Of a stretch of 64,000 nt of DNA, positions 1 through 64,000 are shown one piece after another. The position numbers were made by a program, and so were the translations under genes. A model generated the notes under the pieces. It was not told the DNA's origin, did no database searches, and was given only the letters and a program-made list of their open reading frames with translations. Numbering within the stretch: the stretch's first letter is position 1; the number at the start of each line of letters is the position of its first letter. The DNA is taken from NCBI GenBank assembly GCA_944320495.1, contig CALUHR010000013.1, forward strand, positions 224,001 to 288,000, read 5' to 3'. The stretch comes from Candidatus Methanomethylophilaceae archaeon. GTDB lineage: Archaea > Thermoplasmatota > Thermoplasmata > Methanomassiliicoccales > Methanomethylophilaceae.

Positions 1-839
1 ACCTCCTCCACCGCGAAGGAGGCGACGGACGAGGCGATCACAAGGGCCTCTGGCACATCGTAGCCGCGATACAGCGCGGCGTAGAACCCTGCGCGGTAGT
101 TGTCACCCGCACCCGTCACGTCGACGGCGCGCCTGGCCTTCACCAGCGGTATGCGGACAGTCTCGTCCCCGACCCTGGCGGTGCTCCCCGAGTCCCCGTC
201 CGTGCGGACCACGAGCGACGGTCCGGCGTCGAGCACGTCCCCGATGCCGAGATACCTCTGGATGGTGGCGGCCTCCAGCTCGTTGCAGAACAGGGCGTCG
301 GACATGGGCAGCGCCTCCCTGACGAGCCCCTCGTTCCAGACCCTGTGGACCTCCTGGGCGGGATCCAGCGAGATCGCCGGTCCTCCGCGCAGCTCACGCA
401 TCAGGGAGACGTAGTACGACGGCTGCCCGGTGCAGAAGTGGACGTGCCTGGACCTGGAGGCCATCCCGGTCAGACGGATCCCCAGGGAATCGGCGTTGCC
501 CTGAGGCCCCTGGTAGAAGAACACCCTGGTCACTAGGTCCTTGTCGTTGATGATCACGCAGGACGACGTCTCCTGCCCCACGGTGACGACCTCGTCCATG
601 ATCAGCCCCGAATCCCTCATGAGGTCTAGGTACGCGGCGGGCATGTCCGGCCCGATGAAGGCGCAAAGCGCCGTGGGGCAGCCGAGCCTGGCGGCCGCCA
701 CGGCTATGTTGGGCCCGGTGCCGCCGAGCGCGGTCTTCTTGGAGAGCGCGTCGGCGGTGATTCCGGGCGGGAGGAACGTGTCGATGCCGAAGATCGTATC
801 GATCGTGACGTGCCCGTACACCGACACGAAGGGGTCCAT
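1..839 (-). CDS. PfkB-family carbohydrate/nucleoside kinase (runs off the window; C-terminus missing)
   Basis: Translated by hand from ATG 839: MDPFVSVYGHVTIDTIFG...GGTGPNIAVAAARLG...DVTGAGDNYRAGF, which carries both PfkB signatures. The ATG overlaps the ahcY TGA. Absent from the ORF track. Confidence 0.88.
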   Translation of the reverse strand, partial: MDPFVSVYGHVTIDTIFGIDTFLPPGITADALSKKTALGGTGPNIAVAAARLGCPTALCAFIGPDMPAAYLDLMRDSGLIMDEVVTVGQETSSCVIINDKDLVTRVFFYQGPQGNADSLGIRLTGMASRSRHVHFCTGQPSYYVSLMRELRGGPAISLDPAQEVHRVWNEGLVREALPMSDALFCNELEAATIQRYLGIGDVLDAGPSLVVRTDGDSGSTARVGDETVRIPLVKARRAVDVTGAGDNYRAGFYAALYRGYDVPEALVIASSVASFAVEE

Positions 840-2077
840 CAGGTCCCCTCCTCCCATCCTCCGATGTAGGAGAGCTGCTCCTCCGTGAGGGCGTCGATCT
901 CGACGCCCATGGACTCCAGCTTGATCCTGGCTATCTCCTGGTCGATGGCCTCCGGGACGTTGTGGACGCCCTTGGCGAGACCTTTGTAGTTCTTGACCAT
1001 GTGGATGAGGCCCAGGGCCTGGGTGGAGAAGCTCATGTCCATGATCTCGGCGGGGTGTCCCTGGCCGGCGGCCAGGTTCATGAGCCTGCCCTCGGCGATG
1101 AGGTACAGCCTCCTGCCGTCGGCCATGCGGTACTCCTCCACGAAGTCCCTGACGCGCTCCTTGGAGACGCTCATGGCCTCCAGGGCGGTCTTGCTGATCT
1201 CGTTGTCGAAGTGGCCCACGTTGCCCATGACGCATCCGTCCTTGGCTACCTTGAGGGCCTCGGCGGAGACGACGTCCTTGCATCCGGTGACCGTGATGAT
1301 GATGTCCGCCACGGCCGCGGCCTTCACCATGGGCATGACCTCGAACCCGTCCATCTTGGCCTCGATCGCCTTGATGGGGTCGACCTCGGTGACGATGACC
1401 GACGCCCCGAGACCCTTGGCGCGCATGGCGACGCCCTTGCCGCACCAACCGTATCCGGCGACGACGAGCCTCTTCCCCGCGACGATCAGGTTGGTGGCGT
1501 TCATCCATCCGTCGAAGGCGGACTGGCCGGTCCCGTAGCGGTTGTCGAACATGAACTTCATCTTCGCGTCGTTCACGTCCAGCACGGGGAACTCGAGGAC
1601 ACCGTCGTTGGCCATGGCCCTGAGCCTCTGGACGCCGGTGGTGGTCTCCTCGTTCGCCGCCTTCACGTTGGGCAGCGCGTCCCTCCTGGAGGTGTGGACC
1701 ATCGAGATGAGGTCCGCCCCGTCGTCGATGATGAAGTCCGGATGCATATCCAGTACGGTGTTGAGGTTGGCGTAGTACTCCTCCTGGGTCTCCCACTTCT
1801 TGGCGTAGACGTTGAGGCCGTACTCCTCCCTCAGCGCCATGGCGACGGAGTCGTCGGTCGAGAGGGGGTTGCAGCTCGCGAGCCTGACCTCGGCCCCGGC
1901 GTCCGCCAGGGTGACGGCGAGCATTCCGGTCTTCGCCTCGGTGTGGAGGGCCATGCCGACCTTGATGCCGGCCAGGGGCTTCTCCTCGATGAAGCGCTTC
2001 CTGATCGCCATGAGCACGGGCATGTGGTCCGCGGCCCAGTGGAGCCTCAGGGATCCGATCTTCGTGAGGTCGTCCAT
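839..2077 (-). CDS. ahcY: Adenosylhomocysteinase
   Basis: Motifs SCNPLST, EETTTG, DNRYGTGQS, GYGWCGKG and GHPAEIMDMSF. Confidence 0.97.
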   Translation of the reverse strand: MDDLTKIGSLRLHWAADHMPVLMAIRKRFIEEKPLAGIKVGMALHTEAKTGMLAVTLADAGAEVRLASCNPLSTDDSVAMALREEYGLNVYAKKWETQEEYYANLNTVLDMHPDFIIDDGADLISMVHTSRRDALPNVKAANEETTTGVQRLRAMANDGVLEFPVLDVNDAKMKFMFDNRYGTGQSAFDGWMNATNLIVAGKRLVVAGYGWCGKGVAMRAKGLGASVIVTEVDPIKAIEAKMDGFEVMPMVKAAAVADIIITVTGCKDVVSAEALKVAKDGCVMGNVGHFDNEISKTALEAMSVSKERVRDFVEEYRMADGRRLYLIAEGRLMNLAAGQGHPAEIMDMSFSTQALGLIHMVKNYKGLAKGVHNVPEAIDQEIARIKLESMGVEIDALTEEQLSYIGGWEEGT

Positions 2078-2081
2078 GATA

Positions 2082-2828
2082 TCACTCGAACTCGGCCTTC
2101 AGGGAGCCGCAGATGGAGTCCACGGTCGCCTTGAGGCATTCGCGGTTGGAGAAACCATCCAACATCTTTAGTCTTGCCGAGCGGTCGTCCCTCATCTCCT
2201 CCACGAAGCGCAGGATGTTGGCTGTCGCGCGGGAGATCTCGTCGCAGATCGGCACGGTGGCGACCCTCGACGTGCGGGACAGGGGGTTGATGTCGATGGA
2301 GATGACCTTCTTCCCCATGGCGATGAGCGCCTGGGCGCGGTCGCCGTCCTCGATCGGCACGAGGATGACGTCGCTGGACCATATGCCCTCCCTGGTGCAC
2401 AGGGCGCGGTCGTGGTCCAGGCCGGGGATCCTCTCCTCGGGGATCCTGCCGAGGACCTCCCTGGCACCATCGGCCTCGAGGAGGGAGATCACGGCCTCCA
2501 TCCTCTCGGGGGTGCGGTGGAACAGGTTCACCTCCACCTTGGCCGGCACCGCCTCGGCGATGGCGATGAGACCCTTCGGATCCAGCGCGGCGGCGTTGCC
2601 GTTGACGCAGATGACGGGGTTCTCGGCCTCGAGGAGCATCGCCGCGGCCGCGCGCTCCGCCTCCTCGGCGGGTCCGATGGTCCTCTCGCCCATCAGGTAG
2701 TCGAACGCCTCCCCGCGCCCGTGGGAGATCAGCCCTGTGGGCGTCACAACGCCCTGCGAGACCATGTCGACCAGGTGCTCCCTGGTCATGAGCGACTTGT
2801 ATCTGGGATGGCTCTTGGGAATCTGCAC
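2082..2828 (-). CDS. 4-phosphopantoate--beta-alanine ligase (archaeal phosphopantothenate synthetase)
   Basis: IPKSHPRY..L..RE, GLISHGRGEAFDYL.GE, VP(I)EDGDR and IDINPLSRT match the archaeal PPS family. Likely GTG start at 2828 (ORF track starts at 2882). Confidence 0.92.
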   Translation of the reverse strand: MQIPKSHPRYKSLMTREHLVDMVSQGVVTPTGLISHGRGEAFDYLMGERTIGPAEEAERAAAAMLLEAENPVICVNGNAAALDPKGLIAIAEAVPAKVEVNLFHRTPERMEAVISLLEADGAREVLGRIPEERIPGLDHDRALCTREGIWSSDVILVPIEDGDRAQALIAMGKKVISIDINPLSRTSRVATVPICDEISRATANILRFVEEMRDDRSARLKMLDGFSNRECLKATVDSICGSLKAEFE

Positions 2829-2899
2829 GCCCGCTCGATGTCGGTCACCCGTATATGGGTTCCCGTCAAGCGTTAATATCAAACGGCGATGCGAGACGC

Positions 2900-3619
2900 A
2901 TGGCAGATTTCAGGATCGTCCTCGTGGGACCGAAGTTCCCGGGTAACATAGGCGCTGTGGCCCGCTCGATGGCCAACTTCGGACTCAGGGACCTGGTCCT
3001 GGTCAACCCCGCCTGCGACCTCGACGACGACGCGTACCGCAGGGCGAAGCACGGGTCCTTCATCCTCGACGGAGCGAGGGTCGTGTCCACCTTCGACGAG
3101 GCCCTGGAGGACTGCTTCCTGGTCGCCGGCACCAGCGGCGTCACCACCAAGGGCGAGAGCAACTACACCCGCATCCCGGTTCCCGTCAGGGAGTTCGCCG
3201 AGGGCACCCGCGGATACCGCGAGAAGATCGCCCTCGTGTTCGGAAGGGAGGACATCGGCCTCCTGCAGGAGGAGCTGGAGATGTGCGACGTGCTCGTCTG
3301 GATCCCGACCGGCGACGAGTTCCCGATCCTCAACCTGTCCCACGCCGCGACCATCGCCATGTACGAGATGTACCAGGCGGAGCACGTGCCGCCCAAGACC
3401 CACCCCGCCAACAGGGAGCAGAAGGAGCGCCTGTTCAACACCTTCGACGACCTGATGGAGGAGGTCCGCTATCCGGAGAACCGCAGGAACGGGACCAGAG
3501 TCATGTTCAGGCGCATGATGGGGCGCTCCATCCCCTCGGAGTACGAGTTCCGCACCATCATGGGCGTCCTCGGCGACGCCGTGAGGATCATCAGGAACGG
3601 GAAGCCCTGGGAGAAGTGA
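2900..3619 (+). CDS. trmJ: SPOUT tRNA (cytidine/uridine-2'-O)-methyltransferase, TrmJ family
   Basis: GNIGAVARSMANFG, LVFGREDIGL and ILNLSHA motifs. ATG 2900 is preferred over the ORF-track start at 2855. Confidence 0.9.
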   Translation: MADFRIVLVGPKFPGNIGAVARSMANFGLRDLVLVNPACDLDDDAYRRAKHGSFILDGARVVSTFDEALEDCFLVAGTSGVTTKGESNYTRIPVPVREFAEGTRGYREKIALVFGREDIGLLQEELEMCDVLVWIPTGDEFPILNLSHAATIAMYEMYQAEHVPPKTHPANREQKERLFNTFDDLMEEVRYPENRRNGTRVMFRRMMGRSIPSEYEFRTIMGVLGDAVRIIRNGKPWEK

Positions 3620-4400
3620 GACGGACCGGCAGGAAGACGAGGACCTTCGTGTCCTCCCTGTCGTCCCTTTTGACGATATCCGGGATTATCCCGGTGTTGC
3701 TCACCACCGTATGGAATATCTGCTCGAGCTGGGCGGTGCCGAAGCCCGAGCTCACGGTGACGATGAGCTTGCCGTAGGCCGGATCGGTGGGGAAGACCGT
3801 CGCGCCCATCGCGCGCTGGACCGCCTCCGCCGGATCGATGTCGTTGACGTAGGAGAAGGTGTAGGCAGGCTCCGGGAATGTGCTGAAGAACGGCCCGTCC
3901 ACAATCGCCGCCAGATTGTCCATGGACAGGGATATCGTGTGTCCTATGACGCGGAGGCCCGAATCGATCTTCACACCGCCGTTGATCTTCTCGAACATCC
4001 CCATGTCCATCAGGAAGATGCGATCGGCGGTGCCACGTATCGAATCCAAGGTCCCGATCGCCTTTCCACGGCGTTCCTTCTCGATCGGATGAGGAAGTCC
4101 GGCGACGGCAATGACCCTGCAACCGGACCGCCTGGCACATTCAGCCACATGAAGCAGCATCGCCGATCCCGACTCGCCTCCGAGCATCGCATAGACGAAC
4201 GCGACCCTGACGCCCGAGAGGGCGTTCCTTATGGCGTACTCCTCGCCGCGAGACATCGGCGTGCGGAAGTCCGGATTGCCGGCGGCGGCCTCGCGGGGAT
4301 TTATGCGGTACGTCGGTATGCGATCGAACCCCGTGCTCGCGATGATGCGGCATGCGGCACCCCCGCACGCGAAGAGGACCGCATCGTCCAAGTCTCTCAC
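3591..4400 (-). CDS. Degenerate FtsZ/tubulin-like protein
   Basis: FtsZ-like segment order: ACGGAAC (T1-like), MLGGESGS (in place of GGGTGSG), VAGLPHPIEKERRGKA...ADRIFLMD. Lies directly downstream of a CdrS-like RHH gene. Confidence 0.65.
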   Translation of the reverse strand: MRDLDDAVLFACGGAACRIIASTGFDRIPTYRINPREAAAGNPDFRTPMSRGEEYAIRNALSGVRVAFVYAMLGGESGSAMLLHVAECARRSGCRVIAVAGLPHPIEKERRGKAIGTLDSIRGTADRIFLMDMGMFEKINGGVKIDSGLRVIGHTISLSMDNLAAIVDGPFFSTFPEPAYTFSYVNDIDPAEAVQRAMGATVFPTDPAYGKLIVTVSSGFGTAQLEQIFHTVVSNTGIIPDIVKRDDREDTKVLVFLPVRLTSPRASRS

Positions 4401-4674
4401 CGACGCCCATCCTCTGGCTCAGGTACCTGTCGGCGGCGGCGCGGACCATGTCGTCCAGACTCCTGCCGTCCGGTGTCAGGTCGGAGATGTCGAGGACCTC
4501 CTGGACGTCGTACTCCGGGACCACGCCCTCGGTGATGCGCCCGTCGGCGTAGGAATCGAGGACCGAGCGTACCGCATCGTTGATGGAGCGGAACTCCCCG
4601 CGGGAGACGAGCGCCCTGTAGACGGCGACGGTGTCGGGGGAAAGCCTCAGAACGATCCTCTCGTCATCAGACAT
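4384..4674 (-). CDS. Ribbon-helix-helix protein, CdrS/CopG-like (ends at CGA 4386-4384)
   Basis: ERIVLRLS...LVSRGEFRSINDAVRSVL resembles archaeal CdrS, with a second RHH-like segment (SLDDMVRAAADRYL). The standard-code ORF runs to 4141, 260 nt into the ftsZ-like gene. Confidence 0.75.
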
Positions 4675-4738
4675 CGCGGCGCCTCGTTGAAGAAATGAAG
4701 GTAAAGGGTTTGAGGTGGGGTCCGGAATCGAACCCCGA

Positions 4739-5053
4739 TCATCCGAAGAGAGCGGAGAGACCGGCGGCGGCCTCTTCCTCGCTGACAGCCTCTTCCTCGG
4801 GCTCGGCCTCTTTGGCGGGAGCCTCGGCGGCCGCGGCGGCGGCAGCGGGGGCGGCGGCAGCGGCGGCAGGCGCAGCGACGGCTGCGCTGGCGATGGCCTC
4901 CTTGATGTCGACTCCGTCCAGAGACGCGACGAGCGCCTTGATCTTGGCTGCGTCAGGCTCGACTCCGGCGGCGGTCAGGATGGCCTGGATGGCATCCTCG
5001 GTGATGTCCTTGCCGGCAGAGTAGAGCACCATAGCGCTGTAGATATACTCCAT
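4739..5053 (-). CDS. rpl12: 50S ribosomal protein L12 (aP1)
   Basis: [12 protein letters not shown]-terminus, Ala-rich hinge, [13 protein letters not shown] tail. Confidence 0.97.
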
Positions 5054-5077
5054 ATCAAATCAACTCCTATTGATTGT

Positions 5078-6082
5078 TTAACCGAATAGTGCACTGAGAC
5101 CAGCGGCGGCTTCCTCCTCGCTGACCTCCTCTTCTTCTTCCTCGACCTTCTCCTCGACCGGAGCCTCGGCAGCGGCGCTCGCAACAGGTGCGGCGGCTGC
5201 GGCGGAGCTGAGCCTGGCGGCGATCTCGTCGCTGGTGTATCCGGATGCGGAGGCGAGCGCCAGCATCTGGGCGTCAGCCTTCGCGAGGAGTCTGTCGATG
5301 TTCTCCTTGGTCGGTATCGCGGCCTCAATGGAGAGTCCCATGGACTCCCTGAACGCCTTCGCGATGAGCGGAACGATCGTCTCCTTGGTCGGGAACGCGA
5401 TCGAGACACCCAGAGCAAGGGCGTTGTGAGCGGCCGTAGCGAACATTGTAGCGTAGTAATCCTCGGGGATGTCAAGGACGTCCCTTCCGTAGATGACCCC
5501 GTCCTCGTAGGCGGCCCTGAGGTCCATTCCCACAACCATGGGAAGGATCTCGAGCTTGGGGAGCATCGCGGCCACGGGTCCGGGGATGGGCTCGCCCTCC
5601 TTGACCAGCGTGGTGTCCTTCTTGATTACTATCTTTCCCGCATCGATAGCTGCGGGAAGGCCTATCTTCTGAAGTTCCCCGATGATGGGGCCGGGTCCGA
5701 AGGGTGTGGGTCCCTTGGGGACGACGATGTCGTAGGGCGCGAGCTGACCCTCCTTAGCGGGGGCCGCGGTCATCGTGGCCTCAAGCTTCTTGAAAAGCTT
5801 GAAGGGATCGATGTCCGTAGTGACGATCGCGCACTGTCCGTGCACCGAGTCCTTGAGTCCCAGGATTCCGGGCTTCTCCTTCGCCGCCTCCTCGATGGCC
5901 AGAAGCATGAGCTTGTTCTTGGTCATCTTGAGCTTGGCGTGGGCCCTGAGTCCCGCCCTCATGGACTGGACCTGCTGTCCGGGAATCCCGTGCATGTCGA
6001 CGACGGCGACGACGGGATACTCGCGCATGTCCTGTACCAGCTCCTCGACGAGGTCCTTCTTCCAAGTTGCGACGTGTGCCAT
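5078..6082 (-). CDS. rpl10: 50S ribosomal protein L10 (aP0)
   Basis: AHVATWK, MTKNKL, GPTPFGPGPIIGELQ motifs and an acidic GLSALFG tail. ATG 6082 fits the SD spacing better than 6088. Confidence 0.96.
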   Translation of the reverse strand: MAHVATWKKDLVEELVQDMREYPVVAVVDMHGIPGQQVQSMRAGLRAHAKLKMTKNKLMLLAIEEAAKEKPGILGLKDSVHGQCAIVTTDIDPFKLFKKLEATMTAAPAKEGQLAPYDIVVPKGPTPFGPGPIIGELQKIGLPAAIDAGKIVIKKDTTLVKEGEPIPGPVAAMLPKLEILPMVVGMDLRAAYEDGVIYGRDVLDIPEDYYATMFATAAHNALALGVSIAFPTKETIVPLIAKAFRESMGLSIEAAIPTKENIDRLLAKADAQMLALASASGYTSDEIAARLSSAAAAAPVASAAAEAPVEEKVEEEEEEVSEEEAAAGLSALFG

Positions 6083-6094
6083 CTTCATGCCTCC

Positions 6095-6733
6095 TTAGAG
6101 GACCCTCTCCGAGGGACCCATGGTGGTCTTGACGTAGGCGGAAGCGATGTTGTGCCTTCCCTTCTCCAGGTGGGACTCGACACGCTTCAGGATGAGATCG
6201 ACGTTCTCGGCGATCTCCTCCGCGGGCATGTCAACGGTTCCGACGGGAGCGTGGAAGGTCTTCCTGTCCTTCGTCCTGATGGTCACAGACTTGCGGAGAC
6301 CCGCGATCATCGCGGCCGGATCGGCTCCGGGGGCGATGGGCTTGGGCATCTTTCCGCGAGGACCGAGAACGGTACCGAGCCTCTTACCGACGACGGCCAT
6401 CAGGGGCGCCTCGGCGATGAAGTAGTCGGTGTTGTTCGCGATCTTCTTGGCCTGCTTCTTGTCGTCCGCGATCGCTCCGAGTTCCTCGGGGGTGATCACG
6501 GAATCGGCCACGTCCTTGGCTTTCAAGGCAAGTTCGCCACCACCAATCACGCAGATCTTGACTTCCTTGCCGCGGCCGTACGGGAGGATGATATCCTCGG
6601 TGATACGGTTCTTCGGCACGGTGAGGTCGACATCTTTGAGATTGATGGCCAACTCAACCGTCTCGGTGAAATTGCGCTTCTTCGCACTCTCCAGTGCCTT
6701 CTGCACAGCCATCACGGTTGGTTTTTCTGCCAA
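6095..6733 (-). CDS. rpl1: 50S ribosomal protein L1
   Basis: KRNFTETVELAINLK, LGPRGKMPKP and KTTMGP motifs. TTG start preceded by GAGGAGG. Confidence 0.97.
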   Translation of the reverse strand: MAEKPTVMAVQKALESAKKRNFTETVELAINLKDVDLTVPKNRITEDIILPYGRGKEVKICVIGGGELALKAKDVADSVITPEELGAIADDKKQAKKIANNTDYFIAEAPLMAVVGKRLGTVLGPRGKMPKPIAPGADPAAMIAGLRKSVTIRTKDRKTFHAPVGTVDMPAEEIAENVDLILKRVESHLEKGRHNIASAYVKTTMGPSERVL

Positions 6734-6744
6734 TACAATTCCTC

Positions 6745-6784
6745 CTCGTAGTGCGTACGAGCCCTTTAGGGGCTCTCCTACAAG
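6745..6784 (-). promoter_or_regulatory. Candidate L1-binding mRNA leader hairpin upstream of rpl1
   Basis: Minus strand CTTGTAG-GA-GAGCCC-CTAAA-GGGCTC-GTACGCA-CTACGAG forms two stems with an asymmetric GGAG-containing loop and abuts the SD. TATA-like TTTAAATA at 6816-6809. Confidence 0.55.
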
Positions 6785-6870
6785 TGATTGGGGCTATAGG
6801 CATGCCCTATTTAAAGGTAACACCCGGGCCCCCGCGCAACCGATATCTTTGTGCAGACGCATGCGGGGAC

Positions 6871-8184
6871 GTGGTTCAGTACAGGACCCTCGTGGTCGTA
6901 TCCCTGGCGTTGGCCGTCGCCCTGGCGGTCATATCGTTCCTCGCTACGGACTGGATGTGGTTCTGCATCAACATCCTGTGCGCGATGCTCCTCTTCCTGC
7001 CCCGCTGGAAGAAGTTAGGCTACTACTACGACAGGAGGGTCGTCACACTCACAATGGTGGCCCCCGCCCTGATGGTGGTCCTGTTCATTGTAGCGATGTT
7101 CCTGCCCATCAGGGACGTCTATGTCCTGGAGGTGTCGGTGTACACGTACGTCACCGCCATGATACAGACCATCCAGTCCTACACCGCGGGTCTGATGTTC
7201 GCCCTCATCCTCAACAGGTCCGGCGTCGTGCACATGACCACTTCGTGGGTGGCCATCTTCGCCATGGTCTTCTCCATGGCCGTGTCCGCCCTCGACCTGC
7301 TCTTCACGTTCGGGGACATGTACAGCAAGGGCTATCCCGTGTTCAACAAGGACTTCACCGAGGGGGAGGCCATCCTCACCAACAGGATCATGATGTCCTC
7401 ACCCGTGGCCGCGACCTTCGTGTCCCTGGCCCTCACGATAGGGATCTACATCAAGGACGGCGGGAAGGACGCCATGGAATACATCGTCGAGGGAGAGTGC
7501 GCCAAGCCGCAAGCGATCGACACCACGACGGAGTCAGCCGAGGCCTACGAGCCGAAGAGGTTCTGGGCCGATCTGATGAACCTCCTCTCGGTCATCGTCG
7601 CGGTCGCCCTGATGATCGGCGCGCTGACGTCCGAAAAGGGCAACGTCTCCGTGACCACCGTGTTCTGCTGCATCGTCTGCCTCGTGTCTCCGATACTGGG
7701 ATACCTCAGGCTCGTGAGGATACCGCCCGCCCTCACGCTCCTCATCTTCCTGGCCGCGGGGCTCCACGCCTACGGCCTCCTCGCCGAGATCTACGGGTTC
7801 ACCGGAAGCTACGATGTCCTGACCCATACCCTGTCCTCCACGACCATCGGCATCTGCGTGTTCTACACCCTGATGTGCTTCCAGGTCTATTCGGGCGGGA
7901 TGCTGGGGTTCACAGGCAACGGGCTGGCCCTCTTCACGGGTATAATCACTCTCGCGTTCAGCACGTACTGGGAGGTCATCGAATTCTTCTCCGACCTTAT
8001 CACCGGCGCCCATGCGCAATACAGCCCGTACGACACCCTCACGGACATGGTCTGCGACATGTCCGGCATGTTCATCGCATCCTTCGCCGTCGGGATCGCC
8101 CTGAAGAAGCTCACGGTCCCCCAGCTGGTGGCCTCGTTCCGGCTCGACGACCGTCTCAAGTCCAAGCTGGCCAAGAAGGACTGA
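6871..8184 (+). CDS. Polytopic membrane protein; C-terminal half resembles the DUF2238/VanZ-like group
   Basis: About 10 hydrophobic segments; YDVLTH...YWEVIEF...DTLTDMVCD pattern. The start is uncertain (GTG 6871); the ORF-track start at 6694 overlaps rpl1. Confidence 0.7.
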   Translation: MVQYRTLVVVSLALAVALAVISFLATDWMWFCINILCAMLLFLPRWKKLGYYYDRRVVTLTMVAPALMVVLFIVAMFLPIRDVYVLEVSVYTYVTAMIQTIQSYTAGLMFALILNRSGVVHMTTSWVAIFAMVFSMAVSALDLLFTFGDMYSKGYPVFNKDFTEGEAILTNRIMMSSPVAATFVSLALTIGIYIKDGGKDAMEYIVEGECAKPQAIDTTTESAEAYEPKRFWADLMNLLSVIVAVALMIGALTSEKGNVSVTTVFCCIVCLVSPILGYLRLVRIPPALTLLIFLAAGLHAYGLLAEIYGFTGSYDVLTHTLSSTTIGICVFYTLMCFQVYSGGMLGFTGNGLALFTGIITLAFSTYWEVIEFFSDLITGAHAQYSPYDTLTDMVCDMSGMFIASFAVGIALKKLTVPQLVASFRLDDRLKSKLAKKD

Positions 8185-8379
8185 GCCCGGTCGGCCCCTC
8201 CCATATTCTGGGCTTCGGCCCTCCATTATTATACGGCTATCGAAATCGTATTGCCCGTCCGCTTCAATTGGTATGCATCCGACATTTGACAGCATGATCA
8301 CCGTTGCAGTATCCTTGATGGTCGCAGGTGAAATCCTTATCGATAAAAATCTGGGGAATACTACAGCCCTCATAGCAAG

Positions 8380-8595
8380 TTGGGCAGGATCGCCGAAGCT
8401 GGATGGGAGATCACCGGGCCCATGCGCAATCTCTACGGGACCGATGCGAACGCCCCGTCGTACCTCGTGGCCAAGGACCACTGCGGACCCTCGTGCATCT
8501 CCTCCGAGTACGCCCTGATGAGACGCAAAGGTCTTCAGGACCCCTCTGGACATGAGGGCCCTCGATATCCTGGATCCGGAGAGCGCCGAGGGTGA
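8380..8595 (+). pseudogene. Possible decayed GyrI-like/effector-binding domain fragment
   Basis: GWEITGPMRNLY resembles the g.ei.gp.re.Y motif of GyrI-like domains. No convincing start or full domain. Confidence 0.25.
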
Positions 8596-8689
8596 TGCGG
8601 GAGGCTTCCCCTTCGACGACTAGTGCCTGGGCCCCTGGTGCCCGCATTACCCCAAGATCCCACCGTGGAGATCGTAGCAGAATGATGAC

Positions 8690-8710
8690 GGGGTGGGGGA
8701 AGCCCACCCC
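8690..8710 (-). terminator. GC hairpin after rpl11
   Basis: GGGGTGGG-GGAAG-CCCACCCC about 15 nt past the rpl11 stop. Confidence 0.45.
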
Positions 8711-8724
8711 CTGAATGTTTTGAA

Positions 8725-9201
8725 TCACTCGACCAGGAGAGTGTCGTACTCTCCGGCCCTGACGGCGGCCTGGAAGGATTTGGCATCCTTGCCGTCGATG
8801 GTGACGCCCATGGGGATGCAGCTTCCGGCGATCTCCATGGCCTTGGCCTTCATGGTGGCTCCCAAGAGGTCGTCACCCTTCATGCCAACGAGCTTCTTCA
8901 TCTGGTCGATGGTGAGGTTCCCGACCTTCTCCGTCTTGGAGTTGTGGGCACCGATCTCGATTCCGAGCTCTCCCTTGATGAGGGCGGAGATCGGAGGGGT
9001 TCCGACCTTGATGTCGAAGGTCTTGTCGTCGTTGATGAGGATCTTGACAGGGACCTTCATGCCGTCGTAGGCTTTCGTCTTCTCGTTGATTTTCGCAATG
9101 ACCTGGCCGATGTTCACGCCCTTGGGTCCCAGAGCGGGGCCGAGGGGCGGACCTGCGGAGGCCCTGCCCCCGTCAACCAATGCCTCAACAGTGTCTACCA
9201 T
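8725..9201 (-). CDS. rpl11: 50S ribosomal protein L11
   Basis: GG.ASAGPPLGPALGP.GVN and KVGTPP motifs. Confidence 0.97.
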   Translation of the reverse strand: MVDTVEALVDGGRASAGPPLGPALGPKGVNIGQVIAKINEKTKAYDGMKVPVKILINDDKTFDIKVGTPPISALIKGELGIEIGAHNSKTEKVGNLTIDQMKKLVGMKGDDLLGATMKAKAMEIAGSCIPMGVTIDGKDAKSFQAAVRAGEYDTLLVE

Positions 9202-9204
9202 TGT

Positions 9205-10008
9205 TCATCTCTCCTTTTCAAGAACCCTGACGCTGTCTCCTTTGACAGTGACGGGTATGGGGACCATGGCCTCGATGAGCTCGACCGTGATCTCCTCCTT
9301 CTCAGAGTCTATCTTCTGGACTCTGGCCTTCTCGCCCTTGAACGGTCCGTTCACGAGCTCGACTATGTCTCCGTCCACGATGCCGACGACGGCGGACACC
9401 GGCGTGAGGTAGGGACTGATCTCTTCGATGCTTGTCTCACCGTCGATGAAGTTCCTTGCCTTCTTGATGTCGCGCGTCTTCTCGTGGAGACGGTCCGTGT
9501 TCATGCCTTCGACGAACACGTATCCCCTGAGCCCGGCGGGGCTGAGGATGGCATAGATGTCCTTCTCTCCCAGGTTGGCCTTGGAGGCGAGGGCGTCTGC
9601 GACGACCTTCTCCTGGTCGATCTGGGTCTTAAGGATCATGATTGATTGGGTGGCGACGGCCTTGAACGAGATCGAGTTCGGCATCCCGTCGTCCGCGGTA
9701 ACCGTGACCTCGACCGTGTCACCGTATCTGGCTCCCTTGGGGCAGATGACCCCGAGGAACAGCTGCTTCTGACCCTTTCCGGGGGTCTCGACCGTGATCT
9801 CAGTGGCATTGCGGTAGTTGCTCCAGAGCTCCTCGTGCGCCGCATCGTAGAGGACGACGTCCCAGTCGGGAGCGCTCTCGTCGGGCCCGGTCGTGATGGA
9901 GAACGCGATCTTCACGTTGGGTCCGTCCGTCGATACGGTGAAGGGCCACTCCGCGGAGCTTCCCGCGTGGACCTTCTGGATTGCACCGTCTCCTGAAACT
10001 GATGCCAT
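9205..10008 (-). CDS. spt5: Transcription elongation factor Spt5/NusG with a ~120-aa N-terminal extension
   Basis: NGN domain (LRGYVFVE) and KOW motif (GDIVELVNGPFKGEKARV) in the C-terminal part; located between secE and rpl11. ATG 10008 or TTG 10017. Confidence 0.93.
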   Translation of the reverse strand: MASVSGDGAIQKVHAGSSAEWPFTVSTDGPNVKIAFSITTGPDESAPDWDVVLYDAAHEELWSNYRNATEITVETPGKGQKQLFLGVICPKGARYGDTVEVTVTADDGMPNSISFKAVATQSIMILKTQIDQEKVVADALASKANLGEKDIYAILSPAGLRGYVFVEGMNTDRLHEKTRDIKKARNFIDGETSIEEISPYLTPVSAVVGIVDGDIVELVNGPFKGEKARVQKIDSEKEEITVELIEAMVPIPVTVKGDSVRVLEKER

Positions 10009-10018
10009 TGTGACCAAC

Positions 10019-10243
10019 TCAGAAAGACTCGGGGAGAATGGTCATGAGCCACCAGATGGCGAAACCGATCGCTCCGATGAGTATGATCCCCACTGCAGTG
10101 ATGGTCAGAGTCTTGGCGTACTCATCCCTGGAGGGCGTGTGCGCCATCTTCAGGATCCTGCCGTACTTGCCCTTTCCGAAACCTTTGGCCTTGGACTCGA
10201 ACTCGTCCTGGAGCTCGTATGCCATGGACTCTTCTTCTGCCAT
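10019..10243 (-). CDS. secE: Protein translocase subunit SecE (Sec61-gamma)
   Basis: YGRILKMAHTPSRDEY followed by one TM helix; canonical position upstream of spt5. Confidence 0.92.
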   Translation of the reverse strand: MAEEESMAYELQDEFESKAKGFGKGKYGRILKMAHTPSRDEYAKTLTITAVGIILIGAIGFAIWWLMTILPESF

Positions 10244-10490
10244 TTTATCGTTCTCCCCCGCTGCGCGGGCCTTCCTCGTTACCACTGAAGGATAACGGGT
10301 CAAGGTTGCCCTTTATTAAGGAGTCTATTAAAAATCTTTCGTCGGAGGGAACACCTGGCCGCAATCGGCCCGACGACTCGTCCCATTCCCTCCTTATAAT
10401 GATTCAAATATCTAACGGGCCCGCCGATGACTGGTTCATTTTTATATGAGATTCGGGTACGGGCAGTTAATACCCCAGGGGGAACACTTA

Positions 10491-10658
10491 ATGGAAGAAG
10501 AAGTGCTTTGCAACGTTGAACTCGTCAAAGACAACAATGATTTCGTCATCAAGATCCAGAGCGACCTCGGCGGAGTCAGGGAATACAGGTCATCCAACTT
10601 CGAGGAAGTCCTCGAGCAGCTGATGCAGGACCTGCAGGAAGAGTTCGAGTCCCTCTGA
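10491..10658 (+). CDS. Small acidic hypothetical protein (55 aa)
   Basis: MEEEVLCNVELVKDNNDF...EEFESL; GGGGGA SD and normal codon bias; co-oriented with the UPF0147 gene. Confidence 0.65.
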   Translation: MEEEVLCNVELVKDNNDFVIKIQSDLGGVREYRSSNFEEVLEQLMQDLQEEFESL

Positions 10659-10675
10659 ATACATGGAGTGATTTC

Positions 10676-10936
10676 ATGGCTGCAGATAAGATCAAACAGG
10701 TCACCGACGTCCTCGACATGCTCGCCGAGGACACTTCCATCCCCAGGAACATCAGGAAGGGTGCCACCGACGCCAAGGCCCGCCTTCTCGACACCAAGGA
10801 GTCCATGGATGTCCGCGCCACCGGCGCCATCGTCATCCTCGACGACCTCGCCAACGACCCCAACATACCTCTGCACGGCAGGACCATCATCTGGAACGTC
10901 ATCAGCCAGCTCGAGGTCCTGAGCCAGCAGAACTGA
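10676..10936 (+). CDS. UPF0147 family protein
   Basis: DTSIPRNIR and NDPNIPLHGRTIIW motifs. Confidence 0.92.
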   Translation: MAADKIKQVTDVLDMLAEDTSIPRNIRKGATDAKARLLDTKESMDVRATGAIVILDDLANDPNIPLHGRTIIWNVISQLEVLSQQN

Positions 10937-10968
10937 TCCCCTTCTAACCCCGTCGTGCCGGGCGGCGC

Positions 10969-11544
10969 TCAGCGGCGCCGCTCGGCCACGATGTCCAGGA
11001 AGTTCTGGAATATCTCCGGGCCGTGCTCGGTGTTCTCGACCTCCGGATGGAACTGCACGCCGTAGATCGGCCTGTCGATGCATCTGACCGCCTCGTGCGG
11101 GCACGTGTCGGATGATGCGGTTATCTCGAACCCCTCCGGGATCCTCTTGACCTCGTCGTTGTGGGACGCCCACACCTGGAACGTGTCCGGAAGACCCTTG
11201 AAGAGGTCGTCGTGGGACCTGACCCTCAGACCGACCGGGCCGAACTCCGGGACGGACCCTGGGCCCAGCTCCCCGCCGAAGTGCTCGCAGAGGAACTGCA
11301 TGCCGGCGCAGATGCCCAGAATGGGGAAGTCCGCCCTGTCGAGGTACTCGCCGTTGTTGCCCATGCGGGCGGCGTCGCTGGCGACGTTGGGGGCCCCTCC
11401 GGAGAGGATGAGCCCGTCCACGTCGGCGATCTCCTCGAACGGCGTGGTGTTGGGGACGATCTTGGTCTCCACCTTCAGGTATCTGAGGACGCGCCACTCG
11501 CGGTGGGTCCACTGCCCACCGTTGTCGACGACGTAGACTTTCAT
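10969..11544 (-). CDS. guaAA: GMP synthase glutamine amidotransferase subunit A
   Basis: VDNGGQWTHR, PILGICAGMQ (catalytic Cys) and QFHPEV motifs. Confidence 0.95.
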   Translation of the reverse strand: MKVYVVDNGGQWTHREWRVLRYLKVETKIVPNTTPFEEIADVDGLILSGGAPNVASDAARMGNNGEYLDRADFPILGICAGMQFLCEHFGGELGPGSVPEFGPVGLRVRSHDDLFKGLPDTFQVWASHNDEVKRIPEGFEITASSDTCPHEAVRCIDRPIYGVQFHPEVENTEHGPEIFQNFLDIVAERRR

Positions 11545-11625
11545 GCTCTGCCGTAGAAAAACAGCGTATAAGTTTGTGATGCCCGGGTCGCCCCGGGCTT
11601 AAGGTCGGGCGGATGCCCGTTCGCC

Positions 11626-13116
11626 TCACGGATAGAATCCCGTGGGGGCCTCCTTGAGGTCTATGACTATGTTCTTGGTCTGGGTGTAGGCGTTCATGAT
11701 CATCTTGTGGGTCTCGCGACCGATGCCCGACTCCTTGTATCCGCCGAACGGCATGCCCGCGGGGAGCTGGTTGTAGCAGTTCACCCACATGCGACCGGTC
11801 TCCACACCCCTCGCGACGCGGATGGCCCTGTTGATGTCCTTCGTCCAGACGGCACCGCCGAGTCCGTAGACGGAGTCGTTGGCCATGGCGATGACCTCCT
11901 CCTCGGAGTGGAACTTGATGACCACGGCCACGGGCCCGAAGATCTCCTCCTGGGCAACGCGCATGTTGTTGGTGACGTCCACGAGCAGGGTCGGCTCCAT
12001 GAAGCATCCGTCCGCGCAGGCGCCCTTGGTGCAGCGCTTGCCGCCGACGGCGACCTTGGCGCCCTCGGCCTTGCCGATCTCGATGTAGTCCAGCACCCTC
12101 TGGACCTGCCCCTCGTTGATGCAGGCGCCCATCTGGGTGGCGGGATCCATCGGGTCCCCGACCTTGACCTTCTTGAACGCCTTGACGGCGTCCTTCACGA
12201 ACCTGTCGTAGATCGTGTCCTGCACGAACACGCGGGACCCGGCGCAGCACACCTGACCCTGGTTGAACAGGATGCCCATCTGGAGACCGTCGATGGCCTT
12301 GTCCCACTGGCAGTCCTCGAAGTAGATGTTGGCGCTCTTTCCTCCGAGCTCCAGGGTCGCCGGTATGAGCTTCTCGGCCGCGGCCTTGCTGACGCTCAGC
12401 CCGACCTCGGTGGATCCGGTGAAGGCGAGCTTCCTGAATCCGGGGTGGTCGAGCATGTACTGCCCGGACTTGGACCCCTTGCCGGAGATTATGTTCACGA
12501 CGCCGGGAGGCAGCAGGTCCCCGATCACATCCATCAGGACGTAGGCGCTGAGCGGCGTTGTGGACGACGATTTCAGCACGATGCAGTCCCCCGCGGCGAG
12601 AGCGGGTGCGAGCTTCCATGCGACCATCAGGAACGGGAAGTTCCATGGGACGATCATCCCGACCACACCTATGGGCTCCCTGAGGATAAGGCTGACGAGG
12701 TCCCCGTCGAGGACGCTGGCCGATCCCTCCTCCGACCTGATGACGCCGGCGAAGTACCGGAAGTGGTCCACCGCCAGCGGGACGTCGACGCCCTTGGTCT
12801 CCCTGATGGGTTTGCCGTTGTCGAGCGTCTCCACCTCCGCCAGGAGGTCCGCGTTGGCCTCGATGCGGTCCGCTATGTCCAGGAGGATCTTCGACCTGAC
12901 CGACGGGTCGACCCTCTTCCAGGAATCGAATGCCTTCCACGCGGCCTTCACGGCCTTGTCCACGTCCTTCTTCGTCGCTTCGGCGCAGTCGGCGAGCTTC
13001 TCGCCATTCGCGGGATTGTGCGTCTCGAACGTGCCCTTGTCCGATGCCGCCACCCACTTGCCGTTGATGTACAATCCGTAGCTTTCCTTGAGTTTGGGTT
13101 TGGATGCTTTTGCCAA
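11626..13116 (-). CDS. NAD-dependent aldehyde dehydrogenase
   Basis: IVPWNFP, FTGSTEVG, LELGGKS, GQVCCAGSR and EEIFGPV motifs. TTG 13116 follows the SD CAGGAGG (ORF track extends to 13344). Confidence 0.95.
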   Translation of the reverse strand: MAKASKPKLKESYGLYINGKWVAASDKGTFETHNPANGEKLADCAEATKKDVDKAVKAAWKAFDSWKRVDPSVRSKILLDIADRIEANADLLAEVETLDNGKPIRETKGVDVPLAVDHFRYFAGVIRSEEGSASVLDGDLVSLILREPIGVVGMIVPWNFPFLMVAWKLAPALAAGDCIVLKSSSTTPLSAYVLMDVIGDLLPPGVVNIISGKGSKSGQYMLDHPGFRKLAFTGSTEVGLSVSKAAAEKLIPATLELGGKSANIYFEDCQWDKAIDGLQMGILFNQGQVCCAGSRVFVQDTIYDRFVKDAVKAFKKVKVGDPMDPATQMGACINEGQVQRVLDYIEIGKAEGAKVAVGGKRCTKGACADGCFMEPTLLVDVTNNMRVAQEEIFGPVAVVIKFHSEEEVIAMANDSVYGLGGAVWTKDINRAIRVARGVETGRMWVNCYNQLPAGMPFGGYKESGIGRETHKMIMNAYTQTKNIVIDLKEAPTGFYP

Positions 13117-13240
13117 GGTGTACCCTCCTGTTTTGTAATCGCGGCGTACGGGCTTAAAAGGAACCGTGGTTGGATGGGTGGGGGCACCCCGCCCAGGCAC
13201 ATGCGCGTCATATTTGAATCGGAGACGCCATTCGTCATGC

Positions 13241-13621
13241 ATGCCGATGACATTCGAGAACAAGGAGTACCTCAAGCTGAAGGAGACGAAGGATGACGAG
13301 TTCTCCGACCTCATAGGGGGCATCCTGGTGAGCGGCGAGACCATCGTCCATACCTACAGGAGCGTCCGCGACGGGATCGTCTTCACCAACAAGAGGCTGA
13401 TCGCGATCGACATCCAGGGGATCACTGGCAAGAAGAAGAACATCACGATACTGCCCTTCGACCGCATCCAGGCGTTCAGCGTGCAGACCGCGGGCGTGAT
13501 CGACATCGACAGCGAGCTGTACCTCTGGTTCGCCGGCATGGGCGAGGTGAAGTTCGAGTTCACCGCCAGGACCGACGTGTCCAGGATCTGCCGCTGCATC
13601 AGCGAGTGCATCCTGGACTGA
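13241..13621 (+). CDS. Bacterial-type PH domain protein (bPH_1)
   Basis: RDGIVFTNKRLIAIDIQGITGKK...FSVQTAG..D.DSEL is typical of bPH_1. Confidence 0.85.
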   Translation: MPMTFENKEYLKLKETKDDEFSDLIGGILVSGETIVHTYRSVRDGIVFTNKRLIAIDIQGITGKKKNITILPFDRIQAFSVQTAGVIDIDSELYLWFAGMGEVKFEFTARTDVSRICRCISECILD

Positions 13622-13669
13622 AACGATGATTTAGAAGGCGGGGCCTCGGGCCCCGCCGTTTATCGGCCG

Positions 13670-14650
13670 TCACTCCCACTCGATGGTTCCCGGGGGCTTG
13701 GCCGTCACATCGTAGACGACGCGGTTTATGCCGGGGACCTCCGCGGTGATGCGGGCCGCGATCCTCTTCAGGAGGGGGTACGGGATCTCCTCCACCTCGG
13801 CAGTCATGGCGTCGGTGGTGTTGACCGCGCGAATGATGACCGGGCGCTCGAAGGTGCGGTTGCCGTCGCGTACGCCCACGGACCTGAAGTCAGGGACGAC
13901 GGTGAAGTACTGCCACACCTTGCCCTCGAGACCGTTCGCGGCGAACTCCTCGCGGAGGATGGCGTCGGACTCCCTGACCATCTCGAGCCTGTCCCTGGTG
14001 ATCGCGCCTAGGCAGCGGACGCCGAGGCCGGGTCCGGGGAAGGGCTGGCGGTAGACCATGGAGTCGGGGAGGCCGAGGGTCTTCCCGACCACGCGGACCT
14101 CGTCCTTGAACAGGAACTTCACGGGCTCGACCAGCTTGAACTTCAGGTCCTCGGGGAGGCCGCCGACGTTGTGGTGGGCCTTCACGGTGCCGCTCTCGAG
14201 GATGTCGGGGTAGATCGTCCCCTGTGCCAGGAACTCGACGCCCTCCTGCTTGCGGGCCTCCTCCTCGAACACGCGGATGAACTCCGCTCCGATGATCTTC
14301 CTCTTCTGCTCGGGCTCGGATACCCCGGCCAGCTTGTCTAGGAAGCGGTCGACGGCGTCGACGTAGACGAGGTTGGCGTCCATCTGGTTGCGGAACACCT
14401 CCACGACCTGCTCCGGCTCCCCCTTCCTGAGGAGGCCGTGGTTCACGTGAACGCACACAAGGTTCTTCCCGATGGCGCGGATGAGGAGGGCGGCCACGAC
14501 GGAGGAGTCGACCCCTCCGCTTAGGGCGAGCAGGACCTTGCCGTCCCCTACCTGGGCCTTGATCTCGGCGATCTTCTCGGCGATGAACGCCTCGGCCAGT
14601 TCGGGCGTCGTGATTCTCTGCATGTCGTCCGGACGTTTGTTGCAGTCCAT
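13670..14650 (-). CDS. GMP synthase ATP-pyrophosphatase subunit, bacterial-type stand-alone copy
   Basis: [37 protein letters not shown] and KPPGTIEWE; N-terminus [19 protein letters not shown]. Start at ATG 14650 or 14623. Confidence 0.9.
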
Positions 14651-14717
14651 GTTATCGGACCGGCAAAGCCGTACGGATGTAAAAAGGGGGCGGAGGACCG
14701 CCCCCGCGGAAGGCGTT

Positions 14718-15665
14718 TCACTCCCACTCGATGGTCGCGGGAGGCTTGTTCGTGATGTCGTAGACGACACGGTTGACGGAATCCTTCATCGTGTTCGTGA
14801 TGCGGACCGAGATGGCGTCGAGCACGTCCAGCGGGATGCGGGCATAGGTGGCGGTCATGCCGTCGACGGAGGCGACGGCGCGGACGGCGATGGTCCTTCC
14901 GTACGCCCTCCTGTCGCCCTGCACGCCGACGGACCTGGACGGGAGGAGGACAGCGAAGTACTGCCACGGCATCTCCATCTTGCCGGCCTCGGCGGCCTTG
15001 CGGATCTCGTCCTCGACGATGTGGCAGGCCTCGCGGACGATCGCGATGCCCTCGGGTGTGACCTCACCGAGGCACCTGACTGCCAGTGCGGGGCCGGGGA
15101 AGGGCTGCCTCTCGGACGCCTTGACGCCGAGCAGTCTGGCAACATCCCTGACCTCGTCCTTGTAGAGGTCCCTGAGGGGCTCGACCAGCGTCATGCCCAT
15201 GTCCTTGGGGAGCCCGCCGACGTTGTGGTGGGACTTGATGGTGTCCCTGACACCGTCGCCGCTCTCGATCCAGTCGGGGGCGATGGTCCCCTGGACGAGG
15301 TACTCCGCGCCGAAGTCCCTGGCCTCCCTCTCGAAGACCCTGATGAACTTCTCGCCGATGATCTTCCTCTTCCTCTCGGGGTCGGAGACGCCCTTCAGGG
15401 CGTCGAAGAACTCCTGGCCGGAGGAGGCGATCCTGTAGTTGATGCCCATGTCCCTGAGCATCCCCTCGACCTCCTCGGTCTCCCCCTTCCTCATGAGGCC
15501 GTTGTCCACGTAGACGGCGAGCAGCCTGTCGCCGATGGCCTTGCTGGCCAGAGTGGCGGCGACCATGCTGTCGACGCCGCCGGAGCAGGCGATGATGGCC
15601 CTGCCCTGTATCCTGGACCTGAGGTCCTCGACGGTCTCCTCGATGAAGTCCTCGGCACCCAGCAT
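14718..15665 (-). CDS. guaAB: GMP synthase subunit B (archaeal type)
   Basis: [32 protein letters not shown] and KPPATIEWE motifs. Confidence 0.95.
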
Positions 15666-16131
15666 CCTGAACCACCTTCTCGGAATCGGCGACGACCTTG
15701 TCCGCCTGCTCCCTCCTGTACGCGACCAGCGCGTCCCTGACGGCCGCGTCGTTCACGGCGATGATCTCGCAGGCGAGGATCGCCGCGTTGTCGCCGCGGT
15801 CGAGGCCGACACAGGCGACCGGGATGCCCGGGGGCATCTGGACGATCGAGAGGATCGCGTCCAGGTTCATGGCCCCGCTGACGGGGACGCCGATGACGGG
15901 CTTGACTGTGAACGATGCTACGACTCCGGGGAGGGCCGCCGAGAGGCCCGCGATGGCGACGAAGGCGTCGGCGTCGCTGCCCTTGACGAGCTCCTCTACC
16001 CTGGCGGGGGTCCTGTGGGCGGATGCAACCGCGATGTCGAAGGCGACGCCCAGCTTCTTCAGGACGTTGATCGCCTTCTCCGCCACGGGCATGTCGCTCT
16101 TGCTACCCAGGATGATGGAGACCTTTGACAT
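15652..16131 (-). CDS. purE: N5-CAIR mutase / AIR carboxylase (ends at CGA 15654-15652)
   Basis: [20 protein letters not shown] and QMPPGIPVA motifs; about 160 codons up to the CGA. The standard-code ORF (to 15064) overlaps guaAB by about 600 nt. Confidence 0.93.
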
Positions 16132-16236
16132 TGTGTCTGCCATCCCCTCATCGATTAAAATCTATTGTAAAGACGGAAAAGCGAACGGGTGCAGAAGGGT
16201 GAAGGATGTTTTGGTAAGGGGTTTCTCCGAGTCCGA

Positions 16237-16545
16237 TCAGCTCTTGAGAACGACGACCAGGAAGATGCCGACGGCGATGAGGGCTCCGATCAGGATTCCG
16301 ATGAGGTCGATGATCGCGGTGTAGATGAGATCGAACGCATCGACTTCGTCGAAGACGGAGATGCTGCCATCAGCAAGCAGGTAGGCCCAGATGATTCCGA
16401 TGACGAGACCGAGGACGGCCATGCACGCGCCTGCGGACCTGCTCTTACCAGATCCGAAGTACGCGGAGAAGATACCCGCCACCAGCATGACCAAGGCGAA
16501 TGCGAAAACCACCAGGGTCAGGAAGGCCATAAGGGTGAATTCCAT
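16237..16545 (-). CDS. Small membrane protein (3 TM)
   Basis: Three hydrophobic helices around YFGSGKSR; GGAGG SD and a TATA-like sequence upstream. Confidence 0.8.
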   Translation of the reverse strand: MEFTLMAFLTLVVFAFALVMLVAGIFSAYFGSGKSRSAGACMAVLGLVIGIIWAYLLADGSISVFDEVDAFDLIYTAIIDLIGILIGALIAVGIFLVVVLKS

Positions 16546-16844
16546 GTCTTAAACCTCCGATTTGGCCCGCAGAGCGGGCTCCGTTAGGTGCGCAACACAA
16601 TCGTTATTATAAAAATAATTGGACAGGGGAACAGTCTGGCTCCCTGATGCACCATCCGGTCCATTCGGATATTACGTACGTATCCTGGATATACTGTGGC
16701 TGACCCATCCAAGAATCACAACAGTTAAAGTCGCAACGATCGACTTTTCGCTCAAAGTATAATAAATAAAGCCAAAGTTTTAAATAAAATACCAATATTC
16801 CTCTTATAACATTGTTGTCGTTCGAACTGGACTGCGTGATTCCG

Positions 16845-17105
16845 ATGGATATTCTGGGTGTTGTCGAGGAAACGACCTGCGATGGCAGGATCATCATCCG
16901 CTGCGACGCCCTGCCAGACATCGGAGACTCGGTGTTCGCCAAGGGTGGGAGGCTGGGCACCGTCGGCAGGGTGTTCGGACCGGTCGACAGCCCATACGCA
17001 TCCGTGAACCCCGTCGGGGGCGCCACGGCCGCGAAGGGCACAAGGACGTCTTTCAAGGGGAGAAAGCACGATGCCAAAAGTAAGAGAGGAAACAGAAGAG
17101 ATCGA
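16845..17105 (+). CDS. gar1: H/ACA RNP subunit Gar1/Naf1 (ends at CGA 17103-17105)
   Basis: [18 protein letters not shown] motif and the conserved position upstream of tfb. The standard-code ORF ends at 17144. Confidence 0.85.
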
Positions 17106-18003
17106 AGTCTGTCCCGAGTGCGGAAGCCACCACCTCATCCGTGATTACGAGCGCGGAGAGCTGCTGTGCGAGGACTGCGGACTGGTCCTCGACGACCAGT
17201 TCATCGATCAGGGACCCGAGTGGAGGGCCTTCGATGTCGAGCAGGGCGAAAAGCGCGCACGCACCGGAGCCCCGATGACGTACACCATCCACGACAAGGG
17301 TCTGTCCACCGAGATCTCCTGGAAGAACAAGGACAGCTACGGCAAGAGCATCCCCACCAGGAACAGGGCCCAGCTGTACAGGCTGAGGAAGTGGCAGAGG
17401 AGGATCCGTGTCTCCAACGCCACCGAGAGGAACCTCGCGTTCGCCCTGTCCGAGCTGGACAGGATGGCATCCGCCATGGGACTCCCCAGGAACGTCAGGG
17501 AGACGGCCGCCATGATCTACAGGAAGGCCGTCAACAAGAACCTGATCAGAGGAAGGTCCATCGAAGGCGTCGTGGCCGCGTCGCTCTACGCCGCCTGCAG
17601 GCAGTGCGGTGTCCCGAGGACGCTCGACGAGGTCGCCAACTCCAGCCGTGTCGGCAGGAAGGAGATCGGCAGGACCTACAGGTTCATGACCCGCGAGCTG
17701 AAGCTCAAGCTGATGCCCACCAAGCCCCAGGACTACGTCCAGAGGTTCTGCTCCGAGCTCAAGCTGAGCGGGGAGGTCCAGAGCAAGGCCGCCGAGATCC
17801 TCAAGGACGCCTCCGAGAAGGAGCTCACCTCCGGCAGGGGACCCACCGGCGTCGCCGCCGCGGCCATCTACATCTCCTCCATCCTGTGCAACGAGCGCAG
17901 GACCCAGAGGGAGGTGGCCGACGTCGCGGGAGTGACCGAGGTCACCATCAGGAACCGCTACAAGGAGCTCACCGAGAAGCTGGGCATCGAGATCCAGCTC
18001 TGA
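17071..18003 (+). CDS. tfb: Transcription initiation factor IIB
   Basis: CPECG zinc ribbon, [10 protein letters not shown] and two cyclin repeats. Confidence 0.98.
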
Positions 18004-18083
18004 GCGCCAGAGGCGCAAACACTCACGCCTGTCCGTCGCCCCCAGACGGACAGGTTTAATTTTGGTATGCCTTAACATCCTGC

Positions 18084-18422
18084 ATGGAACAGCAGGACCA
18101 GAGACCCAGCAGACATGTCTGCCTCACACGCAGGGCGCCGCTCGGCATATCGTCGGACCCGGAGCTGGACATGCTCCAGGCCCTGGCCGACCCGGACGTG
18201 CTGACGATGGTACGCGGGCTGGCGAGAGAGGAGGCCAGGTCCCCGTTCCCCGACGGACTGTTCGGACTGGACTCGCCGAGGACCAACGCCGCGATCAGGA
18301 GGATGAGGGATGCGGGACTGATCTCCTCGCGCAGGGACGGCAACGATCACGTCTACTTCCTCAACGCCCCCAGGTTCCGCGACTTGGAGCACTTCATATC
18401 GGGACTGATCGCGAAGGACCGA
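18084..18422 (+). CDS. ArsR/winged-HTH family regulator (ends at CGA 18420-18422)
   Basis: LQALADPDVLTMV...AIRRMRDAGLISSRRDGNDHVYFLN. The standard-code ORF continues about 1.1 kb antisense to endA, to 19535. Confidence 0.75.
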
Positions 18423-19478
18423 TCACGGCTTGAACCAGCGGAACTCGAGGTACTCGACCCTGTTCCTCCTGACCAAACCGAAGAGGATCTCCTTCTTCAC
18501 GCCGCCCGAGAGACGCACGGTCCTGGATATCTCCGGCCACATCCTGAGGCCGTCCTCCGTCACGGCGTGCACCAGGTAGCGCGCATGGGAGTCGTCGGGG
18601 GACGTCTGGTACACCCTGAAGTGAGTGCCGTACTTGAACCCGGTCTTGACCACGAGGCCCCTCTCACGGAGGTCGGAGTAGACCAGGTACCTGATCCTGA
18701 ACTCGTCCTGGATCCTCTCGCCGAACTCCATGAGGTCGTCGAAGGTCACAGGATTGTCGTCCTGGTCCAGGACGGTGAGCCTGCCCTTTCCCATGAGGTG
18801 TACGCTCTCGATCAGCGACAGTTGCAGGGCCTCGCTCATCGACTTGCCGTAGTAGCCGTAGTCCCTGAGGGCCTCCGAATGCCCGCGGTCGAACACGAAC
18901 ACCCTGTCCCTGACCAGACGTCCGACAGGCTTGGCGGACATGGGTTCGGGATACACCCTCCCGGACGGGTCGCGGAGATCAAGGGTGTAGTAGGTCAGGT
19001 CGCCCTCCTCGTCCACGACGCCGTAGAGCAGCTTCTTCCTCCTCTCGGAGACGTCGGAGACCTGCCTGACGAGGCCGGCGATGCCGACCGCGTTCCTCTC
19101 GGACACGGCACGGACCATGAACTCCGGACGGGAGTTGCTCATCGTCTTGCCGCGGGGGAAGACGGAGATGTCGTAGTCCCCCGACTCGATCTTGACGACG
19201 AATCCGCGGTTCCTCAGGTCGCGGTAGACCATGTACTTGATGTCGAAGCCCTCGAACTCGGCCGCGGCGCGGCAGAGAAGCTCCTCGAAATGGACGGGCT
19301 CGCCCTCGGGGGTGACCACCTCGAGCCTGCGGCACTCGGTGAGGTAGACGGCCTCCACGAGGTCAAGGTCGACCCCTCCGCCACTGCGGGGGTACCCGAA
19401 ATTACCCCTGGTGTAGAGCCTGCTGCCCTCGCTCTGCTCCCTGACCTCGACACGGTCCGCAAGAAGAATGCCCGCCAT
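18423..19478 (-). CDS. endA: tRNA-splicing endonuclease (homodimeric, duplicated-domain type)
   Basis: Two repeated units; YSDLRERGLVVKTGFKYGTHFRVY...HARYLV...GVKK in the C-terminal unit. ATG 19478 (ORF track starts at 19790). Confidence 0.95.
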   Translation of the reverse strand: MAGILLADRVEVREQSEGSRLYTRGNFGYPRSGGGVDLDLVEAVYLTECRRLEVVTPEGEPVHFEELLCRAAAEFEGFDIKYMVYRDLRNRGFVVKIESGDYDISVFPRGKTMSNSRPEFMVRAVSERNAVGIAGLVRQVSDVSERRKKLLYGVVDEEGDLTYYTLDLRDPSGRVYPEPMSAKPVGRLVRDRVFVFDRGHSEALRDYGYYGKSMSEALQLSLIESVHLMGKGRLTVLDQDDNPVTFDDLMEFGERIQDEFRIRYLVYSDLRERGLVVKTGFKYGTHFRVYQTSPDDSHARYLVHAVTEDGLRMWPEISRTVRLSGGVKKEILFGLVRRNRVEYLEFRWFKP

Positions 19479-19601
19479 CGGCGGGTCCACGCCATCGCCG
19501 TATATAAGGGAAAAGGGGTCTGGGATGGAATTTAAATTACACAATGTAATTAAATAAGCCCGTGACCATGTCCCTGCGTCCGCAAGGACGGATGATGTCA
19601 T

Positions 19602-20342
19602 ATGGTGAAGCAGACCGCTGGAAGGGATTCGCTCGGGGATTTCGCACCGAAGTTCGCCGAGCTGAACGACGATGTGCTGTTCGGGGAGGTGTGGTCCAGG
19701 GAGAACGGGCTGTCGCTGCGCGACAGGTCGCTGGTGACGGTCGTATCCCTGATGTCCCAGGGACTCACGGACTCGTCGTTCAGGTACCATCTGGAATCAG
19801 CGAGGAGGAACGGGATCACCAGGACGGAGATCGCCGAGATCCTCACGCATGCGGCGTTCTACGCCGGCTGGCCGAAGGCCTGGGCCGCGTTCAACATGGC
19901 CAAGGAGGTCTGGGCCGAGGAGCCGGCGGACGATGCCAGGGCAAGGCACCAGACAGAGATGGTCTTCCCGATCGGGGAGCTCAACGATTCGTATGCGCGG
20001 TACTTCACCGGAAGGAGCTACCTGGCGCCCGTGTCCACGTCCCAGATCGGGGTGTTCAACGTGACCTTCGAGCCGGGCTGCAGGAACAACTGGCACATAC
20101 ACCACGCGGAGACCGGCGGAGGGCAGATACTCATCTGCGTCGCGGGGAGGGGGCGCTACCAGGAATGGGGCGGCGAGATCCGCGAGCTGAATCCCGGGGA
20201 CGTCGTCAACATCCCCGCCAACGTGAAGCACTGGCACGGGGCGGCGCCGGACAGCTGGTTCTCCCATCTTGCGATAGAGGTCCCCGGAACGGGGACGTCG
20301 AACGAATGGTGCGAGCCCGTGGACGACTCGCAGTACCGCCGA
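19602..20342 (+). CDS. Carboxymuconolactone-decarboxylase-like plus cupin fusion protein
   Basis: FAPKFAELNDDVLFGEVWSR (CMD) and FEPGCRNNWHIH...HWHGA (cupin). First CGA at 20340; TGA end at 20351. Confidence 0.88.
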
Positions 20343-20470
20343 CCGCGATGAACGGGCCTCAGACGATCGCCCGTGCTGGACGAAGCTCCGTTCAGACCGC
20401 TTAAATACAGAACGACAGAAGTCGGATTGGGCCGGACGAAGGAATTCTTCCGGACCCAGGGCGTGGAATC

Positions 20471-21139
20471 ATGGATGAGATCGACATGATGGAGGCGATC
20501 AGGGAGAGACACTCCGTCAGGAGGTACACGAACAGGAGGATCGAGGATCCCGAGAGGAGCCGGCTCCAGGAGGTTGTAGAAGCCTGCAACGCGCAGGGCG
20601 GCCTCAGGTTCCAGCTGTTCACCGACTCTCCGGGCGCCTTCGACGGCATCCTCTCCGGGGGGTTCAGGAACGTCGTGAACTACGTCGCCCTCGTCAAGAA
20701 GATCTCCGAGCCCGACGAGAAGGTCGGGTACTACGGAGAGGAGGTGGCACTCCGCGCACAGCAGCTGGGTCTGAGGACCTGCTGGGTCGGGCTCTCCTAC
20801 AGCAAGAGGAGGTGCAGGGCGGAGATCGCCGACGACGAGAAGCTGGTATGCTTGCTGGCCGTCGGGTACGGAGAGAACGATGGGACGGCCCACAGGAGCA
20901 GGCCCGCGGACCAGATCGGAAGATGCGAGGGGGATGCCCCGGAATGGTTCTCAAAGGGCATCGAGGCCGTGATGCTGGCGCCCTCGGCCATGAACAGGCA
21001 GAGGTTCAGATTCGTCCTCCAGGGGGACGGGCGCGTAAGAGCGGAGACCTCTGGGGGCGCCTACTCCGAGGTGGACCGGGGCATAGCGAAGCTGCACTTC
21101 GAGATCGGCGCCGGGACCGACAACTTCGAGTGGGCCCGA
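20471..21139 (+). CDS. Nitroreductase family protein (ends at CGA 21137-21139)
   Basis: AIRERHSVRRY, LAPSAMNRQ and LHFEIGAGTDNFEWA; followed by CGA CGA and a hairpin. The standard-code ORF runs to 22555, antisense to trpB2. Confidence 0.88.
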
Positions 21140-21159
21140 CGACGGGATCGGGGTTTGAA

Positions 21160-21187
21160 GGGCCCCGCCCTGAATCGGGCGGGGCCG
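21160..21187. terminator. Hairpin between the convergent nitroreductase and trpB2 genes
   Basis: GGCCCCGCCC-TGAATC-GGGCGGGGCC perfect stem. Confidence 0.55.
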
Positions 21188-21193
21188 TCTGAT

Positions 21194-22519
21194 TCAGTCG
21201 TCGATCGACGAGGACTGCATGGTGCCCTCGAGATACTGGTCGTAGCCGTAGAGGTCGAGGAACCCGTGGCCGGAGAGGCAGAACACGATGGTCTTCTCCT
21301 CGCCGGTGGCCTTGCACTCCAGGGCCTTGTCGATGGCCGCCTTGATCGCATGGCAGGACTCTGGCGCTGCCACGATGCCCTCGGTCTTCGCGAAGAGAAC
21401 GCCGGCCTCGAACGTCTCGGTCTGGTCGTACGCCACCGCCGTCAGGAGGTTCTGGTCGTACGCGGCGGACACGAGCGGGGACATGCCGTGGTATCTGAGG
21501 CCTCCGGCGTGGATACTCTTGGGGATGAACTCGGACCCGAGGGTGTACATCATCAGAAGGGGCGTGACGCCGGCGGTGTCGCCGTAGTCGTACCTGAACT
21601 CCCCCTCGGTGAGCGAGGGCGCGGCCTTGGGCTCGACGGCGATGATCTCGGTCTCGCTCCTGCCCTTGATCTTCTCGTGCATCATGGGGAAGGTGAATCC
21701 GGCGAAGTTCGAACCGCCGCCGACACAGGCGATCATGTAGTCCGGGGTAATCTCGGCCTTCTGCATCTGCAGCATGGCCTCCTCCCCGATGACGGTCTGA
21801 TGCAGCATCACATGGTTCAGGACGCTGCCGAGGGCGTAGCACGTGCCCTCGTCCTTCATTGCGAGCTCGCAGGCCTCGGAGATTGCGATGCCCAGGGACC
21901 CTGTGGTGTCCGGATGCTCCTTGAGGATCTTCTTCCCGAACTCGGTGTACTCGGACGGGGAAGCGTAGACCTCGGCACCGTACATGTGCATCAGGGTCTT
22001 CCTGAAGGGCTTCTGGTTGTAGCTGCCCTTGACCATGAACACCGTGGTGTCTATGTCGAAGAGATTGGACACCATGGCGAGGGCTGTGCCCCACTGACCG
22101 GCGCCGGTCTCGGTGGTGAGTGTGTGGATGCCCGACTCCGCGTTGTAGTACGCCTGTGCGAGGGCTGTGTTGCCCTTGTGGCTGCCCAGGGGGCTCATGT
22201 CCTCCCTCTTGAAGTAGATCTTCGCGGGGGTCTTGAGGTACCTCTCGAGGCGGTAGGCCCTCTGGAGGGGCGACGGCCTGTTGAGGGCGACAAGGTTGTC
22301 CCTGACCTCCTCGGGAATGTCGATGTACCTCTCGGTGGAGGCCTCCTGCTGGATGATGGGCTTGCAGAAGATCGCCTCGAAGTCCTGCGGCTTGGCGGGC
22401 TCCTTCGTGACGGGATTGAGCGGGGGCTTGATCTCCGGGAGGTCCGCGGCGAGGTTGTACCAGCGCTTGGGGATCTCCTCGGGATCGAGTGTGATGCGAA
22501 CGTCCTTCGGTATTGCCAT
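21194..22519 (-). CDS. trpB2: TrpB-like PLP enzyme (tryptophan synthase beta, type 2)
   Basis: GSHKGNTA (PLP Lys), TETGAGQWG, GGGSNFAG, GGLRYHG and SGHG motifs; no trpA nearby. Confidence 0.93.
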   Translation of the reverse strand: MAIPKDVRITLDPEEIPKRWYNLAADLPEIKPPLNPVTKEPAKPQDFEAIFCKPIIQQEASTERYIDIPEEVRDNLVALNRPSPLQRAYRLERYLKTPAKIYFKREDMSPLGSHKGNTALAQAYYNAESGIHTLTTETGAGQWGTALAMVSNLFDIDTTVFMVKGSYNQKPFRKTLMHMYGAEVYASPSEYTEFGKKILKEHPDTTGSLGIAISEACELAMKDEGTCYALGSVLNHVMLHQTVIGEEAMLQMQKAEITPDYMIACVGGGSNFAGFTFPMMHEKIKGRSETEIIAVEPKAAPSLTEGEFRYDYGDTAGVTPLLMMYTLGSEFIPKSIHAGGLRYHGMSPLVSAAYDQNLLTAVAYDQTETFEAGVLFAKTEGIVAAPESCHAIKAAIDKALECKATGEEKTIVFCLSGHGFLDLYGYDQYLEGTMQSSSIDD

Positions 22520-23237
22520 GAGAGGATGATGGCCATCGCTGATATTTGTATATAATGGTATGTTGGTGTATAATATTATTCAATATTTGACTTGTTAATG
22601 ATTAAATGTCTGATGACCATATACCAATGAACGTGGATGTCATGAGACCACCTTTTCGGGATGAACAATCGTAGCGTGCGCGGGCGATCGCCTCGAAGAA
22701 TGGGGACGGCAGCCGCCTGAGGATCATCCAGAGCCAATGCTCGGACGTCTCGTACGGGAATCGGCGGCGAGGCGCGAATGCGACCTCGGGGAAGGCATTC
22801 GTGGATCCGATGGGGGCGGGATCGGCATCATCCTGCAGATTCGAGGCTCCTAACGGCGCGATCCTCGTGAGGCATGTCGCAGGCCGCTGCCTCCACCTCG
22901 TCCATGGTCCTTCCCCAGCCGACCGCCTTTCCATCCCGGCGACCGGGTCGCATCCCATCCCAGCTCCGGGAATCCCACAGGCCAGGCGATGTGGCACATA
23001 GCGTACCCGTATTAAAGGCAATTCGCCTAACATGAACGAATAAAATATGTGATGTAGCTCAATATAATGGTCTGTCGGAATTGTCTGGCACTGTCCGAGA
23101 CCGAGGGATCCCTCATGGGTCAATCATCTCGCGGATGCCAGGTCGGACCCATCGGCCATCGCGGCGTTCGCGTCGCGGGCGGGCGCGCCTTTTAGATTAA
23201 ATATTTAATCAAAGCACCCATCGCACCGCCGATTAGC

Positions 23238-24782
23238 ATGCACTGGGCAGACGTTATTGCCAAGGATGTCGTGGACAACTGCGACCATCCGCTCATCGCG
23301 ACCGGGATCAGCCCGACGGGTATCCTGCATGTGGGCAGCCTCAGGGAGGCCATCACCGGCGAGTCCATCCGCAGCGCCGTCGAGGCCATGGGGAAGGAAG
23401 TCAGACTCATCTACCTCATCGACGACTTCGACCCCCTGAGGAAACGCTACCCGTTCCTCCCCGAGGAGTATGAGCAGTACGTCGGGATGCCCATCTGCCG
23501 CATCCCCTGCCCCTGCGGGAAGCACCAGAACTACGCCCACCACTTCATCCAGCCGTTCCTCGACACCATCGAGACCCTGGGCATGCACTGCGAGGTGGTC
23601 TGGACCCACGAGCTCTACGAGAAGGGCGAGTTCGCCGAGTGCATCGACAAGGCCCTGACCAAGAGGGACGAGGTGATCGAGATCCTCCACGAGGTCACCG
23701 GCAAGGCGGCGGACCCCAACTACGCCCCTTACAACCCCATCTGCAGCAAGTGCGGGCGCTTCTGCCACCCCAAGTTCGACACCTACAAGTTCCCCCACCT
23801 GGAGTACGAGTGCACCTGCGGGAACAAGGGCGTCGCCAACGTCTCCAAGGGCGAGGGGAAGCTGACCTGGAGGCTCGAGTGGCCCGCCAAGTGGTCCATC
23901 TTCGGCACCTCCGCGGAGCCCTTCGGCAAGGACCACGCCGCGGCCGGCGGATCCTACGAGTCCGGCAAGATCATCATGGAGAGGATCTACGGCGGCAAGG
24001 CACCGTTCCCCATACCCTACGAGTTCGTCCAGCTCAAGGGGATCGGGCAGATGCACAAGTCCCTGGGGAGCCCCGTCACCGGCCTCGACGCCATCAATAT
24101 GATGCCCCCGGAGGTCCTGAACTACCTGTTCCTCAGGGTCAACCCCCCGAAGAGCATCGACTTCGACCCCGGGCTCGGAGTCCTGGACATGATCGACGAG
24201 TACGACAGGATGGAGAGGCTCTACTTCGGCGGCGAGTGGTCCGAGTCCGAGGAGAACTCCGTCGCGGCGTACAAGATCGCCCAGCACAACCGCATCCCCT
24301 CCAAGCTTCCCCTGCAGATCCCCTGCAGGCACCTGATCAACGTCATCCAGATGGCCAACTCCTTCGACGAGGTCGTCGAGATCCTGAAGAGGACCATCGA
24401 CCTGTCCCAGGCCACCATGGAGGACATGGACAGGCTCAGGACCAGGGTCGACTGCCTCAGGTACTGGCTCAACGGATTCGCACCCGACATGGTGAAGTTC
24501 AGCATCCGCCAGACCATCCCGACCTCCGTCGAGCTGACCATGAACGACAAGACGTTCTACCAGGCCCTCGTCCAGAGGTTCAACGACATCAACTGGGACG
24601 TCGACTCGATCAACACGGCCTTCAACGAGGTCGCCAAGACCATGCCCGTCGGATCCAAGGGCGCCTACAAGGCGATGTACAAGATCCTCATCGCCAAGGA
24701 GGCGGGACCCAGGCTCGCGCTCTTCCTTGCCAGCATGGACAAGAAGTTCGTCATCAACAGGCTCATCCAGGCCTGCCAGTGA
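23238..24782 (+). CDS. lysS: Lysine--tRNA ligase, class I
   Basis: MHWAD, GISPTGILHVGSLRE, EPFGKDHAAAGGSY and MHKSLG motifs. Confidence 0.96.
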   Translation: MHWADVIAKDVVDNCDHPLIATGISPTGILHVGSLREAITGESIRSAVEAMGKEVRLIYLIDDFDPLRKRYPFLPEEYEQYVGMPICRIPCPCGKHQNYAHHFIQPFLDTIETLGMHCEVVWTHELYEKGEFAECIDKALTKRDEVIEILHEVTGKAADPNYAPYNPICSKCGRFCHPKFDTYKFPHLEYECTCGNKGVANVSKGEGKLTWRLEWPAKWSIFGTSAEPFGKDHAAAGGSYESGKIIMERIYGGKAPFPIPYEFVQLKGIGQMHKSLGSPVTGLDAINMMPPEVLNYLFLRVNPPKSIDFDPGLGVLDMIDEYDRMERLYFGGEWSESEENSVAAYKIAQHNRIPSKLPLQIPCRHLINVIQMANSFDEVVEILKRTIDLSQATMEDMDRLRTRVDCLRYWLNGFAPDMVKFSIRQTIPTSVELTMNDKTFYQALVQRFNDINWDVDSINTAFNEVAKTMPVGSKGAYKAMYKILIAKEAGPRLALFLASMDKKFVINRLIQACQ

Positions 24783-24866
24783 AACACGTTCCAGGAGGGG
24801 TGGATATGCCCCTCCGCAACCCTTCTCCGTCGATACCATTACAATGGTGACCCCGATACGGCGGTC

Positions 24867-25340
24867 ATGGAACTGACCCCCAAGAGATTCTTCATCACGC
24901 ACAGCTCGGCCACCAGCGAGGTCTCCGACCTCAACGCGTTCGACAGGGCGCTGATCAAGGCAGGCATAGGGGAGCAGAACCTCGTGTCAGTGTCGTCGGT
25001 CATCCCCATCGACGCTGAGCGCGTCGAGATCTGCGAGATGCCCATGGGGGCTGTCACGCACTGCGTGCTCGCGCAGATGAGAGGGACCGAGGGGGAGATG
25101 ATCGCAGCCGGGATCGCCTACGCCTTCAGAAAGGACGGCAAGGGCGGATACGTGGCCGAGGGACACATCCACGGATCGGCGGAGTCCCTGAGGGAGAACC
25201 TCGCCTGGAAGATGAGGGAGATGTCCAACATCAGGGGAGTGGAATTCGGGGAGGTCCAGTTCGCCCTGGAGGAGCTCCGCATCCCCAAGGACATGTACGG
25301 GTGCTGCGTGGCGGCGCTGGTGTTCACCGAGTACAGGTGA
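24867..25340 (+). CDS. pdaD: Pyruvoyl-dependent arginine decarboxylase
   Basis: AFDRALIKAGIGEQNLVSVSSVIP with the Ser-Ser autocleavage site. Confidence 0.9.
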   Translation: MELTPKRFFITHSSATSEVSDLNAFDRALIKAGIGEQNLVSVSSVIPIDAERVEICEMPMGAVTHCVLAQMRGTEGEMIAAGIAYAFRKDGKGGYVAEGHIHGSAESLRENLAWKMREMSNIRGVEFGEVQFALEELRIPKDMYGCCVAALVFTEYR

Positions 25341-25391
25341 ACAGAGAGGTCCATATTTCGATGGCACGGGCAATAGACTGGGGATTCCACT

Positions 25392-26987
25392 TCGTTCGAC
25401 CCTAGCTACAACATCGAAATCGTCACTAACGCCCAGAGCCTCGAACAGCCTTGGCACTCTCCTGTCCCGCGACCCTCTGATCAATCCATTGACCGTAATC
25501 GTCGCCTTGTATGTCGAGGCCATGAGGAACGCCCTGGAGACGTCGACATCCTTCATACCGGCGGCGTCGAGAGTCCTCTGTATCTCCGAGTAGATCGTTA
25601 TCGCGATGAACTCGATGAACAGATGCGGTTCTGTGCGGACGCCCTTGCAGATATAACGCTTCAGCTGCCTGGAGCCACCATTGAACTGGGCTATCGCCCT
25701 GGAGATCGCGGTCCTCGCCACGCGCCCGGACACCACGTCATCCCATTCAGCCGAGCGCAGGACGACAAACGTCTTCCCCGCATCGGTCCTGAACTCAGAA
25801 ATCCTGCCGCGCCTTCTGATGAGACTCATGGTCCCATCCTCATCGATGACGTAGCGTAGGAACCGCTCGAACCGCCCTGCGACCTTCTCGAAGGCCTCCG
25901 CCGGATACTCGAACACCTTCCCCTCCAGACGGAATTCTATGTCAGAGAGGGCATCCCTCAGGGCCACGACCTCCTCCGCCCTCATACGCGGGTCGTAACA
26001 GAGGAACGATATGAGGCCCATAACCGCATCCCCGAACCTGGGATCTGTCTGTGGCACCAAGATCTGCCCTCCCGTGCCCTGCAAAAGCCCGACGACCCCC
26101 TCCTGAAGATAATACTCCCTCCCGGAATGCTCCTTCCTGAAGCATGGGGATTCCACGTCCCGGTAATCGGACTGCACCGCCCGGAACTGATCGGAATCTG
26201 CGGCGTACGGTATCGCGAAGTCCACATCGCCATCTATCAAGCCCGTGAGATCCAGAGTGGGACTGATCGCCGTGTCCGCGATGAACACACAGTCCGAGGT
26301 CTTGCGAATCGACTGCATGACCTCCACCAGCTCCGACGTATCACGGGAAATGTCACCCACGGGGCTGAACGCTATAGGCATCCCGTCCTCGGTCATTATG
26401 ATCAGGATGGAGACCTCGGTCGCGGGGTCCCTCCTCTCCCGGGCCTGTATGATGTCGTCAGAATCGATCGTCTGATGCGCATATGCGTAGAGCTTCCCGG
26501 AATGCATGGACCATCTGCGTCTGAAGAATGCGAACATCCTGTCAAGGTCGATGGAATTTACAATCCCGCGCACATCCGCGCTCCCGATGCGAGCATCGAG
26601 ACCCAGCAGGTATGGGATGCACGAAGAGTTGAGCACCAGATCGATCGAATCCGATGGTGTCGGCCTGATAGCCTGCGCCAGCGCCAGGGCGAGTATCCTG
26701 TCCGCATCCTTCCCGAACACTCCCTCAAGGTCCTCGCGAATGCCCAGGCGCTCGGCCACGGTAAACGCCAGAAGGGCATCCCCATAGTTGACCATCCTGG
26801 CCCCGTCCGGGGGCAGCTCGCGTGGAGGTACACGGGCGACCTTCTCATGTATCTCCCCCGTCTCCGGATCGACCACGCCCAGATACCGCTTGACCGAGAC
26901 GGGGTTCTTCCTCCCCGGCACGCGTTTGGACGTGGACGTGTATGCGTATGTCTTGCCGTTGCGGTTCTCGTACCTTATGGACGACAT
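25392..26987 (-). mobile_element. IS1634-like (IS4 superfamily) transposase homologue with a degenerate DDE motif (ends at CGA 25394-25392)
   Basis: N-terminus YAYTSTSKRVPGRKNP...YLGVVDPETG, central FIADT, and C-terminal HLFIEFIA. No terminal inverted repeats seen. The standard-code ORF runs to 24987, into pdaD. Start ATG 26987 or 26996. Confidence 0.65.
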
Positions 26988-27015
26988 GGCGACCATCCAT
27001 CCTCGGTCTGTGCGA

Positions 27016-27201
27016 TCGGTCCCTGTCGGACAGGAGCCTTCCCGCGGTCGCGATGCTCTCGCGCGGCAGCTCGTGGAACAACACTGTGATGGCCTGCTCG
27101 GGGATGCCAGATATCCTGGAGAACTCCGTCGTGATGACGGTGGCCGCCTCCCTCTTCTTCTCCACCGTGAGCTGCGACGATTCGATGGTTATTACCGGCA
27201 T
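27016..27201 (-). CDS. 4-oxalocrotonate tautomerase family protein (61 aa; ends at CGA 27018-27016)
   Basis: Catalytic Pro at the N-terminus (MPVITI), TVEKKRE and AGRLLSD. The family is about 60-65 aa long. The standard-code ORF extends to 26845. Confidence 0.9.
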
Positions 27202-27244
27202 GCGCAGTGCATGGAGCTACGCGCAAATCAATATTTTGTCGGTT

Positions 27245-28984
27245 TCATCTGCGACGGCCCTTACCGCCCCTGCCGTTCCCCTTCGGCTTGGACCTCTTCT
27301 CGTAGCCGTCATCGACGAAGATCGACTCGAACACGGCGGTCTCGCCCAGCTGCTCGAACCTGGAACGGAGGAACTCCTTCGCCGCCGCGTCCTCGCAGAC
27401 CTTGGACAGCCACTTCACGGACGGGAGCGACCTGTCGCCGTACATCGCCATGTACAGCTTGGCGGACTCCAGCTCCTCACCGATGTCGTGCAGGATGTAG
27501 ACCAGCTGCTTGGAGTTGTGCTCGCCGGACCTGGCCATGGTGACCAGTTCATGCCTGCACTCGTCCATGCCCTTGAGACAGCCCCTCTTGAGCCAGTCGA
27601 GGCCCCTGGACCCGCCCATGAGCCTCGCCACCTCGACGGTCCTGTTCCCATCGAGGCCGCAGTACCTGTCCAGATGTTCGGCGTCCTCCCCGTCGTAGCA
27701 TCCGACCAGCCCGGCGGCGTCCCCGCGGGCCAGGTACATGGATGCGAGCCCTTTCCTGACGTCCTTCCTGTTCTTGACGGGCATCAGCTCGGCGACAGCG
27801 TCGTCGGAGCCGGCGACGGCCGCGTTGATCATGGGCTGTATCCAGTCCCCTCCCTGGGCCTGGACCTTCTTGGCGGAGAGGAACCTGCCGAACGGCGTGT
27901 CGGAGATGCCGAGCTCGGCGGACATGGAGACGATGATGCGGGAGAAGTCCTGCATGCCGCCCCTCAGGTACGCCTCTCTGTCCTCAGAATCGAGGTATCC
28001 CAGGAGGAATCCCGCATCCGGGAACGTTGAGGACAGGTCGGCGAGACGCCTCCTGGCGGATGCGTCGCCCTTCATGGCCTTGATGAACGCCGGGCTTATG
28101 GACTGGCGCTCCTTGGCCCTCCTGTCCATCGCCTTGAGATGGTTCTCGGCCTTCCTGGAATCCTTCTTCCTGACCAGGAGCTTCAGGCCGTCGCGGACCA
28201 TGGCCTCGTCATCGTCTGCATGGGATGCGAGAACATCGATGCGGGGGTCGTCACCCCCGATGCGCCCGAGGCGGATCAGGCTGTAGACGGCGAGAGGATC
28301 GCCCTCGGACGACCTGGACTCGAGGAACGAGCCGTCGTAGTCCGGATCGAGGGTGGAGCAGATGTAGTCGAAGGCCACGAGGACCTCCTCGGGGGAGTCC
28401 TTGGCGGCCCTTCCCCTGGCCGTGGCGAACTCGTCCCTTCCCATCTCGTGGAGCATGCGGGCGGCGTTGCTCTCGCATCCGCCGCTGAGCTTGGCTGCGC
28501 CGTGGAGGTACAGCCTGAGGGCCAGGTCCTTCCTGCCGTTGACCTCGCAGTCGATGCCTTTGAAGAGGATCTTCTCCGGGGTGGACGGGATGGTGAGCCT
28601 GACCTCCGTCTGCTCCCTCGGCCTCTGCTCCTCCTTCCCGCGCGGAGCGCGGTCGTCGCGCCTATGCTCGCGCCTCTGCCCGTGCTGATTGTCGCGCCTC
28701 CCGTCGTACCGGCGGTCGCGTCCCTGGGGCCTGTCGCCCTTCGGGCGGTCCCCCTTGCCCTTGTCATCATGGTTCCTGGGGCGGGCATCGCGCCTCTGCC
28801 CGTCCCTGCGATCCTGACCGTGTCCCTGCCCATCGCGGCGTCCGTCCCTGCGGCTGTCGCAGGGAGCGCCCCTGTAGTCCCTCTTCGGGCCCTTTCCGCG
28901 GTCGCCCCTTGCATCATCGCGTCTGCGGTCTCCGCGGTAGCCGCTCTTTCCGGAGGTTCTCCTGTCAGCATCGTCCTGGCTCAT
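27245..28984 (-). CDS. Hypothetical protein: Arg/Asp/Gly-rich disordered N-terminus plus helical-repeat-like body
   Basis: About 105 aa of RRD/GDR repeats, then ILFKGIDCEVNGRKDLALRLYLHGA (Sel1/TPR-like) and a basic C-terminal tail. Strong coding bias. Confidence 0.75.
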   Translation of the reverse strand: MSQDDADRRTSGKSGYRGDRRRDDARGDRGKGPKRDYRGAPCDSRRDGRRDGQGHGQDRRDGQRRDARPRNHDDKGKGDRPKGDRPQGRDRRYDGRRDNQHGQRREHRRDDRAPRGKEEQRPREQTEVRLTIPSTPEKILFKGIDCEVNGRKDLALRLYLHGAAKLSGGCESNAARMLHEMGRDEFATARGRAAKDSPEEVLVAFDYICSTLDPDYDGSFLESRSSEGDPLAVYSLIRLGRIGGDDPRIDVLASHADDDEAMVRDGLKLLVRKKDSRKAENHLKAMDRRAKERQSISPAFIKAMKGDASARRRLADLSSTFPDAGFLLGYLDSEDREAYLRGGMQDFSRIIVSMSAELGISDTPFGRFLSAKKVQAQGGDWIQPMINAAVAGSDDAVAELMPVKNRKDVRKGLASMYLARGDAAGLVGCYDGEDAEHLDRYCGLDGNRTVEVARLMGGSRGLDWLKRGCLKGMDECRHELVTMARSGEHNSKQLVYILHDIGEELESAKLYMAMYGDRSLPSVKWLSKVCEDAAAKEFLRSRFEQLGETAVFESIFVDDGYEKRSKPKGNGRGGKGRRR

Positions 28985-29093
28985 GGGAAGTCTGAGCGAC
29001 GACAAGCGGAGCCCCTTTTATTATTATGGGAAAGGAGGGGGCCCTCGCCGACCCCATAAACAAAGTTTTTTATAGAAGTTCTTGCATATACAG

Positions 29094-29120
29094 AGGTTGT
29101 GAACTGAAGGTTAACAACCT
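29094..29120 (+). promoter_or_regulatory. Palindromic operator of the heat-shock operon (HSR1-type)
   Basis: AGGTTGTGAAC-N5-GTTAACAACCT (10 of 11 bp match) between a TTTTTATA box (~29066-29074) and ATG 29130. Confidence 0.65.
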
Positions 29121-29129
29121 AGAGGTGAG

Positions 29130-31804
<2,675 letters not shown>

Positions 31805-31872
31805 GCCTGGGGCCGCATGAAACCCCTTACCCTCCCCCGGGAGGGTCAAACATACTGAATGAGGTGAGAAGG

Positions 31873-32361
31873 ATGAGTGGAACAGACGACATTTGGAACG
31901 ACCTCTTCGGAGGCTTCGACAGCCTGAACAGGAGGATCGAGGACATGTTCTCCAGGATGGACATGTCCGGGCCCGACGTGAAGACCTACGGGTACACGAT
32001 GTGGCAGGGTCCAGACGGTGTCAGGCACGTGAAGGAGTTCGGCAACACCGGCAGCAGGATGGGGGCCCTCGGCCCCGCCGGCGTGAAGGAGCCCTTCACC
32101 GACGTGTCCGAGGAGGACAGCGTCGTCCGCGCCGTTGCGGAGATCCCCGGCGTGGAGAAGCAGGACATCGAGCTGTCCTGCACGAGGAACGTCCTGAGCA
32201 TCAGGGTCAAGACCCCCGGCAGGGAGTTCGAGAAGGACCTGGCACTGCCCTGCGACGTGGACGTGGACTCCGCCAGGGCGGAGTACAACAACGGCCTCCT
32301 CGAGGTCACCCTGGACAAGGTCTCCCCCTCCGACAGGGGCAAGACGATCAGCATCGCATGA
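31873..32361 (+). CDS. hsp20: Small heat-shock protein Hsp20
   Basis: EPFTDV...AEIPGVEKQDI...YNNGLLEVTL alpha-crystallin domain. ATG 31873 follows GAGGTGA; this frame is hidden inside ORF 30988..32361. Confidence 0.92.
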   Translation: MSGTDDIWNDLFGGFDSLNRRIEDMFSRMDMSGPDVKTYGYTMWQGPDGVRHVKEFGNTGSRMGALGPAGVKEPFTDVSEEDSVVRAVAEIPGVEKQDIELSCTRNVLSIRVKTPGREFEKDLALPCDVDVDSARAEYNNGLLEVTLDKVSPSDRGKTISIA

Positions 32362-32445
32362 TGCCGGGGCCTCCGGGCCCCGCGGCCTTCCGCGGGTCCC
32401 GTGCCTCCTCTTCATATGTTTTTATAGAAGCTCTGACACTAGTGA

Positions 32446-33408
32446 ATGACCAGTGAGACCATGGGCAGGACCGAACTCATCAACACGACACGTGCCATCC
32501 TGGCCAAGGCGGGATTCGACGTTTCATCCGCGCTGAGCATGCGCGGGATATGCTTCGACGTTGTCGCCAGGCTGGACGACCGCGTCCTGATCATCAAGGT
32601 CCTCAGCAACGTGGACGCGTTCTCGAAGGAGAACGCCGCGGAGATCAAGACGCTCTCCGAGGCCCTGGGCGCGACCCCGCTCGTCGTTGGGGAGAGGTCC
32701 AGCTCCGGTGACCTGGAGCCCGGCATCGTCTACTCCAGGTTCAACATCTCCATAGTGTCGAACGAGACCCTGGCGGACCTCCTGCTGGAGGATTCGCCGC
32801 CCTTCATATTCGCCGCGCCCGGCGGGCTCTACGTCAAGCTGGACGGCGCCCTGCTGAAGCAGGCGCGCGAGAGCATGGGCATGAGCCTCGGCGCCATGGC
32901 CGAGATCGCCGGCGTGTCCAGGCGCACCATCCAGATGTACGAGTCCGGCATGGGCGCCATGATAGACGCCGCGCTCCGCATAGAGGAGAAGCTCGGCCTG
33001 CCGATCATCGAGCCCATCGATCCCTTCGAGTTCAAGAACGAGGAACGCGAGAAGGAGGAGAAGTCCGAGAACGCCCCCGTGGACACCTTCGCCGTGAACC
33101 AGCTCTGCAACCTCGGGTTCTCCGTCAGACCGGTGGTTCGCAGCCCGTTCGAGGCCGTGAGCACCGGCAACAGGTCGCTCATGCTGACCGCCTACGGGTC
33201 GGACGACGACCGTCTGGCACAGCGTGCGCTGGTAGCATCGGACATTGCGCGCATCATGGACCGCTTCTCCATCCTCATCGTGGAGCGCAAGCACGTGGAC
33301 AGGGACAACATCGATTCCACGGCTGTAGTCTCCAACGAGGAGCTCAAGAAGATAGACGCCCCCGAGGAGCTAACGGACCTCGTCGCCTCGAGGGGGTCCC
33401 GCAGATGA
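32446..33408 (+). CDS. Archaeal Cro/C1-type HTH transcriptional regulator (COG1395-like)
   Basis: CFDVVAR, KVLSNVD, APGGLYV and ARESMGMSLGAMAEIAGVSRRTIQMYE motifs. Confidence 0.85.
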   Translation: MTSETMGRTELINTTRAILAKAGFDVSSALSMRGICFDVVARLDDRVLIIKVLSNVDAFSKENAAEIKTLSEALGATPLVVGERSSSGDLEPGIVYSRFNISIVSNETLADLLLEDSPPFIFAAPGGLYVKLDGALLKQARESMGMSLGAMAEIAGVSRRTIQMYESGMGAMIDAALRIEEKLGLPIIEPIDPFEFKNEEREKEEKSENAPVDTFAVNQLCNLGFSVRPVVRSPFEAVSTGNRSLMLTAYGSDDDRLAQRALVASDIARIMDRFSILIVERKHVDRDNIDSTAVVSNEELKKIDAPEELTDLVASRGSRR

Positions 33409-34016
33409 TCCACGTCGCCGTTGGCGAGTGCGAGGTGGACATCCTGCCGGTGGTCAACGGCATCGTGTCGGAGTGCGACAGGGTGCGTGAGGCCTACGGC
33501 GGATACGAGTCGTACGCCGCATCCATGGGCATCGAGGGCATCCAGGCGATAAGGGCCAGACTCACCCTGGACGGGGACGCCGAGGTCAGCGAGCTGGACA
33601 TCGCGTACGCCCGCAGGATGATGGCCCTCACCGGCGAGGAGGTGCAGATGCCCTCTCCCGCCATGTGCACCCTTGTGGACCTTGTGACCGCCGACGGCGG
33701 CAGCGTCATCGCCCTGGACATGAACGACGAGGAGTTCACCGAGATGTACTGCGAAACTGTGCCAGCCTTCGATTTCGTGAAGGAGCACCGCCTGGCCAAG
33801 AAGGGGCTGAAGAAGCGCTTCTCGTCCGAGACCCCCGAAGGGTTCGCCCTCGAGTGGGACGCGTACGTGAACACCGTCAAGAGCTACCGCCAGGTCTCCC
33901 TGAACCGCGAGAGGCACATGGCGGACGAGATCAGGGACATAGCCAGATACCGCCGCAGCCTCCTCGCCGTCATCGAGGTCGAGCGCGCCGAGGGCGTCGC
34001 ATCACTGCTGAGGCGA
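33405..34016 (+). CDS. Conserved hypothetical protein (203 aa; ends at CGA 34014-34016)
   Basis: Coding-biased frame with an ATGA overlap with the upstream gene. The standard-code ORF runs a further 1 kb over the next gene, to 35078. Confidence 0.7.
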
Positions 34017-34020
34017 TACG

Positions 34021-35064
34021 ATGGCCTGCGACATGTGCGAGGAGTCCCGCGAGGCCGGGATGAGGTTCTGCCCCCATTGCGGCCAGCCCCTGGCCGCCGA
34101 CATCGTCCCGAAGGAGGAGCCGAAGCCGTTCCTCAAGACGGTCGTCGCCTGGACCACGGCCGTGGTCATGGCGCTCCTGGCTTTCGAGACCCTGTTCCTC
34201 ATCATAGGCGCCCCGGACGTCTTCGACTGGTGCCAGTACCACTCCATGGACGTCCTGGTGCTGATCCCCAACCTGGTGACCGCGTGCACCATATCGGGGA
34301 AGGCTCTGCAGCTCGCCTGGGTCCTGATCTTCGCCGCGGCCGTCGCATCCATAGCCATGGTGATCTGGAGGACGTACCGCCAGATCTCGGACAACAGCGA
34401 CGAGCCGGACTGCATCGAGAGGACCGACGCGTACGGGATGTCCAGGCTGTTCGCCGCATCCATAGCCCTGAGCGTGATATCCAGCATCTTCCTGATGTCC
34501 TTCGGGAACGGGATCGACGTGCCGGAGGACCTCCCCGTCGGGAGCGAGTCCTCCGCCATCCTCTCGTTCACCAACGCGGCGGTGTGGGAGGAGATCATAG
34601 CCAGGGTGGCCTACATCGGCCTGCCCATGGCGGTCATCGCGGCCGTGTGCGGGAAGGGGAGGGGTTCGTTCAGGTTCCTGCTCGGAGGGTTCGGCCTCAG
34701 CAAGGCCGCCGTCGTGCTGATCGTCGTCTCCTCGCTGATCTTCGGATTCGGCCACATGAGCGGATGGGGGCTGGAGAAGGTGCTCCCGACCACCCTGTCC
34801 GGACTGATAATGGGTTACGCGTTCGTGAGGTACGGCATCCACGTGTCCATCGGGATACACTTCCTGACGGACTTCCTCGGGGTGATCGCGGGACCGGACA
34901 CGATGACGCTGGCCGCGATATTCATCATGGCCATCCTGGTGCTCGGGATCCTCTGCCTCATCGACCTGCTGATCGGTCTGAATCGCTCGCTCGACGGAGT
35001 CCGCGACCTGCCGAACTGGGTCCCCGATCGGGAGAGCAGCGCCTCGAGGCGCGACAGCGACTGA
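34021..35064 (+). CDS. Zinc-ribbon plus CPBP (CAAX protease/Abi) intramembrane metalloprotease
   Basis: CDMC...FCPHCG ribbon; WEEIIARV, FGFGH and IGIHFLTD motifs. Confidence 0.85.
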   Translation: MACDMCEESREAGMRFCPHCGQPLAADIVPKEEPKPFLKTVVAWTTAVVMALLAFETLFLIIGAPDVFDWCQYHSMDVLVLIPNLVTACTISGKALQLAWVLIFAAAVASIAMVIWRTYRQISDNSDEPDCIERTDAYGMSRLFAASIALSVISSIFLMSFGNGIDVPEDLPVGSESSAILSFTNAAVWEEIIARVAYIGLPMAVIAAVCGKGRGSFRFLLGGFGLSKAAVVLIVVSSLIFGFGHMSGWGLEKVLPTTLSGLIMGYAFVRYGIHVSIGIHFLTDFLGVIAGPDTMTLAAIFIMAILVLGILCLIDLLIGLNRSLDGVRDLPNWVPDRESSASRRDSD

Positions 35065-35786
35065 ACCGCGGACTCTAGGCTCTTGGATTCGATGATCCAG
35101 TTCCCGCGGTATCCGCGAAGACGCGAGACGACGTGACCGAAGTCGATGTCCCCGTCACCTATCGTCAGATGCTCGTCCCTCTGACCGTGGTTGTCGTGGA
35201 TGTGGATGTTCACCAGCCTGTCGGCGAACCTGTCGATCATGGCGTCGACCTGCCCCGTGGTGTTGGCGTGCCCGATATCGAAGGTCACACCGAGATCGGT
35301 GCCCTCGATGAGGCTGCCGAGGCTCTCGGCGGTCCTCCCCAGGAAGAACGGGACATTCGGCATGTTCTCGATCCCCAGCCTGATGTCCCTGCCGGCGACC
35401 AGCCTGTCCAGGGCCCTGAGCGACTCCCTGGCACGCACCATGGCGCGCTCCTCAGTTCCCGGCACGGACATGGACGACAACCCGGGGTGGGCCGTGACGA
35501 CCTTGGCGCCGAGCTCCTCGGCCGCCTCGATGTTCGCCACAGTCTCCTTCAGCGAGGCCTCCCTGAGCCTGTCGCTGAGGGCGGCGATGTTCCAGTCGCA
35601 TATGGGCGAGTGGACCTGCCTGGAGAGGCCGGCGGAATCCAGGATGCCCTTGATCGCTGGCGTGTCGCGGTAGACGATGTGGTCCGCCTCCGAGAATATC
35701 TCCCACAGGCGGAAGTGCTCGGAGATCGGTCCCGCCCACTCCGCGACTGGCGTCGCGCTGAACCCGGGGCAGGACACCCCGATCAC
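35028..35786 (-). CDS. Sugar-phosphate isomerase/epimerase (AP endonuclease 2 TIM-barrel) family (ends at CGA 35030-35028)
   Basis: VHSP, TAHPG, IENMP, TFDIGHA and HIHDNHGQRDEHL motifs. The standard-code ORF runs to 34815. Confidence 0.88.
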
Positions 35787-36172
35787 GCTACGACCTCCTC
35801 CCCGTCGACGGTGATCGGCGCGACCCTGTCTATCAGGGCCTGGAGGTCCTCATCCTCGATGGTCACCTCTATCGCCCCCAGGACGGGGTTGCGGTCGGCG
35901 AAGGAGATCTTCCCGACGGTGGCGACCTGCTTGTTCAGCATCAGCCTGGTGCGGTTCCCCCTCATGTTGGAGATCATCACGGCGCGAGTGGCGTCCAGGA
36001 TGCGCTGCCTCCTGATCTGCTTCGAGAAGTGGTCCAGACCTGGGGCGGTGCCCCCGTACGCTCCCTCGCCGAGCTCCATGAAGGCGTCCGGGAATATGGA
36101 CATGACCGCCGAGAGGACCTTCTCGGGATCCTCGCTGGGGTTGACGGGGCATGAGATGCTGACTTGGACCAT
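35783..36172 (-). CDS. UPF0201/DUF54 family protein
   Basis: PVNPSEDPEKV...RQRILDATR...LNKQVATVGKISF motifs. Confidence 0.85.
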   Translation of the reverse strand: MVQVSISCPVNPSEDPEKVLSAVMSIFPDAFMELGEGAYGGTAPGLDHFSKQIRRQRILDATRAVMISNMRGNRTRLMLNKQVATVGKISFADRNPVLGAIEVTIEDEDLQALIDRVAPITVDGEEVVA

Positions 36173-36325
36173 GACGGGCAGATGGTCGTGCGCGTACTTA
36201 TCGGCGACGGACGACGTCTACTCAATTCTGGGTTGATAATTTCACAACATATTGTATATATGGTTTTTCCAGGATATAGCCAGCGTTCCAGCAACCTTTC
36301 TATACCACCCTACTCTGGGTCGGGT

Positions 36326-37549
36326 ATGAAGAACAAGGAAGGAGGATTCACGCCGACGAGGGTCACTTTGATAGCCCTCCTGCTGAGCTCCATGCTCATC
36401 CTGATGGGTGGAGCCGCCGTGGCGCCCGCGCTCAACGAGATCAAACTCGCATTCCCCGGAAACGACTTCCTCACATCGCTCATCATCACACTGCCGTCGC
36501 TGGCCGTGGCCATCGTCGGTTACGCCATCGGTGTGGCCGCCGACAGATTCGGCAAGGTCAGGGTCCTGCTGACCGCCCTCGCGATATTCATCATCGCCGG
36601 AGTGGCAGGATACTTCCTCCCGACGCTGGAGACGATCCTCGTGGCCAGGTTCGTCCTGGGCATCGGCATCGCTGGGATCACCAGCACGGTCACCGCGCTC
36701 ATCGCCGAGTACTACGCCGGCATCGACAGGGTCCGCGTCCTGAGCTACCAGTCCGCCGCAATGGGGATCGGCGTCCTCATCCTGGAGTTCACCGGCGGGA
36801 CGCTCGCCGAGATATCCTGGAGGACCCCGTTCCTCGTGTACCTCATCGGCATCCCCATCCTGATCATGGCCATCCTCTCCATGAGGGAACCCACCATGTC
36901 CGACAGGGACAGGGCGGAGATCGAGGAGATCGCCCACAAGATGAGACCGAAGAGGGTGGACCACGGCATCGTCGCGCTCTGCTATATCTCCGTCTTCTTC
37001 TGCATGAACCTGGTGTTCCTGCTACCCACCAGCATCCCCATCGTCCTCGCGGACCTGGGGGTGTCGTCCTCCATCGTCGGGCTGTTCCTGGGATTCCACG
37101 GGGTGGCGAACGCCGTGCTCAGCATCAACTACGGCAGGCTGACCACCCGCATCCCGCCCTTCAGGATCCTCGGGATGGGATTCCTGTGCATGGGGATCGG
37201 CCTGGCGGTGCTCATCATGTGCCCAAGCGTGCCCCTGGCGATCTTCACGCTGATCATCACCGGCGTGGGAGTGGGCATGATCGTCCCCTCCCTGGTGAAC
37301 ACCCTGGCGGGACAGATCTCCAGCTCCAACTCCGGGAAGATCATGGGAGGGTACGGGACTTGCCTGAACTTCGGGCAGTTCGCCATCTCCCTGATCAGCG
37401 TGCCCCTGCTGGCCTTCCTGCACGACTCCTACTACGAGATGTACTGCCTCATGGGCGTCATCGCCGTGATCTACGGCATCGTCATCGCAGCCTGGAGCGT
37501 CGGGTACTACCGCCGCAGGTCCGAAAGGGCCGTTGCCATGACTGACTGA
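36326..37549 (+). CDS. MFS transporter
   Basis: 12 TM segments; ADRFGKVRV motif A; ATG 36326. Confidence 0.9.
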   Translation: MKNKEGGFTPTRVTLIALLLSSMLILMGGAAVAPALNEIKLAFPGNDFLTSLIITLPSLAVAIVGYAIGVAADRFGKVRVLLTALAIFIIAGVAGYFLPTLETILVARFVLGIGIAGITSTVTALIAEYYAGIDRVRVLSYQSAAMGIGVLILEFTGGTLAEISWRTPFLVYLIGIPILIMAILSMREPTMSDRDRAEIEEIAHKMRPKRVDHGIVALCYISVFFCMNLVFLLPTSIPIVLADLGVSSSIVGLFLGFHGVANAVLSINYGRLTTRIPPFRILGMGFLCMGIGLAVLIMCPSVPLAIFTLIITGVGVGMIVPSLVNTLAGQISSSNSGKIMGGYGTCLNFGQFAISLISVPLLAFLHDSYYEMYCLMGVIAVIYGIVIAAWSVGYYRRRSERAVAMTD

Positions 37550-37627
37550 GCCTTGCGGCCCGGGATTTCCCGGGTCGCCGAACACCTCTACGAAGGTACT
37601 TTACCGACGGCGGACATCGGGTCCCTC

Positions 37628-39070
37628 ATGAGGGAGGAGATACTGTCCGCGGCGGCCAAGCGCAAGCTTTTCTTCGCGCCGGACGCCCTCGAGATGATCC
37701 TGTCGAACGATCATCCCATGGAGTTCACGAACACCGTCTTCTCCAACCTGTCCAAGAACGTCATGTTCGTCAGCAAGCAGGACGTCCTGGACTGCATCGC
37801 CGGGGACAAGGTCATCTTCGAATCCCCGAAGGAGATCGTCCCCCGCAACAAGTTCACCTCGGACATCCATGTCATGGAAGGGTCCGACATCACCGGCGAG
37901 TCCACCTGCGAGGGGAAGATCAACGACTTCGCCCAGTACTTCCGCGCCCGCTTCTTCTCGTTGAAGAGGCTCATCGAGAAGCGCCCGGACTTCGGCAGGG
38001 GAATGGACATCTCCCGCGCCAAGACCCTGGACAGGGAGGTCAAGGTCGTCGGCATCGTGTACGAGAAGAGCACCACCAAGAACGGCCACACGATGCTGAC
38101 GATCGAGGACGATACGGACACCATCAAGGTCTTCATCGCCAAGGACTCGCCCCTCTCCGGGGAGACATTCGTCGACGACGAGGTCATCGGCGTTCTCGGC
38201 AAGCCGAACATGCAGAGGACCATGATCATCCCCGAGAAGATCTTCCGCCCGGACATACCCCGCAACCATCAGTGGGAGCCCTCGGACACGTCGTCGAAAG
38301 TCGCGTTCCTCTCCGACGTGCACGTGGGCAGCACCACGTTCCTGGAGAAGGACTGGGAGAGGATGACCGCCTGGCTCAGGGCCAACTCCGAGAAGGAGAA
38401 CATCAACTACCTCGTGTTCCCCGGCGACGTCGTCGACGGAATCGGCGTGTTCCCCGACCAGGACAAGGAGCTCCAGATCGCCGACATCGACGACCAGTAC
38501 GCCAGGCTCGCCGAGTACCTCAAGGAGATCCCCGACCACATCAAGATGGTCATACACCCGGGCAACCACGACGCAGCCAGGCTGGCGGAGCCGCAGCCCG
38601 CGCTGAACAAGAGATTCACCACGGGGTTCGACTCCAACGTGCTGCTCCTGGGTAACCCCGTATATCTGGACATCGAGGGCAGGACCGTGCTCACCTACCA
38701 CGGCAAGGGCCTCGACGACTGGATCGCCGGGGTGCAGGGCCTGACCTACGACAATCCGCTGGCCGTCATGAGGCAGATGTGCGTCCGCAGGCACCTGGCA
38801 CCGATCTACGGACAGAGGAACGCCCTCGCGCCGGAGAAGAAGGACTACCTCGTGATGGAGCACGTGCCGGACATATTCGTCACCGGCCATGTCCACGGGG
38901 CGGGCCAGGAGATCTACAACGGCGTGCGCATGATCAACGCATCCACATGGCAGTCCCAGACCGAGTATCAGAGGCAGCACAACTTCAACCCGGACCCGGG
39001 GATCATGCCCGTGGTGGACCTCGGCACCGGAAGGATCAGGATGCACAGCTTCCATGAGGAGAGCACGTGA
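37628..39070 (+). CDS. polB: DNA polymerase D small subunit (DP1)
   Basis: OB fold, then phosphoesterase motifs SDVHVGS, GDVVDG, GNHD, YHG and GHVH. Confidence 0.95.
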   Translation: MREEILSAAAKRKLFFAPDALEMILSNDHPMEFTNTVFSNLSKNVMFVSKQDVLDCIAGDKVIFESPKEIVPRNKFTSDIHVMEGSDITGESTCEGKINDFAQYFRARFFSLKRLIEKRPDFGRGMDISRAKTLDREVKVVGIVYEKSTTKNGHTMLTIEDDTDTIKVFIAKDSPLSGETFVDDEVIGVLGKPNMQRTMIIPEKIFRPDIPRNHQWEPSDTSSKVAFLSDVHVGSTTFLEKDWERMTAWLRANSEKENINYLVFPGDVVDGIGVFPDQDKELQIADIDDQYARLAEYLKEIPDHIKMVIHPGNHDAARLAEPQPALNKRFTTGFDSNVLLLGNPVYLDIEGRTVLTYHGKGLDDWIAGVQGLTYDNPLAVMRQMCVRRHLAPIYGQRNALAPEKKDYLVMEHVPDIFVTGHVHGAGQEIYNGVRMINASTWQSQTEYQRQHNFNPDPGIMPVVDLGTGRIRMHSFHEEST

Positions 39071-39834
39071 CGGATCCGGCCGCGATCAGAGAGGGCATCA
39101 TCGCCTATTCGAGGGGACTCGGGGCGACGCTCGTCCGCATGTGCCCCACGGACAGATGGTCAGAGCATCCGATCCAGTCGGAGATGTTCCGTCCCAGGAG
39201 CATCTGGCCCTGGGCCGAGACGGCGATCGTCCTGGGCATCCCCCTGTTCGCTCCCATGGTCGCCACCACACCGTCCATGGTCTATCAGGAGCTGTACCAC
39301 ACGAGCAACCGCATACTGGACGACATGGGCTATCGCCTCTCGTCGCATCTGACCTCGGAGGGGTACCGCGCGATGTACTTCCCAAGGGACTGCTACTTCA
39401 GCGTCGAGGCACTGCTCGACCGTCCCGCTGCCGCGTTCTCCCATGTGCTGTCGGCGTACTACGCGGGCATGGGTACAATCGGGGACAGCCACAACCTCAT
39501 CACGAAGGAGTACGGACCGAGGGTCCGCATGGTCACCGTCCTGACGGACGCCATACCGGAGTGCGACGACATGCTCGATGAGGACCTCTGCATCCACTGC
39601 GGGAAGTGCCTGAGGGAGTGCCCGTCGAAGGCGTTCACCGACAAGGGAGAGGGCATCTACGACATGGACGCTCGCGCATGCACGGAGTACCACCTGGAGC
39701 TGAAGAGACAGCGTCACTGGCCCTGCGGGAGATGCATCGCCGTCTGCCCGGTGGGAGAGGACCTGAGGTCATATCGCGGATCGAAGATCGCCACCGACCA
39801 GGGGATCGGACATTGCAGAACGTACGGATCCCGA
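39067..39834 (+). CDS. Epoxyqueuosine reductase-like 4Fe-4S protein
   Basis: YGPRVRMVTVLTD, CIHCGKCLRECP and CGRCIAVCP motifs; ends TCC CGA TAA (TAA at 39835-39837). Confidence 0.78.
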
Positions 39835-40088
39835 TAACAATTGCACATCGGACGTTCTGACGAACAGTGAACCATCCTTTCTGCGGGATGTCCTCAGGGA
39901 CCATCGCAGGAGCGCTCGCCGTTGATGACTATCGAATGTCGTTCAACATTTCTGACTACGATTTCAACATAGTAATATCGATACAATCGATTGTCAATTC
40001 ATGAAATTCGACATGCAATCCCTTCGAGGGGATGCGATATGAAAACGTAGATGGTATAATCCCCGCCTTCCGGCGGGGGTTAAGGGGT

Positions 40089-40244
40089 TTATTGGAACAG
40101 ATAGGTGTAGGCGAGGATTCCGACGATGAGGAGCGCCCCGAGCATCAGCATCCCGTAGGATATGATGTATATCGCGGAGAACGCCCGCTTGAACTTCACG
40201 GGGTCCTCCTTGATGTCCTCCAGGCGGTCCTCTATCGACTTCAC
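40089..40244 (-). CDS. Small single-TM protein (51 aa) at the end of the atp operon
   Basis: MKSIEDRLEDIKEDPVKFKRAFSAIYIISYGMLMLGALLIVGILAYTYLFQ; GTG overlaps the atpD TGA; GGAGGA SD. Below the ORF-track length cutoff. Confidence 0.7.
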   Translation of the reverse strand: MKSIEDRLEDIKEDPVKFKRAFSAIYIISYGMLMLGALLIVGILAYTYLFQ

Positions 40245-40876
40245 TCCTCCACCTCACCCTTTCCCTTGAGGTGTTTGAGACGGGTGGTGTTCTCGCGGTC
40301 CATCTCCTCGAGACGGAACTTGACGAACCTCTCCGACTCCTTGAGCTCGGGGATTATCTTGAACTCAAGGGCGTTGACACGCCTCTTGGTCTTCTCGATC
40401 TCGTCGAGCAGCTTCTTCATGGTGGTCTCCACCTCGGCGGCGCGGACGAGCGTGTCGAGAAGCTTCTCGAACGCCGCTGCGGCCTCCTCGATGTAGGCGG
40501 ATGTCGAGATCACACCATAGCCTTTGTCGAGCATGCTGGTGTGGATCCTCTCGGCCTCGACCTTGGGGACCATCATTCCCATGATGCTCTTGCTCCCGAG
40601 CTTGACCTGCGGGTCTGCCTTGAGGGCGTACGCCGCGCTCTTCACGGCGATCTCTCCCTCGACCGCTCTGGCGATGGTGATCTTCTCCATTGCCGACTCG
40701 TAGTCGGAGGAGACGCCCTCACGCATCTTCCTCGCCTTCTCCAGGACCTCGAAGAACTCGATGATGAGGCCGTCCCTCTTCATCTTCAGGATCTTGTACC
40801 CTCCCTGGGAGAGCTTGATCCTCTTCTTCAGGTCCAGGAGGACGGAGCGGTTGGGGGTGACATCGTGTGCGGCCAT
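40241..40876 (-). CDS. atpD: A1Ao ATP synthase subunit D
   Basis: LKMKRDGL and TKRRVNALE motifs. Confidence 0.96.
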   Translation of the reverse strand: MAAHDVTPNRSVLLDLKKRIKLSQGGYKILKMKRDGLIIEFFEVLEKARKMREGVSSDYESAMEKITIARAVEGEIAVKSAAYALKADPQVKLGSKSIMGMMVPKVEAERIHTSMLDKGYGVISTSAYIEEAAAAFEKLLDTLVRAAEVETTMKKLLDEIEKTKRRVNALEFKIIPELKESERFVKFRLEEMDRENTTRLKHLKGKGEVEE

Positions 40877-40880
40877 GGGA

Positions 40881-42260
40881 TCACTTCTTCGGCAGGTACT
40901 TCTCGATGTACTTGCGGTCGATCCTGGTCAGCTGGTCGAGGTCGAGCTCGGTGAAGATCTCCCATCCGATATCGAGGGTCTCCTCGATCGAACGGTCCTC
41001 GTCGATGCCCTGGCGGACGATGCGGTCCTCGAAGATGTCGGCGAAGTCCAGGAGCTTCCTGTCCTTGGCGGAGAGGGAGTCCTTTCCGACGATGGCCACG
41101 AGTCCGCGGAGGTCCTTACCCTCGGCGTAGGACGCATAGAGCTGGTCGGAGACCGCCTTGTGGTCCTCACGGGTCTTGCCCTTTCCGGTTCCGCCTCCCA
41201 TCAGCCTGGACAGGGACGAGGAGACGTTGACCGGCGGGTAGATACCGTTCCTGTGGAGCTCCATCGACAGAACGATCTGACCCTCGGTGATGTAACCGGA
41301 GAGGTCGGGGATCGGGTGGGTGATGTCTCCGCCGGGCATGGTCAGGATGGGGATCTGGGTGATGGAACCCTTCTTGCCCTTGATCCTTCCCGCACGCTCG
41401 TACAGCTGGGCGAGGTCGGTGTACATGTAACCGGGGTAACCGCGCCTTCCGGGCACCTCCTCACGGGCCGCTCCGATCTGACGGAGGGCCTCGCAGTAGT
41501 TGGTGATGTCGGTCATGATGACCAGCACCTGCATGCCCAGGTCGAACGCCATGTACTCCGCGGTGGTGAGACCGAGACGCGGGGTGAGGGTACGCTCGAC
41601 GGCGGGGTCGTCGGCGAGGTTCAGGAAGACGACGGCGTTCTTCAGAGCGCCGGTCCTCTCGAACTCCTTCATGAACATCTGCTTCTCTTCGTTGGTGATA
41701 CCCATGGCGATGAACACCACAGCGAACTCCTCGTTCTCGCCGCGGACCTTGGCCTGCCTGGCGATCTGAAGGGCCATCTCGTTGTGGGGGAGACCGGACT
41801 GCGAGAAGATCGGCAGCTTCTGTCCCCTGACGAGGGTGTTCATTCCGTCGATGGTCGAGATTCCCGTCTGGATGAAATCGGACGGGCTGTCCCTGGCCCA
41901 CGGGTTGATGGCGGCTCCGGTGATGTCGACCTCCTTCTCGGGGACGATCCTGGCTCCGCCGTCGAGGGGCTCTCCGGCTCCGGAGAGAACCCTTCCGAGC
42001 ATGTCCTTGGAGACGGGCATCTTCATGGTCTCGCCGAGGAAGCGAACGGACGCATCCCTGTCGACACCGGAGGTGCCCTCGAAGACCTGGACGACGACGA
42101 TGTCGTTGGACGAGTCGAGGACCTGTCCCCTCCTCATGGTACCGTCGGACATCCTGATGTTGACCATCTCGTAGTAACCGACGGGCTCGGTGTTCTTGAC
42201 GTACACCAGAGGTCCGGCGATCTGGGAGATCGTCTTGTACTCTTTGGATACTTCTGCCAT
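40881..42260 (-). CDS. atpB: A1Ao ATP synthase subunit B
   Basis: [19 protein letters not shown] and [14 protein letters not shown] motifs. Confidence 0.98.
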
Positions 42261-42265
42261 GTGAA

Positions 42266-43996
42266 TCACACTCCCAGCTCGGCGAACTGCTTGTCCATGT
42301 CCTCGCTGACGGCCTGAAGCTCGGCGTCGATGTTCTCCTCGTACTTGGCCTGGTTGAACCTGGACCTGACGGGGAGGTACGCGATCTTGTCGACCTGGAC
42401 GCCGGCCGCGAGGGCCTTGTCGGACAGGTCGGAGTACTTCTTGATCAGGCCGAGCATGACGTGCTGCCTCTGGATGGGGCAGTAGCAGTCCACGGGGTGG
42501 TACGCATTCTGCTGGAGGAAGATCTCACGGATCATCTTGGCGACCTCGAGGGTCATCTTCTGCTCGTCCGGCAGAGAGTCGGAACCGACCATCTGCACGA
42601 CCTCCTGCAGCTCGGACTCCTTCTGGAGGACCTGCATGGCCCACGCCCTGAGGGTGGGGAAGTCCTCGGCGACATTGGCCTTGTACCAGTCGACCAGCTG
42701 TTTGTCGTACATGGTGTACGAGGTCAGCCAGTTGATGGTGGGGAAGTGACGCCTCTCCCTCAGCTTGGTGTCCAGCGCCCAGAAGACGCGGACGATACGG
42801 AGGGTGTTCTGAGTGACCGGCTCGGACAGGTCTCCTCCGGGCGGGGAGACGGCTCCGATGACGGAGATGGATCCGTCCTCTCCACAGAGGGCCCTTGCAC
42901 GGCAGGCACGCTCGTAGAACTCGGACAGACGTCCGGCGAGGTACGCGGGGTAACCCTCCTCACCGGGCATCTCCTCGAGCCTGGAGGAGATCTCACGCAT
43001 GGCCTCGGCCCACCTGGAGGTGGAGTCGGCCATCAGCGCGACGTTGTATCCCATGTCGCGGAAGTACTCGGCGATGGTCATGCCGGTGTAGACGGACGCC
43101 TCACGGGCCGCCACAGGCATGTTGGAGGTGTTGGCGATCAGGACGGTCCTCTTCATCAGGGACTCGCCGGTCCTGGGGTCCACCAGCTCGGGGAACTCTG
43201 TCAGAACCTCGGTCATCTCGTTTCCGCGCTCGCCGCATCCGATGTAGACGACGATCTCGGCGTCGGAGTACTTGGCCAGGGACTGCTGGGTGACGGTCTT
43301 TCCGGTACCGAACGCACCGGGGATGGCGGCCGCACCTCCCTTGGCCAGGGGGAACATCGTGTCGAGGACACGGAGTCCGGTGACCAGGGGGACATCCGGC
43401 TGGTACTTCTCGGCGACGGGCCTGGGGACACGGACGGGCCAGTGCTGGCACATCGTGACCTCTTTGCCGTCGATGACGGCGACGGTCTCGTCGACGGTGA
43501 AGGATCCGCTCTTGATGGAGTCGATCTTTCCCTTCTTGATGTCGATGGGGACCATGATCTTGTGGACCATGGGCCCCTCCTGGACGGTACCGATGACCTG
43601 TCCAGCGGCGACCTCGTCTCCGACGTTGGCGACGGGGACGAAGTCCCATTTCTTCTCGTGGTCAAGACCGGGGGCGGAGACTCCGCGGTAGATGAAGTCT
43701 CCCATCTTCTCCCTGAGTACGGGCAGGGGCCTCTGGATTCCGTCGTAGACCGAGGTCAGGAGACCGGGTCCGAGCTCGACGGACAGGGGTTTGCCCGTGT
43801 TGGTGACGGGCTCACCAGGTTTGATACCGGACGTGTCCTCGTAAACCTGGATGATGGAGTAGTCGCCGATGATCTTGATGACCTCACCCATCAGCTGCTC
43901 CTTGCCCACGTGCACGACGTCGTACATCTTGGGGGAGATGCCTGTGGCGGTCACCACGGGTCCGGCGACCCTGTAGATTACACCTTCAGTGCTCAT
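42266..43996 (-). CDS. atpA: A1Ao ATP synthase subunit A
   Basis: [18 protein letters not shown] and [11 protein letters not shown] motifs; no intein. Confidence 0.98.
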
Positions 43997-44302
43997 TTAT
44001 TCATCCTCTGATTTGTATAAGTCAACTCCAATCGCTCTCTTCACCTTCTCACGGAGATCGCTCTGATCCCCTCCGACCGGCACGACGACGGGCTGGATCG
44101 AATCCATGACCCTGTGCCTGACGGCGAAAGAGAGGTTGTCCAGATCCTTCGCGTCCACTGCGAGGATACCGATGTTGGGCTGGGACATCGCCTCCAGCAT
44201 TTTTTCCTGGTAGTTGTCTTTCTCAGCAACGAAGACGCGCCTGATACCGGCGAGCCTGAAGCCGAGCACGAACTCATCGCTGCCTATTACTGCGATCTCC
44301 AT
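43997..44302 (-). CDS. atpF: A1Ao ATP synthase subunit F
   Basis: IAVIGSDEFVLGFRLAG and LREKVKRAIGVDL motifs. Confidence 0.95.
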   Translation of the reverse strand: MEIAVIGSDEFVLGFRLAGIRRVFVAEKDNYQEKMLEAMSQPNIGILAVDAKDLDNLSFAVRHRVMDSIQPVVVPVGGDQSDLREKVKRAIGVDLYKSEDE

Positions 44303-45357
44303 CGGATCACCAGCAACCCTTTGATGGTGTCTGCGTCCAGTCCGCTCTCCACTCCCCTCGAGATGGTCCTGATGTTGCTGACCTCGATCTCCTTGTGGAT
44401 CATGTAGTCGATGATGGGGACCACCGACAGGGGGTACATGTGGGAGAACTTGTTCGCGGCGGCGATCTCGTACTTCTTCATCTCGGTGACGACCTCCCTG
44501 ATGCTCACCTTGTCGGATTCCACGAGTCCCTTGATGGAGTCGTAGAATTCGAGGCGGGACAGGTCGGAGGACGCGGCGGCGATGGTCTCCGCGTTGGCGA
44601 GCTGAGTCGCGTAGCGGGTGTCGATCTGCCTTCCCCCGGGGATGATGTACTTCATCACGACCTCGCCGTGGATCCCCTCCGCCTTGAGCTTGAGGATCGT
44701 CTCGAGGTTCTTGATGTCGATCTCCGTCCTGACGTAGTCCTGGAACATCCTGGTCGGCCTGGAGGTGGGGTTGATGCTCTTGACCAGCCTCACGTAGTGG
44801 GCCTTGTCCAGGTAGTCCTCGATCTCTCCCAGGTTCCCGGTCGACTTGTAGGTCGAGATGACGTCCTGGGGGATCGTGATGTGTTCCATCTTGTCGTAGT
44901 TCGCGATTATGTCTTCCACACTGTCGAGCGAGAGCAGCTTCTCCAGAGACTCGGAGTCCAGACTTCCGGCGGGGACCAGGTCCTCCCTGATTCCCTCGGG
45001 GTCAAGTCCGTACGACTTGCCGCGCAGGATGACCTTCAGGTTCCAGATGTCCCACTTCTCGAGGTACGCCTGGACCATGCCCTTGAGCTCTCCCTGGGAG
45101 GCCTGCAGGATGCTGCTGAACACCTTCGCCATGTTGGTGTAGGTGGCGTGCTCCACGAGGTCCATCCCCTCCAGCCTGCCGGCGAGGTCGGTCATCTCCT
45201 TCTGATAACCGGACTCGCTGATGTAGCGGGAGATCTCCGGGACGCTCATGAGCAGCATCTTGTTGTAGTCCTCGTCCTTGAGGAGAAGGGCCTTCTTGGC
45301 CTTCACCCTGGACACGGCATACGCGTAGTTGCCTGCCCTTCCGCTGCGGTTGAACAT
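44302..45357 (-). CDS. atpC: A1Ao ATP synthase subunit C (ends at CGA 44304-44302, overlapping the atpF ATG)
   Basis: YAYAVSRVKAKK, WDIWNLKVILR and EVSNIR...LLVI. The standard-code ORF ends at 44287. Confidence 0.93.
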
Positions 45358-45362
45358 TGCTC

Positions 45363-45920
45363 TCACCCGAAGAGGATGTCGGACACCTTCTTGATCTCGC
45401 GGTCCCAGATGGACTGCAGGATCGTGGAGTACTGCATGTCGACCTCGACGGAGCCGTCCTCGCTCTGGAAGATCAGTCCGGAGGAGATCTTGGAGTCCTT
45501 CACGACCTCGCTGACACCGAGCTCGGCGGCGGTGAAGTCGTCCTTCTCGGACATGAGAGCCCTGGGGTTCTCGATGATGCCCTTGGCGACTTTGACCATT
45601 GCCTTGTACTGGGTGAGCTTCTCCGCGGCGGAGGCGCCCTCCAGGTCAGCGAGCATGCTGTCGAACGTCTGGGCGAGGATCTCCTTCTTCTTAGCAAGGA
45701 CGATCTTCTTGCTCTCGAGCTCGGCGCTGGAGAGCTCCTGGCGCTCGAGGCGCTCAATGGCCTCCTTCAGCCTCTTGTCCTCTTTCTCCTTCAACTCGGC
45801 GATCTTCGCCTCGGCGTCGGCGGTGATCTTCGCGACCTCCTCGTCAGCCTCGGCCTTCAGGGCAGCCGCCTTGGCGTCTGCATCCCTGGAGATCTCCTGA
45901 GTTACGTTCGCTAGTGCCAT
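45363..45920 (-). CDS. atpE: A1Ao ATP synthase subunit E
   Basis: Coiled-coil N-terminus, SSGLIFQSEDGSVEVD, and operon position. Confidence 0.92.
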   Translation of the reverse strand: MALANVTQEISRDADAKAAALKAEADEEVAKITADAEAKIAELKEKEDKRLKEAIERLERQELSSAELESKKIVLAKKKEILAQTFDSMLADLEGASAAEKLTQYKAMVKVAKGIIENPRALMSEKDDFTAAELGVSEVVKDSKISSGLIFQSEDGSVEVDMQYSTILQSIWDREIKKVSDILFG

Positions 45921-45939
45921 GAGAATACCTCTCGACGGC

Positions 45940-46179
45940 TCACATCACGAAGATACAGAGGATAGAGATGACCAGACCGAAGATGACGATAGTCTCGGGC
46001 AGCACGGTGAACATCAGCGCCTTTCCGAAGAGGGACATGTCCTCGGTGATGGCTCCGACGGCCGCGGCTCCGATGTCTTTCTCGGCCATACCGGATCCGA
46101 TACCGGCGAGTCCGACGGCGAGTCCAGCTCCAATAGCGACGAGTCCAGGGGTAATGTCGACGATTCCGTTCTCTATCAT
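45940..46179 (-). CDS. atpK: A1Ao ATP synthase subunit K (c, proteolipid)
   Basis: GAGLAVGLAGIGSG glycine motif and the ion-binding Glu in LPETIVIFG; single hairpin. Confidence 0.95.
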   Translation of the reverse strand: MIENGIVDITPGLVAIGAGLAVGLAGIGSGMAEKDIGAAAVGAITEDMSLFGKALMFTVLPETIVIFGLVISILCIFVM

Positions 46180-46201
46180 TTGTTACACCTCATTGTTTGC
46201 T

Positions 46202-48274
46202 TTACGCGTTGGTTGAAACTGTTTTCTTGCGTTTGATTGCGAGAGGCTCAAACTCGATTCCTCCGCCGTCGAAGAACTTGGCCATGAACTCCACGTACTG
46301 CAACCTGAGACCGTGCAGACCGGCGGAGATGATAGCCAGAGTCCAGATCATAAGATGGCCGAAGGCGATCATGATCAGGCAGAACACCAGACCGACGATG
46401 CTTCCCTCGAATGATCCAGTTCCCGCGGTCGCGTCCCAGACATAGCCTCCGAACATGTCGATGGCGATGTAGTTGAACGCGAGCGCCATACCCGCCTTGG
46501 ACATACCGATGGCAGCCAGACGAGCGTATGAAAGGACGTTTCCGATGATTCCGGGCAGCTCCAGGATAGCCTGCGCACCCTCGTGGCGGTTCAGGACCGT
46601 TCCGACGATGATCAGGACGATACCGAGGATGATGCACACCAGGTCAACGGTCATCAGGCCCGACTCGAGCCAGAAGATAAGGTAGTTGGCGAGTCCGTAG
46701 CACATGAAGACGATTCCGAGGAAGGCGAGCAGCCAGCCGCCCTTCTCCATGAACGCGTGCTTGAATCCGTGCTGGATCGTCTTGTTGTAGATGGCGCATA
46801 TGTACCCCAGTGCGAGGTGCACGACACCGATGTAGACGGTCAGCTTCATCAGGAAGCCGATCCACTCGGCACCGATCTTGCTGACTCCGTGGCCCTCGGG
46901 CAGGAACGAGAAGAAGCCGGCGATGGCCTCGTGGTTGAGACCCAGCAGCTGCTCCCATGTATGGGTGACTCCATCAGTCGGGATGCCGACGAAGTGCATT
47001 CCGAGGCATTCTCCGAAGAAGAAGAATCCGAAGATGAATGCCCATATTCCTCCGAAGAAGAACACGGTGGCGATTGCGCGCCAGTCTTTGTGGTGCGTGA
47101 CCTTGAGGCCGTACGCTCCAAGGATTATGAACGGGATTGCATATCCCACGTCTCCGACCATGAACCCGAAGAACAGGGGGAAGAAGATGGCGATCAGGAT
47201 GGAAGGGTCAATCTCCTGATACTTGGGCACCGACACCAGCTTGGTGGGGTACTCGAACTCCTTCGCGACCACTCCGTTGTTCATCTTGGTCGGCGGTTCC
47301 CTGAACCTCTTCTCGATGTCGTCCACTCCGTCGAGGGACCTGCCGCGGGTCTCCTGGACCTCCACGTAGACGCTCTCGACCTTGGTCTCGAGCTCGTTCT
47401 TGACGAACCCGGCCTTGGACTCGGGCACCCACGCGTCGATCACGAAGGTGTACTCGCTGTTGGCAATCCTGAGGGGAAGCTCCCCTTTCTCGACCTCGAT
47501 GGACAACTCCTCATCGGAGGCTTCGAGGAAATCCGTATACTTCACCATGAGGCTCTCGATATGTTTTCCGATGCTGTCGAGCTCGCTCGTCGCAGCCTCT
47601 TCCTCGCGCGCAATCGCCGTGAGGGCGGCGGACGGGGATCCGGTGATGCCCTCGGGGACGACGATCTCGGAGAAGCCGTGCTCGGCCAGAATGCTCTGGA
47701 CCTTGTCACGGACCTCGTTCCTGGCGAAGACCGCTATGACATTGCCCTCCTTCTTGTCGAAGGAGGAGAAGACCTCCACATCCGCGTTGACGAGGTCTGT
47801 GGAGGGGTCGTCTGCGACGGTGCCGACCATGGAGAATATGCTCCTGTAACCGGAGTACATCTCGAGGTCGATCGGCAGCCTGGAAAGGATTTCGAGATTC
47901 CTCTTGGTAGCGCTTAGCTCGGTGATTCTCTGATTGAGATCATTCCGCCTGTCGAAGACGGCATTAACCTCCGCCTCGACAGTCTCGACGCTGTCAGATG
48001 AAATCTGGCTCTTGATCTCGGCCTCGGGTATGGGGTTGGACTTCACCTTGGGGGTGATGCCGAGTCCCTTCTCCATCGCACGCACCTTCAGCAGCCTCTC
48101 GGATGCCTTAGGCGAGTACGGACGGGAAGTCCCGAGACTGAAACCTTCATCCGCGCCGACGGTATGATCGATCAGGTGGATGGATCCTACATCGTAGATG
48201 ACCTGGATGGCATCGTCGATGTGGGATTTGGCACCCACAATCACAATCCTACTCATCGACTCAGGAAGTGACAT
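46202..48274 (-). CDS. atpI: A1Ao ATP synthase subunit I (a)
   Basis: FFGFMVGDVGY, NVLSYARLAA and HGLRLQYVEF motifs. Confidence 0.96.
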   Translation of the reverse strand: MSLPESMSRIVIVGAKSHIDDAIQVIYDVGSIHLIDHTVGADEGFSLGTSRPYSPKASERLLKVRAMEKGLGITPKVKSNPIPEAEIKSQISSDSVETVEAEVNAVFDRRNDLNQRITELSATKRNLEILSRLPIDLEMYSGYRSIFSMVGTVADDPSTDLVNADVEVFSSFDKKEGNVIAVFARNEVRDKVQSILAEHGFSEIVVPEGITGSPSAALTAIAREEEAATSELDSIGKHIESLMVKYTDFLEASDEELSIEVEKGELPLRIANSEYTFVIDAWVPESKAGFVKNELETKVESVYVEVQETRGRSLDGVDDIEKRFREPPTKMNNGVVAKEFEYPTKLVSVPKYQEIDPSILIAIFFPLFFGFMVGDVGYAIPFIILGAYGLKVTHHKDWRAIATVFFFGGIWAFIFGFFFFGECLGMHFVGIPTDGVTHTWEQLLGLNHEAIAGFFSFLPEGHGVSKIGAEWIGFLMKLTVYIGVVHLALGYICAIYNKTIQHGFKHAFMEKGGWLLAFLGIVFMCYGLANYLIFWLESGLMTVDLVCIILGIVLIIVGTVLNRHEGAQAILELPGIIGNVLSYARLAAIGMSKAGMALAFNYIAIDMFGGYVWDATAGTGSFEGSIVGLVFCLIMIAFGHLMIWTLAIISAGLHGLRLQYVEFMAKFFDGGGIEFEPLAIKRKKTVSTNA

Positions 48275-48593
48275 TTAGGGTCCTCTCGAATTCATTTTTG
48301 AGAAAATCTTTGACTTCCTGCATTTTCGCCTCGGAGCCCTTGGTGAAGGTCTCGGCCTCCAGCCTGCCGGTGGCAAGCATGGACTCGCGCTTGACCTTCA
48401 GGTCGGCGGTCTCCTTGGCGATCGCGGATTCGTAAGAGCTGCGCATCTGAGCCTCAGCGTCCTGAATCTTCTTCACAGAATCCCTGCGGGATTCGGCGAT
48501 GGCGGACTTCTTGTCGGCCTCGGCCTGAGCGACCTTGGCGTCGGCATCCGCCTCCGCTTTCTTAATTTCCGAAAGTATGTCGATTCGGCTCAA
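48261..48593 (-). CDS. atpH: A1Ao ATP synthase subunit H
   Basis: IL.EIKKAEADAD coiled coil; first gene of the operon. The likely TTG start puts CGA at codon 3 (see findings). Confidence 0.85.
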   Translation of the reverse strand: MSRIDILSEIKKAEADADAKVAQAEADKKSAIAESRRDSVKKIQDAEAQMRSSYESAIAKETADLKVKRESMLATGRLEAETFTKGSEAKMQEVKDFLKNEFERTLNVTS

Positions 48594-48702
48594 ATTCAAC
48601 ACTCCCCGACCCTAGGAGTTCGTATCTTCTCGCGATACTTAACTATAACCCCCTCCAGAGGGTGCTGGGTGGCGGACGGCACGATAAGAGCCAGACGCTC
48701 CA

Positions 48703-49152
48703 TCATTGGAGATGGAACTGTCTTGTCACAATGTCAGTCTCTTTGAGAAGGCTGTGGGACAGATCGTCGATGTATCCCTCGTCGTAGACGATCTCCCTGA
48801 TTCCCGCGTTGATGAGGATCTTGGCACACATGGAGCACGGGAACGTGGTCGTGTATATCGTCGCCCCGTTCACGCTGACGCCGAAATATGCGGCCTGGGT
48901 CACCGCGTTCTGTTCTGCGTGGACGCCCCTACACAGCTCGTGCCTGGTCCCGGACGGGATGTTCATCTGGACTCTGATACAACCGAGCTCCTCGCAGTGG
49001 CGCGTACCCTTGGGGGAACCGTTGTAGCCCGTGGACAGAACCCTCTTGTCCTTGACGATGACGGCCCCTACCTTCCTCCTGAGGCATGTGGACCTCGTGG
49101 AGACGAGCCGGGCCATCTGCATAAAGTACTCGTCGTTGCTGGGTCTGTCCAT
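48703..49152 (-). CDS. dCMP deaminase family protein
   Basis: [22 protein letters not shown] and PCSMC zinc motifs. Confidence 0.92.
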
Positions 49153-49254
49153 ACGCTTGTATCATGCGTCACATATAAGGGAATTCTGAACGGAAACTGG
49201 GTCGTCCGGACGTCCGTACTGTTTTTATTTATTCGAAACCAGTTGTGGTGTCCA

Positions 49255-50112
49255 GTGAGCGGGGACAACAAGGGATTCATTCTGACGATTCTGGTCATAG
49301 TCATCGTGTTTGTCGGCGGATACGCCGCACTCGTAGTGTACACAGGATCCAGCGTCCCCTTCAGCTCCGTCGTCTCCGAGAGCATGCAGCACGACAACGA
49401 CAGGTCCCAGATCGGCGTCATAGACACCGGGGACATAGTCATCGTGCGCGACCCGGACAAGACCGACATCCACAGCTACGTGGAGAGCGTCGCCGACGGC
49501 TACGAGTCCTTCGGGAACTACGGATCCGTGATAATCTACAACCGCGTGGGACAGAACCCCGTCATCCACAGAGCGATGCTGTGGCTGGACTACAACGGGG
49601 ACGGAACGTGGTCAGCTCCCGACCTCGCGAACATCCAAGGAAGCTGGTACTATCAATACGAGACCGTGAACAGCGAGACCGGCGAGGTCACCGTCACGAG
49701 GGGCACTGACTACATGAACATACGCGGGGAGCTCCACTTCCTTGACCTGGACGGAAAGACCCCGTACATCGACCTGGATTCCCTCGCAGTCAAGAAGAGC
49801 GGATTCCTCACCATGGGCGACAACCACGAGACCAACCCGAACTTCGACCAGCAGTCCGGGATAGTCGACCATCTGATCTCCCATGAGGACATCAAATCGG
49901 TGGCGGTCATCGAGATTCCATGGATGGGATCCCTGAAGCTGCTCATCAACGGAAGCGACAATCTGGCACATGTGCCGAACAGCGTCCCGTCCCTGATAAT
50001 GGAGATAGTCCTCGTGTTCTCGGCGCTCATGCTCCTCGATTTCCTCACCGTGTTCAGATACAACAGGAAGAGACAGAGGAAGATCGAGCTGGTCGAGAAG
50101 TGGAAGGGACGA
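49255..50112 (+). CDS. Signal peptidase I (S26, archaeal Ser-His type; ends at CGA 50110-50112)
   Basis: N-terminal TM, VVSESMQH, VIHRA, TMGDN and a C-terminal TM. Lies within ORF-track frame 48706..50226. Confidence 0.85.
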
Positions 50113-50116
50113 CGCC

Positions 50117-50148
50117 GACCCACCCACCCCTCCATTTCCACTGCGAAC
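50117..50148 (-). repeat. ORB-like element, left copy of a 32-bp inverted pair
   Basis: GACCCACCCACCCCTCCATTTCCACTGCGAAC is the exact reverse complement of 51694-51725. Confidence 0.8.
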
Positions 50149-50192
50149 TCCGGAAGGGTGTACCCCCTTCGAAGACACGTGAAAAACGACGC

Positions 50193-51446
50193 TCAGATGA
50201 GCGTCGTCTGCTTCGGAGGCTTGTAATCAGCGAAGACCTCGTCCTCCTTCAGCATCTCGATGATGTCCTTGGAGATGCAAAGCTCGATCTCCTTTGTGCG
50301 ACCCGCGTTGCCATAGGATTTGAGTTTCGCATGGATGACACCGAGCATGTCGAGCTCCTGGATGAGACCGGTGATCCTCCTCTGGGAGAGGACCGACTGA
50401 CCTATGTTCTCGCAGACGTATCTGTAAGAAGAATAGACATCGCCGGTCGTCATGACGGGCATGTCATTCTCGGTGTTCCTGATGATGCCCATGAGAAGGA
50501 TCTTGGACTGGATGGTGAGGGTTTTGATGACCTCGGTCATCGCATCGATCTCGATCTTGTTCTTGGCGGAACGGACATGAGCCGAGGTAATCTTGGAATC
50601 ACCGTTCCTTCCGGCTATCTCCGCGGAGATCCTCAGAAGATCGAGGGCGCGTCTCGCATCCCCCATCTCCTGCGCAGAGAGAGCAGCGCAGTAGGGAATC
50701 ACATCCTCGTCGAGGACTCCGTCCTCGAACGCGAACTTCGCCCTGTTGTAGAGGATGTCCTCGAGCTGCTGGACGTTGTAAGGAGGGAAGACGATCTTCT
50801 CCTCTCCGAGCCTGCTCTTGATCTTCGGACTCAGGAGATCCGTGAACTTGGCATTGTTGGTGATGCCTATGATGGAGACCCTCGATTTCTTCAGGACCTC
50901 GTTCAGTGTGGTGAGATAGTAGAAGATGTCGTCGCCGTTCCTCTCGACGGATCTGTCGATTTCGTCCAGAACGACAACGAAGATCCTGTTCTCGTTGTCG
51001 ATGACCTCTGCCAGAGCGGTGAGGATTTTGTCCAGACTCCACCCGGTGAACGGGATCTTGTTGTTGCTCGGATCCTTGACGATCTGGTTGGAGATGCTGT
51101 ACATTATTCCGTATGCGGTGTCGTTGACCTCGCAGTTCACATAGATGAAACACACATGGTCCTCGTTCGGGTCGGCCTTCTTCAGTTCCTTCCCGATGTA
51201 GGTCATGACCGCGGTCTTTCCCGTTCCCGTCTTTCCGAAGATCAGGATGTTGGATGGCTTGTTGTCTCCCAACGCAGGTGCGAGGATCTCGACGATGGCG
51301 TCGATCTTGTCCTTCCTGTGCGGCAGGTTGTCCGGGATGTAGGTGGTCTGCAGTATCTTCGAGTCCTTCACGAGACTGTGCCTCGTGCTCACGTACTGTG
51401 TGAAGATGCTGGATCCCTCTTCCATTGGAAACACCGCTGTTTCCAT
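50193..51446 (-). CDS. cdc6: Orc1/Cdc6 replication initiator
   Basis: YIPDNLPHR, GKTGTGKT, VLDEID, GDARRALDLL and ELDMLG motifs. Confidence 0.96.
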   Translation of the reverse strand: METAVFPMEEGSSIFTQYVSTRHSLVKDSKILQTTYIPDNLPHRKDKIDAIVEILAPALGDNKPSNILIFGKTGTGKTAVMTYIGKELKKADPNEDHVCFIYVNCEVNDTAYGIMYSISNQIVKDPSNNKIPFTGWSLDKILTALAEVIDNENRIFVVVLDEIDRSVERNGDDIFYYLTTLNEVLKKSRVSIIGITNNAKFTDLLSPKIKSRLGEEKIVFPPYNVQQLEDILYNRAKFAFEDGVLDEDVIPYCAALSAQEMGDARRALDLLRISAEIAGRNGDSKITSAHVRSAKNKIEIDAMTEVIKTLTIQSKILLMGIIRNTENDMPVMTTGDVYSSYRYVCENIGQSVLSQRRITGLIQELDMLGVIHAKLKSYGNAGRTKEIELCISKDIIEMLKEDEVFADYKPPKQTTLI

Positions 51447-51725
51447 TGAATGGGAGATATGATATAATGCTTTGGGAGACCTCAGTTTCCAGTGGAAATC
51501 CCACGACTCCGGACATCCGGTGTGGAAGTTGATTTTATAGAAGAATGCTGTACGCGGATTAAGCCCCAGGAGTGGTTAGAAAATGAAAGGATGGCTTGTC
51601 ATCGGCGCCTGTGTAGTGTGTATTCTCCTCTTCATCGGATTCCTCTACGTCGTCGGATCCTGAACTCTGAAACACACCCATACCCCTCTAGCGGTTCGCA
51701 GTGGAAATGGAGGGGTGGGTGGGTC
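51420..51725. other. Probable replication origin (oriC) with ORB/mini-ORB boxes
   Basis: TTCGCAGTGGAAATGGAGGGG with a G-string (51695-51715), TTTCCAGTGGAAAT (~51486-51499) and TCCATTGGAAAC (51421-51432), next to cdc6 in a lower-GC segment. Confidence 0.72.
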
Positions 51726-51788
51726 CTCGTCGGTGCAGTGCTGACGCAGGACATCGACATTATATCCCAGTGCCGACAGGGACGTCCC

Positions 51789-52076
51789 ATGTCTGCACAC
51801 AGGTATGCCGCCTTGGGAATGGCAGTCGTATTGGTCGTTCTCACTCTGGTCCTGTTCTCGGACGAATCCATGCAGGAGGATCCGGACATGACCGGGATAG
51901 TGAGTGATATCAAAGAGGGAACGAACGGATATACCTTCATTCTGAACACATACGACGGAAGTGTGAGGTGCTTCTTCCGCGAGAGGCCTGCAGATCTCTC
52001 GTACTGCGGCGTCTCTGGGACCTTCTCCGACGACGGGTCCATACTCTTCGTGGAGAGATTGGTCCATTTGGATCGA
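51789..52076 (+). CDS. Small membrane-anchored protein, possibly OB-fold
   Basis: N-terminal TM followed by GIVSDIKE...GYTF...VSGTFSDDGSILFV. First CGA at 52074; TAA end at 52094. Confidence 0.6.
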
Positions 52077-52128
52077 TCGTCGCATCATCAATAAGAATCC
52101 GAACGGGATATGTCGTCGCGGTGCAGAG

Positions 52129-53454
52129 ATGTACGTAGCTGTCGATGACACGGATTCCATGAGGGGCAATTGCACGACGTTCCTCGCAACGGAGATCATC
52201 CGCGAACTCTCCGATCTGGATCTCATAGGGAATCCGAGGCTCGTCCGTCTCAATCCTGCCGTTCCGTGGAAGACCCGTGGGAACGGGGCCTTGGTCATGC
52301 GCTTCGGACGCGGGAGAGGTCCATCCAGAATGATCGGCAGGATCGGTGACAGGGATATCGTCTGCTACGACGACTGCACGGCATGGGAGCCGGATCCCGA
52401 ATCCATAAGATCGAGGGTGATCCCCCTTATGGAGGAATACCATGATCCGGAGCTATCGGATCCGGGTCTCCTGATATCGAGGACGAAGCCGTCCCAATCG
52501 TTCTATTGGAGAGGTGTCCGGACCATCATGGGTCGCGAGGACGTCGATCCCGAGATATCGAGGCTCGGGGCTATTACGCATGAGATAAACAAGGGCCGCG
52601 GATTGATAGGATGCGTCTGCGGCATGGCATGGAGGCCCCGCGACAGCACCTTCGAGCTCCTGTCGTACAGGCCCCGCGAGAGATGGGGCACGAAGAGGGT
52701 GTTCGATCCGGACACCATAAGGTCCGTCGAGTTCGGATATCCGTCGACGTTCAACTCGTGGGAGGAGAGGTCCCATAAGGTCGCGATGGTTCCATCGACC
52801 CCCTGTCCCGTCATGTACGGCCTCCGCGGCGATGATGAGGACGATCTCATAGAGGCCGCTCCGAGGATATCCACCGAGACCATCGACAGATGGATGGTCT
52901 TCCTGACCAATCAGGGGACTGACGACCACATAATCCATGATCCCGACGAACTCGTTCCGAACAGGTCCTATTCAATCCACGGAACCGTATCATCCAATTC
53001 GACGCATTCGGAGGGAGGCCACACTTTCATCCGCATCGACACGGAGCTCGGCGGTCTGGACTGCGCCGCGTACGAGCCTTCTAAGGAGTTCCGCTACGTC
53101 CTCGATTGGCTGCGCCCCGGGGACGAGGTGGAGATGCTCGGAGAGCTTAGGGAGGAACCGAGGACCCTGAACCTCGAGAAGGTACACGTCGTATCCACAA
53201 TCGAGGATTCCATGAAGATCTCCAACCCGATATGTCCGATATGCTCCCGTACGATGAAGTCCACCGGGAAGGGGAACCGCTTCAAATGCAAGAAGTGCGG
53301 GACCCGCTCGTCAGAACCCGTGACCCGCAGGGTGAGGAGGCAGATCGTCCCCGGATGGTATGAGCCTCCCACATCGGCGAGGCGCCATCTATCCAAGCCC
53401 CTGAAGAGGATGGGTCTGGAACAACCGGTAGAGTTCGTCAATGGTCGTACTTGA
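52129..53454 (+). CDS. tiaS: tRNA(Ile2) agmatinylcytidine synthetase
   Basis: VDDTDS..G.CTT, PRLVRLNPAVPWKTRGN, TNQGTDDH, OB fold with AAYEPSK, and a CPIC...CKKC ribbon. Confidence 0.93.
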   Translation: MYVAVDDTDSMRGNCTTFLATEIIRELSDLDLIGNPRLVRLNPAVPWKTRGNGALVMRFGRGRGPSRMIGRIGDRDIVCYDDCTAWEPDPESIRSRVIPLMEEYHDPELSDPGLLISRTKPSQSFYWRGVRTIMGREDVDPEISRLGAITHEINKGRGLIGCVCGMAWRPRDSTFELLSYRPRERWGTKRVFDPDTIRSVEFGYPSTFNSWEERSHKVAMVPSTPCPVMYGLRGDDEDDLIEAAPRISTETIDRWMVFLTNQGTDDHIIHDPDELVPNRSYSIHGTVSSNSTHSEGGHTFIRIDTELGGLDCAAYEPSKEFRYVLDWLRPGDEVEMLGELREEPRTLNLEKVHVVSTIEDSMKISNPICPICSRTMKSTGKGNRFKCKKCGTRSSEPVTRRVRRQIVPGWYEPPTSARRHLSKPLKRMGLEQPVEFVNGRT

Positions 53455-53506
53455 TAATCGACACTATTTTATAAAGTACGCCGATGACTAGCCGAGGGAA
53501 CATCCC

Positions 53507-54685
53507 ATGGACGAAGCAGTCATCGTAAGCGCCGTAAGGACGCCTATAGGAAAATACGGCAAGAGCCTCGCTGGTTTCAAAGCCACCGAACTCGGGGCCA
53601 TGGTCGTGAAGGAGGCCGTCTCCCGTGCCGGTCTCCAGCCCGAGGACATCCAGGAATGCATCATGGGCAACGTCATCGGCGCAGGTCTCGGACAGAACCC
53701 CGCCAGGCAGGCCGCCATCGGCGCCGGCCTCCCCGTGGAGATCGGTTCGTTCACCGTGAACGACGTCTGCGGATCCGGACTCAAGGCCGCCATGCTCGCC
53801 TCCGACGCCATCAAGGCCGGGGAGTACGAGGTGCTCGTCGCCGGAGGAATGGAGAGTATGTCCAACGCCCCCTACCTGCTCAACGGTGCGAGGTGGGGAT
53901 ACAAGATGAACGACCAGAAGGTCGTCGACTCCATGGTCCACGACGGACTCTGGGACATATTCAACGACCAGCACATGGGATTCACTGGCGAGATTGTCGC
54001 CGAGAGGTTCAACGTCACCAGGGAGGACTCCGACAGGCTCTCGATGGAATCCCACATCAAGGCCGCCAAGGCCACCAAGGAGGGCAAGTTCAAGAACGAG
54101 ATCCTCCCGATCACCATCCACTCCAGGAAGGGGGACACCGTCATCGACACCGATGAGGGCATCAGGGAGGACACGACCATGGAGGGCCTCGCCAAGCTGA
54201 AGCCCGTCTTCAAGAGCGACGGACAGGTCACCGCGGGTAACTCCTCCCAGCTCAGCGACGGAGCTTCCGCCCTCGTTATCACTTCCAGGAAGTGGGCCGA
54301 GGAGCACGGCATCAAGCCGATGGCGTCCATCGTCGCCTACGGCGAGAGGGGAGTCAAGCCCGAGTACATCATGGAGGCCCCCATACCCACCACCAGGCAC
54401 GTGCTGAAGAAGGCTGGAATGACCATCGACGACATCGACCTCTTCGAGCACAACGAGGCCTTCGCCTCCGCGTCCTGCGCGGTCAAGAAGGACCTGAACG
54501 TCCCCGACGAGATCTTCAACGTGAACGGAGGGGCGGTCGCGCTCGGACACCCCATCGGATGCTCCGGAGCCCGTGTCATGACCACGCTGCTCTATGCGCT
54601 CCAGGACAGGAACAAGGAGACCGGACTGGCCACCCTGTGCCTCGGCGGCGGCAACGCGGTCACCATGATTGTTCGCCGCGAGTGA
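53507..54685 (+). CDS. Acetyl-CoA C-acetyltransferase (bacterial-type thiolase)
   Basis: NDVCGSG, NEAF, GHPIGCSG and CLGGG motifs. Confidence 0.95.
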   Translation: MDEAVIVSAVRTPIGKYGKSLAGFKATELGAMVVKEAVSRAGLQPEDIQECIMGNVIGAGLGQNPARQAAIGAGLPVEIGSFTVNDVCGSGLKAAMLASDAIKAGEYEVLVAGGMESMSNAPYLLNGARWGYKMNDQKVVDSMVHDGLWDIFNDQHMGFTGEIVAERFNVTREDSDRLSMESHIKAAKATKEGKFKNEILPITIHSRKGDTVIDTDEGIREDTTMEGLAKLKPVFKSDGQVTAGNSSQLSDGASALVITSRKWAEEHGIKPMASIVAYGERGVKPEYIMEAPIPTTRHVLKKAGMTIDDIDLFEHNEAFASASCAVKKDLNVPDEIFNVNGGAVALGHPIGCSGARVMTTLLYALQDRNKETGLATLCLGGGNAVTMIVRRE

Positions 54686-54852
54686 TATTCGCAATCACAA
54701 ACCATTTAACAAACCACTTACCATCGATTATCTTCCAGCATTGCATTATAGAGATTGTCAGATGATTATGAATAATCGATATTCTGTTGACAATTGCATT
54801 TTGGATATGTCGCATCCGTTCCGTTAGGATGGCAACGCGTATGAACGGATGA

Positions 54853-56100
54853 GTGGATTACTCCGTTATGAAGAGCCTCCAGTCCGTCTTCGGAGAGATA
54901 GATGCCAGCATGGAAGAGATAATCCAGACAGCCGTCGAGTTGGTCGGATATCCCGCATTGGCACCGATCAACGGAGGGACTGGCGAGGGGGCCAAGGCGG
55001 ATTACATCGTCTCCAAGCTCAGGGGGTTCGACAGCGTCGAGCGTATCGAGTTCCCCGATGTTACTGATCCTTCTGTGATGAGGCCCAACATAATCGCCAG
55101 GAAGAATGGCAAGGGCAAGGGGACCTTGTGGATAGTGTCCCATATGGATGTGGTCCCCACTGGTGACCCGGAGTTGTGGGACACTCCTCCGTTCGAAGGA
55201 GTCTACAAAGACGGTCGCATCTACGGCAGGGGGACCGAGGATAACGGACAGTCCGTCGTGGCCTCGATGTTCGCCGCCAAGCCGTTCCTGGATGAGGAGT
55301 TCGATGGGATGTCGCTTGCCTTAGCCTATGTGGCGGACGAGGAGACCTCCAGCGTCCTCGGCATACAGAGCCTCCTGGAGAAGGGTCTGTTCTCGGAGGA
55401 CGATGCGATAATGGTCCCGGACTGGGGATCCCCAGGAGGAACCATGATAGGCCTGGCGGAGAAGTCCGTCCTATGGCTGAGGTTCGTGATCGAGGGGAGG
55501 ACCACCCACGGTTCCACTCCCGAGCTCGGTGTCAACGCGTACCGCGTCTCCACTCTCCTGTTGATGGACCTGATGGAATCCCTCCCGGAGAAGTTCGGCG
55601 AGAGGGATGACCGCTTCCTGAATGGCGTGTCCACGTTCGAACCGACCAAGAGGCCAGCCACTGTCGACAACGTGAACACGATACCCGGCCACGACGAGTT
55701 CTGCATGGACATCCGCCTCCTCCCTGAATACGACCCCGATGATGTGCTGCGCGAGGCCGAGGCCATCGCGAGATGCTATGCGAGGGACACGGGCGCCGAG
55801 ATCCGTGTGGAGGTCATCCAGAAGGCCGTAGCGGGAAGACCGTCGCCAGATGACAGGGAGGAGTTCACCGCCCTGGCGGAATCCGTCGAGGAGGTAATCG
55901 GAGTGAGACCGAGAGGTGTCGGGATGAGCGGCGGCACATGTGCCAACTTCTTCAGGCTCAAGGGACTGGACGCGTATGTGTGGCAGTCGGAGGGAGGGAC
56001 CCTTCATGCGCCCAACGAATACGTGACGGTGGACCATCTGCTGACCGATGCGAAGGTGTACGCCTCGCTTATCCGCAGGATGTGCGTCACTCGTCGCCGA
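54853..56100 (+). CDS. M20 (ArgE/DapE-like) metallopeptidase
   Basis: SHMDVVP, GRGTEDNG, DEE and TLHAPNE motifs. First CGA at 56098; the standard ORF ends at 56136. Confidence 0.9.
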
Positions 56101-57280
56101 AGAGCCTCTGGATCATCCACTCGGTGTCGAACTTGACGATGTCGCCGTATTCCTGACCGTTGCAGACGAAGGCTATCGGCTTGTTGATGGTGTGGGCGAT
56201 CGACAGCGCGGCGCCTCCCTTGGCGTCGGTATCGATCTTCGTCAGAATGATGGTATCGATGCCGATCGCTTTGTCGAAGACGCGGGCCTGCTCTATGGCG
56301 TCGTTGCCGGCGAGGGAGTCTCCCACGAAGACCTTGAGATCGGGCTTAGCGATCCTCACGATCTTCTTCATCTCCTCGATGAGGTTGCTGTTCGTCTGCA
56401 TCCTCCCGGCGGTGTCGATGAGGACGACGTCCTTCCTCTTGGAGCGGGCGTGCTCTATGGCGTCGTAGGCGACCGCCGAGGGATCGGCATCGTGGTCCTG
56501 TTTGACGATCTTGCAGCCCAGCCTCTCCGAATGGATGGTGAGCTGCTCGATGGCCCCCGCCCTGAAGGTGTCGCAGGCCGCGAGGACGACCGTCTGGCCG
56601 TTGTTCATGATGCGGTTGGCGATCTTGGCGATGGCGGTGGTCTTGCCGGTGCCGTTGATACCGACGAACATGATGACGGTGGGTCTCTCCTGTCCGGCGA
56701 GCCATCCGTCGAAATCGAACTCGTTTATCTTCAGGACGTCGCGGACGGCGTCCCTGACGGCCATCTCCACGACCTCTTCGAGACTGTAGGAGCGGTCGTA
56801 CTTCCTTCCAACTAGGTTCTCGCGGACCCCGGCCTTGATCTCCTCGACCACAGGGTATGCGACGTCCGCCTCAAGGAGGATGATCTCCAGCTCGTCGAGG
56901 ATCTCGTTGAGCGGGTCCTCCTTGATCCTCTTGCCGGAGTCGCCGACGGGGACGTCGGTGGATGCGGAGGGCTTCTTACCTTCCTTCCTCTCCTGTTTCT
57001 TGAGCTTCAGCATCTCCTTCCTGGAGAGCTTGGGTTCCTCGCGGACGGGTTCCGGCTCGGGCTGCTGGATTGTTGGCTGGGAGACGACGGGTTCCTCGGT
57101 CCTCTGGGGGACCTCGGGGGTCTCCGTCTCCACGGGCGCATGGGTGGCCTCCGGTCCCTTCTCGGGGACCGGGGGTGCGGGCGGCTGTTCGGCCTCCTCC
57201 GTCCTGTAGACCTGCTCCTCGTTGAGCTTCTTGCCCTTCGAGAAGAGTCCCTTCATCTTGGACTTGAGGGAGTCGAACAT
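56087..57280 (-). CDS. ftsY: SRP receptor FtsY
   Basis: Acidic Pro-rich N-terminus, GINGTGKTT, DTFRAGA, DTAGR and TKIDTDAKGG motifs. Confidence 0.96.
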   Translation of the reverse strand: MFDSLKSKMKGLFSKGKKLNEEQVYRTEEAEQPPAPPVPEKGPEATHAPVETETPEVPQRTEEPVVSQPTIQQPEPEPVREEPKLSRKEMLKLKKQERKEGKKPSASTDVPVGDSGKRIKEDPLNEILDELEIILLEADVAYPVVEEIKAGVRENLVGRKYDRSYSLEEVVEMAVRDAVRDVLKINEFDFDGWLAGQERPTVIMFVGINGTGKTTAIAKIANRIMNNGQTVVLAACDTFRAGAIEQLTIHSERLGCKIVKQDHDADPSAVAYDAIEHARSKRKDVVLIDTAGRMQTNSNLIEEMKKIVRIAKPDLKVFVGDSLAGNDAIEQARVFDKAIGIDTIILTKIDTDAKGGAALSIAHTINKPIAFVCNGQEYGDIVKFDTEWMIQRLFGDE

Positions 57281-57290
57281 CGCCACCGCC

Positions 57291-57728
57291 TCACTGCGCT
57301 CCGGCCTGCTGGCGCCTGGCCTCGTATTCCTGCTGGACGGTCTCGGACATCGCCGCCAGGTTCCTCTGGGCGTCGTTGAGCGCCTCGACGGACTTCTTGA
57401 GGGCCTCGTTGATCTCGGCGGCGTTGGCCTCGAGGTACTCGATGGAGTCGTCGGAGGTCTTCTGGACTGAGATGCCGGACCCGATGTTGGTGACGACGGT
57501 CCTGTTCCCGGTGACCTTCACGGGGATGTAGCACGAGGCTCCAACGGGCACCATGATCTCGTCGCCCTCCTTGGCGTCCTTGAACGCCTTGACGGACTCG
57601 AGGGCGAGGGAGACCTCGTCGAACGAGACGCGGAGGACCTGGACCTGGCGGTTCATGGCCTCGACCCTCTCCCTGTAGGCGTCCACCAGGGCGATTGCCT
57701 GACGGAGCTCGTTGTCGTTCACGTTCAC
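57291..57728 (-). CDS. pfdA: Prefoldin subunit alpha
   Basis: EIMVPVGAS and VTNIGSG motifs; conserved rpl18a-pfdA-ftsY order. Confidence 0.93.
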   Translation of the reverse strand: MNVNDNELRQAIALVDAYRERVEAMNRQVQVLRVSFDEVSLALESVKAFKDAKEGDEIMVPVGASCYIPVKVTGNRTVVTNIGSGISVQKTSDDSIEYLEANAAEINEALKKSVEALNDAQRNLAAMSETVQQEYEARRQQAGAQ

Positions 57729-57952
57729 TCACCGATCTGGTACTTGACGGTGTGGTTGACGACCTGGTCCGCGGGGATCTCGGCGACATCGGTGATGTCG
57801 ATCTGCCACCTCTTCAGCTTGTGCTTGCTGCCGATGGTGGACAGGGCCTTCTCCTTGACGGCGGCCTCGTCCTCGGCGGCCATCTCGATGGAGAAGGGCT
57901 GCCTGATCTGCCTGGGGTCTGCGTAGTTGCCAGTGACACGGAATGCTTTCAT
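57725..57952 (-). CDS. rpl18a: 50S ribosomal protein L18Ae (LX)
   Basis: FRVTG and LSTIGSKHKLKRWQI motifs. Confidence 0.92.
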   Translation of the reverse strand: MKAFRVTGNYADPRQIRQPFSIEMAAEDEAAVKEKALSTIGSKHKLKRWQIDITDVAEIPADQVVNHTVKYQIGE

Positions 57953-58070
57953 GGTGATTACCTTGCCGTGTGCAACCGCACCCCCTTAATAAAGGGTTCG
58001 CTCGCGCGTAATATAGCGGGCGCAGCGTCTTCGGAGGCCAGGATGTTGTCCGGACGAATGTGCCAGACCA

Positions 58071-59300
58071 TCGGAAAAGCCTCTGTCTGCCCGCCTCCTC
58101 CGATGCGAATCCGAAATCGGCCATCTTCCTGCCTATGAGGAACACGGCGGCGAACTCGGGGACCTCCGTCTCCCCCTCCAGGGAGAAATGCTCCCCCTTC
58201 ATGTCCAGCTTCGCGGGCCTCCTCATCGTGATCTTCACAGGGTCGTCGGAGTAAGCGTCAGGCACTGCCATCTGCAGGGGGTCGAAATCCGTGAGCTGGT
58301 CCCTGGTGATGGGGGTCACGCGGAGCCCGCTCTTGCCGTGGACGGACCCGGGGAGGCGTATCAGCCTCTTGATGTCCGCCGTGACCGGCTCGTCCACCTC
58401 GCCCGAGAGTCTCGGTGCCATGTCCTCGGCCATGATCTTCACGAGGATGTTCTGGGTGGACGTGGACAGCATGGCCATGGTGTTCCTCTCGAACAGCCTG
58501 GTCCTGGCGCCCTTCAGCTCCTCCTGGGCCTTGTAGACGGTCTTGATGTCGCTGCCCTTGATGCTGGGGTACTCGCGTTTGAGCTCCTTCCCGTCCCCGT
58601 CGCAGAAGTCGTTGACGACGTCCATGAGGCCGTGGCGCATTCTCAGCCTCCATCCTCCCGCATCCGCGGGAGGGATCAGCCTGTCCTTGGCGACGTTGGT
58701 GCGCATGCCTGACCCCGTGACGACCTTGGACGTGGCGACCCTGTTGTAAGGGAAGACCCAGTCGATGTTGAGGCCGGACCCGGTGATGTAGTCCACGAGC
58801 TCGCGCCTCTCGTGCGTCCCTAGCTCCATGACGTCCGGCGTGCGGACGTGGGCGTGGTACCCCCTTCCGCCGGAGAACGTGATGTGGACCTGCTCCTCCG
58901 AGAATCCCAGGTCCCCGAGCAGGAAGGAGTCGACGAGGTTCATCATCTCCGAGCGGATCTGCCTGAGCATCTCCGCATAGGTCATGTTCGCGGCGCCCTC
59001 CAGGTGGTCGGCGTCCAGGTCGAAGATGAGCTCCGCCCCGAGCCACTCCTTCTCGTCCATGGTGGGGGCGTCCGGCTTGCGGTAGTATGACGTGGAGTAG
59101 TAGCTGTGCGCGGGGACGTTCCCCTGCATGTACCGGCGCAGCTCTTCGGGGCTGCTGAACGATAGGTGCCTCTGGACGTAGTTCCTGTCGAAGAACATGA
59201 AGCCGAACTCCCTGCGGGCGAACCTGTCTGGCACAATGGGACCGTCCGTCCGGTAGTACTTCTTGAACGCCTTGAGCATGAAGCGGGAGTTCGGGTCCAT
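58071..59300 (-). CDS. priS: DNA primase small (catalytic) subunit (ends at CGA 58073-58071)
   Basis: RREFGF, LIFDLDADHL, FSGGRGYH and DEPVTADIKRLIRLPGSVHGK motifs. ATG 59300. The standard-code ORF runs to 57729, across rpl18a. Confidence 0.94.
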
Positions 59301-59395
59301 CGCCACGAGGACGGGGAGCGCGTATATCCATTTTCTGGGGAGCGTACGAAGGAACCTCCGAGATGCCTTTATCCGGTGACGGCTTACGAGGCCCG

Positions 59396-60232
59396 ATGAG
59401 CGAGAGCGTCCCAGTCTACGACAACCACATCCACATGTCCCCCTCCGGGAGGAACGTCGAGGCCCTGAAGGAGTACCAGGCCGCCGGCGGGACGGGGCTG
59501 ACGCTGGTGACGTTGCCCTACCCCGAGGTCCGCATCCGCGAGGGCGCGGACTTCGAGAGGTCGTATCAAATAACGTACGGTCTGGCACAGCGCGCCAGGG
59601 AGGAGACGGACCTGGAGATCAACATCGCCGTGGGGCCGTATCCGATTCTCCTGATATCCCTCGCCGAGGCCTACGGCCTGGAGAGGGCGGAGGAGATCAT
59701 GATCGAGGGGATGGAGGCTGCCGCGAGGGACGTGGCCGAGGGGCGCGCCGTCGCCCTCGGCGAGATAGGGAGGCCCCACTTCCCCGTGTCCGAGGAGATA
59801 TGGGACGCGTCCAACAGGGTCCTGCTCCGCGGCATGTAGCTCGCCCGCGAGGTAGACTGCCCCGTCATCATCCACTGCGAGTCCGAGGCCGACACCGACC
59901 GCTCCCTGGCGGAGCTGGCCGACCGCGCAGGTCTGGACAGGGGCAGGGTCGTGAAGCACTCGTCCCCGCCGTGGGTGACCCCTGAGGAGACGCACGGGGT
60001 GATGCCGTCGATACCCGCCTCCAAGACCAACACCAGGGAGGCCATCGGGAAGGGCACCGACCGCTTCATGATAGAGACCGACTACATCGACGACCCTTCC
60101 AAGCCGGGCGCGATCATGTCGGTGAACACAGTCCCCAAACGGGTCAGGGCATGGCTCGCCAACGGCGAGGTGTCCGTGGAGAGCATCCACAGGATCTGCG
60201 GGGACATTCCGAACTCACTTTACAGGAGATGA
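59396..60232 (+). CDS. TatD-related hydrolase with an in-frame amber codon at 59837-59839
   Basis: DNHIH, ALGEIGRPHF, IIHCE and FMIETDYIDDP..PG motifs lie on both sides of the TAG in one frame (ORF-track pieces 59363..59839 and 59951..60232). Confidence 0.85.
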
Positions 60233-60237
60233 CAGCG

Positions 60238-60984
60238 ATGGCAAGGATACTCTGCGTGTACGACGAGGGCTCTGTGGTGGACACGCCCCTGATCGGGGCC
60301 AAGGGCTTCTCGATGCTCATAGAATCGGGCGGGAAGCGCGTGCTCTTCGACACAGGCCTCAGGGACAGGTACCTCTCCCACAACCTGGAGTACCTGGAGA
60401 TCGACCCCGCCTCGATAGACGCCGTGGTCGTGTCGCAGTCCCATCCGGACAACTGCAGGGCGATAAACGCCCTCCTCGACCGGAGGTCCGAGCCGGTGGA
60501 CGTGTACGCTCCGTCCGGCCTCTACGCGGGGAAGAAGGGCGTGCTGTCCAAGAGCGCCGGCCTCTCCGACGAGAACAGGGAGAAGGTCCGTCTGCACGAC
60601 CTGGAGGGATGGTTCGAGGTGGCCCCGGACGTATGGGTCACACCCCCGATCGCCTACGCCGACGGCTACAGGGAGGCGTTCGTCGTCATCGACGGGAAGC
60701 GCCTGACCATCGTGAGCGGCAGGGCCCGCGACGGTCCCGGCCCCGTCCTGGACGCCGTGAGGCAGAGGTTCGGCAGGGATGCAAGATCATTCGTGGGGGC
60801 GATCCTCCTGGAGAAGGTGAAGAAGCCCGTGGCGGAGGCATACGCGCAGGAACTGGACGCATGCGGATGCACCGACCTCCACCTGAACCACTGCACCGGC
60901 AGGGACGGCATGACAAACATGAGGGTCCACTTCGGCCTCACGGGCGTGGATGAGTTCTACGTCGGCATGTCCCTGGATGTCTGA
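60238..60984 (+). CDS. MBL-fold metallo-hydrolase
   Basis: GFSMLIE, VLFDTG, VVSQSHPDNC (variant of HxHxDH) and NHCTG motifs. Confidence 0.82.
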   Translation: MARILCVYDEGSVVDTPLIGAKGFSMLIESGGKRVLFDTGLRDRYLSHNLEYLEIDPASIDAVVVSQSHPDNCRAINALLDRRSEPVDVYAPSGLYAGKKGVLSKSAGLSDENREKVRLHDLEGWFEVAPDVWVTPPIAYADGYREAFVVIDGKRLTIVSGRARDGPGPVLDAVRQRFGRDARSFVGAILLEKVKKPVAEAYAQELDACGCTDLHLNHCTGRDGMTNMRVHFGLTGVDEFYVGMSLDV

Positions 60985-61038
60985 GGCTTTTGTAACATAG
61001 GATTATATACAAGCTCAATCCAACTGGAGACGATTCAA

Positions 61039-61926
61039 ATGCACTGGCGTCTAAGGACAGCGGCCATGTTCGTGGCGATGACCGGCATACTCGTGGTCGT
61101 CGGCACGGTAGTGGGCTCGTTGCTCGGGAACTGGACGATGGGACTGCTCGCGATGTTCGCGGTGTCGGTCATCTTCAACCTCTACACATACTTCTTCTCC
61201 AAGAAGTGCGCCCTCAGGGCCAACAAGGTCAGGCTCGTCACGAGGGAGCAGGAGCCCAGGCTCTACGGCATCGTGGAGAACCTGGCCATGAAAGCGGGGC
61301 TCCCCATGCCGGAGGTCGGCGTCTCCGAGGTGCCCATGCCCAACGCGTTCGCCACCGGCAGGAATCCCAAGGACGCGGCCGTCGTGGCCACCCGTCCCCT
61401 GCTCAACCTCCTCACCGACGAGGAGCTCGAGGGCGTCATGGCGCACGAGCTCTCCCACGTGAAGAACAGGGACATCCTCGTCATGTCGGTCGCATCCCTG
61501 ATGGCCTCCCTCGTCGCCTACGTCACGAGGATCGCCGTCTGGTCCACGATGTTCAGCGACGAGAGGAACGGTGCCAGCATGCTCCTCGTGCTGCTTGCCG
61601 ACATAACCCTGCCCATCGCGGCCATGCTCGTGCAGCTGGGTGTCTCCAGGAACAGGGAGTACCTCGCCGACGAGACCGGCGCGAGGATGACCGGCAAGCC
61701 CATGGCGCTGGCCAGCGCCCTCACGAAGATCGAGGGCGGATGCAGCTCCAGGGCGAACAACTACGACAACCCCTCGTACGAGAGCGTGTGGATCTCCAAC
61801 CCCCTCGGGAGCAGGAAGGCCAGCGGGCTGATCAACCTCTTCAGGACCCACCCGACCACCCCCGACAGGATCGCCAGGCTGAAGGCCCTGGACGAGGAGA
61901 TCAACGGCGTAAGGCACGTGCTCTGA
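61039..61926 (+). CDS. htpX: Zinc metalloprotease HtpX (M48)
   Basis: PNAFATGRNP, HELSH, SRNREYLAD and THP motifs. Confidence 0.95.
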   Translation: MHWRLRTAAMFVAMTGILVVVGTVVGSLLGNWTMGLLAMFAVSVIFNLYTYFFSKKCALRANKVRLVTREQEPRLYGIVENLAMKAGLPMPEVGVSEVPMPNAFATGRNPKDAAVVATRPLLNLLTDEELEGVMAHELSHVKNRDILVMSVASLMASLVAYVTRIAVWSTMFSDERNGASMLLVLLADITLPIAAMLVQLGVSRNREYLADETGARMTGKPMALASALTKIEGGCSSRANNYDNPSYESVWISNPLGSRKASGLINLFRTHPTTPDRIARLKALDEEINGVRHVL

Positions 61927-62011
61927 GGTCTCCGTCCGAGGCCGTAAACCCTTTCCGTTGTCCTTAAGTCGGGACTGGACATGGGGTTCGTTTTCTTTTC
62001 CATATGGGCCT

Positions 62012-62052
62012 CCGGAACCTTCACAATGGAAAAACCCGGAACCTTCACAATG
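62012..62052. repeat. 17-bp direct repeat, two copies
   Basis: CCGGAACCTTCACAATG at 62012-62028 and 62036-62052, upstream of the AAA ATPase. Confidence 0.8.
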
Positions 62053-62094
62053 TATATCTATAATTGATTGCGTTATTCCAAACCGTGAGCCCCA

Positions 62095-63366
62095 ATGGTC
62101 ATCAGATACATGCCAAGGACTGCCGATGCGGAGCTGAACCTCGATATGGAGGCAATGGGCGCGGTGCTGATAACTGGTCCTAAATGGTGTGGTAAGACGA
62201 CGACGGCCATGCAGGTCGCCAAGAGCGTGGTCAATGTCGACGATCTCATCATGGACGTTCGGACCAGCGGGATCGAGGAGATAGCTCCAGAGTCGCTTCT
62301 CAGGGGGGAGAGGCCTCATCTCATCGATGAATGGCAGCTCGCTCCCAAGGTGTGGGACCTCGTGAGGAGGGAGGTCGATTCTTCGGGTGAGACGGGGGCG
62401 TTCATACTCACGGGGTCCACGGCGACAGATTTCCGCAAGGTCGTCCATTCAGGTACCGGACGCATAGGGCGTCTTCACATGCGCACCATGAGCCTGTACG
62501 AGAGCGGCGACTCATCTGGGGACGTCAGTCTCGGCTCGCTGTTCCGGACGGGTGACGAAGGCATATCCGGTTATTCCGACTGCGATGCGGAATGCATAGC
62601 GAGGCTGCTGACCCGTGGGGGTTGGCCAGCGGCTATCGGCAAATCGGAGGCGGCGGCCCAGAGGATCGTGGAGGCGTACTGTGAGTCCATGATAGAGGGC
62701 GACGTCAGGTGGCCGGACGGGCACAGGCACAGCCCCGAGAAGATGAGGGCTGTCCTGTCATCGTTGGCGAGGAACAGTGCAACGTCCGCATCACGCTCGA
62801 AGATCCTGGAGGATGTGGAGGGCCACGGGGTCAGGATGCACGAGAACACCTTGGACAACTATATCCGTGATCTGAAGAAGACGTTCGTGATAGAGAACCT
62901 GGATGCCTGGTGCCCGAAGCTCCGTTCCAAGACGTCGGTCAACAGCTCTCCCACGAGACATCTCACGGACCCGGCCATAGCAGCCTGGATGCTGGACGCG
63001 CATCCGGAGGACCTGCTCTCGGACCTCGAGACGTTCGGTCTCCTGTTCGAGTCCATGGCGGTACGCGACCTGAGGTCCTACGCCCAAGCCATAGGGGGAA
63101 AGGTCCATCATTACAGGGACTCCGAGGGCCTGGAGTCCGACACTATAATCCATCTGAACAACGGCAGGTGGGCGGCAGTGGAGATCAAGCTCGGCTCGGA
63201 GGCCGGCATAGAGTCCGGTGCGAAGAGCCTCAGGTCCCTCGAGAGGAAGGTCGATGGGGCGTACCGTAACAAGCTGGCCTTCAAGGCGATAGTGACGGCG
63301 ACCAAGGCGGCCTATACCCGCGACGACGGCATCCACGTCGTTCCGTTGGCATGCCTCAGGCCGTGA
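62095..63366 (+). CDS. AAA+ ATP-binding protein with DUF4143 (COG1373-like)
   Basis: GPKWCGKTT, LIDEWQ, FILTGS, LFESMAVRDLR and a C-terminal ESD...EIKLG nuclease-like motif. Confidence 0.9.
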   Translation: MVIRYMPRTADAELNLDMEAMGAVLITGPKWCGKTTTAMQVAKSVVNVDDLIMDVRTSGIEEIAPESLLRGERPHLIDEWQLAPKVWDLVRREVDSSGETGAFILTGSTATDFRKVVHSGTGRIGRLHMRTMSLYESGDSSGDVSLGSLFRTGDEGISGYSDCDAECIARLLTRGGWPAAIGKSEAAAQRIVEAYCESMIEGDVRWPDGHRHSPEKMRAVLSSLARNSATSASRSKILEDVEGHGVRMHENTLDNYIRDLKKTFVIENLDAWCPKLRSKTSVNSSPTRHLTDPAIAAWMLDAHPEDLLSDLETFGLLFESMAVRDLRSYAQAIGGKVHHYRDSEGLESDTIIHLNNGRWAAVEIKLGSEAGIESGAKSLRSLERKVDGAYRNKLAFKAIVTATKAAYTRDDGIHVVPLACLRP

Positions 63367-63369
63367 GCG

Positions 63370-64000
63370 TCACTTCACGGGCTCCCACTTGGCGAGCTCG
63401 TTGACCTTGGACAGGGTCGATCCGCGCTCGATCTCCTCGCGGGTCCTGTTCTCCCTCTCGTGGACGTCTAGCGCGCGGTTCGCGACCTCGACGGCCATCT
63501 CCTTGGGGATGACGATGATGCCGCTCTCGTCGCCGACGATCCAGTCGCCGGTGCGGACCCTCTGTCCTCCCACGATGATCTCGATACCGATGCCGCCGTA
63601 GCCCTTCGGCTCCCCGGCGCAAGGCGCGACGGTGCGCGAGAATGCGGGGAACCCGAGGTCCCTGATGTCGTCGATGTCCCTGACGGCGCCGTCGATGACC
63701 ACGCCGCGGACGCCCATGACCATCGCCGAGTGGGCGGCGAGCTCGCCCCAGACGGCTACGGGCGCCCCTCCGACGTCGATGACGATCACGTCCCCGTCCT
63801 TCGCCCTGTCGATGGCCTCCACGGGCTTCGCCCAGTCGCCGTTGGCCGTCTGGACGGTGAGCGCCCTGCCGACCATCTTCTGCTTATGTTTGAGGGACTG
63901 TGGGACTATGCCGAACATGACGCCCTGCTTGTGGAAGGCGTCGGAGATGTTGCAGGTGGAGACCCTCGAGAAGGCCTCGAACAGGTCCTCTTCGGAATAT
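63370..64000 (-). CDS. RraA/HMG-aldolase-like domain, probably the C-terminal half of an HPS-RraA fusion (5' end outside the window)
   Basis: STCNISDA, GRALTV, AVWGEL, IDGAVRD and GDWIVGDESG motifs; the frame stays open to the window end. Confidence 0.82.
   Translation of the reverse strand, partial: YSEEDLFEAFSRVSTCNISDAFHKQGVMFGIVPQSLKHKQKMVGRALTVQTANGDWAKPVEAIDRAKDGDVIVIDVGGAPVAVWGELAAHSAMVMGVRGVVIDGAVRDIDDIRDLGFPAFSRTVAPCAGEPKGYGGIGIEIIVGGQRVRTGDWIVGDESGIIVIPKEMAVEVANRALDVHERENRTREEIERGSTLSKVNELAKWEPVK

Follow-up and report, generated by a model that had tools for sequence, protein, structure and literature searches.

The archaeon from which this DNA derives, a gut methanogen, appears to use a genetic code with two changes: TAG specifies pyrrolysine, and CGA terminates about one gene in four. 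The stretch analysed (the window, 64,000 nucleotides) belongs to a member of the Methanomethylophilaceae that has genes for growth on methylamines. Named public records of the host genus are those of Candidatus Methanoprimaticola or UBA-type Methanomassiliicoccales. Genes in the genome under study (G000; 1.8 Mb, 14 contigs, 90.6% complete) were called with a home-made codon log-odds gene finder in which CGA was allowed as a stop, low-scoring calls being unreliable. The TAG half of this code is already known from relatives. The CGA half is apparently undescribed, as no report of it was found. An earlier note on the window had proposed that TAG-sense and CGA-stop occur together in one organism, and the positions of TAG and the CGA gene ends bear this out, since TAG is essentially a sense codon and CGA acts as a gene terminator. 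The case is computational throughout and is built on patterns in DNA and on one site in RNA.

With CGA allowed as a stop, the raw ends of the 72 genes in or touching the window are 49 TGA, 17 CGA, 5 TAA and 1 TAG, in agreement with the mixture of TGA, CGA and a few TAA ends noted earlier. The only in-frame TAG (59837-59839, + strand) is internal, as had also been claimed. It is codon 148 of a gene encoding a TatD-family hydrolase (59396..60232, + strand, 278 codons) and has the context ...GGC ATG TAG CTC GCC.... Beyond it the frame is open for 130 further codons, up to a TGA at 60230-60232, and this in-frame extension has a coding score of +59.2. The 278-residue read-through product matches PF01026 (Pfam TatD_DNase; residues 9-276 against positions 2-252 of the 253-position profile) in one stretch across the TAG. 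Because the frame continues and the domain match spans the codon, this TAG is not a true end: it is read as sense, and the amino acid is probably pyrrolysine. True TAG ends in the window therefore number 0 of 72, as the note had it. Two relatives that use TAG as a stop have it at the ends of 12/95 and 8/84 genes, and at a usage of approximately 10% the chance of finding none among 72 is P ~5e-4.

The near-absence of TAG ends extends to the whole genome. In total, 23 of 1679 genes contain in-frame TAGs. The suggestion that TAG is fully or largely a sense codon holds genome-wide: 16 of just 27 such codons are internal with coding sequence on both sides, while for 3 the next stop comes within 15 codons, 4 are ambiguous and 4 are near the start. 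Coding potential carries on in frame after 13 of 17 well-scoring "TAG ends", and the mean score of the 30 downstream codons is -2.4 after TAG as compared to -29.0 after TGA. Read-through of TAG gives full-length MtbB (two genes, TIGR02368 positions 1-466) and MtmB (two genes, PF05369 positions 1-450), and also a full-length SF1 helicase, an aldo/keto reductase fused to a 4Fe-4S domain, an IS1634 transposase and two giant repeat proteins. The genes pylS, pylC and pylD score above curated cut-offs and pylT is also present, with the tRNA(CUA) located immediately upstream of pylS; no match to pylB exceeds the cut-off in this 90.6% complete genome. In the proposed reading, tRNA-Pyl(CUA), charged by PylS, would decode TAG as pyrrolysine, and TAG would have been purged from gene ends, so that termination would be independent of it.

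Alternatively, TAG could be ambiguous, specifying pyrrolysine if Pyl-tRNA is available and a stop otherwise, as has been argued for Methanosarcina. Maintained ambiguity in Pyl methanogens is argued for in PMC12626013 (PNAS 2025), and the three genes with a TAG close before the next stop, together with the four ambiguous ones, would fit it. However, the products of genes with internal TAGs reach full length only by read-through, including those of housekeeping-type genes unrelated to methylamine use, and out-of-frame overlaps longer than 60 nt arise in none of the 22 read-throughs assessed. Ambiguity is thus rather unlikely, but TAG may occasionally terminate, because three to seven genes carry it close to their functional end.

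The TAG half of the code is not new, as it matches Genetic Code 34, in which all TAG codons are pyrrolysine (Kivenson et al., bioRxiv 10.1101/2024.09.30.615893). As in that preprint, the host has the Pyl machinery, TAG is very rare, the remaining TAGs are mostly internal with homology on both sides and read-through creates no large out-of-frame overlaps. The host also belongs to the same family as genera named in that work, Methanomethylophilus, Methanogranum and Methanoplasma (10.1101/2024.09.30.615893). Whereas Code 34, as described there, relies on TGA and TAA only and CGA has 0 occurrences in the text, CGA ends about 25% of host genes. With this third terminator, the host stop set would be TGA, CGA and TAA.

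CGA appears to be a gene terminator and no longer a normal arginine codon. Its gain as a stop, as the note had read the gene ends, is upheld by the collapse of coding scores, by family profiles and by ends anchored on orthologues. A coding density of 0.829 increases to 0.873 once CGA is treated as an extra stop, which places it at the ends of 418 of 1695 genes. The trinucleotide is frequent in the genome (27.6 per 1000); under the standard code, in-frame CGA is nearly missing mid-gene and accumulates at ORF ends, with 7, 6 and 12 occurrences in the middle gene deciles (4-6 on a 0-9 scale) as compared to 73, 51 and 63 for CGG. Over the 30 codons that follow CGA, scores average -30.0 (above +5 in only 8 of 372 cases), level with TGA (-29.0) and TAA (-27.8). 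Control codons treated in the same way (CGG, CGT, AGA, CTA, TCA, CCA and TGT) give -0.8 to +6.5, and 57-72% stay coding. The median distance to the next standard stop is 25 codons from CGA and 28 from TGA, so back-up stops are not enriched behind CGA. Gene-end CGA is preceded by C in 47% of cases and followed by T at +4 in 55%, a +4 bias like that of stop codons. One flavodoxin gene has a CGA within its domain, an observation that counts against CGA as a terminator.

Within the window, NCBIfam profiles stop just short of CGA in eight genes. PurE (15652..16131, - strand) matches TIGR01162 with residues 4-153 (profile 1-155/156); its CGA (15652-15654) is codon 160 and the gene has a 13-nt overlap with the next gene start, the standard stop being 196 codons on. 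The 4-oxalocrotonate tautomerase DmpI (27016..27201, - strand) is 61 codons long with CGA at 27016-27018, in a frame otherwise open for 118 codons, and matches NF041920 from end to end (residues 1-59, profile 1-59/59). In A1 ATP synthase subunit C (AhaC; 44302..45357, - strand; NF002268, residues 3-351, profile 3-346/346), CGA (44302-44304) overlaps the next gene start as CGATG. The DNA primase small subunit PriS (58071..59306, - strand; NF001639, residues 11-397, profile 9-387/391) ends with CGA (58071-58073) as codon 412, 114 codons before a standard stop. The CbiR-like phosphodiesterase (35028..35786, - strand; NF041277, residues 43-248, profile 49-248/249) ends at codon 253 (35028-35030), the M20 metallo-hydrolase (54853..56100, + strand; NF010589, residues 10-407, profile 3-406/409) at codon 416 (56098-56100) and the IS1634-family transposase (25392..26996, - strand; NF033559, residues 186-503, profile 158-456/483) at codon 535 (25392-25394). 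For the ArsR-type HTH regulator (18084..18422, + strand; CGA 18420-18422; NF033788, residues 29-101, profile 3-76/77), the standard stop is 371 codons on, through a convergent gene.

The other CGA ends of the window differ in how far the standard stop lies beyond them. It follows directly as TAA in a 4Fe-4S protein gene (39067..39834, + strand; CGA 39832-39834), two codons later as TGA in an HTH regulator gene (29130..29639, + strand; CGA 29637-29639; next gene from 29642) and three codons later as TGA in a 246-codon gene whose CGA end is tentative (19602..20342, + strand; CGA 20340-20342; profile match up to residue 247). It is 13 codons on in a Gar1-like gene (16845..17105, + strand; CGA 17103-17105), in which a weak profile match reaches residue 90 and the CGA end is likewise tentative, and 81 codons on in a 96-codon gene that has no family match (4384..4674, - strand; CGA 4384-4386). 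In a 203-codon gene (33405..34016, + strand) the coding frame switches at approximately 33950; four nucleotides, TACG, separate CGA (34014-34016) from the ATG of the next gene at 34021, and the standard stop is 354 codons on. The longest tail, 472 codons, belongs to a 222-codon gene (20471..21139, + strand; CGA 21137-21139), in which frame scores switch near 21050, and runs antisense to the gene at 21194-22519. A 285-codon gene (49255..50112, + strand; CGA 50110-50112) has no family match, and an 85-codon call (51819..52076, + strand; CGA 52074-52076) is uncertain given its low score of 17.6.

Comparison with relatives places TGA at the same or a nearby position as a CGA end of G000 in 27 genes of G013, 31 of G015, 19 of G004 and 11 of G008, and matches it with CGA in 15 genes of G013 and 9 of G004. 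One neighbouring gene, followed over 80 loci, ends with TGA in 64, CGA in 12, TAA in 3 and TAG in 1. That the CGA ends are artefacts is extremely improbable, whether they came from systematic T-to-C errors in sequencing or assembly (such as might arise at modified bases) or from CGA being arginine followed by long C-terminal tails. G000 is indeed incomplete and in 14 contigs, and most CGA sites are known from assembly and not from raw reads. However, the same pattern occurs in separate assemblies (G018, G013 and G004; records L108, L109, L118, L135, L167 and L181), and in-frame CGA is also absent from complete one-contig genomes. There is no fixed motif around CGA stops, the preferred +4 T being present in little more than half. 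The tails cross other genes and score as non-coding, and family profiles end at the CGA.

A further alternative is that CGA is converted to UGA in the mRNA by C-to-U editing, as at plant mitochondrial CGA codons, leaving the code unchanged. Every CGA stop is one transition from TGA, orthologues mostly have TGA at that place, and the portion of the literature retrieved with the phrase "CGA stop codon" consists of plant mitochondrial editing cases only. The AhaC stop is, however, covered by RNA contigs from X15, X16 and X17 (three metatranscriptome runs from two studies), which keep CGA and show no difference over 359-413 nt. Sequencing depth is high over the ATPase operon and approximately zero nearby, which indicates that the contigs represent RNA and not contaminating DNA. 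As they still carry C and not T, there is no RNA editing at this one site, although assembled contigs hide minor variants. Editing would also leave unexplained both the purge of CGA from coding sequence in genera with hardly any CGA ends and a conserved CGA at an arginine position of the aRF1 gene (see below). It is very improbable as the source of the CGA ends.

The role of CGA varies among relatives: outlying genera use it as a normal sense codon, an inner clade lacks it in coding sequence, and some members of the host genus have it as a frequent stop. It is evenly spread as sense in G030, G049, G048, G065 and G042 (0.8-3.7 per 1000), drops to 0.00-0.11 per 1000 in G045, G046, G051, G080, G008 and G015, and is a frequent stop in G004 (19/210 genes), G013 (32/308) and G000. 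The suggested link between CGA-stop and TAG-sense stands in part. Among the sampled genomes, CGA was lost from coding sequence only in TAG-poor lineages (the TAG use of CGA-free G045 being equivocal), and the genomes that still stop at TAG (G048, G049 and G030) all have sense CGA. The TAG-poor genera of G042 and G065 nonetheless retain CGA as sense, so the pattern is nested and not one-to-one, and it reflects few independent evolutionary events. A causal link between the two changes is inferred.

The remodelled aRF1 that the note had envisaged was not found. The genome has a single aRF1 gene and no paralogue, and no alignment column separates 10 CGA-lost from 10 CGA-sense genomes. The gene itself carries a conserved in-frame CGA, located at codon 78 in 19 of 20 readable genes of the genus as compared to 0 of 7 from other families. 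Exactly one CGA is present in 68 of 79 family loci, at codon 78 (44 loci), 25 (20), 123 (5), 11 (4) or 50 (2). Its context is the opposite of that of gene-end CGA, with T at -1 in 59 of 85 and C (49), G (26) or T (9) at +4. Bacterial RF2 (prfB), to which aRF1 is unrelated, is autoregulated through an in-frame UGA. The aRF1 gene likewise has, across many genomes, an early in-frame codon on which its own factor would terminate, which suggests RF2-like autoregulation by analogy. RF2 escapes by +1 frameshifting, whereas the aRF1 frame continues with CGA at a conserved arginine position, so escape would be by read-through as arginine. Plentiful aRF1 would terminate its own synthesis at this CGA; when scarce, the codon would be read through. 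The conserved single CGA points to aRF1 as the CGA reader.

A cognate-looking tRNA(UCG) is present in 12 of 25 genus genomes searched, G000 included, and these comprise every one with frequent CGA stops (G000, G013 and G004). The simple idea that the tRNA was lost and the codon thereby freed fails, as tRNA(UCG) occurs in these genomes and as normal copies in CGA-free G080 and G051. Since the tRNA is retained, termination would have to beat it. CGA could instead be unassigned or poorly decoded, with stalled ribosomes rescued by aPelota/ABCE1 and peptidyl-tRNA hydrolase or by slow, non-specific aRF1. In keeping with this, CGA has virtually gone from coding sequence in the six sampled genomes above yet is not a frequent stop there, the genus tRNA(UCG) copies are mismatched at anticodon-stem pair 31-39, no aRF1 residue follows the trait, and neither of two queries found tRNA(UCG) in the complete genomes G008 and G015, where an intron-containing copy could escape. 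On the other hand, a quarter of all genes, including those for PurE, AhaC and PriS, would need a rescue pathway, and ribosomes would not simply stall in G000, G013 and G004, because tRNA(UCG) is kept. The CGA in the aRF1 gene and the stop-like +4 bias at gene ends also argue against rescue, which is considered unlikely. As a separate observation, aRF1 requires its own CGA to be decoded, and the lack of a tRNA(UCG) match in G008 and G015 counts against the aRF1 explanation.

The best explanation, and a probable one, is a double code in which TAG is pyrrolysine and CGA terminates via aRF1, reached by a staged history. In the ribosomal A site, the single aRF1 would most likely recognise YGA, both as UGA and as CGA, and outcompete a weakened tRNA-Arg(UCG). 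This activity on CGA would have arisen in a TAG-poor ancestor. CGA would then have been purged from coding sequence, a state that several genera, and two complete genomes of the host genus, still show. Finally, in one part of the genus, TGA stops would have become CGA stops by T-to-C changes.

Sense-to-stop reassignments occur in organelle codes, for example in green-algal and thraustochytrid mitochondria. There, as here, a sense codon vanishes from coding positions and turns up at gene ends. Those genomes are tiny, whereas this is an archaeal, free-living-type cellular genome of 1.8 Mb, with approximately 420 genes ending in CGA and a cognate-looking tRNA kept.

Two other systems involve CGA itself. 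According to Wada and Ito 2018 (PMC7379694), CGA can be misread as a stop by the yeast factors eRF1/eRF3. UGA-biased eRF1 mutants altered between the Y and the C of the YxCxxxF motif (L123F/R/Y) do so more strongly. The likeness lies in a homologous release factor acting on CGA in competition with tRNA-Arg; in yeast, as described there, this is low-level error or rescue on a sense codon, whereas in the host it would be the codon's normal meaning. Host aRF1 reads Y-R-C-D-S at this motif, and since CGA-sense relatives also carry R, this residue is insufficient for CGA-stop. In Melnykov 2026 (bioRxiv 10.64898/2026.04.02.715157), two assemblies of Njordarchaeales, like the host, lack CGA in conserved domains, and a stop role is raised as a possibility. 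That lineage, as given there, is of another phylum, its case is coupled to a CGG-to-Trp change, no tRNA(UCG) was found and the CGA-stop idea is only proposed, whereas the host case draws on gene ends, orthologues, RNA and a phylogenetic series.

At the level of gene structure, termination at CGA is real in the genome under study (G000; 1.77 Mb in 14 contigs, approximately 62% G+C, 90.6% complete; the window is C13:224001-288000). Genes were called with a home-made finder in which open frames are scored by log-odds of codon usage in frame relative to the other five frames, following iterative training on long ORFs. Starts are set at the score maximum and non-overlapping frames are chosen greedily; the finder is crude on short genes, and counts refer to all calls or, where stated, to calls above a score threshold. 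Under the standard set of stops (TAA, TAG and TGA), coding density reaches only 0.79-0.83 and the coding signal changes frame without a stop codon in several places. Near window position 33950, for example, an ORF that remains open to 35078 loses its gene-like signal just upstream of the next ATG, at 34021. Because of this low density and these stopless frame switches, standard-code gene calling was dropped for models in which CGA also terminates frames.

Once CGA is counted among the stops, 1695 genes are called at a density of 0.873, with ends at TGA (1200), CGA (418), TAA (55) and TAG (22). The mean in-frame score over the 30 codons downstream of a CGA end is -30.0 (above +5 in 8/372 cases), compared to -29.0 after TGA (53/1122) and -27.8 after TAA (2/48), such that the drop in coding after CGA is indistinguishable from that after TGA/TAA. 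When any of seven control codons (CGG, CGT, AGA, CTA, TCA, CCA and TGT) is used as a stop, density falls, the downstream means lie between -0.8 and +6.5 and coding goes on in 57-72% of cases. High-scoring standard-code ORFs show almost no in-frame CGA in their central parts, the codon accumulating at both extremes (371, 158, 53, 27, 7, 6, 12, 25, 59 and 251 occurrences by tenth of gene length; CGG: 394, 214, 111, 79, 73, 51, 63, 77, 94 and 217). The two codons are similarly rare overall in these ORFs (2.8 per 1000 codons for CGG versus 2.0 for CGA). As a trinucleotide CGA is frequent in the genome (27.6 per 1000), so what is avoided is CGA in frame, not the trinucleotide as such.

The next standard in-frame stop follows a CGA end at a median of 25 codons (at least 30 codons in 47% of cases) and a TGA end at a median of 28 (at least 30 codons in 48%), and a genome-wide search for enrichment of back-up stops behind CGA ends found none. 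CGA ends are thus not supported by back-up stops. The +4 base is T at 55% of CGA stops versus 29% of TGA stops, and the -1 base is C at 47% of CGA stops; a fixed methylation-like motif around these sites was not found, only such biases being present. The stop-start overlap CGATG is found at 13% of CGA ends genome-wide (in the window at 44300-44304) versus 3% of TGA ends for TGATG, while no CGA counterpart exists for the ATGA overlap found at 20% of TGA ends.

Homology supports these codons as gene ends. The 17 CGA-ended genes of the window were translated past the CGA as far as the next standard stop and compared with NCBIfam profiles, and none of the matches extends past the CGA. The purE match (profile 1-155 of 156) stops at residue 153, with CGA as codon 160 of an open frame of 355 codons. 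In DmpI (profile 1-59 of 59) the CGA is at 62, and in AhaC, the A1 ATP synthase subunit C (profile 3-346 of 346), it is at 352. The matches of PriS, CbiR, an ArsR-type regulator, an M20 hydrolase and an IS1634 transposase likewise stop shortly before the CGA; of the remaining genes, two have very short, uninformative extensions and five encode proteins without a match. Orthologue ends were compared with sampled parts of relatives, each subject gene being paired with its best-scoring G000 query. Genes of G000 with CGA ends align to orthologues that terminate, there or close by, in TGA in four genomes of the same genus (27 in G013, 31 in G015, 19 in G004 and 11 in G008) and in CGA in two of them (G013, 15; G004, 9); only 2-7 aligned orthologues per genome, a minority, end at other positions. 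One gene neighboring that of the release factor aRF1, with a match in 80 of 110 loci, ends at TGA in 64, CGA in 12, TAA in three and TAG in one, the CGA-ended cases stemming from several separately assembled records.

Extensions beyond the 418 CGA ends score above +5 in 14 cases. Three of five "internal CGA" genes examined were discarded as two adjacent genes in one frame (SIS and HAD, two FMN reductases, and CfbC and CfbD); the other two are an ankyrin gene and a gene without a family match. Among the extensions examined, CGA lies inside a single matched protein only in aRF1 and one flavodoxin. CGA is missing from conserved sense positions and placed at orthologue- and profile-anchored gene ends, as in a sense-to-stop reassignment, and the claim in the earlier note that CGA terminates genes is upheld by both these ends and the genome-wide census (418/1695). 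The flavodoxin gene (G000:C8:55331-55840, forward strand; locus L204) has CGA as codon 119, within its PF12682 match (residues 26-167 of 169), which points to either read-through at a second site or truncation of the gene.

The CGA-end pattern is repeated in separate assemblies. Restoration of a standard stop by organelle-type CGA-to-UGA editing was examined at the AhaC stop (window 44302-44304). RNA contigs from three metatranscriptome runs of two studies (X15, X16 and X17) match this site with 0 differences, indicating that the transcript has CGA there, at one site and at the level of contigs, in which minor variants are hidden. The depth of the RNA contigs is high over the ATPase operon and approximately zero a few kb away, while that of a DNA run is flat. 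The DNA run X2 also spans other CGA stops. The CGA ends are not an artefact, and editing is not their cause at the one tested site. RNA contigs of three runs from two studies all stop exactly at window position 43997, between two ATPase genes, where the DNA run goes on; this could reflect downstream strain variation or an RNA processing site.

The observation in the earlier note that no gene in the window ends at TAG was confirmed, and in-frame TAGs are mainly internal across the genome (16/27). Under the CGA-stop model, in-frame coding persists after 13 of 17 well-scoring genes among the 22 that "end" at TAG. When TAG is read as sense, 23 of 1679 genes contain a total of 27 in-frame TAGs (0.053 per 1000 codons), of which 16 are flanked by coding on both sides, three have the next stop at most 15 codons away, four are ambiguous and four are near the start, probably upstream of the true one. 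Read-through produces full-length dimethylamine methyltransferases (two MtbB) and monomethylamine methyltransferases (two MtmB), an SF1 helicase, an aldo/keto reductase with a C-terminal 4Fe-4S domain, an IS1634 transposase and a TatD-family protein encoded in the window; profile matches cross the TAG in both MtbB, both MtmB, TatD, the helicase and the reductase. An out-of-frame overlap of more than 60 nt results in 0/22 cases (largest: 53 nt). One in-frame TAG each is also present in genes for two giant, repeat-rich surface-type proteins (G000:C9:24771-35198, 3475 codons; G000:C3:62673-69578, 2301 codons). No trimethylamine methyltransferase is among the TAG-containing genes.

Three pyrrolysine genes score above their cut-offs: pylS (260.8 bits, cut-off 178), pylC (302 bits) and pylD (181.7 bits). 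A tRNA(CUA) directly upstream of pylS was detected at a relaxed ARAGORN threshold only, and an Rfam scan of the genome did not detect pylT; for pylB, no match above the cut-off was found in this 90.6% complete genome (best 66 bits). The three genes and the pylT candidate are grouped on contig C9. The paper describing Genetic Code 34 (bioRxiv 10.1101/2024.09.30.615893) names genera of Methanomethylophilaceae and describes termination by TGA and TAA only; CGA is unmentioned in its text. G000 resembles this code in that its TAGs are scarce, most of them being internal and flanked by homologous sequence, and in that read-through gives no out-of-frame overlap of more than 60 nt. Its TAG pattern is that of the published code, and is hence already known.

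Use of the two codons was compared across 13 other genomes, each sampled over 100-330 kb. CGA is an evenly spread, ordinary sense codon (0.8-3.7 per 1000) in G030, from another family, and in G049, G048, G065 and G042, from other genera. TAG ends 12/95 genes in G049, 8/84 in G048 and 5/151 in G030, and is scarce as an end in G065 (1/91) and G042 (1/92). CGA is at 0.00-0.11 per 1000 in four other genera (G045, G046, G051 and G080) and in two complete genomes of the same genus, G008 and G015. The few CGAs of these six genomes are located at or beside gene ends, some without a nearby standard stop; one CGA-ended gene of G015 has an extension of 139 non-coding codons running into the next gene. 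CGA is a frequent stop in three genomes of the genus (G004 19/210 genes, G013 32/308 and G000 418/1695). These counts indicate that loss of sense CGA is nested in TAG-poor lineages, and frequent CGA stops within CGA loss. The nesting fits the link between the CGA and TAG changes suggested in the earlier note, over few independent events and with an ambiguous TAG status in G045 (5/106 TAG ends, none with continued coding); on the other hand, the TAG-poor G065 and G042 keep sense CGA.

Loss of the cognate tRNA was considered as the cause of the CGA change and rejected, as tRNA(UCG) is present in genomes with CGA stops: in G000 it is located at C13:413317-413390 (forward strand; 55.7 bits against Rfam tRNA). 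With this tRNA still present, a simple lost-tRNA route is disfavored and a competition won by the release factor is favored. A further 11 genomes of the genus carry the tRNA, and all 12 copies (L095-L106) are mismatched at pair 31-39 (A-A, C-A or U-C, none Watson-Crick), leaving a 4-bp anticodon stem. Short-anticodon-stem tRNAs are linked to stop-codon reassignment in a trypanosomatid, and the 4-bp stem of the genus resembles these. tRNA(UCG) with a normal stem occurs in the CGA-free G080 and G051 of two other genera; searches of the complete genomes G008 and G015 yielded no copy.

The suggestion that aRF1 had been remodelled was not borne out. G000 has one aRF1 gene (G000:C2:85933-87165, reverse strand) with intact NIKS, YxCxxxF (Y-R-C-D-S-T-F) and GGQ motifs; a search of the genome for a paralogue found none, and no alignment column separates aRF1 of CGA-lost genomes from that of CGA-sense genomes. 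The gene itself contains an in-frame CGA. Codon 78, a conserved arginine position, is CGA in G000 and in 19/20 readable genes of the genus, including those of G008 and G015, where CGA is otherwise near-absent, and in 0/7 genes from other families. Exactly one CGA is present in aRF1 of 68/79 family loci, nearly always within codons 9-123 (codon 78 in 44, 25 in 20, 123 in five, 11 in four and 50 in two). The CGA has changed position with one copy being retained, and a single retained copy is beyond chance at the measured CGA frequencies. Its context is the opposite of that of gene-end CGA, with T at -1 in 59/85 and mostly C or G at +4.

An early in-frame copy of the factor's own putative stop, conserved across species, is a likeness to RF2-type autoregulation, and by analogy with RF2 this CGA may let aRF1 act back on its own synthesis. 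Yeast eRF1 is known to decode CGA as a stop at a low level, more strongly in UGA-biased mutants (PMC7379694). This precedent, together with the conserved aRF1 CGA, suggests that CGA is recognized by aRF1. A separate observation concerns one loop of the factor: aRF1 of G000 and the 100% identical G018/L107 reads RGR-S-TELIS, while every other aRF1 examined (loci L007-L036 and L107-L186) has G at this position (R/K/H-G-TELIS). This loop is presumably the counterpart of the eRF1 GTS motif. G000, with the S variant, has the highest CGA-stop share among the sampled genomes.

These features can be combined into the following model. In a clade of gut Methanomethylophilaceae, within lineages where TAG had already been reassigned to pyrrolysine, aRF1 would have drifted towards UGA and, because of this drift, come to accept CGA as well. 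aRF1 would control its own synthesis via its one conserved in-frame CGA, which would be read through by the unusual tRNA-Arg(UCG), whose anticodon stem has 4 bp. The genera would represent living stages, from sense CGA through absence of CGA and use as a rare stop to 25% of gene ends. Recognition of CGA by aRF1, self-regulation of the factor and a causal connection with TAG are each plausible proposals. The joint reading, in which CGA is a genuine aRF1-read stop that arose in lineages with TAG as pyrrolysine, aRF1 is self-controlled through its in-frame CGA and the genera record the stages, has about an even chance of being correct.

To our knowledge, sense-to-stop code changes have been known from organelles only, and the CGA stop, if true, would be the first in a cellular, non-organelle genome. 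The CGA half of the finding appears to be new, as no report of an archaeal CGA stop was found in the literature searched. Reports there of a "CGA stop codon" were plant mitochondrial editing cases only, and the closest report notes the absence of CGA from two Njordarchaeales assemblies and leaves the question open (bioRxiv 10.64898/2026.04.02.715157).

If CGA is a stop, the code is altered at two codons in one archaeon, and the intermediate stages kept by its relatives make the long-standing models of code evolution, codon capture and an ambiguous intermediate, directly testable against each other, in a methanogen group with named and possibly cultured members. Standard gene callers would fuse or over-extend about a quarter of the genes in such genomes and split those containing TAG, corrupting protein databases and metabolic reconstructions. 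The organisms affected are common gut methanogens of animals and, by record titles, humans; the window was observed in gut metagenomes of 10 studies, mostly recorded as chicken or bird gut. PylRS/tRNA-Pyl pairs of Methanomethylophilaceae are tools for genetic code expansion, for which a natural CGA-reading aRF1 and a CGA read-through tRNA, if true, would also be of interest. Mobile elements follow the altered code of their host: one IS1634 transposase gene (window 25392-26996, reverse strand) ends at CGA and another (G000:C6:79766-81499, reverse strand) has an in-frame TAG. A host with the standard code would probably mistranslate such elements, and their use of the altered code has a bearing on genetic isolation.

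What the first reader, a model, noticed from the sequence alone, without database searches (positions are those of the whole stretch)
4384..58073. CGA appears to act as a stop codon: candidate new archaeal genetic code (stops TAA/TGA/CGA)
Seen in sequence: 17 of about 70 genes have their first in-frame CGA at, or a few codons from, the end of the recognisable protein. These are RHH 4384, purE 15652, gar1 17103, ArsR 18420, CMD-cupin 20340, nitroreductase 21137, transposase-like 25392, tautomerase 27016, HSR1 29637, hypothetical 34014, isomerase 35028, QueG-like 39832, atpC 44302, signal peptidase 50110, small ORF 52074, M20 peptidase 56098 and priS 58071. In nine of them the standard-code ORF runs 150-1400 nt into neighbouring genes. 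I read more than 20 genes codon by codon (including tiaS, cdc6, tfb, priS, ahcY, atpI, the transposase and an Arg-packed tract). They use AGG, CGC, AGA, CGT and CGG, and I found one internal CGA (atpH codon 3). The terminal CGAs share no flanking motif, which argues against a motif-specific sequencing error, and such an error would not explain internal depletion. Established: CGA is Arg in standard code 11, and I know of no described CGA-to-stop reassignment. Inference: release factor aRF1 tolerates C at the first position and tRNA-Arg(UCG) is absent. Alternatives are C-to-U mRNA editing that creates UGA, or stalling and release at an unassigned codon. Caveat: A-ending codons are rare at this GC content, and CGA is common in shifted frames, so the cases overlapping other genes are individually weak.
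Basis: partly seen in the sequence, partly recalled or inferred. Interest (0 to 1): 0.97.

Follow-up and report, generated by a model that had tools for sequence, protein, structure and literature searches.

The report
CGA used as a stop codon
In this chicken-gut methanogen the arginine codon CGA has vanished from inside genes and ends about a quarter of them where relatives have TGA; a few conserved in-frame CGAs remain, one in the release-factor gene, and I found no established sense-to-stop code change outside organelles.

Summary
All 17 listed genes end at an in-frame CGA. Genome-wide, coding signal collapses after CGA as it does after TGA and TAA, and about 420 of about 1,670 genes end in CGA. 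Relatives at 80-87% identity have TGA at exactly these positions. A second assembly of the same species differs by TGA/CGA swaps in both directions. Logan contigs of two DNA runs from separate studies cover the stretch; those of one match the window exactly across four sites. RNA-library contigs show C at two sites.

The organism is a Pyl-using Methanoprimaticola-type archaeon (Methanomethylophilaceae).

- tRNA-Arg(UCG) is present, but throughout the genus it has a broken 31-39 pair or C33. Neighbouring genera have a canonical arm.
- aRF1 shows no genus-specific change in its codon-reading motifs.
- In-frame CGA survives at three conserved sites: aRF1 Arg81 (47 of 50 genomes), the gmhA-gmhB junction, and atpH codon 3 (in this window).

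My reading is that CGA terminates by default and is read as Arg at a few programmed sites, which would give aRF1 an RF2-like feedback. That part is inferred.

This scan reached the core conclusion before on other windows of this genome. I found no paper describing it.

The parts
4384..4674 (-). RHH-type small gene ending in CGA (4384-4386)
   Evidence: Gene model. The table-11 frame runs 243 nt further. That tail has no Pfam hit.
15652..16131 (-). purE ending in CGA (15652-15654)
   Evidence: Pfam AIRC profile positions 1-147 of 148 lie before the CGA. The 195-aa read-through tail has no Pfam hit. Gene model.
16845..17105 (+). gar1 ending in CGA (17103-17105)
   Evidence: G013 and G011 have TGA at the aligned triplet. 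A DNA contig (X1) and an RNA-library contig (X15) cover the site with 0 differences.
18084..18422 (+). ArsR-type regulator ending in CGA (18420-18422)
   Evidence: G011 has TGA at the aligned triplet. The table-11 frame runs 1113 nt further, antisense through the neighbouring gene, and that tail has no Pfam hit.
19602..20342 (+). CMD/cupin gene ending in CGA (20340-20342)
   Evidence: Gene model. The same-species assembly G018 has TGA here, in a protein 93.5% identical.
20471..21139 (+). TM1586-type nitroreductase ending in CGA (21137-21139)
   Evidence: Pfam profile positions 1-215 of 215 lie before the CGA. The 471-aa tail has no Pfam hit. DNA contig X1 shows 0 differences over the site. G018 has TGA.
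25392..26996 (-). Transposase-like gene ending in CGA (25392-25394)
   Evidence: Gene model. DNA contig X1 shows 0 differences. The tail has no Pfam hit.
27016..27165 (-). Small tautomerase-like gene ending in CGA (27016-27018)
   Evidence: Gene model. DNA contig X1 shows 0 differences.
29130..29639 (+). wHTH regulator ending in CGA (29637-29639); the next gene starts at 29642
   Evidence: Gene model. RNA-library contig X15 covers the site with 0 differences. Pfam HTH_20 hit.
33405..34016 (+). Hypothetical gene ending in CGA (34014-34016); the next gene starts at 34021
   Evidence: Gene model. The table-11 frame runs 1062 nt further, and that tail has no Pfam hit.
35028..35786 (-). Isomerase-like gene ending in CGA (35028-35030)
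   Evidence: G013 has TGA at the aligned triplet.
39067..39834 (+). 4Fe-4S (QueG-like) gene ending in CGA (39832-39834)
   Evidence: Gene model. Pfam Fer4 domains lie before the CGA.
44302..45357 (-). atpC ending in CGA (44302-44304); the CGATG overlaps the atpF start
   Evidence: G013, G002, G011, G017 and G016 have TGATG here, while G018 has CGATG. Pfam profile positions 2-337 of 339 lie before the CGA.
49255..50112 (+). Signal-peptidase-like gene ending in CGA (50110-50112)
   Evidence: Gene model.
51831..52076 (+). Small ORF ending in CGA (52074-52076); weak gene call
   Evidence: Gene model, with a low score of 9.3.
54853..56100 (+). M20 peptidase ending in CGA (56098-56100)
   Evidence: G002 and G013 have TGA at the aligned triplet. 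Pfam profile positions 2-205 of 206 lie before the CGA.
58071..59306 (-). priS ending in CGA (58071-58073)
   Evidence: G002 and G013 have TGA at the aligned triplet. The Pfam domain is complete before the CGA. The tail has no Pfam hit.
48585..48587 (-). Conserved in-frame CGA at codon 3 of atpH (gene 48261-48593, start TTG): a candidate site where CGA is read as Arg
   Evidence: The sequence reads TTG/ATG AGC CGA in 24 of 30 genus genomes and CGG in 6.

Best explanation
In this species, and in at least part of its genus (Methanoprimaticola-type, Methanomethylophilaceae), CGA is no longer an ordinary arginine codon. It signals the end of translation and is used interchangeably with TGA. In this genome about 25% of genes end in CGA.

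Shown:
- CGA is purged from coding sequence across the genus.
- CGA marks protein ends, where relatives have TGA.
- The C is real in public DNA data.

Inferred mechanism: termination at CGA is carried out by the single aRF1, which out-competes a tRNA-Arg(UCG) that has been kept but weakened. The weakening is a broken 31-39 base pair in most species and C33 in one clade. The codon therefore has two meanings. It is a stop by default, and it is Arg at three conserved sites: aRF1 Arg81 in the context T-CGA-CT, the gmhA-CGA-gmhB junction, and atpH codon 3. The CGA inside the aRF1 gene would give negative feedback of the RF2 (prfB) type: abundant aRF1 terminates its own synthesis at codon 81, while scarce aRF1 lets the tRNA read through.
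For: Genome-wide signal:
- Coding signal ends at CGA as it does at TGA and TAA.
- The model with CGA as a stop gives 1,667 genes and 86.9% coding, against 1,372 genes and 78% under table 11.
- The distance to the next standard stop is the same after CGA as after TGA (median 23.5 against 27 codons; 36% are 50 codons or more). So there is no selection for back-up stops.

Orthologue ends:
- In the window, all six CGA ends that align to G013, G002 or G011 face TGA.
- By homology, CGA is the effective stop in G018 31 of 185, G010 20 of 55, G001 8 of 30, G045 8 of 49 and G046 7 of 53.
- Pfam domains are complete before the CGA, and eight read-through tails have no Pfam hit.

Purge of sense CGA:
- Across 13 genus genomes there are 7 CGA among 15,220 Arg codons in conserved alignments. 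Other families show 3.3-7.2%.

Neutral interchange:
- At least 9 TGA/CGA differences, in both directions, separate this genome from G018 in proteins 93-100% identical.

Real DNA and RNA:
- Logan contigs of two DNA runs from separate studies cover the stretch. X1 contigs have 0 differences across four CGA sites. X2 contigs cover three sites with a few differences whose positions the truncated table does not show.
- RNA-library contigs have 0 differences across two sites.

tRNA:
- tRNA-Arg(UCG) is present, with A20, C35 and G36 (read by eye from the alignment).
- It has a 31-39 mismatch in 18 genus genomes and C33 in 3. It is canonical in 4 neighbouring genera and 5 other families. It is the only one of 45 tRNAs in this genome with that mismatch.

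Conserved in-frame CGA:
- aRF1 Arg81 is CGA in 47 of 50 genus genomes, within an invariant GCT/TCT-CGA-CT. Twelve outgroups use five other Arg codons there.
- The dinucleotide CT follows only 1% of real terminators.
- The gmhA/gmhB junction is CGA in 23 of 28 genomes, TAG in 2 and AGA or AAG in 3.
- atpH codon 3 is CGA in 24 of 30.
- G070, the one aRF1 without any CGA, is also the one genome in which no tRNA-Arg(UCG) was found.
Against: - There is no protein-level or ribosome-level evidence. Everything rests on sequence statistics and comparison.
- A cognate tRNA gene is present, which a clean stop codon would not need.
- aRF1 shows no genus-specific substitution in its codon-reading motifs. 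How a C in the first position would be recognised, while CAA and CAG remain Gln, is unexplained.
- Several genus members (G013, G002, G011, G008, G044) have no sense CGA but also essentially no CGA terminators. In them CGA may simply be unassigned.
- No conserved RNA structure accompanies the aRF1 site.
- The RNA contigs come from metatranscriptome libraries that may contain DNA, and they cover only two sites.
- G070 is only 87% complete, so its missing tRNA is weak evidence.
Confidence: 0.8

Rival explanations
1. CGA is an unassigned or very poorly decoded codon, not a codon that the release factor recognises. Ribosomes stall with an empty A site. They are then resolved by Pelota/ABCE1-type rescue plus peptidyl-tRNA hydrolase, or by slow near-cognate release, so proteins still end at CGA.
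For: - The tRNA-Arg(UCG) is defective across the genus.
- aRF1 has no genus-specific change in its reading motifs.
- Many genus members avoid CGA without using it as a terminator, as expected for an unassigned codon.
- Pelota is present, and its own gene ends in CGA.
Against: - Twenty-five to forty percent of genes, including atpC, priS, purE and pelota, end in CGA in several species.
- CGA swaps freely with TGA within a species.
- There is no back-up-stop enrichment.
- Routine dependence on stalling and rescue for a quarter of the proteome seems costly.
- The conserved CGA inside aRF1 is explained more simply if aRF1 itself acts on CGA.
Confidence: 0.15
2. Site-specific C-to-U editing of the mRNA turns terminal CGA into UGA, so the translated code stays standard.
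For: CGA and TGA differ by one C/T transition and occupy the same positions in relatives. Archaeal C-to-U editing of tRNA is known (my own knowledge).
Against: - RNA-library contigs from study P5 (run X15) carry C, with 0 differences, across the CGA of gar1 and of the 29130-29639 gene.
- Editing would have to spare the conserved CGAs in aRF1, gmhA-gmhB and atpH.
- It would not explain the altered tRNA-Arg(UCG).
- No shared motif beyond a +4 T bias could guide an editor.
Confidence: 0.03
3. The code is standard. The CGAs are either assembly or sequencing errors of TGA, or real stop-loss mutations that give extended proteins.
For: Each individual case is a single T-to-C change. Some CGAs are followed within a few codons by a standard stop, for example atpC at +5 and the gene ending at 39832 at +1.
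Against: - The same pattern occurs in assemblies from many laboratories and hosts.
- It also occurs in Logan contigs built independently of the deposited assembly.
- An error would not remove CGA from gene interiors.
- Thirty-six percent of the extensions would be 50 codons or longer, running through neighbouring genes, in essential genes.
Confidence: 0.02

Closest known systems
Sense-to-stop reassignments in organelles (NCBI tables 2, 22 and 23: AGA/AGG in vertebrate mitochondria, UCA in Scenedesmus, UUA in Thraustochytrium mitochondria; from my own knowledge)
   Same: A codon that is sense in the standard code marks the ends of genes and is missing from gene interiors. An arginine codon is involved, as in table 2.
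   Different: - This is a free-living cellular genome of about 1.8 Mb with a full tRNA set.
- The cognate tRNA gene is kept.
- The new stop is one transition from UGA and is polymorphic with it.
- A few conserved in-frame occurrences are evidently still read as Arg.
Arginine-codon reassignments in prokaryotes found by Codetta and KACI (PMC8629427; bioRxiv 10.64898/2026.04.02.715157)
   Same: CGA, CGG and AGG are the prokaryotic sense codons that change meaning most often. The 2026 preprint notes that CGA is absent from HMM domains in two hydrothermal-vent archaeal assemblies and raises the possibility that it is a stop there.
   Different: - Those cases are sense-to-sense changes (Trp, Gln, Met, Ala), mostly in low-GC bacteria.
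- The vent archaea lack tRNA(UCG), and the stop idea was left untested.
- They are from a different habitat, and the preprint names no Methanomassiliicoccales (0 occurrences of 'Methanom').
- Here the genome is 61% GC, CGG stays Arg and the tRNA is retained.
Autoregulation of bacterial RF2 (prfB) by an in-frame UGA
   Same: The gene for the release factor carries, early in its own reading frame, a conserved codon that the factor is proposed to terminate at. Full-length synthesis would then depend on low factor activity.
   Different: RF2 uses a +1 frameshift with a Shine-Dalgarno-like stimulator. Here the frame continues, so the codon would be read by a tRNA. No stimulatory structure was found, and the feedback itself is untested.
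Dual-meaning stop codons: UAG/Pyl in Pyl-decoding archaea including 'Genetic Code 34' (bioRxiv 10.1101/2024.09.30.615893), UGA/Sec, and ciliate codes with context-dependent stops
   Same: - One codon serves both as a terminator and as an amino-acid codon, depending on place.
- The same organisms already treat UAG as sense.
- At the gmhA-gmhB junction CGA is replaced by TAG in two species.
   Different: The ambiguous codon is a former sense codon, not a former stop. That paper does not mention CGA (0 occurrences).
tRNAs with shortened (4-bp) anticodon stems that change decoding (tRNA-Trp in Blastocrithidia and Condylostoma, from my own knowledge; bacterial survey PMC13092985, listed, of which I read only the start of the abstract)
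   Same: A change in the number of anticodon-stem base pairs accompanies a change in the meaning of a codon one base away from UGA.
   Different: There the short stem lets a tRNA read a stop codon. Here the broken pair lies next to the loop (31-39), and I propose that it weakens reading of the tRNA's own cognate codon. That effect is not measured.

Membership tests
Genetic code in which CGA is a termination codon | In-frame CGA is absent from conserved positions inside genes | tested here: met
   There are 7 CGA among 15,220 Arg codons in 255,955 aligned codons of 13 genus genomes; other families show 3.3-7.2%. In this genome only 15 candidate internal sites were found, most of them weak.
Genetic code in which CGA is a termination codon | CGA coincides with the protein ends or stop codons of orthologues | tested here: met
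   Relatives have TGA at the aligned triplet for all 6 alignable window cases. Pfam profiles are complete before the CGA.
Genetic code in which CGA is a termination codon | Coding signal stops at CGA, and there is no excess of back-up stops | tested here: met
Genetic code in which CGA is a termination codon | The cognate tRNA (anticodon UCG) is lost | tested here: not met
   tRNA-Arg(UCG) is present at C13:413317-413390 and in at least 21 genus genomes. It carries a 31-39 mismatch or C33. None was found in G070.
Genetic code in which CGA is a termination codon | The release factor is altered in its codon-recognition motifs | tested here: inconclusive
   NIKS, YxCxxxF and the GTS-equivalent loop are identical across the family. 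Changes at family level against other families (R68M, Y/F56Q, S59A, T122A) are. G31S is private to this species.
Genetic code in which CGA is a termination codon | Proteins end at CGA (peptide or ribosome-footprint evidence) | not testable with these tools
   No proteomic or ribosome-profiling data could be reached.
RF2 (prfB)-type autoregulation of a release-factor gene | A conserved in-frame terminator lies early in the factor's own coding sequence | tested here: met
   CGA is at Arg81 in 47 of 50 genus genomes, and no outgroup from another family has CGA there. It is the only CGA in the gene.
RF2 (prfB)-type autoregulation of a release-factor gene | Recoding by +1 frameshift with an upstream Shine-Dalgarno-like stimulator | tested here: not met
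   The frame is continuous across the CGA and the residue is a conserved Arg. Only GCT/TCT-CGA-CT is invariant. No conserved structure was found.
RF2 (prfB)-type autoregulation of a release-factor gene | The factor's level feeds back on read-through of the site | not testable with these tools
   This needs reporter or titration experiments.
Pyl-decoding archaea with TAG as a sense codon (Code 34 type) | Pyl machinery is present and TAG is not used as a terminator | tested here: met
   PylS scores 260.8 bits, above the cut-off, at C9:67854-68522, and McrA is present. Of 111 in-frame TAG with coding sequence upstream, only about 4 are followed by clearly non-coding sequence. ARAGORN did not find tRNA-Pyl, so that feature is open.

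The most novel reading that the evidence does not exclude
CGA is a codon with two meanings, created by crippling its tRNA rather than by changing the release factor. It terminates by default. It is read as Arg at a handful of conserved programmed sites, one of them codon 81 of the aRF1 mRNA, which would give archaea an RF2-like feedback loop on termination capacity.

The state may reach beyond this genus. Nearly every Methanomethylophilaceae aRF1 examined keeps at least one CGA, at Arg28, Arg14, Arg126 or Arg81. The genome that appears to be Methanomethylophilus alvus shows 0 CGA among 644 conserved Arg codons.
Probability: 0.45. Interest if true: 0.95.

Novelty: new variant of a known kind. 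Interest (0 to 1): 0.93.

Why it matters
- It would be the first well-supported sense-to-stop change of the genetic code in a cellular, non-organellar genome, and a fourth stop codon in an archaeon that already reads UAG as pyrrolysine.
- It captures a code change in progress. CGA is gone from genes in all sampled species of a large gut genus. Terminator use ranges from about 0 to 40% of genes, and there is TGA/CGA polymorphism within a species.
- It links three parts that can each be tested: a weakened tRNA, one release factor, and a conserved in-frame CGA in the release-factor gene.
- On the practical side, table-11 annotation of these genomes fuses or over-extends about a quarter of the genes and mislabels many proteins in public databases. 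The genomes are common in chicken, ruminant and human gut data sets.
- The finding also bears on the use of Methanomethylophilaceae translation parts in genetic-code engineering.

Tried and rejected
- TAG/CGA swap or in-silico recoding. I first suspected this because TAG behaves as sense and CGA as stop. I rejected it because relatives have TGA, not TAG, opposite CGA, because the second assembly G018 shares the feature, and because public-run contigs match.
- Sequencing or motif error. Rejected for the same reasons, and because errors do not remove CGA from gene interiors.
- A conserved RNA structure that might stimulate read-through at the aRF1 CGA. RNAalifold on 15 sequences gave a covariation term of only -0.34 kcal/mol and no supported helix.
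- A genus-specific aRF1 substitution. None was found in the N-domain when neighbouring genera are included. The list holds only against other families.
- Self-trained codon models for other genera (part A1). These were contaminated by antisense ORFs, so I replaced them with models trained on homology hits.
- The flavodoxin-like gene with an internal CGA (C8:55685). The nearest homologues have AGG there. It is a single-species case, either a pseudogene or read-through, and I took it no further.
- C8:98215 and C1:9793. Each has an in-frame ATG a few codons after the CGA, so I read them as ordinary CGA stops followed by a same-frame gene start. C5:178733 has a GTG three codons downstream, but its CGA-CT context matches the aRF1 site and it stays unresolved.
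- Parts of the window without contig cover in some runs, and the truncated difference table, were not used as evidence.
- Literature searches found no description of CGA termination in this group.

Full report
**Source and organism.** The window is C13:224001-288000 of a 1.77-Mb assembly with 14 contigs and 61% G+C. The genome encodes PylS and McrA. Named relatives are 'Candidatus Methanoprimaticola sp. MG2' (G013) and many Methanomethylophilaceae MAGs from animal guts. Public runs holding the stretch are chicken-gut, bird and unlabelled metagenomes from four DNA studies and three RNA studies.

**Check of the observation.** I trained a codon log-odds gene finder with CGA scored as neutral.
- Under table 11, in-frame CGA is almost absent from ORF middles and piles up at both ends. 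Decile counts are 406, 173, 69, 44, 11, 11, 16, 38, 76, 292. Other rare codons are far flatter.
- I aligned every in-frame occurrence that has 60 strongly coding codons upstream. The mean score falls from +0.4 to -0.38 immediately after CGA (n=395). TGA (n=1050) and TAA (n=54) behave identically, while CGG, CGT and AGA stay positive. TAG behaves like a sense codon.
- Treating CGA as a stop raises the gene count from 1,372 to 1,667 and coding density from 78% to 86.9%. Stops are then TGA 1,187, CGA 422 and TAA 58.
- The distance to the next standard stop is the same after CGA as after TGA (median 23.5 against 27 codons). Read-through is therefore not being buffered.
Nine of them would run 171-1416 nt into neighbours under table 11.
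- Pfam profiles of AtpC, PurE, PriS, the nitroreductase and the M20 peptidase are complete before the CGA. Eight read-through tails of 70-471 aa have no Pfam hit.

**Comparison with relatives.**
- At the atpC/atpF overlap, five species at 81-87% identity read ...ATC TGA TGG. This genome and G018 (99.4% identical) read ATC CGA TGG.
- For all six window CGA ends that align to G013, G002 or G011, the aligned triplet is TGA. None of this genome's TGA ends is CGA in those three species.
- A homology-based count of orthologue ends gives CGA as the effective stop in G018 31 of 185, G010 20 of 55, G001 8 of 30, G045 8 of 49 and G046 7 of 53. In G008, G044, G013, G011, G002, G043, G015 and G066 the count is only 0-2, which is background level (compare).
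- Between species, the CGA sites are largely not shared.
- Between this genome and G018 there are at least nine TGA/CGA differences, in both directions, in proteins 93-100% identical. Two lie in the window, at genes 19602-20342 and 20471-21139. This is what neutral interchange of two synonymous terminators predicts.

**CGA as a sense codon.** In tblastn alignments of this genome's proteins to 13 genus genomes there are 255,955 codons and 15,220 Arg codons, of which only 7 are CGA. Genomes of three other families show 3.3-7.2%, mostly opposite Arg. Four other genera of the same family show 0-2.2%. CGA has therefore been purged across the sampled genus, including species that do not use it as a terminator.

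**Is the C real?** Logan contigs, built independently of the deposited assembly, were laid on 15200-35199.
- DNA run X1 covers the CGA sites at 17103, 21137, 25392 and 27016 with 0 differences.
- DNA run X2, from another study, covers three sites with a few differences. Their positions cannot be read from the truncated table, so X2 does not confirm the C at those sites by itself.
- RNA-library contigs of X15 cover 17103-17105 and 29637-29639 with 0 differences.
- The same pattern appears in assemblies from many laboratories, which excludes an assembly artefact.
- The RNA result gives modest evidence against wholesale C-to-U editing. The libraries may contain DNA, and only two sites are covered.

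- tRNA-Arg(UCG) is not absent. By my reading of the alignment it has the Arg identity bases A20, C35 and G36.
- Its 31-39 pair is broken, as A-A. It is the only one of 45 tRNAs in the genome with that defect.
- The same defect (A-A, C-A or U-C) occurs in 18 genus genomes, despite compensatory changes elsewhere in the stem. A clade of three genomes (G008, G015, G005) instead has C33 in place of the near-universal U33, plus a 27-43 mismatch.
- The tRNA has C31-G39 paired and U33 in four neighbouring genera, including the 1,666,795-bp genome I take to be M. alvus (G079 has a separate C-A mismatch at 28-42). It is also canonical in five other families.
- aRF1 is single-copy; the only other eRF1_1-domain hit is Pelota. 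Its NIKS, YxCxxxF and GTS-equivalent regions are the same throughout the family. Only G31S is private to this species. Differences from other families, such as R68M and Y/F56Q, are shared by genera that still use CGA as Arg.

**Conserved in-frame CGAs.** A genome-wide scan for CGA with coding sequence on both sides gave 15 candidates, most of them weak. The clear ones are these.
1. aRF1 codon 81, the Arg of the conserved ...IAARLKTYK segment after NIKS.
   - It is CGA in 47 of 50 genus genomes and is the only CGA in the gene.
   - It sits in an invariant GCT/TCT-CGA-CT context, while neighbouring synonymous sites vary.
   - Twelve outgroups from other families use CGC, CGT, CGG, AGA or AGG there and have CGA elsewhere in the gene.
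   - The dinucleotide CT follows only 1% of real CGA or TGA terminators.
   - G070, whose aRF1 has CGC there and no CGA at all, is the one genome in which no tRNA-Arg(UCG) was found. It is only 87% complete.
2. The gmhA-gmhB junction at C13:194145. The downstream phosphatase domain has no start codon of its own. The junction codon is CGA in 23 of 28 genomes, TAG in 2 and AGA or AAG in 3. In a few genomes it is TAA with separate genes.
3. atpH codon 3, inside this window at 48585-48587(-). The sequence is TTG/ATG AGC CGA in 24 of 30 genomes and CGG in the six genomes G040, G015, G007, G008, G031 and G005, three of which carry the C33 tRNA.

A first-stage note of this scan (e1-5716832) had already suggested RF2-like autoregulation from the aRF1 site alone. 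The conservation data here test and support that lead.

**Interpretation.**
- Shown: CGA marks gene ends, is interchangeable with TGA, and is excluded from ordinary sense positions in this genus.
- Inferred: termination is by aRF1 winning against a weakened tRNA-Arg(UCG). The residual tRNA serves a few sites where read-through is useful. The aRF1 site sets up negative feedback like that of bacterial RF2.
- Not explained: how aRF1 would accept C at the first position in CGA but not in CAA or CAG, why terminator use varies from about 0 to 40% among species with the same aRF1 N-domain, and why CGA terminators prefer T at +4.
- The main rival is an unassigned codon resolved by stalling and rescue. 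Editing and artefact are unlikely.

**Literature.**
- Full-text searches found no description of CGA termination in Methanomassiliicoccales.
- A 2026 preprint notes that CGA is missing from HMM domains in two hydrothermal-vent archaea and might be a stop there, without testing it.
- The Code 34 paper on TAG=Pyl does not mention CGA.
- Earlier follow-ups of this scan reached the core conclusion on other windows of this genome.

**Verdict.** It is a new variant of a known kind (genetic-code reassignment), with unusually rich internal evidence, and of high interest.

Noticed in passing
G000:C2:85933-87174 (-), outside the window: The aRF1 gene carries a single in-frame CGA at conserved Arg81, in the context GCT-CGA-CTC. 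It is conserved in 47 of 50 genus genomes. This is a candidate RF2-like autoregulatory site.
   Followed up: yes
G000:C13:193618-194718 (-), about 30 kb upstream of the window: gmhA and gmhB are joined in one frame by a CGA codon, and gmhB has no start codon of its own. The junction codon is CGA in 23 of 28 genus genomes, TAG in 2 and AGA or AAG in 3. It looks like programmed read-through producing both GmhA and a GmhA-GmhB fusion.
   Followed up: yes
G000:C13:413317-413390: tRNA-Arg(UCG) has an A31-A39 mismatch, and in this species U32 and C38 as well. The genus shares the mismatch or, in one clade, has C33. Neighbouring genera and other families have C31-G39 paired and U33.
   Followed up: yes
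whole genome; pylS at G000:C9:67854-68522: TAG is essentially not used as a terminator and behaves like a sense codon, in line with Pyl decoding. ARAGORN did not find a tRNA-Pyl gene.
   Followed up: partly
loci L316-L358 (aRF1 of other Methanomethylophilaceae genera) and L394-L398 (G094): Nearly every aRF1 gene of the family keeps at least one CGA, at Arg28, Arg14, Arg126, Arg30 or Arg81, although CGA is only about 1% of Arg codons in the flanking genes. The 1,666,795-bp genome G094 (probably M. alvus) has 0 CGA in 644 conserved Arg codons and 7 stop-like CGAs in 100 kb, but a canonical tRNA-Arg(UCG). The phenomenon may reach beyond the genus.
   Followed up: partly
genome-wide; window examples 4384, 18420, 27016, 35028, 44302, 52074, 58071: CGA terminators have a distinct context. 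The +4 base is T in 54% (29% for TGA stops) and A in 8%. The next base is C or G in 84%. An A just before the stop is rare. The cause could be termination efficiency or a mutational bias; it is not resolved.
   Followed up: partly
window 22519-27141: One contig of run X2 joins 22519 to 27141 (short side 22 letters, depth 5.5, so weak). X2 and the RNA run X16 have almost no depth over 25205-26538. The transposase-like gene 25392-26996 therefore seems to sit in a strain-variable insertion.
   Followed up: no
G000:C8:55277-55840: A flavodoxin-like gene has a CGA in the middle of its domain (...GKTI-CGA-PFCT...) where the closest homologues have AGG. It may be a recent pseudogene or low-level read-through.
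   Followed up: partly
G000:C2, aRF1 residue 31: There is a Gly-to-Ser change at the first position of the loop equivalent to the eukaryotic GTS motif. It is found only in this species and G018 among about 90 family members compared.
   Followed up: partly
G000:C1:21187-22227: The pelota gene itself ends in CGA.
   Followed up: no

Follow-up and report, generated by a model that had tools for sequence, protein, structure and literature searches.

The window analysed here is a 64-kb stretch of DNA from a Candidatus Methanomethylophilaceae archaeon. It includes a nitroreductase gene converging on trpB2, with a hairpin between the two (Table 1). The frame opened by the ATG at 20471 runs through TTC GAG TGG GCC CGA CGA (21125-21142) and, under translation table 11, gives an ORF of 694 aa (20471..22555) with 471 codons free of standard stops after the first CGA. 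The first-pass annotation had pointed both to the CGA CGA behind ...NFEWA and to the lack of an in-frame TAA, TAG or TGA before 22555, and the sequence bears out both. Read through in this way, the gene extends antisense through trpB2. Such an open frame is unremarkable by itself because it lies antisense to a GC-rich gene. What does go beyond chance is that the CGA coincides with the C-terminus of the homologous proteins.

Residues 5-214 of the nitroreductase match the PF14512 (TM1586_NiRdase) profile over positions 1-215 of 215 (224.7 bits, curated cut-off 27). Homologues are 219-226 aa long with a C-terminus of the form ...FxWA, and the four nearest (82-88% identity) measure 221-222 aa. The first-pass annotation had placed the end of homologues near ...NFEWA. 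When the C-termini were compared in an alignment of 22 homologues, 17 finished exactly at the W-A column. Three bacterial members exceed it by 1-3 residues and two metagenomic members carry tails of 40-45 residues, one of which starts WA-R. A homology search of genome contigs identified seven related loci, all bacterial, with 34-46% identity. A public chicken-gut DNA contig shows 0 differences over 20429-21299, in a run that is possibly the source sample itself, and a contig from a second study spans the nitroreductase end with 57 differences over 19185-21302.

Table 1. Features of the nitroreductase locus and CGA gene ends elsewhere in the window
Feature	Position	Strand	Evidence
Nitroreductase CDS, TM1586/PF14512 type, 222 aa	20471..21136	+	Pfam match; homologue lengths and ends
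First CGA, inferred nitroreductase termination codon	21137..21139	+	TGA in orthologues of G018, G004, G010, G009; genome-wide CGA behaviour
Second in-frame CGA, possible back-up terminator	21140..21142	+	Genome-wide in-frame second-terminator statistics
Perfect 10-bp GC-rich hairpin, 6-nt loop, between convergent nitroreductase and trpB2	21161..21186		Folding
trpB2, TrpB-like PLP enzyme, convergent, TGA end	21194..22519	-	NF009057 689 bits; TIGR01415 628 bits
CGA ending purE (159 aa)	15652..15654	-	TIGR01162 match 4-153 = profile 1-155/156
CGA ending 203-aa gene without known family	34014..34016	+	Gene call and coding-potential model only
CGA ending CbiR-like TIM-barrel protein (252 aa)	35028..35030	-	NF041277 match 43-248 = profile 49-248/249
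CGA ending A-type ATP synthase subunit C (AhaC), 351 aa	44302..44304	-	NF002268 match 3-351 = profile 3-346/346
CGA ending M20 metallo-hydrolase (415 aa)	56098..56100	+	NF010589 match 10-407 = profile 3-406/409
CGA ending DNA primase small subunit priS (411 aa)	58071..58073	-	NF001639 match 11-397 = profile 9-387/391

The hairpin, which had been placed about 20 nt downstream in the first-pass annotation, begins 19 nt past the second CGA. It is formed by GGCCCCGCCC (21161-21170) and GGGCGGGGCC (21177-21186) around a TGAATC loop. The region 21137-21200 folds with -38.1 kcal/mol (z = -4.06), a stability reached by none of 200 shuffled sequences. Among the characters of an intrinsic terminator, the GC-rich hairpin is present and the U/T run directly behind the stem is absent. 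No T-run follows the stem, where the sequence is GTCTGATTCAGTC, and a terminator scan of 20300-22700 returned 0 sites. The hairpin is a real RNA structure common to the two convergent genes, with a putative terminator role. Non-stop mRNAs ending at a hairpin were ruled out as a general mechanism, many CGA ends being intra-operonic with an overlapping or abutting next gene.

The nitroreductase gene is present in 17 of 24 genomes of the same genus. Its surroundings are conserved in other members of the genus, with CMD/cupin - nitroreductase - trpB2 in G018 and endA - nitroreductase - trpB2 in G004. The orthologues of G018, G004, G010 and G009 end ...WA TGA. The first-pass annotation had supposed that the gene was probably acquired and had adapted to the code of its host. 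Recent acquisition is unsupported, however, since relatives carry the gene in synteny and with TGA as its stop. G018 also has the CGA-end habit, and its release factor aRF1 is identical to that of the genome studied here (G000). What differs is therefore a T/C change at the stop position of a resident gene. The gene is 81.5% identical to the G018 copy, against 93.5% and 99.2% for its flanks, which would be compatible with an allele swap.

Of the 68 genes of the window, 15 have a CGA end. Family matches were obtained for 12 of the 15 read-through translations and none of these reaches more than 3 residues beyond the CGA. The next standard stop lies 195 codons further on for purE, whose following gene overlaps and whose tail has no family match; it lies 113 codons away for priS and 70 for the CbiR-like gene. 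Behind the 203-aa gene, for which the profile search gave no family match, the next gene starts after 5 nt and the next standard stop comes after 353 codons. In ahaC, the A of the CGA is also the first base of the ATG that opens the following gene (CGATG). Databases hold AhaC as a protein of 356 aa, read through the CGA with a 5-residue tail; this form is identical on 11 contigs and other cluster members have the same length. Eight other window proteins, namely the 222-aa nitroreductase and seven read-through products, gave no hit in an exact database look-up, a neutral result because gene callers may choose other starts.

The G000 assembly (14 contigs, 90.6% complete, 1.8% contamination) comprises 1.8 Mb with 61.5% GC. 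The organism is from animal gut, and the names carried by its closest database proteins, the AtpB relatives, place it in the Methanomethylophilaceae (order Methanomassiliicoccales). CGA is nearly purged from gene interiors. Across the middle 40% of long ORFs it accounts for 67 of 168,573 codons (0.40 per 1000), against 27.6 per 1000 as a trinucleotide, whereas CGG is still used within genes at 1.8 per 1000. Counted by decile along stop-to-stop ORFs, CGA occurs 741, 379, 95, 32, 8, 8, 19, 35, 87 and 301 times. Where an ORF has a CGA in its second half, the coding score averages +0.27 before the first such codon and -0.62 behind it, and it becomes negative in 91% of the 168 ORFs. For 13 control codons the score does not drop in this way. 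Once CGA was added as a stop, our own codon model, used here for gene calls in place of a standard gene finder, gave 1642 genes ending in 401 CGA, 1171 TGA, 52 TAA and 18 TAG, and the coding fraction rose from 0.80 to 0.85. The count of 401 CGA-ended genes should be taken as a maximum and 168 as a cautious estimate, because the low-scoring classes, which are richest in CGA ends, will include false ORFs. CGA appears to end about 170-400 of some 1,640 genes; its share is put at roughly 14-24%, about a fifth. The last base of the terminator overlaps the next start (CGATG) at 33 of 204 CGA ends, compared with 17 of 771 TGA ends for the equivalent arrangement.

Coding potential is found on either side of only seven in-frame CGA codons of G000. 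Three of these correspond to two adjacent genes in the same frame, leaving four plausible internal uses in the whole genome. A flavodoxin carries an in-frame CGA at residue 119, within the domain; no orthologue of it occurs in the stretches of relatives that were compared. An in-frame CGA is also conserved at the GmhA-GmhB junction.

CGA ends differ from TGA ends in what follows them. A second in-frame terminator within 6 codons is found after 160 of 354 CGA ends (45%) and after 286 of 1071 TGA ends (27%; p = 2.5e-10). The enrichment is frame-specific, being seen in frame only, and CGA itself serves as the in-frame back-up in 26% versus 13% of cases. The tandem CGA had been interpreted in the first-pass annotation as a fail-safe. 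This idea holds for in-frame back-ups as a class but not for the immediate CGA-CGA, which occurs at 8 of 354 CGA ends and does not exceed the 2.8% background. A frameshift at CGA onto a standard stop was ruled out: +1 and +2 stops within 6 codons are found at 7% and 12% after CGA against 9% and 11% after TGA. When genes are ranked by codon adaptation, CGA makes up 6% of the ends in the top fifth and 38% in the bottom fifth. U at +4 is found behind 55% of CGA ends versus 29%; the +4/+5 signal is partly due to CGATG start overlaps. CGA looks like a somewhat leaky stop. Such leakiness would account for the in-frame back-ups, for the avoidance of CGA in codon-optimised genes and for the few conserved CGA codons read as Arg, of which the early one in aRF1 is the clearest.

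Comparison with five genomes of the same genus gave 101 codons aligned to G000 CGA ends: 40 TGA, 22 CGA, one TAA and 38 others. Of the 101 comparisons, 63 therefore have a terminator at the G000 position and two an Arg codon. At gene ends, CGA and TGA are interchangeable through a single T/C change. For TGA-ended controls, the C-terminus matches the terminator of the relative in 335 of 423 cases (79%), compared with 62% for CGA-ended genes, so that some CGA calls may be wrong or CGA-ended genes may be less conserved. The share of CGA ends ranges from about 1% to 34% across species of the genus. It reaches 14% in G018, 25% in G001 and 34% in G010, all separately assembled, while G008 and G015 have almost no CGA ends. 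In the outgroup G031, covered by a multi-genome codon analysis with overlapping ORFs resolved, CGA is used at 2.14 per 1000 and coding potential does not collapse behind it. Among the sampled genomes, the CGA-end share is 1% at 53-57% GC and 24-34% at 60-62% GC, with exceptions.

The release machinery of G000 consists of a single aRF1 (TIGR03676, 544 bits) and pelota. The aRF1 gene contains exactly one CGA in all 21 members of the genus examined. In 20 of them it encodes a conserved arginine (Arg78/81), while in G005 it lies at Arg25 and position 78 is Lys. Synonymous sites flanking this CGA are variable, and the aRF1 genes of seven outgroups carry 2-4 scattered CGA codons each. At least aRF1 Arg78 and flavodoxin residue 119 are predicted to need CGA to be read as an amino acid. 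No aRF1 change could be tied to the CGA trait, because the NIKS and YxCxxxF motifs are the same as in the low-CGA-end relatives G008 and G015. The sole candidate changes are T/Q versus D/E in CDSxFF and G29S, the latter in G000 and G018 only. All aRF1 proteins examined, including those of outgroups reading CGA as sense, have R at the x of YxC (YRCDS).

Both tRNA(UCG) and tRNA(CCG) are present in G000. CGA is not simply unassigned, since a tRNA with a UCG anticodon exists. This tRNA is conserved but atypical. In 12 of 25 genomes of the genus it is 74 nt long, its D-loop is short and a 31:39 mismatch leaves it with a 4-bp anticodon stem. The mismatch is kept while the other four pairs of the stem show compensatory changes. 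In five further genomes of the genus, forming another clade, tRNA(UCG) has C33 and a 27:43 mismatch.

Taken together, these data make it probable that the nitroreductase ends at the CGA at 21137 and that CGA works as a terminator beside TGA, TAA and TAG in this archaeon; we hold this with good confidence. The end of the gene had been read as CGA in the first-pass annotation, and homologue ends, the orthologous TGA and genome-wide CGA behaviour all agree with it. In this archaeon and much of its genus CGA appears to be the default terminator, with rare read-through as Arg. The sequence shows at which positions coding stops, and the manner of stopping is deduced from it. Most likely, CGA is accepted as well by the one aRF1, with C in place of U at the first position of UGA, in competition with the retained, atypical tRNA-Arg(UCG). 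The early CGA in the aRF1 gene may in addition create a feedback loop on the level of the release factor. In its broadest form, the proposal is a genus-wide code of stop by default and Arg by exception. Under it, aRF1 would read CGA and UGA, the tRNA-Arg(UCG) with a 4-bp stem would permit limited read-through used for aRF1 feedback and for setting the ratio of short to fused GmhA-GmhB products, and the species would stand at successive stages of reassignment. We consider this wider scheme plausible, with about as much chance of being wrong as of being right. On this scheme, the range in CGA-end share between species implies that stages of a sense-to-stop reassignment would be visible in living relatives.

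CGA might instead be an unassigned or 'hungry' codon on which ribosomes stall until a rescue route releases them, so that the protein would end there although CGA is no true stop. The atypical tRNA(UCG) of both clades, the lack of a clear aRF1 change accompanying the trait and the shunning of CGA ends by highly codon-adapted genes are in line with this. Pelota-type rescue, however, does not hydrolyse peptidyl-tRNA, which counts against such a route. CGA ends also take part in ordinary stop-start overlaps, close essential genes such as priS and that of ATP synthase subunit C, and are followed by further in-frame CGA as back-ups, all of which fit a routine terminator. In favour of rescue, a yeast study frames release at CGA as the freeing of stalled ribosomes (PMC7379694). 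On balance we regard a hungry codon as improbable. Less probable still is that site-specific C-to-U editing turns a CGA in the DNA into UGA in the mRNA and so creates a standard stop. CGA and TGA differ by C/T alone and alternate at orthologous stops, and the distinct context behind CGA ends (U at +4) could in principle be a recognition motif, although CGATG overlaps contribute to it. The conserved in-frame CGA codons of aRF1 and of the GmhA-GmhB junction would need to escape editing. Weak evidence against editing comes from two metatranscriptome contigs, which at the CGA ends 17103 and 29637 show 0 differences from the DNA; these are contigs, with possible DNA carry-over, at the two least certain CGA ends. 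Among the matches listed, 21137 is not covered by RNA contigs. C-to-U mRNA editing occurs in plant organelles, and we know of no report of it in archaeal mRNA.

It is hardly credible that nothing special happens at the locus, i.e. that a stop was lost, with a decaying gene or read-through into antisense trpB2, or that an assembly or sequencing error hides a TGA. The nearest orthologues do carry TGA at the site. Against this, the same pattern recurs in 170-400 genes, essential ones included, and in the separate assemblies of G018, G001 and G010. CGA ends bear frame-specific signatures of selection, the public DNA contig matches exactly across the site and the AhaC form with the read-through CGA is found unchanged on 11 contigs, with the same length in the other cluster members.

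A termination function of CGA would have several consequences. Full-text searches of literature outside subscription journals and supplements found no published CGA stop in this group. If CGA is a terminator here, a sense-to-stop change would be documented for the first time in a genome that is cellular and not that of an organelle. Since sister species represent intermediate stages, the route of such a code change would be directly testable. Annotation with table 11 would be wrong for up to a quarter of the genes in these gut methanogen relatives, giving run-on proteins, fused neighbours, missed downstream genes and false overlaps. Run-on forms are already present in databases, as with AhaC and with AtpB relatives of 588-704 aa. 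Codon-inference tools that align sense codons alone would leave CGA 'uninferred' and miss the reassignment. The order is also the source of the pyrrolysine systems used for genetic-code engineering, so that a natural release factor/tRNA pair competing on CGA would be of interest to that field.

Changes from sense to stop are established in organelles: UCA in Scenedesmus mitochondria, UUA in Thraustochytrium mitochondria and AGA/AGG in vertebrate mitochondria. Papers on green-algal mitochondria include PMC6821328 and PMC6551751. As in the organelle cases, a normally sense codon vanishes from gene interiors and turns up at gene ends. However, organelle genomes are tiny, with a few dozen genes, whereas the trait described here concerns a 1.8-Mb cellular genome and a genus of several species, and here the cognate tRNA is kept together with a few conserved sense uses. 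A parallel also exists with prfB, the bacterial RF2 gene, which is autoregulated by an in-frame UGA bypassed through a +1 frameshift. A conserved early in-frame copy of the codon on which the factor itself would terminate is likewise found in all 21 aRF1 genes. A high level of the factor would therefore cut its own synthesis. Where prfB shifts frame, tRNA-Arg(UCG) would here simply read through the CGA at a conserved Arg; the loop is suggested by codon conservation alone.

Ambiguous codes in which one codon is both stop and sense occur in Blastocrithidia and ciliates, with a tRNA bearing a 4-bp anticodon stem and an altered eRF1. There too, one codon has two outcomes and a release factor competes with a tRNA with a short anticodon stem. 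The direction is opposite: in those organisms a stop acquired a sense meaning, while here a sense codon would have become a stop, and its own cognate tRNA is the one with the short stem. Such ambiguous codes are the subject of PMC13092985 and PMC4967479.

A related archaeal case comes from two hydrothermal-vent assemblies in which CGG is reassigned to Trp and CGA 'may be a stop' (bioRxiv 10.64898/2026.04.02.715157). There also, CGA is missing from recognisable domains, hence the suspicion. The preprint could not test stops and found no tRNA(UCG); the vent archaea are marine, with about 50% GC and a reassigned CGG (bioRxiv 10.64898/2026.04.02.715157). The present genome is from the gut, has 61.5% GC and uses CGG in genes; here, tRNA(CCG) and tRNA(UCG) are both present and stop use is shown by homologue ends and orthologous TGA codons. 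A biochemical parallel is offered by yeast, where termination by eRF1 at CGA can be detected with just one such codon closing a gene, and where L123F/R/Y at the x of YxCxxxF raise this reading (PMC7379694). As in this eRF1/eRF3 misdecoding, a factor of the aRF1/eRF1 family would compete with tRNA-Arg on CGA and the peptide would be released. In yeast reporters, CGA release amounts to a minor side activity (PMC7379694), whereas in the archaeon hundreds of genes would normally end in this way.

The nitroreductase of the window terminates at the CGA codon at 21137 because CGA acts as a terminator throughout the organism. Judged from several independent kinds of sequence evidence, coding stops at CGA, and on the genomic comparisons presented here termination at this codon is a trait that the organism shares with much of its genus. 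The codon is probably read by the archaeal release factor aRF1. It would be a somewhat leaky stop, with a few programmed sense uses persisting.

Coordinates of the features discussed (window positions, unless a contig of the source genome G000 is given)
Feature	Position	Strand	Remark
Nitroreductase gene	20471-21136	+	222 aa; first CGA 21137, second CGA 21140
Codons around the nitroreductase end	21125-21145	+	TTC GAG TGG GCC CGA CGA CGG, frame of ATG 20471
Perfect hairpin, 10 bp	21161-21170 / 21177-21186		begins 19 nt past the second CGA
TrpB-like gene (trpB2)	21194-22519		NF009057, 689 bits
End codons of upstream CMD/cupin gene	20340; 20349		CGA, then TGA
Deletion in strain of run X2	from 20349 (window 20343-20376)		28 nt, just past the CMD/cupin end codons
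Region identical to X1 DNA contig	20429-21299
IS1634-family transposase-like gene	25392-26996	-	CGA end, 134 open codons behind
AtpB gene	40884-42260		459 aa
CGA ends seen in metatranscriptome contigs	17103; 29637
Examples of U at +4	44300-44304; 29637-29644
tRNA(UCG)	G000:C13:413317-413390	+	outside window
aRF1 gene	G000:C2:85936-87165	-	outside window; in-frame CGA at residue 78
GmhA-GmhB gene	G000:C13:193621-194700	-	outside window; CGA at residue 186
Flavodoxin gene	G000:C8:55330-55840	+	outside window; CGA at residue 119

Translated with table 11, the nitroreductase frame stays open to 22555 (694 aa) and runs antisense across the TrpB-like gene, which confirms the CGA CGA end lacking a standard in-frame stop described in the first-pass annotation. 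Residues 1-222 constitute a complete TM1586-type nitroreductase (PF14512, 224.7 bits, residues 5-214 against profile positions 1-215 of 215). A database search at a threshold of E <= 0.001 returned 6,748 relatives; the best 120 of them are almost all 217-229 aa long, and the four closest among the matches listed (82-88% identity) measure 221-222 aa. The annotation had homologues ending near EWA and, in an alignment with 22 homologues, 17 end exactly at W-A while three are 1-3 residues longer. Long C-terminal tails occur in the other two, both metagenome proteins. The tails of these two, P0014 and P0015 (57% identity), comprise 40-45 residues, one opening QWA-R, and may result from the same CGA read-through in a different organism. 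The downstream hairpin is present as originally described, and the fold of 21137-21200 (-38.1 kcal/mol, z = -4.06) was equalled in stability by 0 of 200 shuffles. This hairpin may have a role; there is no T-run behind it, and a terminator scan of the site gave no match.

The nitroreductase is present in 17 of 24 same-genus genomes. The orthologue ends in WA TGA in G018 (81.5% identity), G004, G010 and G009, the same codon being CGA in G000. Since the locus is shared with G018 and G004, the gene is a resident and not a recent arrival, and the earlier proposal of an acquired gene finds no support. G000 and G018 share 93.5% identity in the flanking CMD/cupin product, 99.2% in the trpB2 product and 100% in aRF1. 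The lower identity of the nitroreductase itself (window against locus L009 of G018) suggests that its allele may have been replaced via recombination. The window corresponds to G000:C13:224001-288000. The G000 assembly (1.77 Mb, 14 contigs, 61.5% GC) has a completeness of 90.6% and a contamination of 1.8%. Going by the names of the AtpB proteins most similar to its own in databases (93% identity to one so labelled), the organism belongs to the Methanomethylophilaceae, order Methanomassiliicoccales. Public runs containing the stretch are mostly chicken-gut metagenomes (9 studies). Run X1, which is possibly the source sample, yields an identical DNA contig, and in X2, from another study, the nitroreductase site is covered by a diverged strain.

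Genome-wide, genes were called with our own procedure, using a codon log-odds model trained on long ORFs and resolving ORF overlaps; this gave between 168 (conservative) and 401 (upper limit) CGA-ended genes. Along stop-to-stop ORFs, CGA numbers per length decile are 741, 379, 95, 32, 8, 8, 19, 35, 87 and 301, and no other rare codon of G000 is so scarce in mid-ORF yet so plentiful toward the 3' end. Of the 168,573 codons in the central 40% of ORFs 200 aa or longer, 67 are CGA (0.40 per 1000); as a trinucleotide its genomic frequency is 27.6 per 1000. Behind the first CGA beyond an ORF's midpoint, the mean coding score falls from +0.27 to -0.62 and becomes negative in 91% of cases (n = 168 ORFs), while after each of 13 control codons it is positive or near zero. 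Taking CGA as a fourth stop results in 1642 genes (1171 TGA, 401 CGA, 52 TAA and 18 TAG ends) and a coding fraction of 0.85, versus 0.80 without it. Under the standard code, with ORFs trimmed to starts, 436 in-frame CGAs are left, only seven of which have coding potential on both sides, and three of these seven correspond to two neighboring genes in the same frame. TGA and CGA together make up 96% of gene ends. Members of the order are known to use pyrrolysine, and the scarcity of TAG would fit such use.

Homology places gene ends at CGA as well. Fifteen of the 68 genes called in the window end in CGA. Read-through translations of these genes were compared with NCBIfam and Pfam: 12 matched a family (E <= 1e-5) with the profile ending at the CGA, three had no family match, and none of the 15 tails contained one. 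The matches cover residues 4-153 of 159 in purE (profile 1-155 of 156), 3-351 of 351 in ATP synthase subunit C (profile 3-346 of 346), 10-407 of 415 in an M20 hydrolase, 11-397 of 411 in priS and 43-248 of 252 in a CbiR-like protein. The largest profile overrun past CGA is three residues, in a weak Gar1-like match (34.7 bits, cut-off 132). The transposase-like gene scores 50 bits, below its family cut-off. The database AhaC of this lineage is a 356-aa protein, CGA being read through; it is identical on 11 contigs, and 12 further members among those listed have the same length. Relatives of the window's AtpB (P0134, P0135, P0141 and P0219; 77-95% identity) comprise 588-704 aa, one including an ATP-synt_D Pfam domain; in those related genomes the gene calls may have run on. 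At the one junction inspected, that of P0141, there is no Arg.

For G000 genes with a tblastn match reaching the C-terminus, orthologues were compared in five genomes of the genus, over 128-200 kb of each. The codon aligned to a G000 CGA end (n = 101) is TGA in 40 cases, CGA in 22, TAA in one and another codon in 38, only two of which encode Arg. A terminator occupies the equivalent position for 335 of 423 TGA-ended controls (79%) versus 62% for CGA-ended genes, indicating either that some calls are wrong or that the ends of CGA-ended genes are less conserved.

The surroundings of CGA ends point to its being read as a stop and to leakage. Where a gene follows on the same strand, 33 of 204 CGA ends form the familiar one-base stop-start overlap CGATG, versus 17 of 771 for TGA, whose ends form ATGA overlaps in 207 of 771 cases, an arrangement unavailable to CGA. 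The +4 base is U after 55% of CGA and 29% of TGA ends in G000, partly because of the CGATG overlaps; CGATCG (53 of 354 CGA ends, about five times expectation) is in excess beyond them. The fail-safe proposed for the nitroreductase holds as a general tendency: another in-frame terminator comes within six codons for 160 of 354 CGA ends and for 286 of 1071 ends in TGA (p = 2.5e-10, Fisher test), and the two other frames are alike for both (18-23%). These back-ups are CGA alone in 26% versus 13% and standard stops alone in 23% versus 16% of CGA and TGA ends, respectively. However, the immediate CGA-CGA tandem occurs at only 8 of 354 CGA ends, no more than background. With genes ranked by codon adaptation, CGA ends amount to 6% in the top fifth and 38% in the bottom fifth, a share that false ORFs may inflate. 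C-to-U editing could instead create standard stops from CGA, but two metatranscriptome contigs covering CGA ends are unchanged from the DNA, which argues weakly against it.

A few in-frame CGAs fall within genes. G000 has a single, full-length aRF1 (544 bits to TIGR03676) alongside one pelota-like gene. Among 28 aRF1 sequences aligned for the order, 27 have Arg at residue 78. Each of the 21 genus genomes with a full gene (loci L020-L049) carries exactly one CGA, at the Arg78 position in 20, in the context GCN/TCT CGA CTN AAR with variable neighbors; G005 has AAG (Lys) there and its sole CGA at Arg25. In seven outgroup genes 2-4 CGAs are scattered and the Arg78 position is CGC, CGT, CGG or AGA. 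The pattern reflects selection on the codon itself and is consistent with a possible feedback loop, with aRF1 terminating its own synthesis. In GmhA-GmhB the CGA lies exactly at the domain junction, and no start codon follows. The junction codon (L152-L170) is CGA in 10 genus genomes, one codon earlier in G011, and otherwise AGA in two, AAG in one and TAG in one (G017); three outgroups have AAA and a fused ORF. Programmed read-through could thereby yield a short and a fused enzyme. The flavodoxin CGA, within the NF005389 match (residues 26-152), is either a true sense use, by which CGA would not be solely a stop, or a sign of gene truncation in this organism.

CGA is almost missing from central gene parts (0.0-0.56 per 1000) in all eight genus genomes sampled; in the outgroup G031 it reaches 2.14 per 1000 and coding potential does not collapse behind it. 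The share of CGA ends is 1% in G008 (1/105) and G015 (2/173), 6% in G004, 8% in G013, 14% in G018, 24% in G000, 25% in G001 (22/89) and 34% in G010 (50/148). tRNA(UCG) exists in two forms. The short form (12 of 25 genus genomes; 73-75 nt) has a short D-loop and a 31:39 mismatch leaving a 4-bp anticodon stem, whose pairs are maintained by compensatory changes. The long form (five other genomes; 75-77 nt) is mismatched at 27:43 and has the loop CCUCGAC, in which position 33 is C. The forms (L110-L131) track frequent and near-zero CGA-end use among species, long in the two low species and short in the six higher ones, phylogenetically a single contrast and not eight. The NIKS and YxCxxxF motifs of aRF1 are both intact. 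The variable residue of CDSxFF is T or Q in the short-tRNA clade and D or E in the other clade and most outgroups; G29S in GRGTELIS is restricted to G000 and G018. These are candidate changes, leads that do not yet provide an explanation.

Full-text literature searches turned up no account of a CGA stop in this group; the literature consulted included the Codetta paper (PMC8629427). In yeast (PMC7379694), eRF1 can compete with tRNA-Arg for CGA and read it as a stop, and L123F, R or Y (the x of YxCxxxF) enhance this reading. All aRF1 sequences here have R at the place equivalent to L123, as matched by motif and not by structural alignment. A 2026 preprint (10.64898/2026.04.02.715157) raises a CGA stop only as a possibility, in two vent archaea. 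Those archaea are unrelated, have no tRNA(UCG) and have also reassigned CGG, whereas tRNA(UCG) is present in G000.

Follow-up and report, generated by a model that had tools for sequence, protein, structure and literature searches.

The ATP synthase operon and the start of atpH

The window analyzed here is a stretch of 64,000 nucleotides (C13:224001-288000) in a 1.77 Mb assembly, 61% G+C, to which we refer as G000; pylS, pylC, and pylD are present in this genome. An archaeal A-type ATP synthase operon with the gene order atpH-I-K-E-C-F-A-B-D spans 48.6 kb to 40.2 kb on the minus strand, an order that is kept in relatives and that bears out the placement of atpH, in an earlier note on this DNA, as the first gene of the operon. 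The atpH coding sequence (48261..48593, minus strand) consists of 110 codons and a TGA stop (48263-48261), and encodes a putative subunit H. Its product had no match in Pfam and aligned weakly, below the cut-off of 48.5, with the AhaH model TIGR02926 (23.3 bits, E 5.7e-5), residues 7-90 corresponding to positions 1-84 of the 85 in the model. The gene stands at the head of the operon, directly upstream of and overlapping atpI, and the genes next to it are clearly recognized as those of subunits I, K, E, C, and F. The atpI gene (subunit I/a; 46202..48274, minus strand; NF004430, E 3.6e-156) begins at an ATG (48274) located 14 nt upstream of the end of atpH, giving a 14-nt overlap (48261-48274, minus strand), and has its own upstream GAGG motif. 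At the far end of the operon, atpA, atpB, and atpD (40241..43996, minus strand) contain no in-frame CGA.

Three features precede or open the atpH reading frame, all on the minus strand. A Shine-Dalgarno-like GGGGAG (48604..48609) is separated by a 10-nt spacer from a TTG start codon (48591..48593), and the third codon is an in-frame CGA (48585..48587) followed by A. The order of these elements as first described, GGGGAG and then TTG AGC CGA ATC GAC ATA CTT, was confirmed, with the TTG at 48593. That description had added that no ATG, GTG, or TTG follows for about 25 codons; the absence is real, but the gap is longer, 36 codons, with the next candidate a GTG at codon 40. Farther upstream lies a putative TATA-like A/T-rich box (48635..48648, minus strand), read from the sequence, which a TTAAGTA box in relatives resembles. 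Directly upstream of atpH on the same strand is a gene (48703-49152) similar to dCMP deaminase/ComEB (131 bits, below the cut-off), which also gave weak scores against anti-phage dCTP deaminase and TadA models.

Conservation of atpH codon 3

Thirty relatives, which span several families of the order, had only TTG, GTG, or ATG in the start column, about 10 nt after a conserved GGGGAG, the motif and its spacing being kept order-wide. Codon 3 encoded Arg in all 30, as AGA, AGG, CGG, or CGA; the statement in the earlier note that AtpH orthologues begin MSR is true for this order in the form M-S/T/N-R. A start column in which TTG, GTG, and ATG replace one another, and an Arg that is maintained across both the AGR and the CGN codon families, indicate a real start and a selected Arg. 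By sequence comparison, the CGA of atpH is thus part of the reading frame and occupies a position where Arg is conserved, in agreement with the proposal that it is read here as Arg and constitutes an exception to a CGA stop.

Among 48 genomes of the genus, codon 3 was CGA in 38, CGG in nine, and CGT in one; the CGA is found in all 38 genomes of the window's sub-lineage, as well as in other genera of the family. A set of 49 named public loci, which overlaps the 48-genome set and adds other genera (Methanoplasma, Methanomicula, COG_1, and termite-gut MAGs), yielded 43 CGA, five CGG, and one CGT. Because the same CGA is shared by 38 genus assemblies that were made independently, and by other genera as well, a miscalled base, which had been raised as a way to remove the exception, is excluded. 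To judge from this distribution, the CGA at codon 3 is ancestral to the family and older than the use of the codon as a stop. The base after it is A in every genome that keeps the CGA.

The conservation extends beyond the codon itself. In several genera (loci L272-L321), the region at 48573-48612 (minus strand), comprising the Shine-Dalgarno motif and seven codons (GTCGGGGAG, about 8-9 nt, and TTG AGC CGA ACT GAC ATA CTT), shows hardly any nucleotide change, while the remainder of AtpH drops to 51-60% identity. Within the CGA-bearing group, codons 2, 3, 5, 6, and 13 of atpH showed no variation at all, and synonymous variation was found at four of the nine amino-acid-invariant codons among codons 2-15, compared with 22 of 30 farther downstream. 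As codons 2, 5, and 6 are as invariant as codon 3, retention of the CGA may reflect a general nucleotide constraint on this segment rather than selection for CGA.

CGA as a terminator

CGA usage in G000 was evaluated in approximately 1059 self-trained long ORFs. By successive ORF decile, the in-frame CGAs numbered 382, 165, 57, 22, 9, 8, 16, 33, 69, and 258, and the central 60% of the ORFs contained 0.57 CGA per 1000 codons. TTA was equally rare mid-gene but showed no pile-up at ORF ends. Past the late CGAs, the codon-based coding score fell from +0.35 to -0.41, compared with only a slight drop for the CGT, CGG, and AGA controls, and sequence that was coding-like on both sides flanked just 8 of the 1019 in-frame CGAs. 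A terminal CGA was present in 187 of the 1059 long ORFs (about 18%).

A terminal CGA also occurs within the ATP synthase operon. The atpC gene (44302..45366, minus strand), which would terminate at CGA if this codon is a stop, ends in GTG ATC CGA, and the AhaC and NF002268 profiles finish at residue 353-354. The CGA (44302..44304) overlaps the ATG of atpF (43997..44302, minus strand; NF002577, E 4e-29) as CGATG (44304-44300). The orthologous junction reads TGATG in G008, G054, G048, and G047, and TAATG in G030. This junction is direct local evidence for CGA as a stop in the same operon as atpH.

Terminator fractions in relatives were obtained from samples of 50-400 kb (loci L129-L138, L207-L226, and L334-L373). 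CGA was rare inside genes in every genus member sampled, and its use as a terminator was patchy: strong in G000, G047, G078, and G051/G054, and almost absent from G046, G048, G055, and G008. The strongest signal was that of G047, in which 56 of 159 long ORFs (35%) had a late CGA, followed by G078, from another genus, with 28%, and G000 with the 18% given above; a late-CGA pile-up was also present in G051 and G054. The corresponding values were 2.6% in the complete genome G046, about 1% in G048, and about 1.5% in G008, a member of the clade with CGG at atpH codon 3.

The sequence downstream of terminal CGAs in G000 carries signs that these stops leak. The next in-frame stop lay a median of 6 codons after a terminal CGA, compared with 14 codons after standard stops (p 2e-12), an effect that survived a truncation control in which the tails were capped at 40 codons (medians 5 vs. 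10, p 1e-7); in G047, the medians were 10.5 (CGA) and 13 (standard). The following base was biased as well: A followed 6.4% of terminal CGAs, compared with 21.9% of standard stops (p 1e-7), and was the rarest context, with T following 51%. Together with the retained cognate tRNA (discussed later), the close back-up stops and the rarity of A support the suggestion of a leaky or ambiguous stop. Only in G000 was a following A strongly avoided; the trend was weaker in G047 (16%) and G078 (15%). We rejected the weaker avoidance in G047 as proof of competition by the tRNA, the samples being too small.

A different form of ambiguity, in which internal CGAs would cluster in the first 10 or so codons and recoding would depend on position, was not supported as a general rule by the counts. 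Across the genome, codons 2-13 contained 0.71 CGA per 1000 codons; in almost every one of the nine cases an ATG comes within a few codons, and most are attributable to mis-called starts, while AGA, AAA, GAA, and ATA were 2-5 fold enriched in the same interval. The only early CGA with both a Shine-Dalgarno motif and a following A proved to be the mis-called start of an amidohydrolase gene.

The tRNA-Arg(UCG) gene and its loss in one genome

Outside the window, G000 encodes a tRNA-Arg(UCG) (C13:413317-413390), beside tRNAs with the anticodons GCG, CCG, UCU, and CCU. Comparison of 11 orthologues revealed compensatory changes at six stem pairs, demonstrating that its structure is constrained. None of these 11 aligned orthologues has a pair between positions 31 and 39. 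Of 62 genus genomes, 48 contained this tRNA type according to a covariance model. A different tRNA-Arg(UCG) occurs in the nine genomes in which codon 3 of atpH is CGG, with the anticodon loop CCUCGAC and C at position 33; the anticodon arm is canonical in other families and in other genera of the family. Within the genus, codons other than CGA at codon 3 were limited to this C33-tRNA clade (CGG) and to a single tRNA-deleted MAG, G047 (CGT).

Two ideas about this tRNA were discarded or weakened on closer inspection. BLAST had suggested loss of the tRNA in the CGG clade, and its presence or absence was considered as a clade marker until the covariance model found the divergent C33 copy. Likewise, the 31-39 mismatch was considered as a cause of stop usage, an idea weakened by G078, which combines CGA as a terminator with a canonical tRNA; G046 has few CGA stops despite a tRNA assigned to the mismatched type by its 97.8-bit orthologue score. 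The tRNA-Arg(UCG) is atypical throughout the genus (loci L033-L043 and L080-L097).

G047 is a single MAG (Thermoplasmata archaeon SIG8), 87% complete, and no tRNA-Arg(UCG) was found anywhere in this 87% complete assembly. Its syntenic site lies inside a contig (L230/L232) and consists of 410 nt without a tRNA; the genes on either side are those that border the tRNA locus in G000, G013, and G048. A deletion at this site was seen only in G047; apparent losses in G006, G062, and G077 were due to contigs that break exactly at the tRNA locus. The codons of G047 differ at three sites. At atpH, codon 3 is CGT (L169). Within the aRF1 gene, an in-frame CGA (AA[R]LKTY) that all 10 of the other genomes checked retain (G000, G062, G054, G048, G008, G006, G044, G015, G077, and G012) is CGC in G047 (L242). 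The codon at the GmhA/GmhB junction, CGA in G000, G048, and G054 and AAA in G030, is TAG (L245). In the tRNA-less genome, both sense CGAs have thus become other Arg codons, and the junction CGA has become another stop. From these comparisons, G047 looks like a completed reassignment, with the tRNA lost and the codon gone from the checked sense sites, which G000 does not resemble. The correlation between tRNA and codon rests on few events, namely one loss (G047) and one CGG clade.

The YxCxxxF motif of aRF1 (loci L235, L238-L242, and L247-L251) varied by lineage, reading YRCDSTF in G000, G062, G047, G006, and G077, YRCDSQF in G054, G048, and G012, and YRCDSDF in G008, G015, and G044. The NIKS region was unchanged between lineages.

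A probable dual meaning of CGA and its alternatives

In G000, the same codon ends genes (atpC) and fills conserved sense positions (Arg-3 of AtpH and the Arg of aRF1). We consider it likely, on comparative grounds, that CGA is both a leaky stop and an Arg codon in this genome, and that the CGA at codon 3 of atpH is a sense relic which the retained tRNA-Arg(UCG) decodes. It would be an ancestral Arg codon that survived a near-complete removal of CGA from genes in the lineage, and that sits in a near-invariant 5' segment, TTG AGC CGA ACT/ATC GAC ATA CTT. Termination at CGA would presumably be carried out by aRF1, and decoding as Arg by the retained tRNA, which at atpH would have to win often enough to supply full-length subunit H. 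The A after the atpH CGA, the context least used at terminal CGAs, probably favors reading by the tRNA. In the aRF1 gene the base after the sense CGA is C, and at the GmhA/GmhB junction it is G; the following base can therefore be at most a contributing factor, and does not define the sense sites alone. The atpH start, its conserved Arg and CGA, the intact tRNA under constraint, the CGA stop of atpC, and the signs of leakage are shown by the sequences, and the assignment of a reading factor and a rate to the individual CGA sites is inferred. A broader proposal has, in our estimate, an even chance of being right: that CGA is truly dual in meaning within one operon (Arg in atpH, stop in atpC), as set by competition between tRNA-Arg(UCG) and aRF1 and by local context, and that relatives represent successive stages of reassignment, from a codon almost unused but sense (G008, G046, and G048), through an ambiguous one (G000 and G078), to a completed change (G047).

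Several other explanations would remove either the exception or the stop. Sequencing error or RNA editing, for instance A-to-I conversion to a CGI that is read as CGG, would eliminate the CGA altogether, and the cytidine/deoxycytidylate-deaminase-family gene just upstream of atpH (48703-49152), with its weak TadA-like score, could be cited for editing, although it offers nothing direct and scores best as a dCMP deaminase/ComEB, below all cut-offs. The base is shared by at least 38 independent assemblies, and the site-specific editing raised in the earlier note found no counterpart at the site, which has no tRNA-Arg-like UACG loop motif, no Rfam match, and no significant local structure (MFE z-score -0.19, with a weak alifold consensus); we regard this explanation as extremely unlikely. 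Programmed read-through with a stimulatory RNA element is likewise not supported. Highly improbable, too, is a start of AtpH located 3' of the CGA, whether initiation uses a non-canonical codon or resumes once a Met-Ser mini-ORF has been translated, which would leave the CGA outside the mature coding sequence. The TIGR02926 alignment does begin only at residue 7, and two near-cognate starts are present, ATA at codon 6 and ATT at codon 10. Such a start is at odds, however, with a column that switches only among TTG, GTG, and ATG order-wide at a constant Shine-Dalgarno spacing, with the codon-like variation of codons 2-7 (third-position changes and exchanges between AGR and CGR for Arg), and with the distance of at least 19 nt from the Shine-Dalgarno motif to any downstream candidate; moreover, loss of the tRNA in G047 would then exert no pressure, and yet the site there is CGT. 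That CGA might be merely a very rare Arg codon, with no stop and no exception, is suggested by the presence of its cognate tRNA, by the near absence of CGA from gene ends in G046, G048, and G008, and by the comparable rarity of TTA mid-gene. We think this very unlikely in view of the 258 CGAs in the last decile, against 8-9 in middle deciles, a pile-up that TTA lacks, the non-coding-like sequence past late CGAs, the enrichment of back-up stops after terminal CGAs, and the atpC CGA, which stands exactly where five relatives have TGA or TAA.

The earlier note had also proposed a regulatory throttle on the first gene of the operon. In this scenario, CGA would mostly terminate translation after Met-Ser and, as a throttle or sensor under selection, would make the output of subunit H and of the operon depend on the balance of release factor and tRNA-Arg(UCG). 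CGA does end genes in G000, the TTG start is weak, a similar in-frame CGA is kept in the aRF1 gene, and the atpH CGA is invariant in 38 genomes, all of which would fit such a device. Nevertheless, the CGA is also present in genera and genomes that barely use CGA terminators (2.6% in G046 and about 1% in G048), and where the tRNA is altered or lost the atpH codon becomes CGG or CGT, not a stop, in contrast to the GmhA/GmhB junction of G047, which becomes TAG. A-type ATP synthases need subunit H at two copies per complex, which leaves no obvious reason for a brake, and atpI has a GAGG motif of its own. Because the site predates stop usage and turns into plain Arg codons rather than stops, a conserved throttle is not supported, and we judge this scenario unlikely; the atpH CGA may nonetheless lower output in G000.

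Relation to known codes

Ambiguous codes in which one codon has both stop and sense meanings are found in ciliates (Condylostoma magnum, karyorelictids) and in the trypanosomatid Blastocrithidia, where standard stops gained a sense meaning and termination is tied to the nearness of the mRNA 3' end and poly(A). The arrangement suggested here from sequence resembles these in that one codon would be terminator and sense codon in the same cell, with the cognate tRNA beside the release factor. It differs in that a sense codon would have gained a stop meaning, in an archaeon, and in that a handful of relic sense sites remain, no general positional rule having been found near starts. Sense-to-stop changes are known from organelles (NCBI tables 2, 22, and 23, for AGA/AGG, UCA, and UUA), and, as in these, a sense codon ends a gene (atpC) that in relatives closes with a standard stop. 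Organelles with such a code have lost the cognate tRNA and no longer use the codon at sense positions, whereas both the tRNA and conserved sense sites are kept here, and only G047 resembles the completed state. The prfB gene (RF2), which is autoregulated through an in-frame UGA, offers a parallel in its conserved stop-like codon early in an essential gene; unlike RF2, AtpH is no translation factor, and its gene has no frameshift signal and a site that would predate the stop meaning.

Among archaea, UAG is reported to be read as pyrrolysine or as a stop in methylamine-using methanogens (bioRxiv 10.1101/2025.06.11.659114). That system has in common with the one proposed here a single codon for which a tRNA and aRF1 compete, in archaea of the Methanomassiliicoccales type, but it proceeds from stop to sense with a dedicated tRNA and synthetase, whereas here an ordinary tRNA-Arg would act on an otherwise terminating codon. 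In two hydrothermal-vent archaeal assemblies, CGA is absent from recognizable domains, and a stop was raised as a possibility (bioRxiv 10.64898/2026.04.02.715157). Those assemblies resemble G000 in this respect, but they belong to an unrelated lineage in which tRNA(UCG) was not found and CGG is Trp, and neither a terminator test nor sense exceptions were reported (bioRxiv 10.64898/2026.04.02.715157).

No description of CGA as a stop in Methanomassiliicoccales was found in the literature that we searched. What is new here is the link to the tRNA and the uneven distribution of CGA terminators among genomes. If the dual meaning is real, this lineage would be a natural example, in a free-living organism, of the ambiguous intermediate through which a codon passes from sense to stop; such a stage has been proposed by theory, and to our knowledge has not been seen outside organelles. 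G047 would then indicate the state at completion, with the tRNA lost and the last sense CGAs replaced. Three defined codons, in atpH, in aRF1, and at the end of atpC, are open to a direct proteomic test of the code.

For annotation, a gene caller that knows CGA as Arg alone would get about one-sixth of the genes wrong, and one that knows it as a stop alone would mis-annotate essential genes such as atpH and aRF1. The pylC gene of G000 (C9:67824-67863; L237 ~1825-1864, minus strand), which has no canonical start, was considered as a second case of an early sense CGA and rejected: its relatives start 10 codons downstream, and the CGA is the end of the overlapping pylS. The start column contains ACG behind GGGGGA in G000, and ATG or GTG, 2-3 codons before IVGG, in relatives. 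The pylC start of G000 would thus be either a non-canonical ACG or a GTG located 10 codons upstream with an in-frame CGA.
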